Source of the DNA: Monocercomonoides exilis PA203
Lineage: Eukaryota; Protista; Preaxostyla
Assembly: GCA_001643675.2 (NCBI GenBank)
Contig: LSRY02000014.1
Coordinates: 620,001-684,000, forward strand
Length of the DNA stretch: 64,000 bases
Reading direction: 5' to 3'
Shown: piece by piece, positions 1-64,000 of the stretch
How the letters are laid out: the number at the start of each line of letters is the position of its first letter
Numbering within the stretch: position 1 is the stretch's first letter
Program-made: the position numbers and the translations under genes
Notes under the pieces: model-generated
Databases searched by the model: none
What the model was told of the DNA's origin: nothing
What the model saw: only the letters and a program-made list of their open reading frames with translations

Positions 1-824
1 CCCATATGTTTTTTAAAGCAGCCAGCTAAAAATCATATCTTAATCGTGTAAATTTTGACTTCTGTATTTCTGCTCTTTGCCAACGAGCAATCAGAAAAAT
101 AGGAAATAACTTTCATCTTATCCAAAAATTATTCATTAAAAAAACAAATGCTTTTCAATTTCTTTCGACGCTCTTCTTTTTTCTCTTCCACTTTTAAAAT
201 CCTAAAGATGAATCAATTTCATTATGACAAAAATTTGATAAGGAACAATACTACACACAATTTCTATTATTTTTCATATTAAATGATTATTTATCCATTA
301 AATCTCTCCAATCGCTCTTTTATGTTTTATTTCCTTCAATATAACATCAAACGAACGTGAGGATAGTTGATCTTGCGAAATTAATAAATCAGCTTTGATT
401 TTTCAATTTTTTTCCTCAATGTTTTCAAAAGAAAATCTAATCAGAAATTTCCCCTTTCATAGCATTAAATCAAATAAAATAATGAAAGTTAATAACATCA
501 TTCATAATGACAAATCCAAAATGATACAAAAACAGACACAATAATTAACAAGGATTTGTTAACAAATAAATTCTCCTTTTAACAAAAAAAAAACTTTGAT
601 AGCTGAAACTTCTTTTCAAATATATGTGAGAACTGCAGTTAACAACATCTGTAAATTGATAGGTCGTTGTTGAAACAAAAAACGATATCGATCAATCCCA
701 TATCAACATGATTAATCTCTGATTAATAATATAGTTATGAAAATTGTCGAAAAGTTTTTATAGAAACAATAAAACAAGAGATAGATGAATTTTATTCACT
801 GTTATTTAATTATGAATTCATTTG

Positions 825-826
<2 letters not shown>

Positions 827-869
<43 letters not shown>
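827..869 (+). repeat. poly-A tract (43 nt)
   Basis: Uninterrupted A run; no convincing flanking TSD found. Confidence 0.95.
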
Positions 870-870
<1 letters not shown>

Positions 871-1101
871 AATCAAACACAAGTTTATTTTTCGACCGAC
901 AAAAAATACAAAAAATATAATTGTCGCAAAGGCTTATCTTCGATATTCAAATTTCAGATAATTTTCCATTCTTGAGCTGTTTCTTTTTTTTGGGAGTTGG
1001 AATTTTTTATTGAAATGAGAGACCATTGAAGATGGTTTTTTTTCACATTTTCAAAGAATTGATTTCAATAATACAAGTTCGTTTTTTTTTCAAAAAAATA
1101 A

Positions 1102-1132
<31 letters not shown>

Positions 1133-1349
1133 TAAACAAATAAATAAATAATTCATAGATTGATAGATTGATTGATATTTAGAGAGAGAAAGAAAGCTAG
1201 TACAATTTTATTATTTATTGTTGAATTCAAATTACAACCATTAACCTAAAAAATTTGAGCAAGCGGAGAAGAACCTGGAACTTAATGATCATGTCCCAAT
1301 TTTTTGAAACATTCGAAATGTTTTCCTATCTTGTAATTCAGATTGTCTT

Positions 1350-1583
1350 AATTTTTATGAAAAGTTCCTTTTGTTAAATTTTCAAATAAAATAAAAATTT
1401 CATTTTCCGATAAAATTTCTGTTGACTGTCATCAAATTTTTCAATCATGAAAACAGAACCTAAGTAATGATATTATTTTCATTGCAACAAAGTTTATAAG
1501 TGGGAACAGAAATTTGATCGAAATATGATATTTTTAATTTATTTGAAAATTCAACAAAAGGAACTTTTCAAAAAAATTTTAAC
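1350..1583. mobile_element. Degenerate copy of fold-back MITE family A, lying inside an older inverted-repeat element (~1255-1870)
   Basis: Arms GAAAAGTTCCTTTTGTT...AATTTCTGTT and GTGGGAACAGAAATTTGAT...AACAAAAGGAACTTTTC match the element at 61101-61340. Outer inverted pair: GGAGAAGAACCTGG..TGATCATGTCCCAA (~1265-1300) and TTGGGAAATGATCA..CCAGGATCTTCTCC (~1827-1862). Confidence 0.75.
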
Positions 1584-2047
1584 ATGAAGAAATATTCATA
1601 AACTTGGAAGAATCTGAAGATGAGACAGTTTCAATGGATTCAGATACACATGAAAGCAACAAAACGATGCAATCTGATTCTCTATGTGTTGGTGATGGTG
1701 AAAACTTAATAGAATGGAAGGAATTAATTGGATAATTATCCCATTCAATCTATTTGAACATTTCGAATAAAAATTTGTTAAAATAAAACAAAAACTAACA
1801 AAACTCGCACTTTATTGTTTTTCATTTTGGGAAATGATCAAATTTGTACCAGGATCTTCTCCACCTGCAAAAAATTTGGATAATTTTGGACAAATTTTGT
1901 TAAGAAATGATAATACAAAGATTAATTCCACACTTTTTCTGCAATTAAATCGTAATTATTCTTGCATTCCCATTCAAAAATTTTCTGAAATTTTATAAAA
2001 TTGTGAAAATTATTTGAAAAAAATTCAGAAGAACGAAATTCATAAAG

Positions 2048-3068
2048 CAAAAAAATCTATATCACTTATTATTCAAAATTAACTATTTCTGATATTTTTT
2101 TAATTCAAAAAATATTATGGAGATAAATTTATCACTGATTGAGTGTCGGAAAGTGTTCAAACGATTTTTTCCAGCCAATGTCTGTGAAAAAAATAAAAAG
2201 TGAACTTCTATTTTAATTATTTGTCAATTGACATGAAAATGTCCTCTTTTTTTGTATATAATTTTCATCATATAAATATTTGAATATGGGTGATTTTTTT
2301 TTTTGAAATCATAACTTTTTTCGGAGTGTTGTTTTTTGAAATAATATTTGTTTTTGGAAAATGAATTTGCTATTCAAATGATTGATTCATTAAAACTGTA
2401 TATTTAATAATTGTTTTGCTCAAATAAAGATGATGATTTCTTGAATAAGCTTTTTCATTTTAAGTGTTTTTTCGAAGACAATAAAGTTATATTTTCGAAT
2501 AGAAATTTTTATTTGAAAAATTTCGGAATCAAAAATAATATACCAATAATATTGACAGAAATAATATAAAACAAAAATAATCACACACATTCAAATGAAC
2601 AAACCTCAGACATTTCAATTATTCCACTCTTTATCAATACGAATTTGTTCGATCAAAATCACGTCAGATTGACTTTGAAAAACAATTCAATTATTTTTTA
2701 AAAAATAAGCTTTTATCAAAATTGTCAAACAAGGATAATTTTCGTTTTCACATCCAAGAAAAAAAATTATGTTAATATTTATGACCCTTTTGCATGCGCG
2801 AAGAACATCCACTTCAAAAATTTTCGAATAAAAGAACGATTTCAATGATGAAAATTATATACAAAAAAAGAGGACATTTTCATGTCAATTGACAAATAAT
2901 TAAAATAGAAGTTCACTTTTTATTTTTTTCACAGACATTGGCTGGAAAAAATCGTTTGAACACTTTCCGACACTCAATCAGTGATAAATTTATCTCCATA
3001 ATATTTTTTGAATTAAAAAAATATCAGAAATAGTTAATTTTGAATAATAAGTGATATAGATTTTTTTG
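2048..3068. repeat. Perfect 224-bp inverted repeat (arms 2048-2271 and 2845-3068; 573-bp spacer)
   Basis: The arms are reverse complements by eye with a constant coordinate sum of 5116; no clear TSD. Confidence 0.93.
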
Positions 3069-4699
3069 ATAAACGTTGTTGTGATCTCCTTTAAATGAAT
3101 CAATATTTTTTTCCAGTCAGATCAAAAAATTACATATTCGGGGCATATTCCTTTTGTTAATGAAAACCAATGACTTATTCAAATAATTTTCTCCATTATA
3201 TCATTATAAGTCTTATTCACTCATTCATAATAAAAAAGAAAATCAAAAAAAATTTATGGGAAAAACGAAAGAAATAATAAAATGGAACAATGTTTTAAAA
3301 GCAAAGAAATATTAATTCTTTGATATCCTATTTTGATAAAGCAAACAAAATATGAAGGTTATTCTTTTTGAAAAGTTACATATGTTCCATAACTGGGAAA
3401 AAAAATTTATCCATGTTGGATCATTTTTTTGCAAAAAATCCATCAGACTTGATCGCTTTGCAAATAAGAATAATAAAACAAATATTATTCATGTGTATGT
3501 GCATTGTGGAAAAATTTGATAATTTTATTTCCAAAAATTATCAAAAAATTCAATTTTTTTTCTATTCATATATTAATCTTTTTGACTATTCAAAAAAGAA
3601 TGTCCCATTTTTTATGTGAAAAATTTCACACATTTATTCTATTCAAAATACTCAATTGTTTTTTTCTTCTTCAGACATTTTACAAATTGCATTATCACTT
3701 TTTGTCAATTTTTCACTTTATTGTTTCTATTTGTTCTTTTTTGCAAAAATATTAAAGAAATTCAGGTTTTCATTTGGGTGATTTTTTTTGATATCATAAA
3801 AAAAGATCAAAAATAAAAAAATGAATTCTATTGTGGTATTTATTGATCAAAAAGTTAAATTGATTTTTTGCAAGTATTAAGCTTTTGTTTCTGTTATATA
3901 TATTTGTTTTATTGTTATATTCAAAAAAACACACCTTTTTAATGTTTTTCGTGAAAAAGAATTTTTTGATCAAGTTTAATAAAAATGATACAAAAATTAA
4001 TATTGATTAATCAACAAAACTCATCAAAAAGACAAAAAAAAATATCCTTAACTTGCTTAACAAATATAATAAAAGGGAATAAATATATAAAGAACTTTTT
4101 AAAATGCAACAAATTTGTGAATTTTTTTTATCCGTGGAAAAAGAAATGTGTTTTCCATTAATCCAGCTGAAACCTCATCAAAATGTTCCCTTATCAGTTG
4201 AACAGCTCAACAGAGTCAGCAAACGGAGTTTATATTATTCAGGAAACTGCAGTTTATAAGAACACTTCACTCAACATCGAAACTTCTCTTTAAATTCTAT
4301 ATGCAAATGCAGTTAAAATTTTCTTCTCAAAAGACAACATCGTTTCCTTCCATTTCCATTCTTCATTTCAAAATTCTCCTTTTGTTCGTTGAGCACTTTA
4401 CCAAAATTCATGCTCTTGCAGCTCATGTGTCGAAATTAACATTAAATTTTCCTAAACCATCATTGTTTTTTTGTAAATGCTATTTCTTCCTCCCTTTCAT
4501 CTTCATCTTCCTCTTTCTCTTGTTCTCCTTTTCGTCTTTGGTCGCTTCCTTCTCATTTTTCTCTCTCTCCATTATCACTCTCATCTCGCGAAACGACAAT
4601 GTTATCCATTACTCTGCAGGCGACTCATTTCGAGCACAAAAATGTTTTCCTTCAATTTTCTCTAAATCTTTCCCCTTTTCTCTCTCTTCCTTCAGTTCT

Positions 4700-6000
4700 C
4701 AGCAGCATCAAAAGCATTTAAACTATGGCTTATCCAGCGCTTCCATCCATAGCAAAGTTTGGCTCATCCTGAAGACATAATCCTTTCCATTCGCATTACC
4801 TTGCTCTCATCCATATTCGCTCTCAGCGTTATTGCGCAGAACTTCATAGATTTCTCCAGAGTCGTTGAAAAGGAATTTTCTATTGGTCGTTCTGTAGGCA
4901 CTGTCAATTATAGAGAATAAAGATTGCTTCGTAAATTGCAATATTGGATATGAAGAAGAAGAGAAAGAAGTTGATGTGCTTGCAGACGCAGATGTTGAGA
5001 AAGTGAATGGCGTTTCGATAATTTGCTGCTGAATCCTTCTTCGATTTTTGTTTTCAGGCAGAAAATCTGAGCAAAGAGTGGTCAGAATCGTCACAGGCTT
5101 ATTCTTCTCTTTTGTTGTTTTCTTCTTTTCTTTTGCTCCTCTTTCTTTCTGAGCCTTTCTAATGTCTTTGTTAAATCCATTTTCTTCTTCTTCTTCCTCC
5201 TCCTCTTCTTCCTCTTTCTCATTATCGAAGCATTTATCTGTCAGGCACAACGATCCCTTTTCATCTTTGTAACTTACGACTCTCATTTGCACTCCTCTTC
5301 TCATCCTTCTTCTCTCTCTTCCCCTCATTCTCACCACGCACCCGAATCCCCTGGCTAGACACATATGCTGCTGGTTCAGAAGGATGCTCAGTGGCTCAAG
5401 CACATCCTTCGCAGCTGTCCCGCTGTTGCTCGAAAACACATCCGTATTGCATAATCTGGTTTTCCCGTGAATCGCACGAGTGTTCGGTACAGTCACAAGC
5501 GGTGGAAGCGAGAAGGTAAAAAAAGATGAAGGAGAGAAAAAAGACATATCAGATTAAGAGGCAGATCCTGGGCTAGTTACGTAGAGGGGTTTCCATGTGA
5601 ATGAAGAGAAGTCGGTGGCTGGAGATAATGGAATGAAGTGCTTTGACGGAGTTTCAATAAGAGCGGAAGGAGCAGATAATTGGGCGTGTGACAAGGGAGA
5701 AAAAGGATGAGTGGCAATTGAAAAGTGGGATGTGATGTGTTGAGCGCGCAGCTGGGCAGATGAGAGTGTGCTGTCGAATGAGTAAAATATCTGCTGCTGT
5801 TCACTTCTCTACCCCTGCACCTTCTTTTCTGCTGCCTGTGCAAGTCTTGCGTTGAAAGTGTCAATTTGCGATGTGTAAAACTCGTCTTTCTCCTTTGTCT
5901 TCGTCTTCGCCTTTGGCTCTTCCTGCTGTCTCCCTATCCTCTGCTCTGCGCTCAATTTGCTTCTGAAATCCGCCTTCTTTGCCTCTTCCATTTGAACTTG
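4700..6000 (-). pseudogene. Fragmented hypothetical-protein gene (Ser/Glu/Lys low-complexity) inside the TIR element
   Basis: Coding-like ORF pieces at 5809-5991 and 4807-5547. The frame continues past the TGA at 4807 (EQGNANGKDYVFRMSQTLLWMEALDKP*) with further stops. Higher GC than the flanks. Confidence 0.5.
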
Positions 6001-6425
6001 AACTTCTCTCTCTTCGCTTCTTGGCAGAGAAATAAACCGAGAGGATGAGTGCGATGTGCCTAGCGGCTCCTTCCTCTTCCCATTAACATTCTTCGCTCAA
6101 ATCACATTCACAACAGTTAGCACAACCTGCATACGGAAGCCGTCGAAGTATTGAAGAAGAGTGGAATACTACTCTGGGGAAGAGGAAAGCAGTTCAGTTG
6201 CACATCCAGCGAAGCTGCAGAATGCATTGATAGTGGCGATGATGTTGTTGAGAGCAGGCAACAAAATAAAAAAATTCTTTGATGATGATATCAAGTTTCT
6301 GATTGAATAGCATAAATGCATTTGAAGATCGATGCTCTGACCAAGCAGGAAGTAATTGATCAACAAAAATGAAGCAGAAAAAATTGAGAGGAAGAAGAAG
6401 GCGAAGAAGAAGGCGAATAGAAGGT

Positions 6426-6497
6426 GAAGAAGGTGGAGAAGAGGAAGAAGGTGGAGAAGAGGAAGAAGGTGGAGAAGAGGAAGAAGGTGGAGAAGAT
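6426..6497 (+). repeat. 18-bp minisatellite GAAGAAGGTGGAGAAGAG x4
   Basis: Four tandem units; the last ends in GAT. Confidence 0.9.
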
Positions 6498-9400
6498 GAT
6501 GACTACGAAGACGAAGATCAAGTGAAAAAATGTGAATATTTGTGGTAATAGAGAAATGTGCAATCAGTTAAATAACATTTCAGAAGAAGACGACGAGGAC
6601 GCTTTGTGTGATATCGTTGGTTGGCCAAAACGTCTCATTTGAAGTATAAACTTCAGATTGGTTAAGAAAATTCAATCACAATTTTTGTGACGAACAGTTT
6701 GTGGAAATCAACATTGCTATATTTTTCCAAAGTAAATTCACTTTCTTTTCGCATTTTCCTCTCCTTTCCCCTCAAAAATCGAAAATGTTAAAAGCTCTCA
6801 GTTTTTTTTTCTTTGTTATTTTCCTCTTCCATTCAGCTCACAAACTTCTCAGAATATACCAATTCCCTCCTTTTTTCAGCATTCCCATTTTCATCCCAAA
6901 AATCTTATCCTCTCACAAAACATATCCCTCTTCCATTTGAAAGCTTCACAATAGTCCTCTTCTTTCCAGCTTTTTCACTATTTTATTTCTTTTCAAATTC
7001 CATTTCTCCAATCAACAATAAGCATTTCTTCATCATCCTCAGCCTCTTCTTTATATATTTACTTATTTTTCTTCTTTTAATCTCCACCCACTCTTCCCCA
7101 CCCCTTTGTCTCCATATTTCTTTCATTCAAAAGCCACTCTCGAAACATAAACATTCTAAATAAACACCCAACTCCCAAACTTTGCAACGAAAAATAAACT
7201 TCCATCCCCTCTCTGCTACATATCCCTCCTGTACCAGATGTTGATGAGATAAACACGATATATTGTTTGGGTGGTTGAAAACATTTTTTAAGGGGTTGAT
7301 CATAGCAAAAACTGAAAAAACACATCCTGGCAGGCATCACACTGTAAGTGAGCTGAGAAGACACTCCAAAAAGATAAGCAATAAATTTTGGTGAGATTCA
7401 TGCAATGTTGTATTCAACCATTCAGAAGTTGAAGCTTTGAGGGGTGTTTTGAAAATGATGATGGCTGTGGAGATGAAGCTGTTTGGCAAAAGGCAGTCGA
7501 AGGGCAGTTTGGTCTTTATTTATTTATCTTTATATGAATATTTATCCGTTGAATGTTTTTGTGTTTCTTTCAGGGCAGGAAGTGGAAATGAATGAAAATG
7601 AATGAAAGCGAGATATCTCGTTAAGAAGGGTGAATATTGGATTGGGAGACAGGATTTATATCGAAAGTGTGCATGAAGAAGGGATTTGGTATGAAATTGG
7701 AGATGTATATTTCTGAAGAAGCTTATTGGATAAGAAAATAAGCAAAAACCTCATTCTTTTTTTAAAGGAACAAGAAATCGAAGCATTTGAGAAAGAAAAG
7801 ACTTCTGGAAATGATTATTGATGAATTGGTTTCTTAAACTTTGGAAATTGATTGAATTCATTTGTTATTTGTCGATTCCACTCAATCATATTTTTCTCAT
7901 TTTCAATAACATAATTTATTTAATTTTTCAAAATAATGTAACTAAATAAATAAAGATAATCATTGTGGGCATGTTGTATTAAAGATTGAGCGTGTATTTT
8001 GAACTGTTTAATGAAGTTTTAATATTTTTTGGGAAATATTTTATTTATTTTTCCAAATTTTGAAATAAAAACTATTTGTTTCTAATTAAATATTACTAAT
8101 TAATTATAACAATAACATATAAAGCAACGCTTTTACGAAACGGACAACTAAATATAATGATCAACTTTAACCTTAATGAAAAAATTTTTTGATCAAACGT
8201 CGGAATTTTTTATGATATCAAAAAAAATCACCCATTTGTGCAATCTTTTCAATGTAAATTTTCAAAAACCTTTAAAATAAATTTATATCCAATTAGAGAA
8301 ATATCACATTGAACATTGAATTTGCTCATCTTTTTGATTCTTTGAGCAAAAATGTCAAAAGTGCAAATTGTGATTTTGATTCAACGGAAGCAGTACACGT
8401 TAATTTTGATTTGCCGGTTTTGTTTCAGATTGCTAACAGAACAAAGACACTAATTCATGATGAAGTCAAGAAAAAAATACATCGCTTCAGAAGACTGTTT
8501 TGGAAAAAAATGATTTTAAATAATTCATTAAGTTAGGCTTTCAACGAAATATTTGATACTTCATTCGGGTCAATTATTTGAAGAAAAAAGATATTCATTA
8601 TAAATCTTATTATTGTTAATTTTTAAAACATATTTTAAGAATTTTTCATGGTTGAGTTTTTTGAAAGTTCTTTGAATGTTTTTTATTTTTTATTTTAATT
8701 TTTAATTTTTAATTTAATTTTCATTTTTTTCAAGTTTTATATATCAACTGAATGATTTTGTTTCCCCTTTAATTTGCATCATTGAAAAGTTACATCATCA
8801 TAAATCGATTTCATTTTCATTTTCAGCAAAAATTGACCCATTGTATTTTTCTTACACATATAAAAACACATTTTTCTTAACTAAAAAAAAAGATTCAAGA
8901 CAGCAAAGTTTCGTTATTACATATGAAAATTTACTGGTCCACCAAATTTCATGATTTATTTTTATGTAAGTTGTTTTAAATGACAATACTTACATAAAAT
9001 TGAATATATTACTATAACAGCGTAATGAATCCACATCATAATACAACAGCAATATTTATAAGTTCGAAGTTGCTATTTGCAAATGGTGTGCTTTGGATGA
9101 AAGACATTTCTTTTATTTTATTTTTCCATTTTCGAGAACTGATTTCATAATAAATGAACCGCCCAGCACCAGAACAATCAATTTCCACAAGCGATATTTT
9201 GCAAACCATTGATACATAGTGATAAATGACATTTATTACGAAAATTGCAATCGATTTATTTGCGAAAGCGGAGATGCGAGTGAAGAAAATATGATTCTGA
9301 AAAAGAAGACGATTCCTTGATAAAAACAGGTTTTCTATTTTGAATTGAGTTGAACATGAAGTATAACGTGAAAATGCACCACCATCGAAAGAGTATCAGG

Positions 9401-9655
9401 AAGAAAGAGATTGATGAATAACATTGATAAGAAAGAAAGAACAAAAAATTGACAATTGATCAATGTGAAAGTTTCCATTCAACAGAATCATTACAAATAT
9501 CGTGCAATTTAAGTCCAACAGCCTATTTTATTTTTTTGTTAACGGTTGACTTATCAAATAATGAAGAAAATCAGAAGAAAATAAACGAAAGAGACTTTTG
9601 GGGAATATGTGGCAGAAATTTTGAACAAGTTTGATCGTCAAACATATCTTTTTAA

Positions 9656-9700
9656 TTTTATTTTATTTTATTTTATTTTATTTTATTTTATTTTATTTTA
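9656..9700 (+). repeat. (TTTTA)9 microsatellite
   Basis: Direct reading; ~300 bp upstream of receptor gene A. Confidence 0.9.
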
Positions 9701-10002
9701 TTTTTATTTTTTATTTCGCAATTAACGATTGGACCGTTATTTAGAGCATCTTTTGAGTAATTTCACGAAAATTGTGTAAATTGTTGCATTTACACAGAAA
9801 TGACCATTTTTGCCTTCTGATCTTCTGTGAAAATCTTCAATATATTTGTTCTGCAAAAACCAAACAGGATATAAAATTTTTGGAAAAATAATTTTTATCA
9901 GAGCAAAAACTTAATATATGATTTTGATCTTGGCAGAAAATATTGATTGTTTGGAGAGAAGGTATTTTCTTCTATCTGAGACGGGGCGAGAAGCAGTTAT
10001 CG

Positions 10003-13000
10003 ATGATTATTGTTCTTTTCTATTTAATTCTCATGAGCTGCTCAACAGAAAGTCCAAAATCCGACTGTCAAGGTCAAAATTCAATAAAGACTGAAAACAT
10101 TGATTGCTTTGAAAAGCAAAGTCATGTGAATCCCTTTTTATCAAATAGCATTAAATATAAGTGCGGGATTGATGGATCTTCATTTGCAAAAGAGGTTGGA
10201 AAAACAAAAGGAAATTATCATCAAAAGTTGACTTATAGTCAGATAACTTCGTTGCTTGGCTTGACAAACACTTCACTGACAACGCAGAAGATTCATTTTG
10301 ATCAGAGCAGCGTTCATTCAATTATTGATGCTGGAAGGCAGTCGCTTGTTTTTATTGATCAATGTGCGATAGCCATTTCGTGCTGTTCTGAGTCAAATAT
10401 GTTCAGGAGCTCTGCCAGCACATTTCTCATCAAAAACTTGACACTTCTTTCATTGGTACCAATGGAATGTGTTTCTGCACTTGTTGGCCCTGGAAATCGG
10501 TTGCCCGTTGAAACTCAAGAAAATGATGTGAACATTCTTGAATCGTCATTTATGTCATTTACGCTGACTGAGATTCCATTTGTGTCATCTGTGCCTTCTT
10601 CGATAATAGCAATCGTTCATTCAGATTTTGTCAACGTGACTGCAACAGGACCAAGAGATTTTCGAACAGCTGGTGATAAGTGTTGTTGCTTGGCGATTAT
10701 TCACTCTTGCAGTTTCACAGAGGTGGATAATGTTCTGGATGGAGAAATAGTGAGTTCGATAAATGGACCATCTGCGATGGATGCATTTAACACTTCGTTC
10801 GCTCGTTGTAGGAAAACAGGAAATGACTTAAAGATTGAAGGAAACGTAACAATGAAGAAGCAAGATCTTGGAGAGAGAAATGACATTCTGCAATTCATTG
10901 CATGCGAATGGCACAACACTTCATCAGCCTTTACAAATGAATCAGTTTCTGATAGCAATACAGAATACTCTGGAGGGGCAATCGGAATTTATGGGGGAGA
11001 TAGTTGCTCAGTAATTGTTGAAGATTGCTTGTTCGACACATGTACTTGTCAGAGATATGGAGGAGCAATCATGGTATATTGTGGGAAGAGTGTTCAATGG
11101 AAAGGAAATGTGTTTGAAAAATGCAAATCACATAATTATGGTGGAATTACTCTGCTGTTTAATATCAAAAAATGCACATTTATTGAAGATTGCGTTTGCC
11201 GAAATACATCTGCGAGAGCGTATGGTGGCGGCTTAAGAATTCAAGCATGCCGCTCAACAGGCTGTGAAGAAGACGGACCAATTGTTAGCAGATGCTATTT
11301 TGATACATGCGAATGTGAAACCAGTGTTGGAGGTGCAATAATGTATTACGACTTATCATTCACAATGAAAACAAGCGAATGCACTTTCAAAAATTCAAAG
11401 GGATTTTTTGGAGGGGGTATTTATTTCAATATAACCAAGAAAGTGATTATAAATTACCAAATGATTGCCTTTTCTTTCTTTCACAATAACTTAGCGAATG
11501 GAAAAATGGGAAATGATGTTTTCATAAATGATAGCTTCTCTGTAATTGGGGAGAATTTCATTTTGTGTGTTTCTTCTTTTTCAACAAGAGCAGAAGGCAA
11601 CAGAGTGTATCACTCAGCACTTGGAGAAAAAAACAGTTGGCTTCCGAATGGGATACTGGAACGTTTTGTGAGAAAAGATGGGGTTGACAAAGATTTATGT
11701 GGCATTGATGAGGGTTCTGCGTGCCAGTCGATAGAATATGCAGTAGAGAGCTTTTCAGATTCTGGAGAACAGCGATTGAAGCTGCTGGAGAGTGTGTTTT
11801 CACCAAAAAGGGGAGTTTCTAGACCTTTGAGGGATATCGTTGTGAGAGGCGTTGCTCAGGAGCAGTGTGTGATCAAGACCGGAAATCTTCCTGGCCAGTT
11901 CTTGTTTGAAGTGTCGAGAGGATCGCTGTTGGGGTCGAATTTCAGTGTGGAGCATTCAGCAGCAAAGCAAGATATGACACTCTTTGCAGTGAGCTCAGTG
12001 GGAAAGATGAAACTGAACAGAATGAAGCTGTTTGCATCTGAAGATCATGAATCTGGTCTGCCATTCACATCCCCGCTGATTATATGCTCAGGAGATGGAA
12101 CACTGAATGTGGACGAGCTTCAGATAAGTGGATACTTCTTGAGTAATTGCTCTGTGTTTAATTCGCTGGTGGGAGGCATTGAGCTGAAGAATGTGATGGT
12201 TGAGAACCTCCAGAGGCTTCATGGAAACGGAAGTGTTGCCAGTGAGGTGGTTGGAAGCGGAAAAATGGTTGACCTGAACAATGTGTCACTGAACAATTGC
12301 AGCTGCCAAGAAGGAGACGGTGGGGGATTTTGTATTCGAGTGAAGAGAGGAGGTTCATTGAGGGTGGGGAACTGGAGCAAAACAGCTTTGAAACAGTGCA
12401 GTGTGGCAGACGAGGAAACAAAGAAAGGAAAAGGGGGAGGGATGATGATTTGTGTGGAAGATGGAGGAGGGGATATTATTCTTGGGGATGTGCAGTTCAG
12501 TGGATGCTCAGGTTGGTGGGGAAGGAATCTGTTTGTGGAGGCGAGGGAATTGTCGAGGGTTGTGAGCAGCACGAGTGTGTTGTTTGGCACAACAAAGATG
12601 GAAGACAAAGATATGATGGGAATGGAGGATGGATGCGGAGAAGAGGCTGTGCCACTGCTGGCATATTTTGCTGTGTTTAGAGGAAGTGGATATGTGGGAG
12701 GAAGTGGGATGAGGGACTTCAGTGGATGCGGAACCAAGGATTATCCCTGCCGCACAATTGGAAAAGCAGTTCGCTTGCGATTTGGAGAAGGAAAGAGAGC
12801 AATTGTGGTGCAAGAAGGGTTTGTGTGGAAGGAAGAGACGGTGATGGGAAATGAAGAGTGGGAGTTGAAAAGTGTGAGGGAAAGAACAGCTGTGCGAGTG
12901 GAGTGTCCAGAGATGCTCGGTGGGAAAGCAGTGATTGTGAGCCAAATGAAAACGTCAATGACAAACATTCGATTTCAGCTGGCTCCATTTCAGGGTTCAA

Positions 13001-16000
13001 GTGAGAAGGTGTATGTGGAGTGCCAAGCAGGGAGCATGCTATTGTCGTATTGTGAAGCAGAGATGGCAGAGAGTGGAGATGAGCTGATGAACACTTTTGC
13101 AAAGGCAAGTGGGGGACTGCTGAAATTTGTGAACTTCAAGATGAGAAACGTTGTCTTTGGAGATATTTCAGCGATTATTGGTGTTGAGAGTGAAGCTGGA
13201 ACAGAGCTGATGATGGAGAATTGCTTGTTTGATTCAGTGGAATTGGGCGGAGGATGTGCTGTGAGTGCGAGCAATGTGAATATGATGAATGCAACAAAAA
13301 GCAATTTCACAAGCATCACTCGTGCAACTGGAGATGGAGGAGGGATGAGTGTGGTCGCGCGTGGAGAGACTGGATTGCATTCTGCACTCATTGAAGAGTG
13401 CATGTTCAATGCTTGCTCAGTGAATGAAAATGGAAAGGGAGGAGGAGGGATGCACTTGCACATTGCAAAGGCGGGTGTTGTGAAAGTGAACAAGTGTTCA
13501 TTTTGCTTATGCACAGCAACAGCTGCACCTGGAAAGGGATTGGGGGGAGGGATTCTGATTGAGGTGGATGATGCTGATGCAAACTTTGTGGTTTCTTTGC
13601 CATCATTTGGCGAAGGCGGAGCGAATAGTGCAGAATATGGAAATGATCTGTTTATGGAATCACCAAATCTGACAGAGAGTGTGATTGAAGAAAGATTTCC
13701 ATTTGGAAAATCCATGCAGTTGTCTGAAGTGGATGGGATGAGAGGCTTTGATGGGGCTGATCGTCTGAATGCCATACCACTTGTGTTCTTGCTGCACAAT
13801 GTGGGAAGCACGATTTCCGCATCCTCGACGAATGGACTGGATGCGGCTGGATGCGGCTTTGTTGAGTATCCGTGCAGAACAGTGGGATATTCGTTCCAGA
13901 GGCAGAAGGAGCAAGAGAAAGATGTGGAGGTTGTGGGTACATTTGAGCTGAACGAGAGTGTTTCTTTGAGCCACGAGAAAGGGTGCTTTGTTCATGGAAA
14001 AAGTGAAATGAGCGAAGTGATTGTGCATGGAAGCGCCTCTGGTGAAACAGGGCTTCTGCATATGAAAGGAAATGTGCAGCCGAATTCTTGTGTGAAGCTG
14101 TTGTTATTTTCTGTTCCCGGATCTGTCCAGGAGCATGAGGCGCTTTTCAGCCAAGAAAGCAAGGGGACAATGAGAATTGAGAATTGCTCATTTCGATCTC
14201 AGAACGAAGGTGCAACACACACATTTTGTATTGTTGTTGCGAGCAATGGAAAGACAGAGCTGGCGTTTGTGACAGTTGACAATATGTGTTTTTCAGGGAG
14301 TCAACTGATGAGGATAGATGGAGCAGCAGCTGTGGATATTGCGAATATGAAATCTGTGAATGCCACAACCTCGTCCGAAACGGGATTGGTGTATGTCTGC
14401 GGAGCAGAAGCTCGACTGAATGTTATGAATTCTGTGTTTGATAATGAAGGGTCAGGAAAGGAATGCAGGATTATCAATTCATGTGGAGCCAAAGGTGTTA
14501 TATTGGAAGAATGTGTGCTTAAATCAGGAATCGTGAGAGGAAAGAACGGATCAGCTGTGTGTTGCGTTGTGGGTGAGGAACAAATATTGAAGATAGTTGG
14601 AGGAAACTTCGAGAGCTGTGAAAGCGCAGGGGGAAATGGAGGAGGAATATTTGTGAAAGTGAAGGCAGGAGGTTTGGCAGAGTTGGGAAGCACTTCATCT
14701 GTGCAGGCTATTGAGTGTTCAGATTGCCATGCAGAAAGTGTGGAGGATAGTGGAGGGCGTGGAGGAGGGATGTATTTATCTGTTGATGATGAGGTGAAAG
14801 CATTCTACATTCAGAATGCGGTGTTTGATGGATGCAGCGCAGCAAGAGGAGGGAATTGGGTGTTTGTGGAAGGCAAAGAGCTAAAGAGGATTGTGAATGG
14901 AACGACAATTGGATTTGAGTTTGAGAAGGCAGTTGAGATTGCGAGGTTGGATGATGTTGGAGGGTGTGAGTTGAGTGCAGTGGAGCAAGTGATCCCGCTG
15001 GCAGTGCTGTTTCGAGGGATGCCAGCTGTGGGATGTGTGGGTGGAAGTGGGATTGATTATGAAGTTTGCGGATTCAAAGATTTTGCATGCAAAACGATAG
15101 AACATGCGGGAAGTGTGCTTTTTGGGAAGAAGAATGCAACATTGAAGCTGCAGAGCTCATTCGTGTTTGAGAAAGATATTATTTTGGATGCACAACCGAT
15201 GGATATTTGCGGAGAAGCGAACGGCACTCTGATCAAAGTGAATGAGGATGAAAATGGGATCGGGAAAGGAATGATTGAAACACAGCAAGATATCAGGTTG
15301 CATGGAATGGTATTTCGGCTGCCGCAATCAGAAGGAGATGGAAGAGAAAAATGGATGATGTGTTGCAGTTCAATGAGTCTGACGATTGAAGAGTGCCACT
15401 TTGTGAATGAAAGTGGTGTTGTTGGGATGGGGATTGTGGCTGTTTCAGGAGGCAGAATGGAAATGACACATTGCAGAATTGAGGGGTGTGTGTTTGTGAA
15501 GGCAGGAGTTATATTGTTTGATGGAAATGAGGCTGAAGGAGTGCTGGATGGTGTTTATATGAGAAATGTGGGAGTCAGCGAAGAAGGGAGTGTTGTGAGA
15601 GCAAAGGCAGGAGGAAATATTGAGATTGCAAACAGCGAATTTCGAGAAAGAAATGAGACAGATGGAAATGTGATCAGAGTGGAAGGAGATATCAGCGTGG
15701 GGATGAGGAACAGCACATTTTCTGGGTTGAAGCGAGGAGCAGGAAATGGAGGAGCGATTGATGGAAAAGTTGGGGAAGCAGAGAGGGTGGAGATTGTGAA
15801 CTGCACATTGGAGCACAATGGATGTGATGCTGGAGGGTCACGAGGTGGAAGTGTGCTTGTGGAAGTGGATGATGGAGGGTATTTTGGATTTGATGAAAAC
15901 ACTGTGAACCGCAGTACAGTTCCATCGGGAAGTGGACTTGGAGGAGGGCTGTATGTGAACTTGTGGGGAACTGGATCAGAATACTCGATGAAGAAGATCG

Positions 16001-19000
16001 TGTTTGATGAGAACGGAGCATTGAAGGGGAAAGATGTGTTTGTGGAGTGCGTTCAACCTCGACTGATGATTGTTGGGGTGCTTTGGAATGGATCTGCGCA
16101 GAACGATACAGCAGAAGATCGGCTGTGGGTGCTTGATCGATTGTCAGAGACCACAGAGGGGGTGACGATGATGGAGTATCTGTTTCCGAGCTCGTCGCGA
16201 TTTGTGTTTGTGAATGGAAATGGGAGCAATTCGACACTGTGCGGGTATCGAGAGCTTCCATGTGAATCTGTTGATTTGGGATTTCAGCTGATGAACACCA
16301 CACATTCCATCATCCAGCTGCAAGCAACAACGCCAGTGAGTGGGCAGATTGATCGAGATGGGGACTCGTTGACCATCCAAGGAGACGAAAGCAAACCATC
16401 GCTTGCGATTGGGGGAGACGCGCAGTTTGTGCTGAGCGGTGGTGAGGCGCTGACACAACTTGTGTTTTCTGATGTGAAGTTTGACCTTTCAGGAGTGAAT
16501 GGAGGTGGAAGTGCTTTCGATTGTGTTGTGGAAGTGTGTGCTGGGCAATGCTCATTTGTTAGTGATATCTTTTGGAGTGGTGGAGAAGAAGGAAATGGAG
16601 CTTGTGAGAAGTGGATTGTTGTTGGAAAAGGGGGCACAGTCAGATTTGATGATTGCGAAGTGAGGAGTGTGAAGTTTATTGGAGAAAGAGGGATCATTCA
16701 GGCGAGAAGTGGGACTGTCATCCTGGCAAGAACACTAATTACAGGATGTTCAGGGAGAGAAGGAAGTGGCCTTGTTGTTGTGTGTGATGGAAGCAGTTGC
16801 ACAGCAGATGGATGCACTGTGAATAACTGCTGGTGCACAGGCGATGGAGGTGGATGGAAAATTGAAACAGGGGGGAGAATGAAGATAACGAATGGGAGCA
16901 CAATTTCTGGTTGCAAGTCAGTGGAAGGAAGGGGAGGAGGAGGGAGCTGTGTTGTGGGCTTGGGAGGAGAGTTAATAATGAAGGGGGTGCGAGTGGAGAG
17001 GTGTTCTGTGGATGAGGGGAAAGGGAGAGGTGGAGGAATATTTATTCAAGTTGAGGGAGCAGATGGAAAAGGGATGAATCTGAGGGAAGTGTGGTTTGGA
17101 GAGAACAAAGGAAAAGAAGGGAAAGATCTGTTTTTGGAATGTGTTGATTTGAACAACACTGCCACACAGGCATCGATTGCTATTGATTTGTTTGATGAAA
17201 ATGGAGTGAGAATTGCAGATATGGCTGGGGTGGATGAAGTGAACTTCAATGAGAGTGTTGATTTGATGTTGTTCCTTGTGGAGCGTCGAGCGAGTGTGGT
17301 GGTTGTGGACGGAGGAAAGGGAATTGATGTGAATGGATGTGGAAGCGAGGCTTTTCCTTGCAAATCGATCTGGAGTGGAGTGGGGCACTTTGACGATTCA
17401 GCCGAGAGATGCTTGCGGATTGTGAATGTTGGGAACATCGAAGACTGTTATGAGTTTCTGGAGGAAACAAGTTTTGTTGGAGTGACTGGAGGAGAACGAG
17501 AGAAAGTGACTTTGGAAATTCAAGGAAATCCAAAGAGAGATAGAGTGTTTGAAGCAGTATTGACAGCATGTGCAAGTCTGACAATTGGCGAGATTTCATT
17601 GGAATTGCCAAACAAAATGGAAAACGAATTGAAAGTGGCAATCATCTCAAAAGCAGGAACGCTAACTTTTGAAAGCTGTCAAATTGTGTGTGAAGCCGAA
17701 ATGAAGTTTGGAGTGATTGAAGCAAGCGGCAATGGAGTGGAATTGATAAATTGTCAGATGGAGTCTTCGAGTTTCTCGGTTGTTCCGTTCATTCTTCTTA
17801 CAAGAGCAGTGATTGAAGGATGCAACTTCACTGGAATCAAGACAGAAGTTGGAAAGAAAGGAGGAGTGGCTGAGATTGAAGTTGGAAGGGAAGGGAATGT
17901 TGGTGTGAATAGATCGCGGCTGATGAAGTGCGGATGCAGTGTTGAAGACGGAAAAGGGGGATTTGCTTTCCTGAATACCACAAACACAGATGAAAGTCCG
18001 CGATTTGTGTTTGAAGGACTGGTGTTTGATAAGAATGAAGCATGGTTGGGAAAGAATATGTTTATTGTTGATTGTGATCTCAACGAGTCAGTGAATCAGG
18101 ATGGATTCATATTCAATTATGGGAGTGGAGAAGGAGACACAGATGGGAACATGTTTGTGGGGAGTGATGGCAAGTTTGTTGAAACGGATTTGCTTAGATT
18201 TTTGGTTTCCTATGAGGGATGTGAAGTGTATGTGGGAAAAGAAGGTTTTGATGTGGCAAGGTGTGGAAGAAAAGAAGAGCCATGCAATTCGTTTTGGAAA
18301 GGGATGGAACAACTGAAAAGCGAAGGGGAATCTCGTTTCATGTTCGTTTCTGGAGAAACAGTTATTCGGGATGAGTATGATTTGGAAGAATTTGAAATGA
18401 AATCGGATGGGAAGAGAGACGAGTCAAAGAAGAGCAGAGTGGTATTTGAAAAGAAAGCAAGTGTGGGAGAATTGTGGTTTATCAGAAGTCATGGTGGGGT
18501 GCTTGTGGAAGATATATGCTTTGAGCAGGCAGAAGCGTTTGAAGATCACGTGAAAGCTCTTATTTGGAACGAAGGAGGTCTGTTGAACCTCAGCGACTGC
18601 TCATTTGTTTCAGCTGTGAAAGATAAGAGCGAGTTTTCCTGCTCGCTTGTGTTTGCAAAGCAAGGGGTGCTGATTGTGCAGTTGTTCAGGATGGAGTCGA
18701 GGAGCATTGGCAACAGTGTGTTCACTGTTGGGGATGAGACCACATGTGTGATTGAGAAAGCAACTATTTCCGGAGTGAACATGAATTGTGATGCAATTGT
18801 GAAGATTGTTGGAGAGGAACATGCACTTGGAAGATTCGAAACAAATCTTGTTGGAAGCGTTGAACTCAAGGATTGCATTCTGGATGGCGTTCAAGGAAGG
18901 AGCGATCGGTGCAGCATCATGCGAACAGACACAGGAAAGGGAGTGATGATGAAGGTGAATGGAAGCGTTGCAAGCGACTGTAGAGCAAAGCAAAGCTTGC

Positions 19001-22000
19001 GAGGAGGAGTTATGGAGCTGTGGATTAATGGAGGTGGAAGGATGAACATGGTGAACAGCAGTGTTGTTCGGTGCAGCTGTTCAGACACCGGCAAGGGAGG
19101 AGGGGTGTATGTGGGGAGCAACGAGACAGGAATGTTGGATTTTGAGTTCAGGACGATGGTGTTTGTGGCGAATACAGCAGGGGTTGGGTGTGATATTTTT
19201 GTTCAGTGTTTCAGCATATCGTCGCAGATCAATGAAACGCAATTTCGATTTGACCTCAGGAAGATCTCGGATCAAGAAAAAGGGATTTGTGGGATAGACA
19301 GCACAGAGCACAAGACAGACACGAATCTTCTGGATTTCATCACTGTATATCTTTCGGATACAATATATGTTTGCTCAGAGCGATCCAGCGGAGGGAAGAA
19401 TGATCGCCAATGCGGTGCGCCCTTGCTTCCGTGTGCCACGATTGATTATGCGTTGGATCATTTGACAGGGGAATATGTGAGTGAAATGTATGTTGTGGAG
19501 CAGGCAAATCTCGAAGGTGAAGCGGAGCTGAATGAGATGGAACTCTCATCGCGACTGAGAAATCCATGTGTTGTTAATGTTGGCGCATCCATCAATGGAA
19601 CAAGCGACTGCATTATTCAGACAACCAACAATGTTGCCATAAGTCGAGTGTGCTTTGGGTATTGTTCGACTTCAAGCGATTCGCACTCGTCATTCCTATG
19701 TGTGAAGAGTGGTCTTTCAACATTGGGCAGTTGCTCATTTCGAAGCAGCTCAATGATTTCAGAAAGAGTTTTTGTTGGATATCACATTATTCGAGTGGTC
19801 GACGGAGGTTGCTTGCTGGAACGATGCTCTGTGTCTGAATTGCATCTCACAGTGAGCGCTATCAATGGGGAATCTGATTCAATCAGCATTATTTCGAGTG
19901 TGTTCAGAGATGTTTCATTTGAAGAGCCTGTCATATCATTAACATCAAAAGTGTTGTTGGAATCGAAGGATGAAAAAAGGATATCGCTGCTTCAAAGTGT
20001 GAGGGTTGAAAATATCACTCAGCAAAGTGATAAAGTGCCGTTGGAATTCAGTGAGTTAATTCATCAATTGGAGCTGTCAAATTGCTCAGTGAGCATCGCC
20101 ATCACTAAAGGGAATGGTTCTTGCGCAATGGATATCAATAAATGCACAAGCGCTTCAATGGATTTGTGTTTGTTTGATGGGTTGAGAAACAAAGATGGAA
20201 AAGAGAAGGATGAAAACACTGACCTGGAGGGAATATGCAAATGGAATGAGTCGCTGATTCGTCTGAGTGATTCAAATGTAATGATGAAGGATACGAGTGT
20301 CGTTAACTCTTCCATTGGTGGTCTTTCTATTTGTGGAGGAAGCGTGACAATAGAAGCAGGGAATTTCACGAACAACAACCCATCAATTGAAGGATATCCA
20401 TCACTGAGAAGAAATATCATTTGCTCAGATTCAGGGGTGTTGAATGTGATGAGTTTGAAAGGAGGAGATGGATGGAAGGATAATTCTTCACTTTGGATAT
20501 TGAATGAAGGATGCGAGTTGAGCGGGATGATGGAGGAGAGAGCATCACCACTATTCATCCCAGTTGTGGAAGAGGCGAGGAATGAGACGGCATCTGAGGG
20601 AAGAACAATCATCACGCTGAGTGGGAGACTTCTTCTGCCATGTGATGTTTGGTTGAAGTTGAGCTTCAGGAATGGAAGGGAAGAGGTGGTTGAGAGCTAT
20701 GGGATTGGAGAAAAGGAAAGTGTGTCAGAGAACGAAATTGTTGCAGTTGTTTCATCGGTTCAGATGGGAGCAGTGGGAGCAGAGACAGAAGTGAGTGTGA
20801 GTCTTCTGTTTGGAAAGATTGATTCGCCTTCATCGACTGATTCGTTTATCCTGAAGAACAGAAGCGAAACCGAAGGAAAAGGAGATGGCAGAATTGTTGA
20901 AGGAGGGAAAGAAGGAAAATTCTCATGGGCATTAATTGTGTGCATTGCGATTGTAGTAATACTGTTAATTATATCCATTATATTCATTGTCCGGTGGAAG
21001 AAGGTGAAGAATGAAGCAGAAGATCTCAGAGAGATTGTGAATGATAATATCAGAAAAGATCCGAAGGCATTTGAGATGGTGACGATGGAGATGTCTCCAG
21101 AGGAGCAGTGGAGGAGAGTGGCAGGGGATGTCGAGAAGAAGAACGATGAGAGGATCAAAAAGAGGGTGTATGAGAAAAGCTTGGGACACTCAGAGTCATC
21201 AGAGCATTTGCTGAGTGAGAGTGGCTCCACTGAATATATTCTTGGAAGAGACTCTGACAAGATTCCAGAATGGGCATTGGAGAAGGTTGAGGAAGAAGAG
21301 ATAAGAAAGAGATCACCATCGCCATCAATGTCTTCGACATGTTCAACTGATTCAGATTCAACATTTGTTCGCATGGAAGATGCTTGTCCAACCACATCAT
21401 CGATGTCGAATCTGGTGGATGCTATGGCATGCTCGTCTCCACATGAAAAATTGATTGTGGATCTGAGGGATTCATTGTTCATGCTGCTTCATGGAAGGAA
21501 TGAGAAGAAGGAAATGGCAATTGGGAGTCTTCAGGAAAGAGAGCAAACAGCTGCACAGATCCTGTTCTGGGTGGCCAATCTGGCACTCCATTCATTTGAT
21601 GAAATGGAGAATCCTCTCTCATCTCTCACCAATCTCAGTCCCCACATTGTGTTATTTTCCGAGCACATGGTGATCTGCATTGCCTTGCACTCTGATTGTT
21701 CATCTTCAGATGATTCAGAGTCATCGTCAATCTCTTCATTAACTGTTGTTTCTTCGTCCTCCAATATTTCGGTGATGAGTGAGAGATTCACAAACTCGCC
21801 TCCGCCTTCGTCTGCCTTTGAGGATGATGATGATCTCAGGAAGGAGTGCTTGCGGTGGAAGGCGCCTGAGCTGCTGATGAGCAAGAAGATGGGAGCAACA
21901 AAGGAATCAGTTGTGTTCTCGATTGGGATAATGCTGTGGGAGTGTCTGACGCTGGAGATCCCGTTTGGGGAGTATGCCGCAGAGGTGGCGGGGCAGAAGA

Positions 22001-22239
22001 TTGTGAATGGGGAGAAGCCGGATGTAAGCAAGGTGGGAGGGAGCAGCTTGGCGGGTGTGGTGAAGGGGTGCCTGTCGCAAGACTGGGGGCAGCGGCCGAG
22101 TGTGAACGAGCTGAAGCGGGAGTTTATTGTGCGGTTTCCGAAAGGGGCAGCAATCATGACGATGACAGACGCGATCTGTGTTCTGGAAGAGTCCGTGGCT
22201 GGGCTGAACAGAAGCATGATGAGCGAGTCGGAGGAGTGA
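10003..22239 (+). CDS. Giant type-I membrane receptor A (~4078 aa): signal peptide, 8 Cys-capped beta-helix-like repeat modules, TM helix, TKL-type pseudokinase
   Basis: Single 12.2-kb ORF; first ATG at 10003 is followed by hydrophobic MIIVLFYLILMSCS. Eight Gx(D/N)xxxCGxxxxxCx(T/S) motifs, plus recurring GGG/GGA(I/M/V) and FxxNxAxxGxD(L/V)F motifs. TM WALIVCIAIVVILLIISIIFIV (~20926-20991) is followed by RWKK. C-lobe motifs LRWKAPELL, VFSIGIMLWECLTLEIPF, QRPS. Confidence 0.9.
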   Translation: MIIVLFYLILMSCSTESPKSDCQGQNSIKTENIDCFEKQSHVNPFLSNSIKYKCGIDGSSFAKEVGKTKGNYHQKLTYSQITSLLGLTNTSLTTQKIHFDQSSVHSIIDAGRQSLVFIDQCAIAISCCSESNMFRSSASTFLIKNLTLLSLVPMECVSALVGPGNRLPVETQENDVNILESSFMSFTLTEIPFVSSVPSSIIAIVHSDFVNVTATGPRDFRTAGDKCCCLAIIHSCSFTEVDNVLDGEIVSSINGPSAMDAFNTSFARCRKTGNDLKIEGNVTMKKQDLGERNDILQFIACEWHNTSSAFTNESVSDSNTEYSGGAIGIYGGDSCSVIVEDCLFDTCTCQRYGGAIMVYCGKSVQWKGNVFEKCKSHNYGGITLLFNIKKCTFIEDCVCRNTSARAYGGGLRIQACRSTGCEEDGPIVSRCYFDTCECETSVGGAIMYYDLSFTMKTSECTFKNSKGFFGGGIYFNITKKVIINYQMIAFSFFHNNLANGKMGNDVFINDSFSVIGENFILCVSSFSTRAEGNRVYHSALGEKNSWLPNGILERFVRKDGVDKDLCGIDEGSACQSIEYAVESFSDSGEQRLKLLESVFSPKRGVSRPLRDIVVRGVAQEQCVIKTGNLPGQFLFEVSRGSLLGSNFSVEHSAAKQDMTLFAVSSVGKMKLNRMKLFASEDHESGLPFTSPLIICSGDGTLNVDELQISGYFLSNCSVFNSLVGGIELKNVMVENLQRLHGNGSVASEVVGSGKMVDLNNVSLNNCSCQEGDGGGFCIRVKRGGSLRVGNWSKTALKQCSVADEETKKGKGGGMMICVEDGGGDIILGDVQFSGCSGWWGRNLFVEARELSRVVSSTSVLFGTTKMEDKDMMGMEDGCGEEAVPLLAYFAVFRGSGYVGGSGMRDFSGCGTKDYPCRTIGKAVRLRFGEGKRAIVVQEGFVWKEETVMGNEEWELKSVRERTAVRVECPEMLGGKAVIVSQMKTSMTNIRFQLAPFQGSSEKVYVECQAGSMLLSYCEAEMAESGDELMNTFAKASGGLLKFVNFKMRNVVFGDISAIIGVESEAGTELMMENCLFDSVELGGGCAVSASNVNMMNATKSNFTSITRATGDGGGMSVVARGETGLHSALIEECMFNACSVNENGKGGGGMHLHIAKAGVVKVNKCSFCLCTATAAPGKGLGGGILIEVDDADANFVVSLPSFGEGGANSAEYGNDLFMESPNLTESVIEERFPFGKSMQLSEVDGMRGFDGADRLNAIPLVFLLHNVGSTISASSTNGLDAAGCGFVEYPCRTVGYSFQRQKEQEKDVEVVGTFELNESVSLSHEKGCFVHGKSEMSEVIVHGSASGETGLLHMKGNVQPNSCVKLLLFSVPGSVQEHEALFSQESKGTMRIENCSFRSQNEGATHTFCIVVASNGKTELAFVTVDNMCFSGSQLMRIDGAAAVDIANMKSVNATTSSETGLVYVCGAEARLNVMNSVFDNEGSGKECRIINSCGAKGVILEECVLKSGIVRGKNGSAVCCVVGEEQILKIVGGNFESCESAGGNGGGIFVKVKAGGLAELGSTSSVQAIECSDCHAESVEDSGGRGGGMYLSVDDEVKAFYIQNAVFDGCSAARGGNWVFVEGKELKRIVNGTTIGFEFEKAVEIARLDDVGGCELSAVEQVIPLAVLFRGMPAVGCVGGSGIDYEVCGFKDFACKTIEHAGSVLFGKKNATLKLQSSFVFEKDIILDAQPMDICGEANGTLIKVNEDENGIGKGMIETQQDIRLHGMVFRLPQSEGDGREKWMMCCSSMSLTIEECHFVNESGVVGMGIVAVSGGRMEMTHCRIEGCVFVKAGVILFDGNEAEGVLDGVYMRNVGVSEEGSVVRAKAGGNIEIANSEFRERNETDGNVIRVEGDISVGMRNSTFSGLKRGAGNGGAIDGKVGEAERVEIVNCTLEHNGCDAGGSRGGSVLVEVDDGGYFGFDENTVNRSTVPSGSGLGGGLYVNLWGTGSEYSMKKIVFDENGALKGKDVFVECVQPRLMIVGVLWNGSAQNDTAEDRLWVLDRLSETTEGVTMMEYLFPSSSRFVFVNGNGSNSTLCGYRELPCESVDLGFQLMNTTHSIIQLQATTPVSGQIDRDGDSLTIQGDESKPSLAIGGDAQFVLSGGEALTQLVFSDVKFDLSGVNGGGSAFDCVVEVCAGQCSFVSDIFWSGGEEGNGACEKWIVVGKGGTVRFDDCEVRSVKFIGERGIIQARSGTVILARTLITGCSGREGSGLVVVCDGSSCTADGCTVNNCWCTGDGGGWKIETGGRMKITNGSTISGCKSVEGRGGGGSCVVGLGGELIMKGVRVERCSVDEGKGRGGGIFIQVEGADGKGMNLREVWFGENKGKEGKDLFLECVDLNNTATQASIAIDLFDENGVRIADMAGVDEVNFNESVDLMLFLVERRASVVVVDGGKGIDVNGCGSEAFPCKSIWSGVGHFDDSAERCLRIVNVGNIEDCYEFLEETSFVGVTGGEREKVTLEIQGNPKRDRVFEAVLTACASLTIGEISLELPNKMENELKVAIISKAGTLTFESCQIVCEAEMKFGVIEASGNGVELINCQMESSSFSVVPFILLTRAVIEGCNFTGIKTEVGKKGGVAEIEVGREGNVGVNRSRLMKCGCSVEDGKGGFAFLNTTNTDESPRFVFEGLVFDKNEAWLGKNMFIVDCDLNESVNQDGFIFNYGSGEGDTDGNMFVGSDGKFVETDLLRFLVSYEGCEVYVGKEGFDVARCGRKEEPCNSFWKGMEQLKSEGESRFMFVSGETVIRDEYDLEEFEMKSDGKRDESKKSRVVFEKKASVGELWFIRSHGGVLVEDICFEQAEAFEDHVKALIWNEGGLLNLSDCSFVSAVKDKSEFSCSLVFAKQGVLIVQLFRMESRSIGNSVFTVGDETTCVIEKATISGVNMNCDAIVKIVGEEHALGRFETNLVGSVELKDCILDGVQGRSDRCSIMRTDTGKGVMMKVNGSVASDCRAKQSLRGGVMELWINGGGRMNMVNSSVVRCSCSDTGKGGGVYVGSNETGMLDFEFRTMVFVANTAGVGCDIFVQCFSISSQINETQFRFDLRKISDQEKGICGIDSTEHKTDTNLLDFITVYLSDTIYVCSERSSGGKNDRQCGAPLLPCATIDYALDHLTGEYVSEMYVVEQANLEGEAELNEMELSSRLRNPCVVNVGASINGTSDCIIQTTNNVAISRVCFGYCSTSSDSHSSFLCVKSGLSTLGSCSFRSSSMISERVFVGYHIIRVVDGGCLLERCSVSELHLTVSAINGESDSISIISSVFRDVSFEEPVISLTSKVLLESKDEKRISLLQSVRVENITQQSDKVPLEFSELIHQLELSNCSVSIAITKGNGSCAMDINKCTSASMDLCLFDGLRNKDGKEKDENTDLEGICKWNESLIRLSDSNVMMKDTSVVNSSIGGLSICGGSVTIEAGNFTNNNPSIEGYPSLRRNIICSDSGVLNVMSLKGGDGWKDNSSLWILNEGCELSGMMEERASPLFIPVVEEARNETASEGRTIITLSGRLLLPCDVWLKLSFRNGREEVVESYGIGEKESVSENEIVAVVSSVQMGAVGAETEVSVSLLFGKIDSPSSTDSFILKNRSETEGKGDGRIVEGGKEGKFSWALIVCIAIVVILLIISIIFIVRWKKVKNEAEDLREIVNDNIRKDPKAFEMVTMEMSPEEQWRRVAGDVEKKNDERIKKRVYEKSLGHSESSEHLLSESGSTEYILGRDSDKIPEWALEKVEEEEIRKRSPSPSMSSTCSTDSDSTFVRMEDACPTTSSMSNLVDAMACSSPHEKLIVDLRDSLFMLLHGRNEKKEMAIGSLQEREQTAAQILFWVANLALHSFDEMENPLSSLTNLSPHIVLFSEHMVICIALHSDCSSSDDSESSSISSLTVVSSSSNISVMSERFTNSPPPSSAFEDDDDLRKECLRWKAPELLMSKKMGATKESVVFSIGIMLWECLTLEIPFGEYAAEVAGQKIVNGEKPDVSKVGGSSLAGVVKGCLSQDWGQRPSVNELKREFIVRFPKGAAIMTMTDAICVLEESVAGLNRSMMSESEE

Positions 22240-22706
22240 GAAGATGTGGATTGGAAGTTGGCAAGCAGGAGAGCAGAGGAGCAGGAGAGCAATGAAAATG
22301 AGACAATGAAGACAATGTTAGGTGTTCTTGCCATTCACAACAACATCCTCTCCAAAAATAGTGCATGTTGATGCATTAGGCAGGAGGAATGCAAAAGGAG
22401 GATGATTGAAAGGGAAATGGCTGTTGGAGCAGAAGCCTTTGAGAGGAATGGGCATGGTGAAAGGAGGAGAGATGAAGTGATGCACCTCTTCAAAAAAAGA
22501 GTCAGAATGAAAAGATGAGCTGGATTTGCTTGAAGGAAGCGAGCCAACATTGTGGAATGGAGTTGTGGAACGGGGTTGAGGAGAGTTTTATTTTTCTGTC
22601 AGATTTTCAACACCAATTATTTTATTGTTTATTTATTTTTCGTTTTTGTTTGCTTTTCAAAGTTTGTTGTGAAGCAGCATGATTTGCGAGTTGTGCTGCC
22701 TGTTTG
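20395..22706 (+). repeat. Left arm (2312 bp) of a near-perfect inverted repeat
   Basis: Reverse complement of 23612-25922. The ORF track gives identical translations in both arms (e.g. 21531..22334- and 23984..24787+). Confidence 0.97.
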
Positions 22707-23611
22707 CGTTATTGAAAAAAAGGAATGTTTTGAGTGTATTTCAGTTCTGTGTATTCAATATTTGGAATTATTTGTTCATAATCATCACATATCTATATAT
22801 TTTTTCTGTTGCATCATGAAAACAACATTCGTTCGAGCGCAGCTTTCTTGGAAAGCATAGCTAACGATAATTCAATTCATTTTAAATGATATTGAATGCT
22901 TCAACAACGTCTATTTCACTTATTGTGTGTCTAAATTCTTTCGTTTTTTTAGAAAAATAATTGGATGAGCAATTTTATATGTGGATATTTTTTTTCCCCA
23001 AAAAAATAGTGACAAAATAAATGTGAAGCAAAAATGAACAAAACAAGCTGGAGTATGTATTTATAACTTGTTTTGTGTTCGCAATAAAAAATATGTCTTG
23101 ATTTATTTAGTTTCACAAGAAAGATCTCGAAAGTTTTCTGTTATTTGATTTCATTCTTATCATTTGATTTGCAGAGTTTGTTGATTAGAATGCAGATGCA
23201 CTGGGATGAAATGGCGTTGCAAATTCGATGAGTTTTCTTTTGTTTGCTGGCTGACAGATTTTTCTCCTTTCTGTTTCATTTTGAAGTGAATATCATTATT
23301 AATATTGTTTTTTGATTTCGATGATGGATTAAATGACACGAAATAAGATATTTTTTTGTGTCTCATCAGCCAAGTGGATTGCGCAATCCATCGAAAAATC
23401 AATGTGCATTCAAAAACTGACAAGGAGAAACTTGTTGAGGAAAAAGAATCGCATAACGAACAATGGCCAGCAATTTGTGTTCACAAATCACTTCGTGACA
23501 AACTCCATTCAAACACAACTACAACAACAAAGAAGAGAAAGAAGAATAGGAAGAAAAGTGAAATGAAATATTCAAAAATCAATTGTCTCAAATCAACATC
23601 GCATCAGAACT

Positions 23612-25922
23612 CAAACAGGCAGCACAACTCGCAAATCATGCTGCTTCACAACAAACTTTGAAAAGCAAACAAAAACGAAAAATAAATAAACAATAAAATA
23701 ATTGGTGTTGAAAATCTGACAGAAAAATAAAACTCTCCTCAACCCCGTTCCACAACTCCATTCCACAATGTTGGCTCGCTTCCTTCAAGCAAATCCAGCT
23801 CATCTTTTCATTCTGACTCTTTTTTTGAAGAGGTGCATCACTTCATCTCTCCTCCTTTCACCATGCCCATTCCTCTCAAAGGCTTCTGCTCCAACAGCCA
23901 TTTCCCTTTCAATCATCCTCCTTTTGCATTCCTCCTGCCTAATGCATCAACATGCACTATTTTTGGAGAGGATGTTGTTGTGAATGGCAAGAACACCTAA
24001 CATTGTCTTCATTGTCTCATTTTCATTGCTCTCCTGCTCCTCTGCTCTCCTGCTTGCCAACTTCCAATCCACATCTTCTCACTCCTCCGACTCGCTCATC
24101 ATGCTTCTGTTCAGCCCAGCCACGGACTCTTCCAGAACACAGATCGCGTCTGTCATCGTCATGATTGCTGCCCCTTTCGGAAACCGCACAATAAACTCCC
24201 GCTTCAGCTCGTTCACACTCGGCCGCTGCCCCCAGTCTTGCGACAGGCACCCCTTCACCACACCCGCCAAGCTGCTCCCTCCCACCTTGCTTACATCCGG
24301 CTTCTCCCCATTCACAATCTTCTGCCCCGCCACCTCTGCGGCATACTCCCCAAACGGGATCTCCAGCGTCAGACACTCCCACAGCATTATCCCAATCGAG
24401 AACACAACTGATTCCTTTGTTGCTCCCATCTTCTTGCTCATCAGCAGCTCAGGCGCCTTCCACCGCAAGCACTCCTTCCTGAGATCATCATCATCCTCAA
24501 AGGCAGACGAAGGCGGAGGCGAGTTTGTGAATCTCTCACTCATCACCGAAATATTGGAGGACGAAGAAACAACAGTTAATGAAGAGATTGACGATGACTC
24601 TGAATCATCTGAAGATGAACAATCAGAGTGCAAGGCAATGCAGATCACCATGTGCTCGGAAAATAACACAATGTGGGGACTGAGATTGGTGAGAGATGAG
24701 AGAGGATTCTCCATTTCATCAAATGAATGGAGTGCCAGATTGGCCACCCAGAACAGGATCTGTGCAGCTGTTTGCTCTCTTTCCTGAAGACTCCCAATTG
24801 CCATTTCCTTCTTCTCATTCCTTCCATGAAGCAGCATGAACAATGAATCCCTCAGATCCACAATCAATTTTTCATGTGGAGACGAGCATGCCATAGCATC
24901 CACCAGATTCGACATCGATGATGTGGTTGGACAAGCATCTTCCATGCGAACAAATGTTGAATCTGAATCAGTTGAACATGTCGAAGACATTGATGGCGAT
25001 GGTGATCTCTTTCTTATCTCTTCTTCCTCAACCTTCTCCAATGCCCATTCTGGAATCTTGTCAGAGTCTCTTCCAAGAATATATTCAGTGGAGCCACTCT
25101 CACTCAGCAAATGCTCTGATGACTCTGAGTGTCCCAAGCTTTTCTCATACACCCTCTTTTGATCCTCTCATCGTTCTTCTTCTCGACATCCCCTGCCACT
25201 CTCCTCCACTGCTCCTCTGGAGACATCTCCATCGTCACCATCTCAAATGCCTTCGGATCTTTTCTGATATTATCATTCACAATCTCTCTGAGATCTTCTG
25301 CTTCATTCTTCACCTTCTTCCACCGGACAATGAATATAATGGATATAATTAACAGTATTACTACAATCGCAATGCACACAATTAATGCCCATGAGAATTT
25401 TCCTTCTTTCCCTCCTTCAACAATTCTGCCATCTCCTTTTCCTTCGGTTTCGCTTCTGTTCTTCAGGATAAACGAATCAGTCGATGAAGGCGAATCAATC
25501 TTTCCAAACAGAAGACTCACACTCACTTCTGTCTCTGCTCCCACTGCTCCCATCTGAACCGATGAAACAACTGCAACAATTTCGTTCTCTGACACACTTT
25601 CCTTTTCTCCAATCCCATAGCTCTCAACCACCTCTTCCCTTCCATTCCTGAAGCTCAACTTCAACCAAACATCACATGGCAGAAGAAGTCTCCCACTCAG
25701 CGTGATGATTGTTCTTCCCTCAGATGCCGTCTCATTCCTCGCCTCTTCCACAACTGGGATGAATAGTGGTGATGCTCTCTCCTCCATCATCCCGCTCAAC
25801 TCGCATCCTTCATTCAATATCCAAAGTGAAGAATTATCCTTCCATCCATCTCCTCCTTTCAAACTCATCACATTCAACACCCCTGAATCTGAGCAAATGA
25901 TATTTCTTCTCAGTGATGGATA
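23612..25922 (-). repeat. Right arm (2311 bp) of the inverted repeat; 905-bp spacer at 22707-23611
   Basis: Coordinate sums are 46318 (inner end) and 46317 (outer end), consistent with one 1-bp deletion (T4 at 25157-25160 versus A5 at 21157-21161). Confidence 0.97.
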
Positions 25923-28900
25923 ATTTGATATCAAGGGATTGTTGTCAATGAACTCTCCTTTCTCAATTATCGCATTTCCTCCACTAATTGCAAGTCCACC
26001 ATCATGTGAATTCGAGATAGTTGAATCTTTCATCATCACAAAACTCTCCTTCACCTCAACAACTGATCCATTCCATTTGCATATCTCATTTTTGTTGCCA
26101 TTTCCATTTGCTTTTTCATCCATATTTCTAATCTTCACAGACTCTCTTTCGTTTGTGTTGCCATCAAAAATGCAGCTCTCAATCACAGTGCTTTCACTCT
26201 CCTTCACAGAAATACATTTTCCCTTTCCTTCTCCATTTGCAGCAAGTGTATTTCTCAATGAACAATTTGTCAGCTGTGTCATCTTTTTCATTTTCAAACA
26301 TGATATCAACGATGCCCCATCGTCAGACGACGTAATGTTTGCTGCATTCATTTTTTCTATTGTCAACTGCTCTCCTTCAACTGCGTCAATAAGGTTTGTT
26401 CCCATCCTGAGATCAAAAAAGTCACACGAAATTAAGGAAAGGATTGCAGATTGAAGCATACAGACAGCCGAATCAGACAGTGAAAGATCTGACACCACAC
26501 AGCCCTCAAGCATGCATTCACCTCTCTCAATTCGCACAATGCAAAATAATAAATCCGCTTGCACATGTTCTCCAATTCCCTCTGTGATTTTGGTGCTGAA
26601 TGTGCAGTTTGCCACTTCCAGCAATCCTCCTTCAGGGAAAAGAAGAATAGAATGAAGTGAAGCAAACTCCGGCTCAAACACAAACTTCAGTCTTGACATT
26701 GACACAGCGCCTGTTGTTTCTATCAGAGCCTCTCGGGAACATTCGATCGCAGGACACACTTCCACAACGCACAATCCTCGACCTCTCGAACTCAGACTCA
26801 TCTCTTCCAGCTGCAGCTCCCCATTGATCACACTTGCTCCATCTGCAAACACAAGGCTCATGAACTCTGAAGTCAGGTGCATCAGCCCATAATCAATCGA
26901 ATAGCACGGAAGAGTGTACGTACCACACTGGCGCTCATTCGACCCATTCATGCTCGACACAATAATCGTATCGCTCTGATGGATTGTGATGAAATCGATC
27001 AAGTTTGTATCTCCAGTGTGCTCAGTCACATCTATTCCATATATCGCATTCAGCTGAACATAATACTTCTCTCTCAGATCGAAATGAAATTGCGTTTCAT
27101 TAATCTGGCTCGTGATGTTGTAGCACTCAACAAAAATATCATTCCCCACACCTGCTGTGTTTGCACTCCAATTCATCTTCTCAAACACAAAATTCAGCCT
27201 TCCTGTTTCTCTGCTCCTCAAATACACTCCTCCTCCTTTCCCACTCTCGCTGCAACAGCACCGACTTATCGTCGACTTCGAAATACGCAATGCCCCTGAC
27301 CCACTCAACACAAATAGCATCACTCCGCCTTTCTCGCTTGCTTCTGCTTTGTTGTCCACAAACAAACTGTCCTCAATCCTCAACTCAATCCCGCTCTCTC
27401 CTTTCATCTCACACACACTTGCCCCATCATCGCTTCTTTTCATTCCAACAAACGAGCAATTCTCAATCAAAATATCGCACATTTCTTTCCCACTGTTCGT
27501 GCACATTTGCTCTTCAGTTTCCTTCACTGTGAAAACACATCCTTCTGTTTCATTCAGAGATGTGCAATCGACACTCGCCATGGTGCAAGCAACGCCAACT
27601 TCATTGATCACAAAAACACTGCATCCCACGCTGCTGGAGTCCATCGACAAATCTTTCACAACCAGTTCTCCTGCATCCATCGCCACAAACACGCATCTGC
27701 TTGGAGTGCTTTGCTGAGCATCTGAACGAAACGAGCATCCAGTCATTTCAAACTTCCCAGCTCTATTTACAACTGCAGTTCTGCAAACACCATCAACTCC
27801 AGTTCTCGAGTGAAGTGCAATGCCTGTGAACGAAAGTGACTTGTGATTCACCAAATAGCAATCCAGTCCATCTTCAACTGCCTTCTCCAAAAACAGCACA
27901 GCCTTTTCATTTTCTTCACCCATTGTCTCTGCTTTTTTAAACCGACAGTTGGACACATTGAAAGAATCTTGAATGATAGTTGATCCTTCAATTTGAATTG
28001 CTTTCATTTCATTTCCCTCCATCATGTTTTTCACCCCTTTCCACAGTGTTCTGCATGGCTCTTCCTTGCTTCCACACCTCGTCACATCAAATCCATCCGA
28101 TGAGATAAATATCTCAAATGAGCTGTACGGAATCAGAAACATGAACAAATCTTTATCTGAATGAATGTTGTCGCTCCCAACAAACAGCAATCTATCTTCC
28201 TTCATCGACTCATAATCAAATCTGAATGTATCTACCCTCACTGTGCTGTTCAAATCAGCCGCCAAAATAAACACATTCTTTCCAATATCTGCTCTGTTCT
28301 TGTCAAACTTCACACCAACATCCATGAGCAAAGGCATGCCGTTGTTGCCGCTGCTGCATTTCTGGCAATTCAAAAACAAAAACCCTCCTCTGCTGCGATC
28401 ACCAGATAGCGAGCAGATAGATGCATCAATATCCTTGATCGCAACATATTCTTCTTCTTTCAAAATCACATTCATCACACCACCTTCATTGCTCTCAGTA
28501 TTCTCTATTTGAGAGAAGTTGCAGCGTTCAATCTCCAGCGAAGATGAAACAATAAACGGTGAAATGGCAAACAGGCAACATTGCAATGAGCACCTAATCA
28601 TCGAGCATGTTCCACTCGTTGCTTTCACAAGCGAGTATTCAACTGCATCTGCCACCATCACAGCAAAAATGCAATTCTCAAATCGAAGCTTTCCACTTGA
28701 CAAGATCAATGATGCCAATTTCTCCTCAAACAACGAAGGAATCTCAAGCTTCAGCGAAAGCAAACTGAGTGAGTTGCTCGAAGCAATCACTGAAGTCATG
28801 CCATTCCCTGTTATTGAGCTGGAAAAGTGGATGAGCTTCCATTTCACCTCTTCCTCTTTATTCACATGGCAATCAAAAGCCATCTCTTCATCAAACATAA

Positions 28901-31900
28901 AGCAATCTTCAATTCTGTTTTCATCCATCACAACAAGTCTCTTTTCAAGTCCAGCTTCATTCCCGCCAATATGTGCAATACCACTCCACACAGAACAGCA
29001 AGGAAAAATCTCGCTTCCACACCCAGCTGCATCATATCCCTCTGAAGATACAAACACTTCCTCCGCCTTTCTTTCAACAAGAAACAACCGAAGATCCACA
29101 CTTTCTTCAAACCAATCTCGATCCCTTCCTTTCATATCAACCAACACTCCTTCTTCATCCTCATACTCAAATCCAAACCTCGCACTTGTCACCGTTTCGT
29201 TCAGTTTCTTGCATGAGACAAACAAATCCTTTCCTTCAAACGCTTGGTTGCCTTTGAATCGCAATTCTGAAAATCTGATGTTGTTCTCGCTGTCATCCAG
29301 CACATCCAAATACACTCCTCCTCCTCTTCCTTCATTTTTATCAGCTGCACATTTCATAAAAGATACAGCTTCAACTTTTATTTGCTCATTCATTCCCAAT
29401 TCGCATCTGATGCATCCGCCTTGCATGCTTTCAGTTTGAATATCTTCAAAAGAGCTCTCTTCATTGATGCTCAATTTGGCTCCTTTTTTCGATACCAAGC
29501 ATGAGCTCAACCCCACAACGCATTTCGTAACCGTTGTGTTCTTCAAAGACGCTTCAGATCCTGCTTCATTCATAACAAGCCCAACACCGTTCGTGTGCAT
29601 ATTATCGATCGTGCAGTTTTCAAAACCTGTGCTTCCATCCTTGCACATTGCAATCCCACTTCCTGCAAAATGCACTCCTTTCATCACATCCCTGTCAAAA
29701 TGAACAAATCCTCCTTTCGCAGCAACTATCCATTTCCCACATTCATTCGACGCACTTCCACAGCCAGAAAATGTGCAGCCAACAAAAGTGCATTGTCCCA
29801 CCCTCACTTCCACAACTGATTGTTCTTCTGCCAGATTCATCGGTGCTCGCGGAAGAACAAACTCAAGAACTGAAAAAATCAAATATGTCAATGCCTCTCC
29901 CTCTGTTTGCTCAAATTTTCCTTCCTCTCCAACAACCATTTTCTGTGCCTCATCATTCCCTTGCATCGTCAGTGATTTTCCATTTCTATTGATTGTCCCA
30001 TTCACTTCTGCCTCCCCTTCCAGCTGCATGATCACATGCTCATCTTTCATCCGAGCAAACCCCACATCAACTGACAAGCACGGGTTTTCCTTCAATCCAC
30101 AGTTCTGCCCGTCGTTCCCTGTTCCATCCACAAACATATATGATCCCAAAGATGGGAACAAATAGCTTATGATAGACCTTTCCTTGCTGGCGTCAGAAAG
30201 CTCTTCAACCCACATCAGCTTCTGAACTGTCGCGTTCGTGGCTGTCCCATACCACAATGTCGGAAGAAGCATCAGCCACGGCGACTCACACACCAAATAC
30301 ACATCATCTCCCTTTTCTGCCACACTGTTTCTGAACTCATTGTTTTTCATCGAATATGTGATGTTCGTGCTCTCAAACCTCACATACAGCCCTCCTCCCT
30401 TTCCACTTCCAGATGGCACAGTGCACTTGTCCATCTTATTGCGCTCATACACAAACCTCCCTCCTTCTCTCACAATCATCACTATTCCTCCTCCCATTGA
30501 ACCATCTGCCTCACAACAACACTTCTCAAAAGTGCAGTTTGTAATCTCAATGCATTCTCCATTCCTCACATCCCCATTCATCACTCCCCCATTTCCATTA
30601 TTCCTCGTTATCTCCAAAAATGTGTTGTTCTTCATCATCAGGCTCATTCCATATCCCTCCTCTCCATTTCCAATCACAATAATATTTCCATCAGCAAAGT
30701 CTGTCTCTTTTAGCGTTGAGTTTGCAATCACTGCTTCCTTCCCTCGCTTCAACTCAACCACACTCCCTCCTCCTTCCCTTGTTGCATTCCAAATTGTCAC
30801 TTCATCAATCAGACCTTCCACACCAACACCATCAATCACAATCATCCCTTTTCCAAGTGTCTCAAAGTTCCCGAATTCACATTTCACCATCTCAATCTTT
30901 CCTCCTCTGCAACAAACACATGTTGCCTCAACTATCCCTTCTTTGGTTGCAAATGAACATCCTTCAATTCTCAAAACATTGCCATTGCACAGAAACACAC
31001 TGTTCTTCATCGATTCTGCAAACCTTGAAACAACAAATGCCAAATTGAAAAACTTCACATTTTGCATTGTTTCAATCGTGCTTTCCTTTTCCTCCTCTCC
31101 TCCTCCTGATCCATCCACAACAACTCGTTGCATCTGCATCTCTCCGTCAATTGTCATTGCCTGCGAATCAATTACAATTTCTTCTTCAATTGAGAAAGAA
31201 GAAATGAGACGCAGCACTGCCAATGATGTGCCAAACAAGGCTTTCCCTGCATATTTCAGTGTGCTGCACGGAAAATCAAAATACCCGCATTTTGTGTGAT
31301 CCATTCCTCCATTTCTTCCATAAATATATCCAACTGTGGGTTTTTCGCGAAACAGCACCACAAGCGGAATCAGCTGACCAACACTTCCATTTTCCATTCC
31401 CATCAACTCCTTCAAATCCGGATTCTTGTCAACATCAACCTCAAACGAAAAATTGAACGATGTTTCATTCACAAGCTCTGACAAGCTCTCACACTCTATC
31501 ATCACATTCTTGCCTCCAAAACTTGCTGAATTGGCTGCCTCTTCCGTTCCAAAAGTCAACTTCGTCATCACAAAATCTCTTCCTCCTTCTTCACACCTTA
31601 GCATCACTCCCCCTCCATAACCCCCAACTGATCCTTCGCCAATGGCTGAACACTTCCCAAAATATGTCTCACACTCCACAATTCCCAGCCTCATCACTCC
31701 TGTTCCTTTCAGCACCACGCTTATTCCTCCTCCGCATCCCTTTGATGCTCTACAGCCTTCAATCTCAACATCATAAACACTCATCCTGCACTCATCTCCA
31801 ATCACTCCATTCACAACACTTCCATTCCCTTCCAATTCATTCACACCCTGAAATGAGCTGTTTGTAATCGAAAGATCCCTTCCTTCTCTGTCACAAATGA

Positions 31901-34900
31901 ATCCGCAATTTTTGTTTCCACAGCTTTGTACTGTCACATTAGCCAGCGAAAGTGAATTCTCAGATGCATACTCAATTAGACCATTTGCGTCCATCATCTG
32001 CACATCGCTGATAAAGACATTATTTATCAATGCTTTTCCATTTCCTTTCAGGCACAGTATGGGAGCTGATGCAAACTGCACAGCTTCTATCCTCAACCCT
32101 GCAACAGAAAGACTTCCACTTTGAAGGCGAATGAACGAATAATTGCACTGAATCACAGAAAGCTCGCACTCAATTGCACATTCTTCAATTTGCAGCTCTC
32201 CACCAGCTCCTGATACTTGAAACACACTTGTTTGAGCAGATGGAAGCGATCCAGGAAGAATGTGAACAAACAGCTCAAACTTGACTCTCGAAAGCACTTC
32301 AATCATGCATATACTGCCAGTCTCGTTCCCCTTCATTTCCATCCTCGTTCTCGTTGCAACCCCACAAAACTCGTATCCTTCACTTTCGTTCAGTATCACA
32401 CTCTCTGAAAATGAATACGTTTCTCCAAATCGCACTTTTCTTTCTTTCCCCATCACTCTCTTCAATGCATAATCAACTGTTTGGCACCTGAACTCTTCAA
32501 ATCCACAAACAACAACATCCACCCCACTGTTGCTCATGAACATCCACTCAGGATCGTCTGCAAGGTAATATTTCAATGGAATGATCAAATCTCCCCACTT
32601 TGAGTCAATTCCCATCGCCAAAGAGCTGAGATCAGAAATGTGAATTGGAAATTGAATCTGTTCTTTTCTCACACTTGTTGCCAAATCTGGAGATTGCACA
32701 AACAGATCTGCTCCATGCTCTGCCTCGTTCAATCTGAAAACAAGTGTTTCTGATAGCTCAAATCTTGCCTCAGCATCCAAAAGATGAAGCAGCATCCCTC
32801 CTCCTCTCCCATTCGTTCCACTTCCTGAGGGTGCGCTACATGCTTCAAGCTTCGTCGATGAAACATACAACTCGCTCGCCTTTTCCAGCACTGCGTGCAT
32901 TCCTCCTCCCCCATTGCCATTTCCAGACACTCCGCATCCTTTCAATGAGCAGTTCTCTATATCAACAACAAATCTGCTTGCTTCGTCTGCTTGCAAAGAA
33001 ATGCTTGCACCATCCCCATCTGTTCTCGTGATGTTTTCAAATGATGTGTTCTTCAGCTCCAACAACGAGCACACCTCAATGTGAATCATCCCACTCTTCT
33101 CCAAAGCACAATCTCCAAATGAACAATTCTGAATTGATACTGAATTGCTTGTGGCCATTCTGATCACTCCTCCACTCCCGCTTGCTCTCACATTGTTCAT
33201 TGTCAATAGATCAATTGTGCATTTCGCACTTCCATCCACAAGCACCATGTAACTTTCAAACAACACCTCTCTCTCAGCCCCACATCTCAGCCTCAGCATC
33301 TGCATATACCCACCGCTCGCTCTGGCAAATATATACCCAATCGTATTTGCATTGTCCATCCCATCAATCGCACAGTCAATAATTCTCATGTCTCCGGCCA
33401 ACGAATATACAAATGTGGAACGCCCTGAAATCGATTGCCCCAGCTCAAAGGTGATGTTTGTGAGTGTTGTAGTAACATTGTTTTTCACCAACCAGTCGTG
33501 CTCTTTTGGTTCTATTGTCTCCACTCTCAATCCAATAGCTTTGTCACTCGAATCTATTTCATATGACTGCTCGCTCAAAGTTATTTCCTCCACAAATCCA
33601 AATGTGTTCACAAGCCTCACAACTCGTTTCGATTCTGGAAACCGATGCTCTGCAGCTTTTTCAATCGTTTGGCATGGATAATCAGCATAACCGCACAACC
33701 TTAAATCATTTCCATTTGCTTTTCCACTCACATATGCAGGTGGCTGAAAAGCTCGCAGAAACAAGGCAAGCGGAATAATAATCTCAGGATTGCCTCTTTC
33801 AATACCGCTCAACTCACCGAAGTTTGTCGAGTTGATTCCAATTTGGGGACGAAATCCAAGTGATGCATTGCTGATGACCTTCGACAGGCTCTGCGCTTCC
33901 ACAAATACATTCTTTCCTCTCCAGGCATCACATCCAACAAAGGCACAAAGCTCAATCCTGAAACTGCATTCGTTGCTCAGGCATGCCAGATGCATCGCCC
34001 CTCCTTTCCCTTTTTTTGTTTCATCAGCAGGTGATGAACATGACTCAAACATCACATTTGAATTGCCTCCAATTCGCAATTCGCTTCCTGTTTGCATCGA
34101 AAAGTGAATCCCTCCCCCATTGCCATTTGCACAAGAGCACATTTTCAGCGTTGTGTTTGACAAGCCAAAAGAACTTCCAGAATCTAATGAACTGGAGAAA
34201 ATAGATCCACTTCCAGTGGCTCTTGTGATGTTCTCAAAGGTCACATTCACTATTCTTGGAGAATTTCTCGAAGATAGTTCAACTTCACTGAAGATTGGCA
34301 CTGAAAGAACCATATTCCGAATCTCCACATTTTCCAGCGAAATGCAATGCATGTTCGACATGAATGGGGATGCATCTATTTCGCTTCCTCCTGATTCAGA
34401 GCCTGGAGATAAAATGAGAACATCAGACAAAGAAAGCACTCCCGCAGAAGAGCTCACCACAAAAAGTCGTGGAGATGGATGTGCTGCTGAATCATGTTGT
34501 ATTTGAATTGCTGTTATCATCAAACTCCCACTCGATACGCTGAATAAAACTGAAGATGCTTCCAAGGATTGTGTTCGAACAATTGAATTAAGATGGCTTT
34601 CTCCAGAAACTTCAATGTGCTTTTCTCCACAGTCAATCGAAGCACGTGGAGCAAATATGGAAGCTAACACCTCCACTCCTTGTGTCGTGGCATATCCTGA
34701 ATTTCTCACAGCTCTTTCAATCGTTTTGCAAGGTTTGTCTTCCGATTCCCCACAAAGCAACTCAGCATCATTTCCATTGCTGGAAACATAACGCTTCAGC
34801 AACCCCAGCCCAAGCCAGGAATCATAATCTGTTCCACTGCCGTTGAACCAAACTCTTTGCTTTTCTGTGGTCGAGTACGATAATTCAAATGGACAGTCAA

Positions 34901-36514
34901 TCAAATTCGGATAAACAATGTAAACATCATGTCCATTTCCATTTCCTGCAGTGTTTCCATCAAAAAAGCAATATGCCATAAAAACAAAACGCTCTCCTAG
35001 TTGCATGCTTTTGTACTGATATATTATAAAAGCCCCACCATCACATCCCGCTATATTCCTCTGAAACGCAGATTCTTTCAAAAGAAATGAAGTTTCAAGT
35101 TCGTATTCCACTAATAAGGCTCCCGCTAAAGATCCTGCCTTGTTTTGCGTGAATGTACATTTGTCAACAATGAATGGATCAACTTTCTTTCCATCTTTCC
35201 CAAAAATCTTCACCAACCTCACTGCACCAGCGTAATAGTTGCTGGAATTGCATCTATCAAAAAGGCAACCGAATAGAAGAACTGATCCTTCAGATGTATT
35301 ATAGCATTGAACAGCTCCAACACCGTTTGAAGTTGAATAGCATTGAGAAAAATTAGATAGCTCAATGTTCATTTTCATGATTCCATCTGTGTAAATAGCA
35401 CCGCCATGAGGTGCAGAACAGCTATATCAAAAAATCATTTCGTTTGACATTAAAGTGAAAAAAAAAACGTTATAAAATTATAATTTTTAAAAGAAAAAAT
35501 GTAAATTGATATTCAAACAAACCTATTAAATTTACATCTTTGAACAATAAAAGATACAAGAATGTACAATGATTTCATTCCGCCACCATAATCTGGGGAA
35601 ATACATCCATCAAATGTGTCGTCTTCAAATGTTTCTGATTGGGTCAGAACTTGGTGTCCTGATTCTCCTGAATAGTGTGCATTAGCGTTTGCATTTCTGA
35701 TGCATCGTTGATATGTGTTGTTGGATGAAAACAGTGCTGTGCCTGCAGTGTTTATTGATCGAACAATGCCTCCATAAAAGACATCGCAAACTTCACAGAA
35801 CGAGCATCCTGAAATCGAATTCAAACTCTCTGAAAAAGAAGAAGGAATTTTGATTGTTTGTGCTGAAGCGATCGACATGTTGCAAAATGAAGATCTTGCC
35901 AAATTCACATCTTCTTTTCCTGACGAAGAAAGAAATGGAGAAGAGAGCAGTTGCAGAGACGAAAAAGCAGAATTGGATACACTCACTCTGTTTGATGTTT
36001 CGTGTGTTAAAAACGCTTCAGTTGGATGGGAAACCATCAACGAAGGAATGCCGTTTTCAGCAGTAGATGTTGTGAGTGAAATGTTCACACAACACAAACA
36101 ACCACTTGTTTGCAGGAACGGAGGAATACAATTTTTGGTTGAATATTTCATCGAACAGTGGCTGATAGACACTGAAGATTCATTGATGAAAAACACTGAA
36201 CTGTGCTCTTTTGCGCATATCTCCGCATTCCATGCTGAAAGTGTGGAATTCATTATGAGCATGCTCGCATCAATTCTGGTCGAACTCCCATAGCACTGAC
36301 CTTGCCTCTCATCATTGTTCCTCGCATCCCCAGGTGGGTTGTCGTTATTCGGCAGCATCTGCAAATAAACAGGTGGAATTAAAAGATGCATATTTGATCC
36401 TTCACTCATTTTCTCGCTCTGCTTTGACCAGAAATTATCCGCTATTCCTCCACATAATGCCATATTGACAGCAAAAGACAGAAGTACAGCAAACAAACAA
36501 TTTGATGCTTGCAT
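24079..36514 (-). CDS. Giant receptor B, paralog of A (~4111 aa if the frameshift is corrected). Exons 36514-35523 and 35421-24079; a 1-bp frameshift near 25157 gives a stop at 25104.
   Basis: ATG at 36514 with signal-like MQASNCLFAVLLSFAVNMALC. A 101-bp GTTTGT...ATAG intron (35522-35422) joins ORF 35513..36523 in frame to ORF 25104..35378, creating FNSCSAPHGGAIYTDG. Eight Cys motifs are colinear with gene A. ORF 24079..25152 is the same pseudokinase as in A. Confidence 0.88.
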
Positions 36515-39500
36515 GGCCAACAAATCTCAACGTTGAATGTTGAATACTTCTGATCATTCCCGCAACAATAATTGTGATACTCTTTCCTTGTCTTGCTTCA
36601 AAACTAGACTTTTTAACTGCTCTCTTCAAGTCAAATGGCACGTGTAATGTGATCTATTTGTGCTTTTGAAATAAATATAGAATCAATGATAATTGAAGAA
36701 TTAAAATTTTATTATATGAAAAAAGAATCAAAAAATGAAAAATGAAAATACAAAAGAAGAAAACATATTTTATTCTTTTCACAAAGTCTGAAATTGAATT
36801 AAAAAAAATATTTCCACTCAAACCATTTATACCGATATGATGCGTTTTCTGATTCAATAAAAAATAATCCCCAATGCAAACAACAATGAATAAACTTCAC
36901 TGCAAGTGCTGGAAAAATAATATTGAAGGTTTAATGTGAAAACTGAAGAAACAACCTCCAAAAAAATGGAAATGTTATGAGTGCTGAAATGAATAAACAA
37001 ATAAAATTTTTGAGTTTAAAAGAAAAATGTGAGATGAAGGAAATAATAATTAAAGACAATCCAAACCGTTGAAGCAAGGTTGTTCGTTCAAAGAAGGCGA
37101 TAACCATAAAATTGGAGGGGAAGCGTCTTTCACGTTCATCGGAAAAACACAATCTTTCAACATTCATTTCATTCAAATTTTCCTTTCCATTCATTATTCT
37201 GCCTTCAATTGTCATTTCCCTGCAATGTTCAATATTTTTTTTGTCTTCTTTTCTGCTTTTGTTTCGCAATTTTCCATTTCCTTTCTTCGACAATAAACAG
37301 TTCATCTGCTTCACGAGCACTCTCATCATCGTTCAATAATTGTTCCTTCACATTTCGACATTTCTGTCTCAGCTTCTGCAAGCTCTGCTCCATCCTTCTC
37401 TTCTGCCTTCAAAACACACGGCCTCTATTCGTTCCAGTTCAAAGTATCTCGAGTGTCTGTTTTGTGGTAAGTTGAAGCATTTTCCTCGTATTTTTTTTAT
37501 GACAGAGAACAGAGCACTTTTCTTTTCGAATCTTCCGCAGAATAACAATTGACAAACAGCTCATAATCGAGATGCAGACAGCAGAGTGATGAAATGAAAG
37601 TGTGCGAGAAAGCTCGCCAAACACAGACAAAGCAGTTTGACACGTTGGATCTCTTCAATGCATCTGCACGAGCCAACTGAAACACACAACAACAATATCA
37701 AACGCCATTGTCATTAATTCTATTTTCATTGGAAGAAAGCAATCATCGTTTGAAATAGACAAACCAAATGCACATAAGAAGTGGGGAATATGGATGTTAA
37801 AAATGATAAAATAAATTCACAAAATCAAGTTAAATACAAACTTCACAATCACCACAGCAAGCTGCCTCTCACAAAAGATATTCAAATTCCAACATTCAAA
37901 ACTCTTTCGTCAATGTTGCAATTGAACGGAAATACTTCTTTGTTGTTGCCTGCTGTTGAATGAGTTCTTGCGTTTTTTTCTGATTTTCGTTCGAATTTCT
38001 TTGAATCTGATCAAAGGTTTCTTTGTTATCTTCCTTTTTCTTTTCTTTTTTCAATTGAAGCATTTGCCCATTTTCAAATGTCCGTTTTCGCCTTGTTTTT
38101 TCTCTTCTTCCTTGTGCGCATTCTTTCAAGAGGCATCCCTTTTGGTGCTCTTCTTCTGTTCAATTTCTCGATAAGCATCATTCGCGAACTTCTTTGAAGG
38201 GAAATGTCGTTTGCCTTCTGGAAAAGAACTCGCCAACGGAACGCGAATCAGAAGAAGATAAATCACTTTCGCCAAAACTGAAAACAAGAGTTTTGTTATT
38301 TCAATCAAAGTTCCGACACTGAATTTCCAAAAGCCCATCTTTAAGCGGGAATACATAAAAAAAAGCAGTTATAGCCTGTGAAAGTCAACGATTCAATGGA
38401 TAAACTAGAAAGAGGATGGAATGAATTAATAAAACAAAAAAACTGCGATAGATCACACTCGAAAATAGGCTGGCAGAAAGCAATCTCACCCACGAAGCTG
38501 TAAGTGCAAGTGCTTAAAAATGGATGCATGCTCAAGATTCTGAGTTTTGAAACTTTGAAGGAGGAATCTTTCAAACGCATTCAAAGATTTCATGAGTATT
38601 TCGTGAAGGCAAGTCACTGCTCTGAGATTGAAGCGAAAACAAATATTCCTTCAAGAAGCTTTATTTGTAGCTATGCAATCCCTTTTATTCGCATCTTCGA
38701 GATCTTCTATTTCCTTGTTTAAGTTTGCACTTTTCAGTTCTTTCGAACACAGCAGATGAACCAAAAGCTTGCTCATTTTTTTTTATCTTGATACATGTTC
38801 CATTTGAGTTTTCTCATGCATTAAAAACAACTCTTTTGGAACTGTTTGTTGCTGGCGCTTGCTTCCATTTCAACGAAAAATCCATAAATACTTGCATTTG
38901 ACTCAATTTGCCTGTTTCGTTCGCTTTTTTCTGGATTTGCGATATTGCTTGCCACAATGATCTTTATAATGTTTTTATTGCTTTAATTTGACACCTTCGC
39001 CAATTTCTGGGGGTAGAAATGAATTTATTTATGAAAGTGATAATGGCATTCTTTCCGCGCATTGTCGATCGCATTAATCCAAATATTGTAAGATAACTGC
39101 ATTGTTAATTCTGTTGTTTCACTTCATATATTCCTTTCTTGCTTTTAACGCAAGAAATTAGCTTTCAAAGATCTGTTGAATATTTTCATTCTGTTATGGG
39201 TCCACAAAAGAATTTCAAAGAAGCAAAGAACATTTTTTTTTTCAATTTCTATGTCAGTTTCTTTTTATAATATTAACACGTCTCTTTCATTATCAATTTT
39301 TTTGTCATTATTTTTTTTTTTTAATTTTCTCGAATCATCTATTAATTTCTTGAGTATCTCTTCACGTCTTGGAAAAACTGAGAAAGAGATTGAGATTTTG
39401 AGATTCTCTGAAACAAAAAAGAACGAGATCAATAATTCGGTTAAATTTTAAGTTTGTAATGAACAGTTGAGTGAACATTGTTTATGAAAAAAACATTTTT

Positions 39501-39621
39501 TTTTAAAAATTTGTAGGAATTATTCAAAAGTCTATATGAAATAATTTTTGATTCACTCGGTTTTTAACGAATCTATGAAAAATGCAATAATAAACGAAGC
39601 TTTGAGATTTCAAAATGAGGC

Positions 39622-39647
39622 TTTTTTTTTTTTTTTTTTTTTTTTTT
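39622..39647 (+). repeat. poly-T tract (26 nt)
   Basis: Direct reading. Confidence 0.95.
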
Positions 39648-40289
39648 GATTAAAAAAGGAAAAATGCATTGATTGTTTATTTTGTTGAGTAATCTCAAAG
39701 TCAGACAAGCAATCTTGTTTTATTTAACATTCTAAAGAGCTCTGATGTGTGATTTCATTTTTTGAAATCATTTTTCTCTGTTATTGAAAGGTTTGTGAAC
39801 TTCTATTATTATTGTGCTGTTTCCAAGGAAATTTTAAAAAATACATTGAACAAAAAGTTAAAAGTTTTTTAATATTTTGCTTTCAATAATATGTGGTTTC
39901 ATTGCATTGAGAATAGCAAACATGGGTGATCAAATTATTAAGAAAACAAGAAAAGATTCTGCAAATGGAGGACTTTTTGAAACATAATGATTTCAAAAAT
40001 TGTCATAAAAATTAATCAGACTAATTTTCAAAAAAAAACATTGAAAGGATGAAGAAATAAAAAAAGTTCAAAAGCATGTTCACATAACAAATTTCAAACG
40101 ACAGAGATAAATGCATTTGCGAAAACGAAATATTTATGAAAATGTTTTTTGCATCACCAAAATATCGTTTTAAACGAAAGGTGTTGAACAATTCATTTTC
40201 AGATACTGAAAAAATAACTTTGTTTTCAAAAGTCATTTTTGAATAAAATTCTTTTAAAATGAAAAAAAAAAACAATAATATATTTGTGA

Positions 40290-40490
40290 TTATTTATGAA
40301 ATCAAACTTTTGTTCGAGTTTTGATCAAACTTTTTATTTTTATAAGATATTCGAAAAAACACATATTCTTTAATATATCGATATAAGATGTTTATATTTT
40401 CCGATATCGTTCAATTTTAAAAAAAAATCTCATTGAGATTTAAAGATTGATCACAACTCGAACGAAAGTTTGATTTCAAAAAGGATCAGC
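40290..40490. mobile_element. ~200-bp MITE-like element (family C); a related end lies at ~60381-60445
   Basis: TGAAATCAAACTTTTGTTCGAGTTTTGATCAA (40297-40328) is inverted against TTGATCACAACTCGAACGAAAGTTTGATTTCA (40447-40478). A similar sequence occurs at 60395-60425. Confidence 0.7.
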
Positions 40491-41333
40491 CATGTATTCA
40501 GATGTTCCATATTTCGCAATTGTCATAAAAGTTCATGTTAGAGAAATAATTTTTATTCAACGATGTGTTTGTTGTGTTTCCACTTTTCTTTATTAATTCA
40601 AAAATACAAGAGATTATTATTCAAACCGAAATTGTTAATAGAAAAAAGTCTGGCTGAAAAAATAAATAATAATATTTTGTCAAAATTTTGTTGACACTCG
40701 AGAAATTTCACTGGAAAGATAACGATTGCAATAAATAAAATTTATCACCATTTTTTTTGAGAGATTTGGTGAGGAAAAACAGAAATTCGATCTATCAATG
40801 ATTTTTTTTTTATAAATTGAAACATATAAATAATTAACAAAAATTTGTTGAATGCATATAAATGAGTTTAAAAAGGTTGCACACTGAAACTTTAATCACA
40901 TCTGTTATTATTCTCCATTTCTTCATTGAAAGGAAAAATTGAAGTTTTAAAAGTCAAATATGGCTTTCAAAAAAAAATAAAAACGTACTTAACCAGAGAA
41001 CATATTGATCCGAAAATATCAAATATTAAAATTTCACGAAATATTGATTATTGAAAACAAAAAAAGAGTATTTTTGAAGAGTACTAAAACGGAGTAAAAC
41101 ATCTGTTACAAAAAAGAGACATTTTTTGATGATAAATATTTTTATCTGTTGAAAGTTAAAAAAGGTTTTGGATTTTTTTTCACTAAAAAAGAGCTTCGAA
41201 AGAAATTATTTCTTCCATTTCTTGAACGTGTTTTTTCTTTTAATTAAAAAAAAAATATAGCAAAGTGGGAATAAAAATAATTATTGTCTATAGTTATGTT
41301 TCATTCATGTCCTTATAGTTTCACTTAAAATAT

Positions 41334-41510
41334 GGGGCAAAAATTTTTCAATTATGAAAAAAACTGAGAATTGTTCCAAACTTTTTCTCCAATCACTTCA
41401 TTATAAATCAACCGAAACAATGCAAATAATTACAAAAAATTCAAAAAACTAAGAAAAACATTTGTAAAAGAAGAATGGAACAAAATTCATAATGTGAAAA
41501 ATTTCGCCCC
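41334..41510. mobile_element. 177-bp MITE (family B), GGGG...CCCC termini, ATAT TSD
   Basis: ATAT|GGGGCAAAAATTTTTCAATTATGAA ... TTCATAATGTGAAAAATTTCGCCCC|ATAT. Confidence 0.8.
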
Positions 41511-41575
41511 ATATTAAGTATCACTGATTGTATTTCCCTTACAAAATTTTACCTCCTTTTCAAAAAACGTTGAAT

Positions 41576-42998
41576 GGCATATGCTTATTATACGGGAATG
41601 TGAATAATTGAAAAAAACCAGGTTAAAACAAATGTTAAACAAATAATAAGGTGATAATAGCAAACGATATTGATCGGAGTTTGTTCTGTGTCCATATTAA
41701 AAATCACAAAGTTTTTGATCAATCCAATAAATTATTCAATATATGGTTTGTGATCTTCAATTTTCTAATTTGATGGCAGCTCCAGAAAGAGAGATATGCT
41801 CGACGAGTGAGTTATTAGACATTTTTCACAACGAAGATTTGACGTGGGATTGGTTTCACATGGTTTTTTTCAAAGGCGAGGTTTTCGTGTGCAAGAAATG
41901 CCGAAGACGGATGACAATCCAAATGAACGATAAAAACTATAGATATTGGAACTGTTTTTACTGCAAAATCAAAAAATCTGTTTTTGATGGGACTGTGTTT
42001 TCAAAAAGCAAAATAGGATTGGGAAAAACTCTAAGAACACTTTTGTTGCAGTGGGTTGGAATTTCTATTAACAAAACTGCAGAATTGATTGGCATTAATC
42101 GCAATACAGTTGCATTTTGGGCTAGCGTTTTAAGGGTAGTGTGCATGAAGATATGGAATTCGAAGCAAATACATATTGGAGGAAAAGGAAAGATCGTCGA
42201 AATCGATGAGGCTGTCTGGCGTCGAAGAAAGAATAGAAGGGGTAGAAGAAAAGAGCAAATTTTGTTGTTTGGCGGAGTGGAAAGGCTTGACGGTGGAAAA
42301 GCAGGGCCTCGATTTATGATGATTGTCCCCAACAGAACAAAAGAAACGCTCCTTCCAATTATTCTTGAATATATAAAGCCTGAAACCATCATCATGAGCG
42401 ATGAGTGGAAGGCATACGAATGCTTAAATACGTATGGATATGAACACAGAACAGTGTGTCACAAAAGGAATTTCGTTGACCCGGTCACAAAAGCATGCAC
42501 AAACACGATCGAAGGTTTATGGGGAACTTTGCGAAAAGCATTTCCACCGTACGGAGTTCGAAAGTCCTCAATTGCAGATCACCTTGCAATGGTTTTGGTC
42601 AAAGCCTCGAAAGAATATAATTTCTTGGAAATTTTGGAATTTGTCAGTGAATACGAGATAGAAAATGAAAAACATGAGCAAGTGGAAAATGATTCAGAAA
42701 ACAGCGAAGAAGAATTGCCAACAATTGATGATATAATCAATAATGAAAACAGCGAAGAAGAAACATCGGGCCTTTCACAAGAAGAAGAAAAAACTTCTGA
42801 TTACGAACCCTAAAATTTTTGAATATTTATTTTGTAATTTTTTCCCATTATGCATTTATTTTTAAAGGTTTTTTCCACCACATCACATACTCATTTCCGA
42901 TAAAAAAGAAATGCATAAATCAATATTATTCAATATTAACAATTGCAATATACAAGAAATTAAGGAATTCCAGCATTCCCGTATTTTCAGCATATACA
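41576..42998 (+). mobile_element. Complete Merlin-superfamily (IS1595/IS1016-like) DNA transposon, ~1.42 kb
   Basis: 25-bp TIRs GGCATATGCTTATTATACGGGAATG (41576-41600) versus the reverse complement of 42974-42998 (20/25 match). Direct repeat CGTTGAAT at 41568-41575 and 42999-43006 (9 bp if the adjacent A is counted). Confidence 0.92.
41743..42813 (+). CDS. ISXO2-like (Merlin) DDE transposase, 356 aa, intronless
   Basis: Zn ribbon CKKC...CFYC and HTH; GGKGKIVEIDE, LFGGVER, VPNRTKETLLPII, IMSDEWKAY, HRTVCH..NFVDP, TNTIEGLW motifs; acidic tail. Confidence 0.95.
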   Translation: MVCDLQFSNLMAAPEREICSTSELLDIFHNEDLTWDWFHMVFFKGEVFVCKKCRRRMTIQMNDKNYRYWNCFYCKIKKSVFDGTVFSKSKIGLGKTLRTLLLQWVGISINKTAELIGINRNTVAFWASVLRVVCMKIWNSKQIHIGGKGKIVEIDEAVWRRRKNRRGRRKEQILLFGGVERLDGGKAGPRFMMIVPNRTKETLLPIILEYIKPETIIMSDEWKAYECLNTYGYEHRTVCHKRNFVDPVTKACTNTIEGLWGTLRKAFPPYGVRKSSIADHLAMVLVKASKEYNFLEILEFVSEYEIENEKHEQVENDSENSEEELPTIDDIINNENSEEETSGLSQEEEKTSDYEP

Positions 42999-43311
42999 CG
43001 TTGAATAATCATTTTTCAGTTTTTCATGAAAAAAATAATAAGAAAAATAAAATTAAAAAGTGATCTTTATGATTAAGAAAATTCTATTTCATTTCTGAAT
43101 AATTTATAATTGTAAATTATTTGACCAATTTCAACTTATAACTTTCAAATAGAAAATCTTTTGAAAATATTTATCGTTTTAATAATATGTTTCATATTAC
43201 ACTTTTATCTATTTATAATATAATATAATATATTGCACATGATTTACTCTTAGAAGGAGATGAATCTCCATTATATTGTGAAGTAAGAAAAATGAAAGAA
43301 ATGAAATATTT

Positions 43312-44003
43312 TTAGAATTTCTCTTCTTTCAAGCCATCACGGAAGAAGTAGAAATATGGAGTAATTCCGTCTTCCTTGTAAAACATAAGAGCAACCATTG
43401 CTTCAGAGTCCATTGATTCGCCAGTGAAAAATTGAAAATCATCGAACCTTGAAAGAACATCCTTAACAAATACTTGAATATCTGCCATAAATCCTGCAAC
43501 ACGATCAGGATTATGTTCTTGAAGGTAGTCTCTGACACGCTTCATGTATGCCTTGATATAAGTCATGTAACTTTTCTTGTCAAAAGGAGTCTCTTCGAGA
43601 TGAAAAGCACTAATGACATTATTCACCATCTTCACATCATCCAATGGTGCTTCTTCCTCTGATCCTTCAGCTGGATTTGCTCCGATATCAAAGGTTTCAC
43701 CTCCTTCTTGAACCATCTAAAATATATTTATATATATAAATTCCTTTAAATACTTAATAAGTATGGATGATAATCGTCAAACCTTTGCTTCAACTTCCAT
43801 CACAACTGAGCTGATCATTTTGTTTGGGAATGCATCGCTGCACAACTCATCTCCAGTAAAGATGTCCTTATAGATAATCTGTTATTAAATGAAAGCAGGT
43901 ATCACAGATCGCGAAATGTGAATAAGTCATATTCATTATTTTTTCGAAAGTTAAACAGCAATATTGAATAAAAATATGCTTTGATTTAAATATGACACAC
44001 CAT
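43312..44003 (-). CDS. TCTP: Translationally controlled tumour protein (167 aa); exons 44003-44001, 43878-43783, 43716-43312
   Basis: Spliced N-terminus MIIYKDIFTGDELCSDAF; DIGANPAEG, FDKKSYMTYIKAYMK, FQFFTGESMD, YFFRDGLKEEKF; two GT-AG introns (122 and 66 bp). Confidence 0.96.
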
Positions 44004-44189
44004 TTCACTTTCTCGTCAACAGAATTCTGATCTTCAACCATTTTTTACCATGGATATTGCATCTGATGAAAAATATTTTTTAAATTGAACGAATTAAAGC
44101 TTAATTAACATATGCTTTGATATCTTTCAAATTGATCAAACAATGTTAAAGAACATTATATAATTATTTATTATTTTTTCTTTTTCACC
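44004..44189. promoter_or_regulatory. Putative bidirectional promoter between divergent TCTP and CEP76-like genes (186 bp between start codons)
   Basis: Head-to-head geometry only; no specific motif identified. Confidence 0.4.
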
Positions 44190-47100
44190 ATGTCTCAAGA
44201 TGAAGAGTTCGAATTAATCGCAATTACTTTTAAATAATTTTTTTATTTATATTTTTATAATTTTTGCTTTTGATTGTAGAGAGAAAAAATCAACAGAAGA
44301 ATCAAGCTCTTCGTCATCTTCTGAACCTTCGGCTTCTTCCACAAACGAACCTGCACCAGAAGAAGAAGAGAAAAAATCCAAAGAAAAGGAAGGAGATTCC
44401 AGTTCAGCAGGAGATACTTCAACCGAAAACAAAAAAGAAGGAAAGGAAAAAGGTGATGGAGATCAAGAAGATGAAGATGAAGAACATGAACAACCTCAGG
44501 AGGAAACTTACCAATTCAAATTTATAATGAAGAATTTAGTAATATATAACCTTAAGCCAGCAGATGTTTTAACAACTGATCCTTATCTTGTTTTTACACT
44601 TGGTGGAAACTTCAAAATTGAAGATAACAGACACAGGTTTGAAGCGAGCTCGTATTAATAAAAACATATATGTGCATTTCATTGATATATTTTATTTAAC
44701 TAACAATATTTGAAAGAGGACTCGGACTTCATACAACAGGAAAGAAAGGACCTGTTTTTCGTACTTCCACCTTAAAGAATGTTGGGCCTCAGCAACGAGG
44801 TTTGAGAGCAATATTAATAATATCAATTTATTGTTCATTATATTGATTTAATTGTTGTTGATAATCACTATATTTAGAGAAATTTCCAGATGTTTGGGTT
44901 GCATATTGGAGAGGGACGTTGGAGGAATTGAAGCAACAACATTTAAAAATCGATGTTTGCACTGTTTCACTTGTTTTTGTTTTCAACTTATAATCAAAAT
45001 TTGTTAAACGCTTTAATTTATTATTTCCACCATGAAATGGATTATTTTTCATACAATTACCAATTTTCTTCACAGGCATGGAATTCAAATTGCATTAAAA
45101 AAAATGGTTACCTTGGAGAAGCCAAGATAAACTTAGAAAAACTGGCAACAGGGCCCGTGCAACAGGAGAAAATTGAGATTCAGATGCATCGGAAAGGCAA
45201 GCACCAGACGACTGGAAAGATAGAATTTGACGGATATTTCCAGCAGCTGCACATTTTCTCCATCCATCTTCACGACTGGCACACACGCGGGTTCGATCTG
45301 GGCGCAAACTGGCGGAAGAAAAAGACGTATGCGCGCGCAGCCTTTATGCAGGGCGGCACGGTGAAGATGAAGAGCGTGAAGAAGGTAAAGTCCGAGCTGT
45401 GCGAGCGGATGAAGGTGCCTGAGTGGGACGACGTGGGCACACTGACGTTTCCCGGCATCCGAAGCGAGTTCGAGAACGAGGACTTGAAGGTGCAGGTGTA
45501 CGAAAAGGGCACTGTTCTCGACGATCTGATGGGCGAGGCCATGTTCCCGCTGCGGGGGCTGCTGGACGTGGGCTATTTTGAGACGCCTCTGGAGCTGAAG
45601 GGCTCGCTGGTGGGGTCAGTGGATGGGTACCTGGACGTGCTGACGCTGCCGAAGTACCACCAGATGACAGACAAGATCGAGCTGAAGCCGTACTACCGCT
45701 ATCTGTGTGTGGAAGTGAAGCAGTGCTTTGATCTGATTGCAGTGGGGTCGACCGGCTATTCGAATGCGTATGTGACTGTTGAGTGGGACGGGTCGAAGCA
45801 GCAGACGCGGGTGGTGATGGAGGACCTGAACCCGATCTTCAACGAATACGTGTTCATTCCTGTGAAGATCAGCGAGCGCAGCCCTGTTGCGCGGATCAAA
45901 GAGGAGCTGCGGAAGAAAGGAGACATCAAAATCAGCGTGTTTGACTCGAACGACAGCGGCAACGACTTCCTCGGGGCGGCTGAGGTGACAATGGCGCAGA
46001 TCACATCAGGGCAGCTGGCGGTGGATGTGTTCGACACGTCGAAGGAAGTACGCACGTTCTCCTGCCAGGAAGGCCTGCTCCTCACATCGGGAGGGAGGAA
46101 GACAGTGAAGAACAGCCGAATTGTGGTGAAGTGCTTCTTCCACCCTGACTTCCCCCGCAAGCTGAAAGCAGACCCGCCTCCGCCTGTCTCGCGGTGCCAT
46201 CTGCCGGACTCGCTGCTGCAGCGGGTGAGAGAGTGGAAGAAAGAGATCCCTGCGCATCTTGTGCTGAACTCGCCATACACCACCATCGCTGTCAACCAGG
46301 ACGGGCAGAACCACCTCATCCCTTGCTTCCTCACCAGAAACATTCCCATCCCGAAGCCTCTGAGACACCCGAGGCTGCTCATGCGGATGGTGCACTCGAT
46401 GACGTTTGCGGGGGACAACGAGTCGATGAGCGGGTTTGGGCTGGGCAATGAAAGAGTATTTATGACACCGAACTTCATGCTGCAGACGCGGAAAGGAGAC
46501 GATGAAGACCATTCGATCCTGCTGTGTTCTCTGCTCCTGTCGATGGGTGTGGATGCGTATCTGTGCCTGGGCTCCTCGAAGAAAGGGAACATGCACGTGT
46601 GGGTGATGACACGAGAGTTCGACGGGACGGTGCTCTTTTGGGAGACGACGGCAGGGATGGCCATCGCAGCCCCTCTCCGCTGGCCGGGTGTGGCTGAGTG
46701 CCCGCCAGATTATGTGCTGTACAGAAACGAGCTGCTGGGCATCAACGCGCCCTCGCACCCGATCATCCAGGAGTGGCGGCAGTGGAAGGAGAAGCAGCTG
46801 GAGGAGAAGATGAAGCGCATCCTGATGAAGAGGAGGAAGAAGAAGAAGAAGCCGAGGCAGGAGCAGTGGGTGGGGCATACTGAGGAGCAGCAAAAGTACA
46901 TCGACCACAAGGGAGATAGAGTTGGGCCGAGGGAAATAGAAATGCAGGAGATGGGAGAAGGAGAAGGAGAAGAGGAAGGTTATTATTCATCAGATGAAGA
47001 TGAGGAGGATGGGGAGGAAGGAGATGATGATATTGAGCTGGATGATGATGCGTTGTATGAGTTGGAGGAGAGAGAGAGGGAGATGAGCGCAAGGGAGACA

Positions 47101-49233
47101 GAAGAAGCGAAGAAGAAGATTCAGGAGAGGCAGCAGAAGGCGAAGCAGAAAGTGGAAGAAGAAAGGCGAAAGAAGGAAGAGAACGACTCAAAAGAGAAAG
47201 AGAAGAAAGAGAAAGAGAGAAAAGACGCTGCAAAACAGAGCGGAGAAGGAGAAGGCAATGGAAAGAAGGCAGAAAAGGAAGAGTCAAAAGGAGAAATGAT
47301 GAAAAAGAAAGACGAAGACAACAACAAAAAAGAGAACAATGAAAACACTTCATCAGCTTCTGCTTCTGCTTCTTCTTCTTCTTCTTCTTCTGAGAATGCA
47401 AATGGAAGTGTTCCACAGACACAACAGGAACAGCCAATCATTCCATCTTCAGCAGATGAACAGACAGCTGCCACACAAAATGCATCTGATTCTTCTGCTT
47501 CTGCTTCTTCTTCCTCTTCCTCTTCATCAACATCCACTCCAACAGAATCCCAACAGCCACCTCAATCTTCTTCTTCTTCTTCTTCTTCATCTTCCTCTTC
47601 CTCTCCTCCTCCTCTCCCACCTCCAAAGATCGAACCCAAACGACCGAAGAAGCGGCGCGAGGTAGTTTCATTGGACTTTGACGATGATGGAGACGATGCT
47701 GTGATGGACTTGGGAGGCACAACCAATCTTGACCAGATGATTGGGCTGGGCATCGGGCAGAGCCATGTCTATGCCCACCAGACGAAGTACGAAGGGATGG
47801 TGACTGCTGAAGACGTGCTGGGATCAAGCGCTGAAGACGGCATTTCTCTGCTCCCTTCAACTGTCACAGCTGCGACGGATGCGTCTGCTGCTTCTTCTTC
47901 AATGTCATCATCATCTTCATCATCTTCATCATCTTCATCTGCCTCTTCTTCTGCTTCGGGTGATGTTAAATTCTTCCCTGTTCACAAAGCACCGCCAGAA
48001 GCGCCTAAACCGCTGAGCGCAGAAGAGGCAGGGCTGGCAAGTGTGACATTTGCACACAAAACACAAACAGTTGACTCAATGTTTGCTTCATCATCATCAT
48101 CATCATCTTCTTCTTCTTCTTCTTCCTCTGCTTCTTCCTCTTCTTCATCAGCATCAGCCTCTGCCTCATCTTCCAGTTCACTTTCTGCTTCAGCTGACAG
48201 CTCTAATCCCGATGTGATGTCTTCCATGTCCTCCAGCTCCTCTTCTGCTGGCGCTGCTGATGATTCTCTTTCAGACATTGACAACTTTGTGATGGCAGAC
48301 TCCACAGACTACGGAGATATACGAGCTCAGCACTTAGCAGCCATCCAGGAGGCAGCGGCGATGGCAATGGAGTCTGAGCAGCTGACGGCCGAAGAGAGAG
48401 AAGAAATGAAGCGGAAGCAGATGGACGCGCAGCTCACAGAAGACGAGATAGAAGGCGTGGACTTTGAGAACGTGCCTATTTGGGAGTGCCATCTGCCGCC
48501 TGTGTTTCTTCCGTACATGACAATCGACTGTGTTGTGAACGACAAGAACATCTGGGGCAACATGCAGCACTTGGACCCTTCTCTGATTGAATACGACTTG
48601 GAGAACGAAGAGCACTGGTCCCCTCTCTTCTGCGAGGTGTTTCCAGAGAGCTCAATTGCCGAGCAGTATCCGATACGCCCTTTCTTCGAGGTTGGGCTGG
48701 ACAAGATCCGCATCCCCACGCCTGTTTCCTCTGCGCGTGTGGAGGCGCTGGAGAAGGAGATCTACATTGAGCTCAAAGTGGGAATACTCAACTGGAGGCA
48801 CACGAGGTACATGAAGACGGGGTGGCTGCCGGAGATGGATGCGCATCTGCGGAACGGGCTGATCACATATGAGTATCAGGACTTGACAGGGATCCCAAAT
48901 CCGCTTGGGCTGACAGCGTGGAAGAGCGATGTGTCACGGGTGATTCCACAAGGGTGCAACTTTGTGGGTATTCCCATCCATTTCTGCTATGCTGACCCGA
49001 AGAAGATCAGACACTACATCATCGACCACTTCGACCTGCACTCGCACAAGTCGAAGAACGCGAAGTTCTCCTTTGGGACGTACGTTTGCGCACATTATGG
49101 AAACGTCAGCAGCGTCTGGGTGTATGTGGCACTTGTCACACCTGTGAAGGAAGAGGAGGCGACGAAGCGGAAAGGAGCTTCAGGCGGACCGAAAGTGGGG
49201 GCAGGAATGCCGACGATTAAGCGCAAATGGTGA
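44190..49233 (+). CDS. CEP76/CC2D2A-family protein with multiple C2 domains and a transglutaminase-like domain; exons 44190-44206, 44280-44636, 44717-44799, 44878-44954, 45076-49233
   Basis: Four GT-AG introns maintain the frame and rebuild a C2 domain (NLKPADVLTTDPYLVF...HLKIDAWNSN..GYLGEAKI). Further C2 motifs (NAYVTVEW..TRVVMEDLNPIFNE, VFDSNDSGNDFLG). KGDDEDHSILLCSLLL..DAYLCLG..HVWVMT..FWETTAG and C-terminal SVWVYVA resemble CEP76. Confidence 0.85.
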
Positions 49234-50130
49234 AAGTGAATGAGAGGTGGGGGGGGGGGGTGGAAAAGGAGGGAGATATGTTGAGGATTATCAATTATGC
49301 ACATTTTGACATGTAATGATGCGTTTAATAATAATAAAAATATAAAAAAAGCGATTCTTTCAATAAAATAAAATATTAATTTAATTTAATTTTGTTTTGT
49401 TTGTTTTATTTTGAGCTGTTCTGTTTTAACGTAGTTTGATTTTTTTGTACTTTTTTTCTGTCTAAAATGGTTTGTGTACTCAAAATTCAATGTGAGTTTA
49501 TTATGAGCATGTTCTATCCAAATATAACAATTATTGAGCAAAAGTTCTGAATGCTTATTCATTAAAGTTGAAATTTCTAAAACATTTAGGTATTTTTTCT
49601 TTTCCTGATGTTTTGGAGATTTTTTATTTTTTTAAATTCTGGTTGTGTGCTTTGACTTGGTTAGAATGAACATGTAGATGTTTTCGAGATTAGATTTGTG
49701 TTACAAGCTCAATTCTTGGCCTGTGTCCATATCAATCTGTAATTTATTTGCTGAATAATTATATTTGTAATGTTTATTTTCCTCCTTTTAGAGAGATTAT
49801 TACAATCTCTTTTATCTGTTTGAATTTACTAATTTCCACTTCAAATAATTCTATCTGTTCAACTCATCTATTTTATTTTATGTTTCTTATTTTAAATGAG
49901 TTTTTAAGTTTTGGATGAAAATGAATAAGCGATTATTTTTTGTCCAATTGTTTGATGACGTTTCTCCACCCAATAATCTTTAAAAAATAGAGTTAAAATT
50001 AATTTTATTGTAATGCTGAAATAAATGAATTTGATGTTAAAAACTTTGTCACTGATCGGACTTGACCATATTTCCACCTTTTTCAGCTTCAGAATCTTTT
50101 TTTGAAGATTTTTAAGTAGTAAGCCAAAAG

Positions 50131-52144
50131 ATGGGGCCAATGATAAGCATGCCGGAGAGCCAATCGATTGCAGAATTGCTGGATCGAGAGGCACCTCTGG
50201 AAGAATTTTTGAACGATGATACTTTTCTTACAGAGTTATTACATGGAAATCAAAGATTAAAGACTTAGTTTGATCAATTTAGCAAATGTTTACTAATTAA
50301 ATATACCGTATATAACGTTTTGTCACAAAATTTATTTTATGTAAGTTGTTCAAAAGCTGAAAATATCGAAAGTTTATTCAAATATCTTGCAAATGACTCT
50401 GCTATCGATGATGAGGAACATCAATATAAATTACCGTACTTAGCATCATCTGTTCTGTCAGATTCGAGCAAGCTTATTAAGGAAGCTATTTCAACAAACG
50501 AAGGAATCAATACTCTTTTAAATCTTTTTGATGGATCTCGTCATCTTAACGGTTCGTTGCTGACAAATATTAAAACAGTTTTTACAAATGCATGCAGTGC
50601 AGCTCCGGAGAAGGTTTTTACCAATCTTATGTTATCATTATTATTTTCATCTTTGCTTTTTAAAGTTCTCATCACGTTTTGCTGAAGAAAGAATTTTTGA
50701 ACGAAGTAGCATGCATATCAATTATTTGTCTTTTTGTGAAATTGTTGTTGAGATGCTGAGAGAGCTATGGAAAAGCAGCGGTCCACATGCTCTGCAAAGA
50801 TATCTGATTCGAATTAACTACGTTCCTCATCTTTTGAAACTGATGCGTCAGACTACTGATCCTCAAATTTGTAGTAACATCGCTTTTATGCTTCGCACTG
50901 CTCTATCTTTGTTTTTGCCTTCTCCTCCAATCAACCCGTCTCCAATTGCGCTCCATGCAGACGGATCTTTGTTTGAAATGCCTGGAACTATTCCAACAGC
51001 TCCTCCTTTTCAGCCAGCACCCATGTGCGTGGTGAATCTGATGAAGGAAACACCTGAACTTGAGCAGCTTTGGTGGGCTCTGTGTTTTGGAGATTCTTCG
51101 GCTAGTTGCATTGAGTTAAAAGACAACAAAGACACCACTTCAAAAACCAAAAATGCAACTGATGGAGAAAAAGACTCCAAAAATGGTTCAGAAACTTCGA
51201 CTTCTGCCGGAAGTGACGACAAAGAAGACAAAGAAAAGCAGTCTTCTGAGTCAAAGACAGAGGATAAAGGCAGCAAAGTGACAATAGCGCAGATCCACTG
51301 CCTGAATGTGCTGTCGTATTTGATGGAGACTGTGATGAAGGAGAAAGAGGCAGAAGAAGAAGAGCCTACGCTTTCGATGAGCCAGCGAAAGAAGAAAGTT
51401 GCGAGACTCGAAAGAAAATTGGCCAGAAAAGCAGCAAAAGCAAAGGCGAAAGCTGAGAAGGCCGAGAAAGAGGCGAAAGAAGCGAAGAAGAAGAAAGAAG
51501 AAGCTGAAAAAGAAGAAAAGAAAGAAAAGAAAGAAAGTGAAAACAAAAAAGATGAGGATGATCAGAAGGAAGAGAAGACAGAGAAAGCAGAAGGTGACGA
51601 AGCCAAAGCCGAAACAGAAGAGAAAAAGGATAAAGAAGAAAACAAGGATGCGGCAACAGACGATGAAGAGACAGAAGAAGCAGAAAGAGATGAAGACGAC
51701 GATGAGGAAGAAGAAGAGGATGACGACGACGACGATGATGATGATGATGAGGAAGAAGACGACGAAGACGGGAATGATGCTGATGAGTGGGATGATGTGA
51801 CCTCGCGCAGGCTGTCTCGAATGGGCGGGTACAATCCGATGGCGAAGAAGAAGCCGAAGAAGAAGAAGAAGAGCATTCAGCTGGCTCAGCTGCCTATTTC
51901 TGAGCAGAAAGTGTTTCTGAAGTCGCTTTCGACTTATCCGCTTTTGGAGTTCGTGCACGACCCAATCGTGAACAACCTGACGTCGTTTATTCCGCTGCTC
52001 CTCACTCCACATTCACTGCGGGTGGGGGTGCTTAGAATTAAAAGTGTGTTATTTTTGATTATTGATTGCTATCATCAAAATGTTATGCTTATTATTTTTT
52101 TATATAAATATTTATTTTGTTTTATTCTCATCCTTTTATTTATT

Positions 52145-52204
<60 letters not shown>

Positions 52205-54686
52205 TATCTCTTTCAATGCAACCCATTTGTTATCCTCAGTCGTCCAAATCATCTCATCGCTGTATCGCATCAACAGCTACGATGCTGCCCTTGATCACGC
52301 CATGATGCAGCGCCTGGCTGCCTTCCAGCCACCCACCCCTTCTTTCTCCCCTGCTCCTTCTCCTCCTTTCCTCTCTGTTTCTGTCCCTCTCACTGCCACC
52401 TCTCCTCCTCCGTCGTATGCCTCTTCATCTTCTTCTTCTTCCTCTTCCTCTTCTCTTGCTGAACCTGTGGCACATTCTGAGTCATTTGCTCTGCCTCTCC
52501 CCCAGTCACCTCCTCTTCCTCTGACTTCTGAGTTTGCAGCTATGTCAATCACACCTTCATCTACTTCCTCATCTTCAACAACAACATCATCATCAACCAA
52601 CTCTTCTTCCTCTTCCTCTTCCTCTGACTGCAACATCACCATCAAAACAGCACCTGCCTCGTCGTGTGCCTCTCCTTCCCCAATCTTCCCATCACCTGAG
52701 CCTTCTCCCTTCGCAGATGTTCTTCCCCCGCCTCCTCCTCCTTCTCCTTTCCCCGTTCCTTCCCCTCATCTGGCTTCTTCTCCGTCTGTTTTCATTCCAA
52801 ACTTCCAATTCTCTCCTTCTTCTTCTTCCTCTTCTCTTTCTTCCACCTCTTCCACCTCTTCTCTCTTGCACTCAACACTCTCCTCTGCTTACACCCTTCC
52901 CTCTGATCCTCTCGCTGCTGATGCCCCTTCTGTTCTCAGCTCTCTTCTTGCTCTCTTTTTCCGCTTTCCCAACAGCTCCATCCTACTCAACGACATCGCT
53001 GCCATCTTCACAGCAGTCATTTCGAGAAAGCCGTCGATTTTGTGCGAGGCGCAGGCAGAGTATGAGAGCAAAGTGATGAAAATTGAAGGAGAAGGGAAGG
53101 AAGGGAAAGAAGGAAAATGCGAACAGAACAAAGAAGTGAATGAGAAAGAGAAAGAAACAAAGGAGAAGGAGAAGGAAAAGAACAGTGAAATCGACAAAAC
53201 ATCGACCAAAGATGACAAAGAAGAGAATGAAGAAGCATCAAATGATAATACAGCTAACAACAACGGAGGAAAGAAGAAGCAAAAGAAGAAGGGAAACAAA
53301 GGCAAAGCGCAAGCAGCAGAGAAAGAAGAGAGTGCAAAAGAAGAAGAAAACGAGAAGGAGGCAGAGAAGAACAAGAAGAAAGAAGAAGCCAAATTGGAAG
53401 GGGATGTGCTGAAGTCGAAGCTTTTGTGGGGTTCCCACTCGTTCTTCGAGACAGCACTGAAAGAGAAGAGCAAAGCAGCAGCAACTCTTCCTGGTGTGCC
53501 ATCAACATCCAGCTTCTCTTCTCTCTCGACTGTGTCCTCTTCTTCCTCTTCCATTTCGGCTTCTCCATCTTCTTCTTCTTCCTCCTCCTCCTCTTCCTCT
53601 TCCTCCTCTGCTGTTGCACCTCTCTCTGAGGAGGAGAAGTTCCTGTCGACTTTGATGTATGCAACAGGGCAGACGGGGCTTGTGACGCTGCTGATGAGGT
53701 TCTTTGGGAAGGAGAAGGAAGAAGTGCAAAAATGGAACCAGAATCTGAAGAAGAAGAAGAACGAGATCACAGAAATTCTGAGGGAGAAGCCGCAGCTGAC
53801 GAACATTTTTGACGAAGGAGAAGGGCAGAGCGGGAAAGGGAAGAAGAAGAAGAACAGGAAGAACAGGAAGAAGAAAGCAGCAGATAGCAATGCGAATGAC
53901 GAGAAGGACGAAGAGTCAGATGGGAAAGACGACGAAAAAGACGAGAAAGACGATAAAACCGCAAAAACCGAAGCAAAAGAAGATGAGATAAAAGAAGCCA
54001 AATCCACCAAAACCAACAAACAGCCAGCGAAGTCCTGTGGAGAAGGTGCTTTGTCGAGCACTCCTCAGAACAGCTGTGTCACTCCGTCGCCCAGCCCCAC
54101 TGCCAACACGACGTCTTCGCTGATGTCTGCACATGCTGCTATTTCTGCGTTCCATCTGCCTTCTCTTCGGTCTTCCCCGCTCTTTGCCCACTGTATTATG
54201 ATCACAGACCTGCTGCTGAAGCAGTTTGAGGTGAAAGAGGAGAAGAGGAAGGAGAAGAAGAAGGAGATGGACAGGAAGCGGAAGAAGCAGCAGCAGAAGG
54301 AGAAGCGGAAGCAGAAGGACGAAGAAAAGAAGAACAGGAACAAAGGCAAAGGTGGTGGGAATGTAAATGGGAATGGAAATGGAAACGGGAAAGGAAAGAA
54401 CAAGAAAGGAGAGGCGAGTGAATGTGACGAAAAGGAGACGGACAAATGTGAGGAGCTGAAAGAAGAGGCAGAAGACGAAGAAGAAGCTGAATGCAGCGCA
54501 GCCCAAATGCTCGATGACGAAGAAGGAGACGACGAGACAGCGACGGCAGACGGAAAGATGCGGCTTGCAGAGCGGCAGAAGCTGAAGGAGCACTTCAACC
54601 GGAGAGGGAAGAAGGAAATTGAGAACCAGCACTCTGTCTCAGAATACCCGAAGCCTGTTGAGTCGCGCTCGCTAATGATGAACTGA
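50131..54686 (+). CDS. SIT4-associated (SAPS/PP6 regulatory subunit-like) protein with large low-complexity insertions; exons 50131-50267, 50346-50613, 50666-52043, 52240-54686
   Basis: Spliced IAELLDREAPLEEFLNDD..ELLHGNQRLKTY, QYKLPYLASSVL, VGVLRIKIVQIISSL and LFFRFPNSSILLN resemble SAPS-family blocks. Three frame-consistent GT-AG introns. Confidence 0.75.
52149..52200 (+). repeat. (TC)26 microsatellite within intron 52044-52239
   Basis: Direct reading. Confidence 0.95.
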
Positions 54687-55398
54687 TTGTGGAAAGTTTT
54701 TTTTTCGGAACTTATTCAAGCATTCAATTCTTTTCGTTTCTTATCTTTAAAATAAAGAGAGAGAAAAAGAGAAAGAGAGAAAGAGAGAAAGAGAAAGAGA
54801 GATTGAGAGATTGAGAGAGAGAAAGAAGGAGGGAGAATGAGATTTAAATTAGTTAGATTAATTGCCTTTCATCTTCGAAATCGCTTGTGCATAAGAGGAA
54901 GCAAGGCAATATTTGTTCGAGTGTTTCGCTTTGAAGAATTTGCTTTGCTTTTTAACCTGTTTCTCATATTGAATATGAGATTTCTCTTGCTTTTATATAT
55001 TGTTAACGGTACTTATCTTTACATTTCCCAGTTTATTAGCATTGTTCTTTTACAAAAGTGCAATTTTGCCAAATTCTTTGTTCTCACTTCTCAATTCCTC
55101 ATTTCCTCATTTCCTGAGATTATTATTTTGTATTTTGTATATTTTATTACTCCTCTTGTAAAACTTATGCTCTTGCGATGATGCGGGAGGCAATGATCCC
55201 TCAAATACTTTGCTTTCTTCTTCTTTCTTTCTTTCTTCATTTTTTTATTGTTTCCAGTTTCTTTAACTCAGATTCAGAGAATTCCAAGCTGAATTTCACA
55301 AATAAATGATGTGAGAAATGTGGAGAAAATGAAGTGAAATAATAATGAAATGGATTAATTGAGGTGATTTACGTTCTGAAATGGTTGCAATTGAAATG

Positions 55399-56158
55399 TT
55401 AATTGATCATTGTTGCGACAAAGTGTTCATAAGTGAATGTTTTTGTTCGGTTATCAATTGGTAGTGCCTTCATGAGATCTTTCAATTCCTCATCGCTTGG
55501 AGGATCTGGCGCATACTTTTGAAGAAATTCGATTATGCAATCTACAGAAACAGTACCCGTTCCTCTCAACGATGGATCACTGTCAGTTCGAGAAACAACT
55601 GAAAGAGCATGTAAAACTTCTTCAGATGAATATTTGCATCTTCCACTTCGTCTAAAACCTTCAATAAATTCTTCTGGATCAATTTCTGAATACATAAAAA
55701 TCTGAAGTGTTTCATTGGACTGAAAATCTTGCTCATACCCCCATTTCCATCTTCATCAATTTGATTAATAATTCTTTCCATTTCTGCCTCACTTGAAGCA
55801 ACTTTCAATTTCATCTTAAGAATCAACAAATACGAATTACAAACAAAAATAAATGTCAAACCATGACTTCCTTTAATTCATCTCGATCAATAGTACCACC
55901 TCCATCCGCATCAACCACAGTAAAAAGCTCTAATAACTCTTCATCAGTTAAATCACTAAACATTGCGTCTTTTCCTTCGGTTTTATCTCCACTTGCTGAA
56001 TTGGAGCCATCTTTTCCACTAATTTCTTGAGATTTTCCGTGCGATAAAAACGCCTGCGAAACTGATGCACTAATTTTTGGTGAGGTTAAAGGCTGTTTTA
56101 TTGGGGTAATAGGTACTTGTTTTTTTGAAGGAGAAAAAGCTCTTTTAGGAGAACTCAT
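55399..56158 (-). CDS. Calmodulin/centrin-like EF-hand protein (~219 aa); exons 56158-55862, 55814-55739, 55685-55399
   Basis: EF loops DADGGGTIDRDEL and spliced DEDGNGEIDPEEF; degenerate third and fourth hands; 47- and 53-bp introns; Ser/Pro/Lys N-terminal extension. Confidence 0.88.
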
Positions 56159-56700
56159 AAAAAAAAACACTGAACAAAAAATATTGTTATGGCTGGAAAT
56201 AATCATGGAAATTACGATTTTTTTTTTTTAATAAACAACAGTGAATAAATATTATCTATTTTATTTAAAAACAAATTAATTAATTAATAAGTTTTTGGCT
56301 CAACTTTCACTATTCGTAAAATTAATTGAATTTTTTGATGATGAAAAACAAAATTTAAAGATATTCAAGATTGCGATAAACTTTTATATCTCAATAGTTT
56401 CATTCATTAAGTAAATAACATTTGTCAATTTTTTTCCCCAAGTGAATGACATTTCATTGTGAGTTTTGTGTTTTTCTTAACACAATCTGGAAGAATTTGG
56501 GAACAATTGAATGCAAAGATAAAAATAAAATATGTAAAGCTATTGTGATGAACAATATTTTGTTTTGTCGTATGAATTACTGTATGTTACAGCTCTTTTA
56601 TCACTTAAAATAAATGTTTGTCATTCTTAATTTTGTTGAATTAAAAAAATTGTAAAAACGAACTGAAAAAATATATATATGACACAAAATTCTTAAAAAA

Positions 56701-57956
56701 TTATTCTTCGAGTTCATCATCCAGTATCAATAAGTCTGTTCCCTTTTTTGAGGTTGGTGCTTGCTCGATCCAGTCACGGCTAACTTGTTGAGGCTTTGCA
56801 GTTTTTCTTCCATTTGTAAACATCATCCATATAAATTCGACTTGGCGGGCAAGCGCCAGCGCGTGATGTGCATCATGACGTACAATAACAGGAAGTGAAG
56901 TGCAGCGAGATGCTGAAGCAAGAGCTTGGCACAGCGACTGCCACAGTGTGGACCACGTTACACGGGCAGAAGGAGAAACATATATAAGAACAAGTTTGAT
57001 CCCGAGATGACTATACATTTATTAATGAAAAAAAACATTTATTTTATTGTCATTCACAAAAATTTTTAATAGCTTATTGAAAGCAGCTGTTTATCCAGGA
57101 AAGAACATCATACCATATCATTACTGATGGAATATCAAGAGGTTGGATTTTTGGTCCAGTTTTTGCTTCAGCAGCTGTTGTAGGAGATGAAGTGGATTCA
57201 CAAGGAGTTTTTGTAGCAATTTCAGAACAATCATCGAGCGTTGGCATTCTACATTTTAAATTAGTTTAAAGTAGTACACATCAAGAAAATGAAAATTCAA
57301 ACTCTATTGAAGGTTTATAGCTTTGAGAACCTTGCTTACAGCATGGAATTGTCATGTTAATGCAAGAAATTGCACATTCAAGGCATAGTTCTGATGGTAC
57401 ATATCTGAAAATTGAATGACAACATAAGATTTAAAAAAATAAAAAAAAGGCGAACGAAGGAAGCGTATCGATTCCAGTAAGTATTTCAAGTGATAAAATC
57501 GGAATAAAAGGGTGATCTGATTTTGTTATAAGTTCTATAAGGAAATGAGCCAATTTATTCTCCACTTTAAAAAAAAAAAACAATTATTTTTAAAAATAGA
57601 AAAAATTTTTTGAGCACACTCATTGCTTTCACGCAAGATTCTGAGTCAACAAGAAATAAAAATACTTGTAAAGCAAGTCCATAGCCATCATAAGCCATAT
57701 CAACCAGTTTTGTAATCAATTCAGGTTGGAGACCAATAACATTTGCCATTGCTCTGGAATATTCTGGCGATTTGCTATCCCCAAGCAATCTATTAAGCTT
57801 CATTAAAAAAAATACGTTTTTTTCTTCTTCTTCGTTTGCAATGAATTCAGTAACATATCGCCCCAAAACTGATAATCTTTCTTTTTGCTCCTCCGTAAAA
57901 GGATGAATGAGTGGATCTGATAAAAAATCAAATTGCTGTGCGTTTTGCATTGTCAT
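56701..57956 (-). CDS. Hypothetical multi-exon protein (about 5 exons)
   Basis: ORF pieces at 57567..58085 and 56701..57018 can be joined in frame through short exons bounded by GTGTGC, GTTCGC, GTTTGA and GTATGA donors and AG acceptors; no recognised domain. Confidence 0.6.
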
Positions 57957-58457
57957 AACAAAATCTAAACGATATAAATGACAATTTACTTTTGCACGAG
58001 CAATCCAATAAAAAAAAAAAGGAAAAATTGTTTTCAATAATAATAAACAATTTGGGATATCGATCAAAACAACAATCAATTGCATAAACAGAAAACATTC
58101 TTTTGAATGTATTTCTGAATTAAAGAAAGCGAAGGAAAACCATAGGTTAAGTTGACGTATCTAAGTCTTGTTAATTCTTTCGCAATGAAATTCATAATTG
58201 TGCAAACCAGAATAGATTTTTAATTATTTCAAATCATGTTTACCAGCATAATAATCAAAATTGCATGTTGTTTAAAATTAACATTAAGCTAAGCTATTCG
58301 TCTTTATTTTGGCAAATAAAAATATAAAATAATAAATAATTTAAAGATATATTTCTCAAAAATAAGTGAACTAACATTAAATTTCGTTGTCAAATCAACA
58401 ACTCAAAACGCACGGAAAATATTTCTCGTTTACAATCGATGAAGGAGTATCAATTCA

Positions 58458-59982
58458 TTAAAATAAATATTCCTCCAAACAAACGAATTGAACAGAAGCC
58501 TTTTTGAGAATAATTGGTTCAAAGCAACTAATGGCTGTGTCTTCGTATCCGTCTTCCTCCAATTTTTGACACACTTTTCTTTTAACTGAAATACGTTTTG
58601 CATCAGAATGTTCTTTGTCTGCATCCTCTTTAAGATTTTCTCTTAATATTTTAAAGAAACCAAATAAATTTCTTGTAAAGATATCGTTCAATGTTGTTTG
58701 ATGAGTTTCTTCCAAAGCGAAATCAAAAGCTTCATGAATCAACAAGGAATTAATTCCAGCAGCTGACAACTCAGAAATTTGTTCGAAAACTCGCATATAA
58801 TATCCTACAATTTTTTTATTGCGATTCCTTGCTGCTCTGCATATCCTAACGATGCATTCAATTAACTTTTCATTTTCGTCGTTCCACGAAAAGTTAAAGC
58901 TAAAAAAATACTGTTCTAATGTGATTCCCCATCTAATAATTATCATCTCTTTGCTATTGGATCTTCCATTATTATCCATTTTCGTCCAGTCTACATTTCT
59001 TGTCAGCTCGTCTAATTCTCTTTCTGTTTCTCTCGCGAAATGAAGTTCATTCACAATCACTCCCTCCAATCCACTTTCTTCGTAAAATCTGAAAATCAAA
59101 AACTCCCAAGCAGACTGATATGCAAGTTGAGAAAGATTGTGATGCTTCTGATGATGTTGGATGATTTCTTTGATCTCATTCAAATACAATTCTTGTTTCG
59201 GCTTTTTGCGCAAATTTTTTAAATTCAATAATCAACAAAATAAAAAGTTCGTACCGAAATATGTTTAAAATTGCTCAAAGCTAACAATGCAATTTCAACT
59301 TCATTTTTAACTTCATTGTTTTCTTCTTTATTCAATGCTGCTTTCAGAAGGAGAGGCATACATATTGGAATCAATGCGTCTGATATATAGCTTCCTGCTA
59401 TCTGGTCTTGCAATAAAAGATAACATTCACTAAGATCAATTAATAGTTTTTCGCTTTTCTCTTCTTGCTTCTTATTTTCGTTGATTATTTTTTTCTTTAT
59501 TTGCTTGCGCAACAAAGAATCTTCAAAACTGTCGTTCCAAATATCATTTGACGATTGGTAATATCCAATGTGCTTCAAAAATAAAATTGCATTTTCTATT
59601 GGTAATTTATTCCTTTCGATCGATTCATGAACTTCATTAAACATTTCTACAGTGAAAGCAGATTCAAAATCATTTTCATTCATTTCATCTATAAGTCTAT
59701 TCATTTCTTTGATTTTGTTCTTTTGATCAGTAGTATCACAATGTTCAAGTCGTGAAAACATATCTGAATTGAATAAGGCAAATATCACTTACTAATATTT
59801 TGAAATTTTTAAAAGAGCATACCGTTAAACTCTTCCGTTAAAGACTTCTAAATATATTTAGAAAATTTTTTGAAGAATACATGAAGATGAATTATTTATT
59901 GTTCAAATCAATTTCAAAGTGTCAACAATTATAAATTCATTAATTATACTATTTAAAATACCTCGTAATATTCTATTTGCAT
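58458..59982 (-). CDS. Hypothetical alpha-helical protein, probably of a lineage-expanded family; about 4 exons
   Basis: Spliced MQIEYYE|KSLTEEFN|DMFSRLEHC...ALSNFKHIS|PKQELYLNEIKEII..HHNLSQLAYQSAW. A 53-bp intron at 59254-59202 links ORFs 59225..59788 and 58458..59228. Resembles a multi-copy Monocercomonoides hypothetical family as I recall it (unverified). Confidence 0.7.
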
Positions 59983-60528
59983 AGTTGATTTAGAAAAAAT
60001 AAAACACAAATGATTAATATATTACAGATCAAATTTTTCTTTTATGGAGTGAAGAATTCTTTCATTTATGAAAATTTTAATGATTTGTTCCAAGCTTTTT
60101 CTGCAATCGTATGATTATGATTCAAACAATATCGTGTAATTTTAAATACAAAAATTTTAAAAATCGAAAAAAAAACTTTTAAAGAATTTTGTGGAACAAA
60201 ATTCATAAAACAAAAAATTCTTTCACATTGTGACAAAATTCTTGTATTTATAATAAAAAAACAATTATTCATTCAATCTTTTTTCTTCTAACATATCTTT
60301 TAAAGTCAAACATTCTTATGTTTTAAAGAATAAAAAAATGAGAAAAATATTAATCATTATTGTGTGGAACAAAATCCAAATGACTAATCCTTTTTGAAAT
60401 CACACTTTTGTTCGAGTTTTGACCAGAATTTTCAACTCAAATGGATTATTAAAAAATGAACTACTACGGAAAAAACATACAGCGCGTGATGATATTTAAA
60501 GAATGATACAGATCGTGCAAAAAATACC

Positions 60529-60850
60529 GGACAAGATTGATAACAATAACCGAAAGAGGAAAAATTCTGTTTGTTTTCCTCAGAACATTCCTCATCGATA
60601 CAAACTTATTTGATACACACGACTTTCAAAACAGCTTCATTCATGCTCAGATATATATTATTATTGAAAATATCAGAGTAACTCAAAATCACACTTCTGC
60701 GAGATTTCAATCATTAATTTTATTTTATGAGCACAAATGAAGCCATTTTGAAAGTCTCGTGTCTCAAATGAGTTTATATAAATGAGATATATTTATAGGA
60801 AAATCATCAGAATTATTCCACTTGCAGTTATTGTGAAATCAATCTTGTCC
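60529..60850. repeat. Degenerate fold-back element
   Basis: GGACAAGATTGATAACAATAAC versus GTTATTGTGAAATCAATCTTGTCC, with additional inner inverted similarity (~60644-60732). Confidence 0.5.
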
Positions 60851-60989
60851 AAAAATTTGTGTTCACTCCAAGAAATTTATGCAAAAAAAATAATGTGAAA
60901 ACGAGAACTCCAAAAAAGATTAAAATTTTTATTTAAATAATTTAAAGAATATAAAAGCATTTTCCTGAAATTCATTGTTTTTTCAATAT

Positions 60990-62793
60990 GGGGGGAAATA
61001 TGGACTTTCAAGCTTTTAATGCACAAAGAATGAAAAAATTGTTTCACTTACAACTTTTTTAAAACTGAACCAGATTTCAGTATAAATTGGATTTTCATAT
61101 GGCAAAATTTTTTTGAAAAGTTCCTTTTGTTTAATTTTCAACAAAAATAATAATTTCATATTTTGATCAAATTTCTGTTCCCACTTATGAAAATATGTTT
61201 TCATGAAAACAAATTCAAGACAAAGCTAATATTTACATTATTGTGAAGTTTCGTGAGTGGGAACAGAAATTTGATGAAAATATGAAATTTTTGTTTTATT
61301 TGAAAATTAAACAAAAGGAACTTTTCAAAAAAATTTTGCCATATCTGTAAACAAACATAACAATGTTATTACAAATAGTTTTGTGACATTCCATGAATGT
61401 CAAAAAATGAACACATTTATTTCAAAATTTTTGAACACAAAAAGGTTTATCAAAAGTGCATAATTTTTCAATGAAAATGCCTAAAGTCAAATATTTTGTC
61501 CCATATAGAGTGTCACAAAACAAGGAAATGTGGGACATAAATTTTTTATAATGTTTTTGTGATCGAAAAGTGTGTAAAAAAAAGTGTTGTGGAAAAAGGA
61601 GAAAACTTTTCACTTGTGAAAAGGTCATCCAATTGAACTCATGAAAGAGAGATATAATTGGTTTGTCATTGCTCTTATAGCTATATTCAAATGAAATGAT
61701 TTTCTTCTATTGGTATTTTCATTATTAAATATGACATAAATTTTCCACATCGGATGGAAACTGTTTTTTAAAACGCAATTGAATACTTGTTTTTTTTTCG
61801 ATATATATATAAGTGATTGAAAATGTTGAAACATGAGTCTGGTTTGAATTTATTTCGAAATAATTACGTTGTTTATTTGATAAAAATTTTTTCAAATTTA
61901 TAAACGGACAAACAATTTGCATGAATTATTAAAAAAAAAAACCAGGGTTAAATGAAAGCTTGAATATTTCATTTTGTTGTTCTGTGAGAAAAAACATTAA
62001 TTGTTTCTTATATATATTTTTATTTTGCTCTTGAAAAACCATTTGTTTCACAAAAAAGAATTGTCAGAATATATGGGATAATTCTATTCGTTTTGTTAAT
62101 GTCGAACAGCTTGACAATAATTTTAATTGAAAGACTATAAAATTGACAGATTATGAATAATTTATTAATTTAATAAATACAGTCTGAACCGGATATAATC
62201 ACATCGAATACAATCATATTCGTTATTAGTCACATTTTTCCATGCACCGACATTTTTGGCCAATATTTCATTCGTTTTCAATCACATATTATCACAGGGC
62301 TGAAAATATCTTATCACATTTTTTATTATCGTGGGTGATATTTTTTATGAATAATCGATTATTTGAACAAAAATTTCAACAATTTGATTTTTCAAAATAG
62401 AATATAAATAATTCTGAATGATGCAAATTAATGATGAAAATTGATTTCACGAGTGAATAAAGTGCTTTTGTGAGGAATTTTCATGAATGAAAAAATTGAC
62501 TCAAAATTAATAAATTTGTTAATGTGGGACATAATATTTGACTTCAAGCATTTTCAGAAAAAAATTATGCACTTTTCATTGACTTTTTGAGGTCAAAAAA
62601 CACAATAAAAATTAGTCCACTTTTTGACATAGGCGAAATCTCGCAATTCTTCATGTATTGATTTCAACGATGCCTGTTTTCCGATATAAAAATAATATTT
62701 ATTTTTGAATTTGAGAAAGTGAAATAAAGTTATAAGTTAAACAATTTTTTCTTGTTTTGTGCAAAAAAAGCTTGAAAGTCTATATTTTCCCCC
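60990..62793. mobile_element. Two inverted, diverged copies of a GG-ended dispersed repeat (~60990-61510, interrupted by MITE A, and ~62333-62793)
   Basis: ATAT|GGGGGGAAATATGGACTTTCAAGCTTTT versus AAAAGCTTGAAAGTCTATATTTTCCCCC. Similarity continues at AAAAGTGCATAATTTTT..AAGTCAAATATT.TGTCCCA (61453-61504 versus 62525-62577). Confidence 0.7.
61101..61340. mobile_element. 240-bp fold-back MITE (family A), ~95-bp arms, GGC...GCC termini, ATAT TSD
   Basis: ATAT|GGCAAAATTTTTTTGAAAAGTTCCTTTTGTTTAATTTTCAA ... TTGAAAATTAAACAAAAGGAACTTTTCAAAAAAATTTTGCC|ATAT. The empty site is visible in the inverted paralog at ~62670-62693. Confidence 0.9.
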
Positions 62794-62905
62794 ATGTATT
62801 TTGAGTCAATTTTTTCGTTGTTAAGCAGCATCATATATTATCACAATCGGATATAGTCACAAAAAGTTGTGCAAAAACCGATGTGATAAAATCCGATTTC
62901 GACTG
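62180..62905. mobile_element. Degenerate Tc1/pogo-type (CAGT-ended) non-autonomous element interrupted by the GG-ended repeat
   Basis: TA|CAGTCTGAACCGGATATAATCACATCG versus CGATGTGATAAAATCCGATTTCGACTG; repeated subterminal ATCAC/GTCAC motifs. The right flank is GA rather than TA. Confidence 0.55.
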
Positions 62906-63353
62906 GATGCATTGTTCAAAGGTGTTTGTATTAATAGTTTCAGAACAAAATTGTTTGTCATTAAGCACTTTTCTAATATAATTCAAATGAATTGAATATT
63001 TCATTAATGGAATGCCAGTAGATGGATGACACTCAGATAAAAAAAAACAAGAAATGCTTTAAACATTTTCTATCGATATATCTTTTGATTTTTTGAAATA
63101 ACTTTAATATGAATTTTGTCATTTATTATCAATTTTGTTAATCTTTCAACCATTGCTATTATTTTTAAAAACAGATCCAAACTTTTCAAATGTAGTATTG
63201 TTTTGGGAAAACACTTTATTGACACATCTCCTTTATTATTTGTTTTTCAATACATGCTGACTTTTAGCGATCTTTATGTCTTTAAAAAAATGTCATTTTT
63301 ATTAAGGGAGAATGATTCAACAGGCATTATTGCATTATATTAATCATCTCCAG

Positions 63354-63753
63354 ATGCCCAATTTATAAGAGAAACAAAAAAATTACAGAAGTTGAATGGC
63401 TTTCAATAGAAGAGGATCACTATTTAATTGATGAAAAAGAAATGAAATGCATCAACACAGATGTGATAACAATCATGTTTGAAAAATGTGAGTGCAATAG
63501 AGAGGAAATAATGAAGAATGGAATTGATCTTGTCGAAAAAATTGTGATAACAAAAAAAGAATTATTCAACTCAGGAATAATTCATTAAAGCAGTTTCTTC
63601 AGAACACTTGCAGCTAAATCAAAAGGAAGAGATATGCGTTCTGCTGGAAGACCGCCTTTTTTGAGTCAACAAAACACATCTGTTGGATAAAACTCAGTGA
63701 ATGAAGAAATAGCTCAAGGAGCGTATATTTGTGGCAAACAAGTGAGACATATG
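63354..63753 (+). pseudogene. Decayed exon encoding an HTH-like/GRPP segment, possibly a transposase DNA-binding domain relic
   Basis: Between a CAG acceptor and a GTTTGA donor the frame reads CPIYKRNKK...ITKKELFNSGIIH*SSFFRTLAAKSKGRDMRSAGRPPFLSQQNTSVG*NSVNEEIAQGAYICGKQVRHM, with two in-frame TAA. Confidence 0.35.
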
Positions 63754-63790
63754 GTTTGAAGTTCTATCGTTAATAATATTTGGGTAATTC

Positions 63791-64000
63791 TTTTTGAAAA
63801 GTCGCAAATGTTTAATTTTCAAATACTTCAAGAATTTCACATTTTACCAAATATTTTGTTAACAAATATCAAACTTCACTTAAATGGAATTTATTATTTG
63901 ATAATGCTATTTCAAACATTCTTGAGGAGATTTGTGAGCTGAAACAGAAATTTGATCAAGATATGAAATTTTTGATTTATTTGAAAATCAAACATTTGCG
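63791..64000. mobile_element. Third MITE family A-related copy, cut by the window end
   Basis: CGCAAATGTTTAATTTTCAAATA (63804-) is inverted against TATTTGAAAATCAAACATTTGCG (-64000); shares AACAGAAATTTGAT..ATATGAAATTTTTG with 61101-61340. Confidence 0.75.

What the first reader, a model, noticed from the sequence alone, without database searches (positions are those of the whole stretch)
10003..36514. Palindromic pair of giant receptors: divergent 'variable' ectodomains joined to an identical 2.3-kb 'constant' module
Seen: two ~12.3-kb paralogs sit tail-to-tail, almost symmetrically about ~23160. Their ectodomains are colinear but heavily diverged. Identity then switches abruptly to essentially 100% at the Y codon of YPSLRRNIIC (20395/25922). 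It stays so through ~175 aa of membrane-proximal ectodomain, the TM, the cytoplasmic domain and ~470 bp of 3' flank, including synonymous and non-coding sites, and stops abruptly at 22706/23612. Selection on protein cannot explain identity at silent and UTR sites. Inference: an old inverted duplication is being homogenised by arm-to-arm gene conversion across the 905-bp spacer, or the family shuffles ectodomains onto a shared signalling cassette by recombination. Either would be a variable/constant receptor diversification system in a protist.
Basis: partly seen in the sequence, partly recalled or inferred. Interest (0 to 1): 0.85.

Follow-up and report, generated by a model that had tools for sequence, protein, structure and literature searches.

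The report
Neighbouring receptor genes share converted tails
Two unrelated-looking giant surface-receptor genes of the gut protist Monocercomonoides exilis lie tail to tail and have identical rear ends because one copy overwrote the other wherever they were still alike; this known process (gene conversion) runs through the whole gene family and is not a switch that makes new receptors.

Summary
Arms 20395-22706 and 25922-23612 are identical except for one A in a homopolymer, probably a Nanopore error, while the ectodomains are 37% identical (dS about 1.8). The genome is Monocercomonoides exilis; both genes belong to its largest family, beta-helix receptors with a dead TKL kinase remnant. The pair is not an old inverted duplicate: A and B come from different ectodomain subfamilies, each with 96-97% sisters elsewhere on the contig. 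Ectodomain and tail trees conflict (AU p<1e-43). The 3' end of the arm sits exactly where two family-wide flank types split. The 5' end lies in a patchwork zone of about 250 bp, so the Y codon is not a signal. A second close convergent pair is also homogenised; two distant pairs are not. Genome-wide, tails of unlike ectodomains are more alike on the same contig (80% vs 71%). Ectodomains are under purifying selection; the 'constant' tail is the mosaic part. Verdict: homology-limited ectopic gene conversion, a known process for which I found no paper on this family; nothing shows programmed diversification. The scan already reported this pattern on other DNA of this genome.

The parts
10003..22239 (+). 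Gene A: 4078-aa receptor-like protein, alpha-type beta-helix ectodomain, TM, TKL pseudokinase remnant
24079..36514 (-). Gene B (MONOS_13579fu16253): beta-type ectodomain, same tail; intron 35524-35424; 1-bp frameshift near 25160 in the assembly
20395..22706 (+). Left arm: last 175 aa of ectodomain, TM, cytoplasmic tail, 467 bp of 3' flank
23612..25922 (-). Right arm, identical to left except A5 to A4 at about 25160
20225..20460 (+). Patchwork zone where ectodomain types begin to exchange short blocks; contains the 5' tract end
20920..20994 (+). Transmembrane helix of A (aa 3640-3664)
   Evidence: hydrophobic stretch read from sequence
21460..22180 (+). Kinase-like remnant: only the C-terminal helices match TK/TKL kinases; no GxGxxG, HRD or DFG
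22707..23300 (+). Spacer part 1: A-type 3' flank, shared with paralogs L003, L017, L007, L008
23303..23611 (-). Spacer part 2: B-type 3' flank, shared with paralogs L005, L006, L009, L004

Best explanation
Two members of different ectodomain subfamilies of the M. exilis giant beta-helix/TKL-pseudokinase receptor family came to lie tail to tail 0.9 kb apart (inferred: a deletion or rearrangement joined their flanks at about 23300). Their tails were still about 85-90% alike, as all tails on this contig are. Recombinational repair between the facing arms then copied one over the other across the whole homologous stretch, and recently. The tract stops where homology stops. This is the extreme local case of family-wide ectopic gene conversion that swaps 100-300-bp patches among tails, mostly between neighbours on a chromosome. 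The ectodomain types are too diverged to take part. Shown: identity, tract ends at homology limits, tree conflict, mosaicism, same-contig bias. Inferred: the repair mechanism (intrachromatid hairpin or sister-chromatid), its direction, and whether it took one long tract or many short ones. The proteins most likely work as surface recognition or adhesion receptors with a non-catalytic scaffold tail (inference from fold).
For: dS 0 in arm vs about 1.8 in ectodomains. Trees: (A,B) and (L013,L003) are clades at 100/100 in the tail tree but rejected in the ectodomain tree (p-AU 3e-44, 7e-57); ectodomain clades are rejected in the tail tree (3e-64, 9e-78). The 3' end falls exactly where A-type and B-type flanks split in 9 loci. 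The 5' zone is a block patchwork. Four-gamete incompatibility rises with distance, 0.39 to 0.65; 0 of 2000 permutations as low. Identical tracts of 250-300 bp occur between distant paralogs. The second close pair (446-bp spacer) is identical for 1551 bp, and 97% beyond a retroelement insertion with clustered differences mostly found in third paralogs. Convergent pairs 15 and 23 kb apart are only 88-90%. For unlike ectodomains, tail aa identity is 80.2% on the same contig vs 71.4% on other contigs, 0 of 1000 permutations; 77.8 vs 71.3 without this contig. 43 alleles are private to A and B among the 18 loci aligned.
Against: No spanning long read was seen; only Logan contigs could be laid. Non-reciprocal transfer cannot be shown from one genome. 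Distance dependence rests on 2 close vs 2 distant pairs of unlike ectodomain type. Near-identical whole-gene inverted pairs 11-88 kb apart also exist, so recent inverted duplication operates too. The protein set was chosen by similarity to A's tail, and contig identity was taken from contig length.
Confidence: 0.8

Rival explanations
1. Assembly artefact: Canu correction or Pilon polishing made two similar arms identical.
For: The assembly is Canu + Nanopolish + ten rounds of Pilon (PMC8767320). No record spans the locus (21).
Against: Equally close paralogs (85-92%) were not homogenised. The arms carry 43 private alleles. All 5 differences inside three twin-arm pairs are 1-bp homopolymer indels, and frameshifts occur only in loci with an identical twin (L002, L020), as expected if Illumina reads could not be assigned to truly identical arms (inference). 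A zero-difference Illumina-type contig at 21705-21840 has depth 63.8 vs about 37 in the spacer, and both arm-spacer junctions appear in contigs. All 23 listed variants that I could check are alleles of assembled paralogs. The L013 protein is identical in NCBI and EukProt, which probably holds the older 454 models.
Confidence: 0.07
2. One recent fold-back or inverted duplication of A's rear end replaced B's own rear end, with no ongoing conversion.
For: Zero substitutions means very recent. Whole-gene inverted twins are common in this family (12, 23, 54).
Against: Both arm ends are homologous, in-register junctions: B keeps its own flank type from the exact base where the types split, and keeps its frame at the 5' end. 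A fold-back should leave a non-homologous junction. A single homologous replacement is itself gene conversion.
Confidence: 0.07
3. Programmed variable/constant diversification: ectodomain cassettes are switched onto a shared signalling module at a defined site, or the spacer inverts as a switch.
For: At least 31 ectodomain types on one tail type among 107 proteins. The tree conflict is real.
Against: Breakpoints are scattered. Each gene carries its own tail. Within a type the ectodomain is under purifying selection and less diverged than the tail. Flipping the spacer between identical arms would change neither protein. No joint with a change of strand was listed in the contigs, though contigs drop rare variants.
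Confidence: 0.04
4. An old inverted duplicate whose tails are kept identical by selection.
For: The tail is the family's most conserved part at protein level.
Against: Identity covers silent sites and 467 bp of flank. Other paralogs' tails differ at dS 0.2-0.4. A and B are not sisters.
Confidence: 0.02

Closest known systems
M. exilis 'protein tyrosine kinase' (TKL) family (PMC6759080, PMC8767320)
   Same: Same organism and family: PF07714 hit, 373 MONOS homologs found, gene B is MONOS_13579fu16253. The papers call it the largest family (320 of 332 TKL) and note its overlap with unclassified repeats.
   Different: In the passages I read, neither paper describes the beta-helix ectodomain, loss of catalytic motifs, inverted pairing or gene conversion ('inverted' has 0 hits in PMC8767320).
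Regional gene conversion in clustered protocadherins (fugu, zebrafish; PMC1852091)
   Same: Neighbouring receptor paralogs have divergent distal ectodomains and nearly 100% identical membrane-proximal parts, including silent sites, differing between subclusters.
   Different: Protocadherins are tandem and also share true spliced constant exons. Here each gene has its own tail, the strongest cases are inverted, and the tract runs into the 3' flank.
Conversion between adjacent inverted paralogs in Caenorhabditis (hsp16-48, hsp70; PMC3966223)
   Same: Inverted neighbours under 1 kb apart; frequency falls with distance.
   Different: Those are whole-gene near-twins. Here partners are from long-diverged subfamilies and only the tail converts.
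Entamoeba histolytica transmembrane kinases (PMC2880585)
   Same: Expanded family of single-pass receptor kinases in an anaerobic gut protist, with near-identical and broken members.
   Different: EhTMKB1-9 is an active kinase. The M. exilis tail lacks the catalytic motifs. No homology between the families was tested.
Programmed diversification (V(D)J, lamprey VLR, trypanosome VSG switching); from my own knowledge
   Same: Many recognition domains, one tail type.
   Different: No signal sequence, no single expression site, no evidence of somatic change.

Membership tests
Ectopic gene conversion / regional concerted evolution | Identity at silent and non-coding sites between otherwise diverged paralogs | tested here: met
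Ectopic gene conversion / regional concerted evolution | Region-specific phylogenetic conflict | tested here: met
   AU p<1e-43 in both directions
Ectopic gene conversion / regional concerted evolution | Tract bounded by homologous, in-register junctions at the limits of homology | tested here: met
Ectopic gene conversion / regional concerted evolution | Mosaic of short tracts among paralogs | tested here: met
Ectopic gene conversion / regional concerted evolution | Stronger between near neighbours | tested here: inconclusive
   Same-contig bias is strong; the spacer-length effect rests on 2 vs 2 pairs
Ectopic gene conversion / regional concerted evolution | Non-reciprocal transfer seen between generations or alleles | not testable with these tools
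   One strain's genome; contigs only
M. exilis PTK/TKL family | PF07714-type domain and homology to annotated MONOS members | tested here: met
Active protein kinase | GxGxxG, HRD and DFG motifs and a bilobed fold | tested here: not met
   HRD 0/114, DFG 1/114, GxGxxG 1/114 tails; only about 95 C-lobe residues align; the rest of the model is low confidence
Programmed variable/constant diversification | Fixed breakpoint or recombination signal | tested here: not met
Programmed variable/constant diversification | One shared constant module with silent variable cassettes | tested here: not met
   Each locus examined has its own tail; short or broken models exist but were not shown to be cassettes
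Programmed variable/constant diversification | Diversifying selection on the variable part | tested here: not met
   dN/dS 0.17-0.37 in the proximal 1.25 kb of ectodomain; distal 9 kb not tested
Programmed variable/constant diversification | Rearrangement within a clone; both spacer orientations | not testable with these tools
   Only contigs available
Fold-back palindromic duplication | Non-homologous junction at an arm end | tested here: not met
   Both ends are homologous junctions

The most novel reading that the evidence does not exclude
Tail-to-tail pairing and conversion are an actively maintained system: they are frequent enough to act within lineages, and they keep hundreds of different beta-helix sensors wired to locally matched pseudokinase tails (for example for heterodimer compatibility), giving a protist a combinatorial recognition repertoire.
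Probability: 0.08. Interest if true: 0.75.

Novelty: new member of a known kind. Interest (0 to 1): 0.36.

Why it matters
It is an unusually clean natural case of conversion limited by homology, with both tract ends explained, in a eukaryote whose recombination is little studied. It also changes how the largest M. exilis family should be read. The 'tyrosine kinases' are dead-kinase beta-helix receptors. Kinase-domain trees report chromosomal neighbourhood, not ancestry. Frameshifts inside twin arms are probably polishing errors. The close and distant pairs give a direct test of conversion rate against distance.

Tried and rejected
Exact look-up of the window's ORFs found no record, and no 454-era model of the arm turned up. 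All listed homologs were M. exilis, so no other species was compared; both searches are length-limited and list only the best 120. Ectodomain DNA searches missed known close sisters, so their counts are lower bounds. A paper search for an RHD/RHCE analogy returned nothing, so it is not cited. For alignment only, one script joined the two fetched halves of the interrupted paralog L013/L017 without its insertion. Rejected: selection alone, an old duplicate pair, a site-specific breakpoint, fold-back chimeric reads (they cannot give different ectodomains).

Full report
Observation. Gene A is a single ORF at 10003-22239 (+). Gene B lies at 36514-24079 (-) in three pieces. The annotated protein MONOS_13579fu16253 maps to it at 100%, with an intron at 35524-35424, and ends at a frameshift stop near 25104. 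Base-by-base alignment shows identity from 20395/25922 to 22706/23612 with no substitution and one missing A in a five-A run of B. The arm holds 175 aa of ectodomain, the TM, the tail and 467 bp of flank; the spacer is 905 bp. The ectodomains are 37% identical with dS about 1.8.

Organism and family. The genome has 82.3 Mb in 101 contigs, as in the M. exilis Nanopore assembly (PMC8767320), and all listed homologs are MONOS proteins. The family is the published 'tyrosine kinase' family, the largest in the genome (PMC6759080). A model of the 500 aa around the breakpoint (pLDDT 84) is mostly short strands; its best fold matches are beta-helix tailspikes and lyases (E 2e-4 and weaker), with weak FN3/Ig-like matches to a small domain. 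Relatives hit Pfam Beta_helix. In the tail only about 95 C-lobe residues match kinases, and HRD, DFG and GxGxxG are absent from essentially all 114 tails. It is a pseudokinase remnant. Recognition or adhesion with a scaffold tail is inference.

Not an old duplicate pair. The 17 best matches to the arm all lie on this contig. Upstream of the arm they fall into distinct ectodomain types about 60% alike in DNA. A has three sisters at 96-97% (L005, L009, L011), and B has one at 96% (L013). Yet A's tail is 85-89% like its sisters' tails and 100% like B's. Trees of the two regions conflict: (A,B) is a 100/100 clade for the tail and rejected for the ectodomain (p-AU 3e-44), and the ectodomain clades are rejected for the tail (3e-64, 9e-78). 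The spacer is two family flank types joined at about 23300: 22707-23300 is shared with L003, L017, L007 and L008, and 23611-23303 with L005, L006, L009 and L004. So two pre-existing, different genes were brought together (the event is inferred).

Tract ends follow homology. All nine loci aligned share sequence up to the base at 22706 and then split into the two flank types. At the 5' side, similarity among 31 ectodomain types climbs from about 25% to 40-70% starting 60 aa before the Y, and blocks of variants are shuffled among types from about -170 bp onward. In the second pair the tract starts 158 bp further upstream. The Y codon is the end of the latest tract, not a signal.

It recurs. A second convergent pair at C8:550-561 kb joins beta- and gamma-type ectodomains. 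It is identical over 1551 bp next to a 446-bp spacer, and 97% identical beyond an insertion carrying reverse transcriptase and tyrosine recombinase ORFs. The differences are clustered and mostly match third paralogs. Convergent pairs 15 and 23 kb apart are only 88-90% alike. Among 14 tails, incompatibility between sites rises from 0.39 under 20 bp to 0.65 at 400-800 bp, with 0 of 2000 permutations as low, and distant paralogs share identical runs of 250-300 bp. Among 107 annotated proteins, pairs with unlike ectodomains have tails 80.2% identical on one contig and 71.4% across contigs (0 of 1000 permutations), and the effect remains without this contig. Many whole-gene inverted near-twins also exist.

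Variable and constant are the wrong way round. Within an ectodomain type, dS is 0.07-0.11 upstream and 0.23-0.41 in A's tail comparisons, with dN/dS about 0.2 upstream. The ectodomains are conserved lineages cut off from exchange; the tail is the mosaic.

Artefact check. No record spans the locus, so this is not closed. But the arms share 43 alleles absent from 16 other loci. A zero-difference contig inside the arm has about 1.7 times the spacer's depth, both arm-spacer junctions appear, and the 23 contig variants I could check are alleles of assembled paralogs. All five differences inside three twin-arm pairs are 1-bp homopolymer indels, and frameshifts occur only in loci with a twin. This fits truly identical arms that short-read polishing could not resolve, so B is probably intact (inference). 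RNA runs hold the sequence, but contigs do not prove transcription.

Comparison and verdict. It works like regional conversion in clustered protocadherins (PMC1852091) and conversion between adjacent inverted paralogs in Caenorhabditis (PMC3966223). It fails the tests for a programmed system that I could run. I found no paper describing it in this family. Earlier scan notes report the same pattern elsewhere in this genome; my reading was written before I saw them, and they are not independent evidence. Limits: no more genome DNA could be fetched, no other species was compared, and gene B was searched in pieces with no joined model. New member of a known kind; interest 0.36.

Noticed in passing
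window 41743-42813 (+): 356-aa ORF with ISXO2-like (IS1595/Merlin-type) transposase domain, Pfam E 3e-19; no flanking terminal repeats found.
   Followed up: partly
window 2048-3068: 1021-bp element with 230-bp terminal inverted repeats, 99% complementary; MITE-like.
   Followed up: no
window 1350-1580, 61097-61344, 63786-64000: Family of about 240-bp AT-rich palindromic elements, 70-81% alike; MITE-like.
   Followed up: no
window 44953-49233 (+): 1426-aa ORF with C2, CEP76 peptidase-like and CEP76_C domains; CEP76/CC2D2A-like.
   Followed up: no
L013:2912-4373 and L017:1-1495 (G000:C8 about 551.8-556.4 kb): About 4.6-kb insertion inside a paralog's tail, with reverse transcriptase (E 1e-8) and tyrosine recombinase (E 2e-5) ORFs; DIRS-like, with short inverted-repeat ends. 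Only its two ends were seen.
   Followed up: partly
L020/L021 (G000:C5 1.010-1.037 Mb); also C10, C47, C55, C9, C63, C36, C51: Many inverted pairs of this family with equal or near-equal match scores, 0.5-88 kb apart; L020/L021 are 99.9% identical over all 4.6 kb held. Inverted pairing may be the family's main layout.
   Followed up: partly
L002, L020, L003/L017: Residual 1-bp homopolymer indels occur inside identical twin arms, so some annotated truncations in this family may be polishing errors.
   Followed up: partly
window 50588-54686 (+): Two long low-complexity ORFs (568 and 874 aa) with no convincing Pfam match.
   Followed up: no
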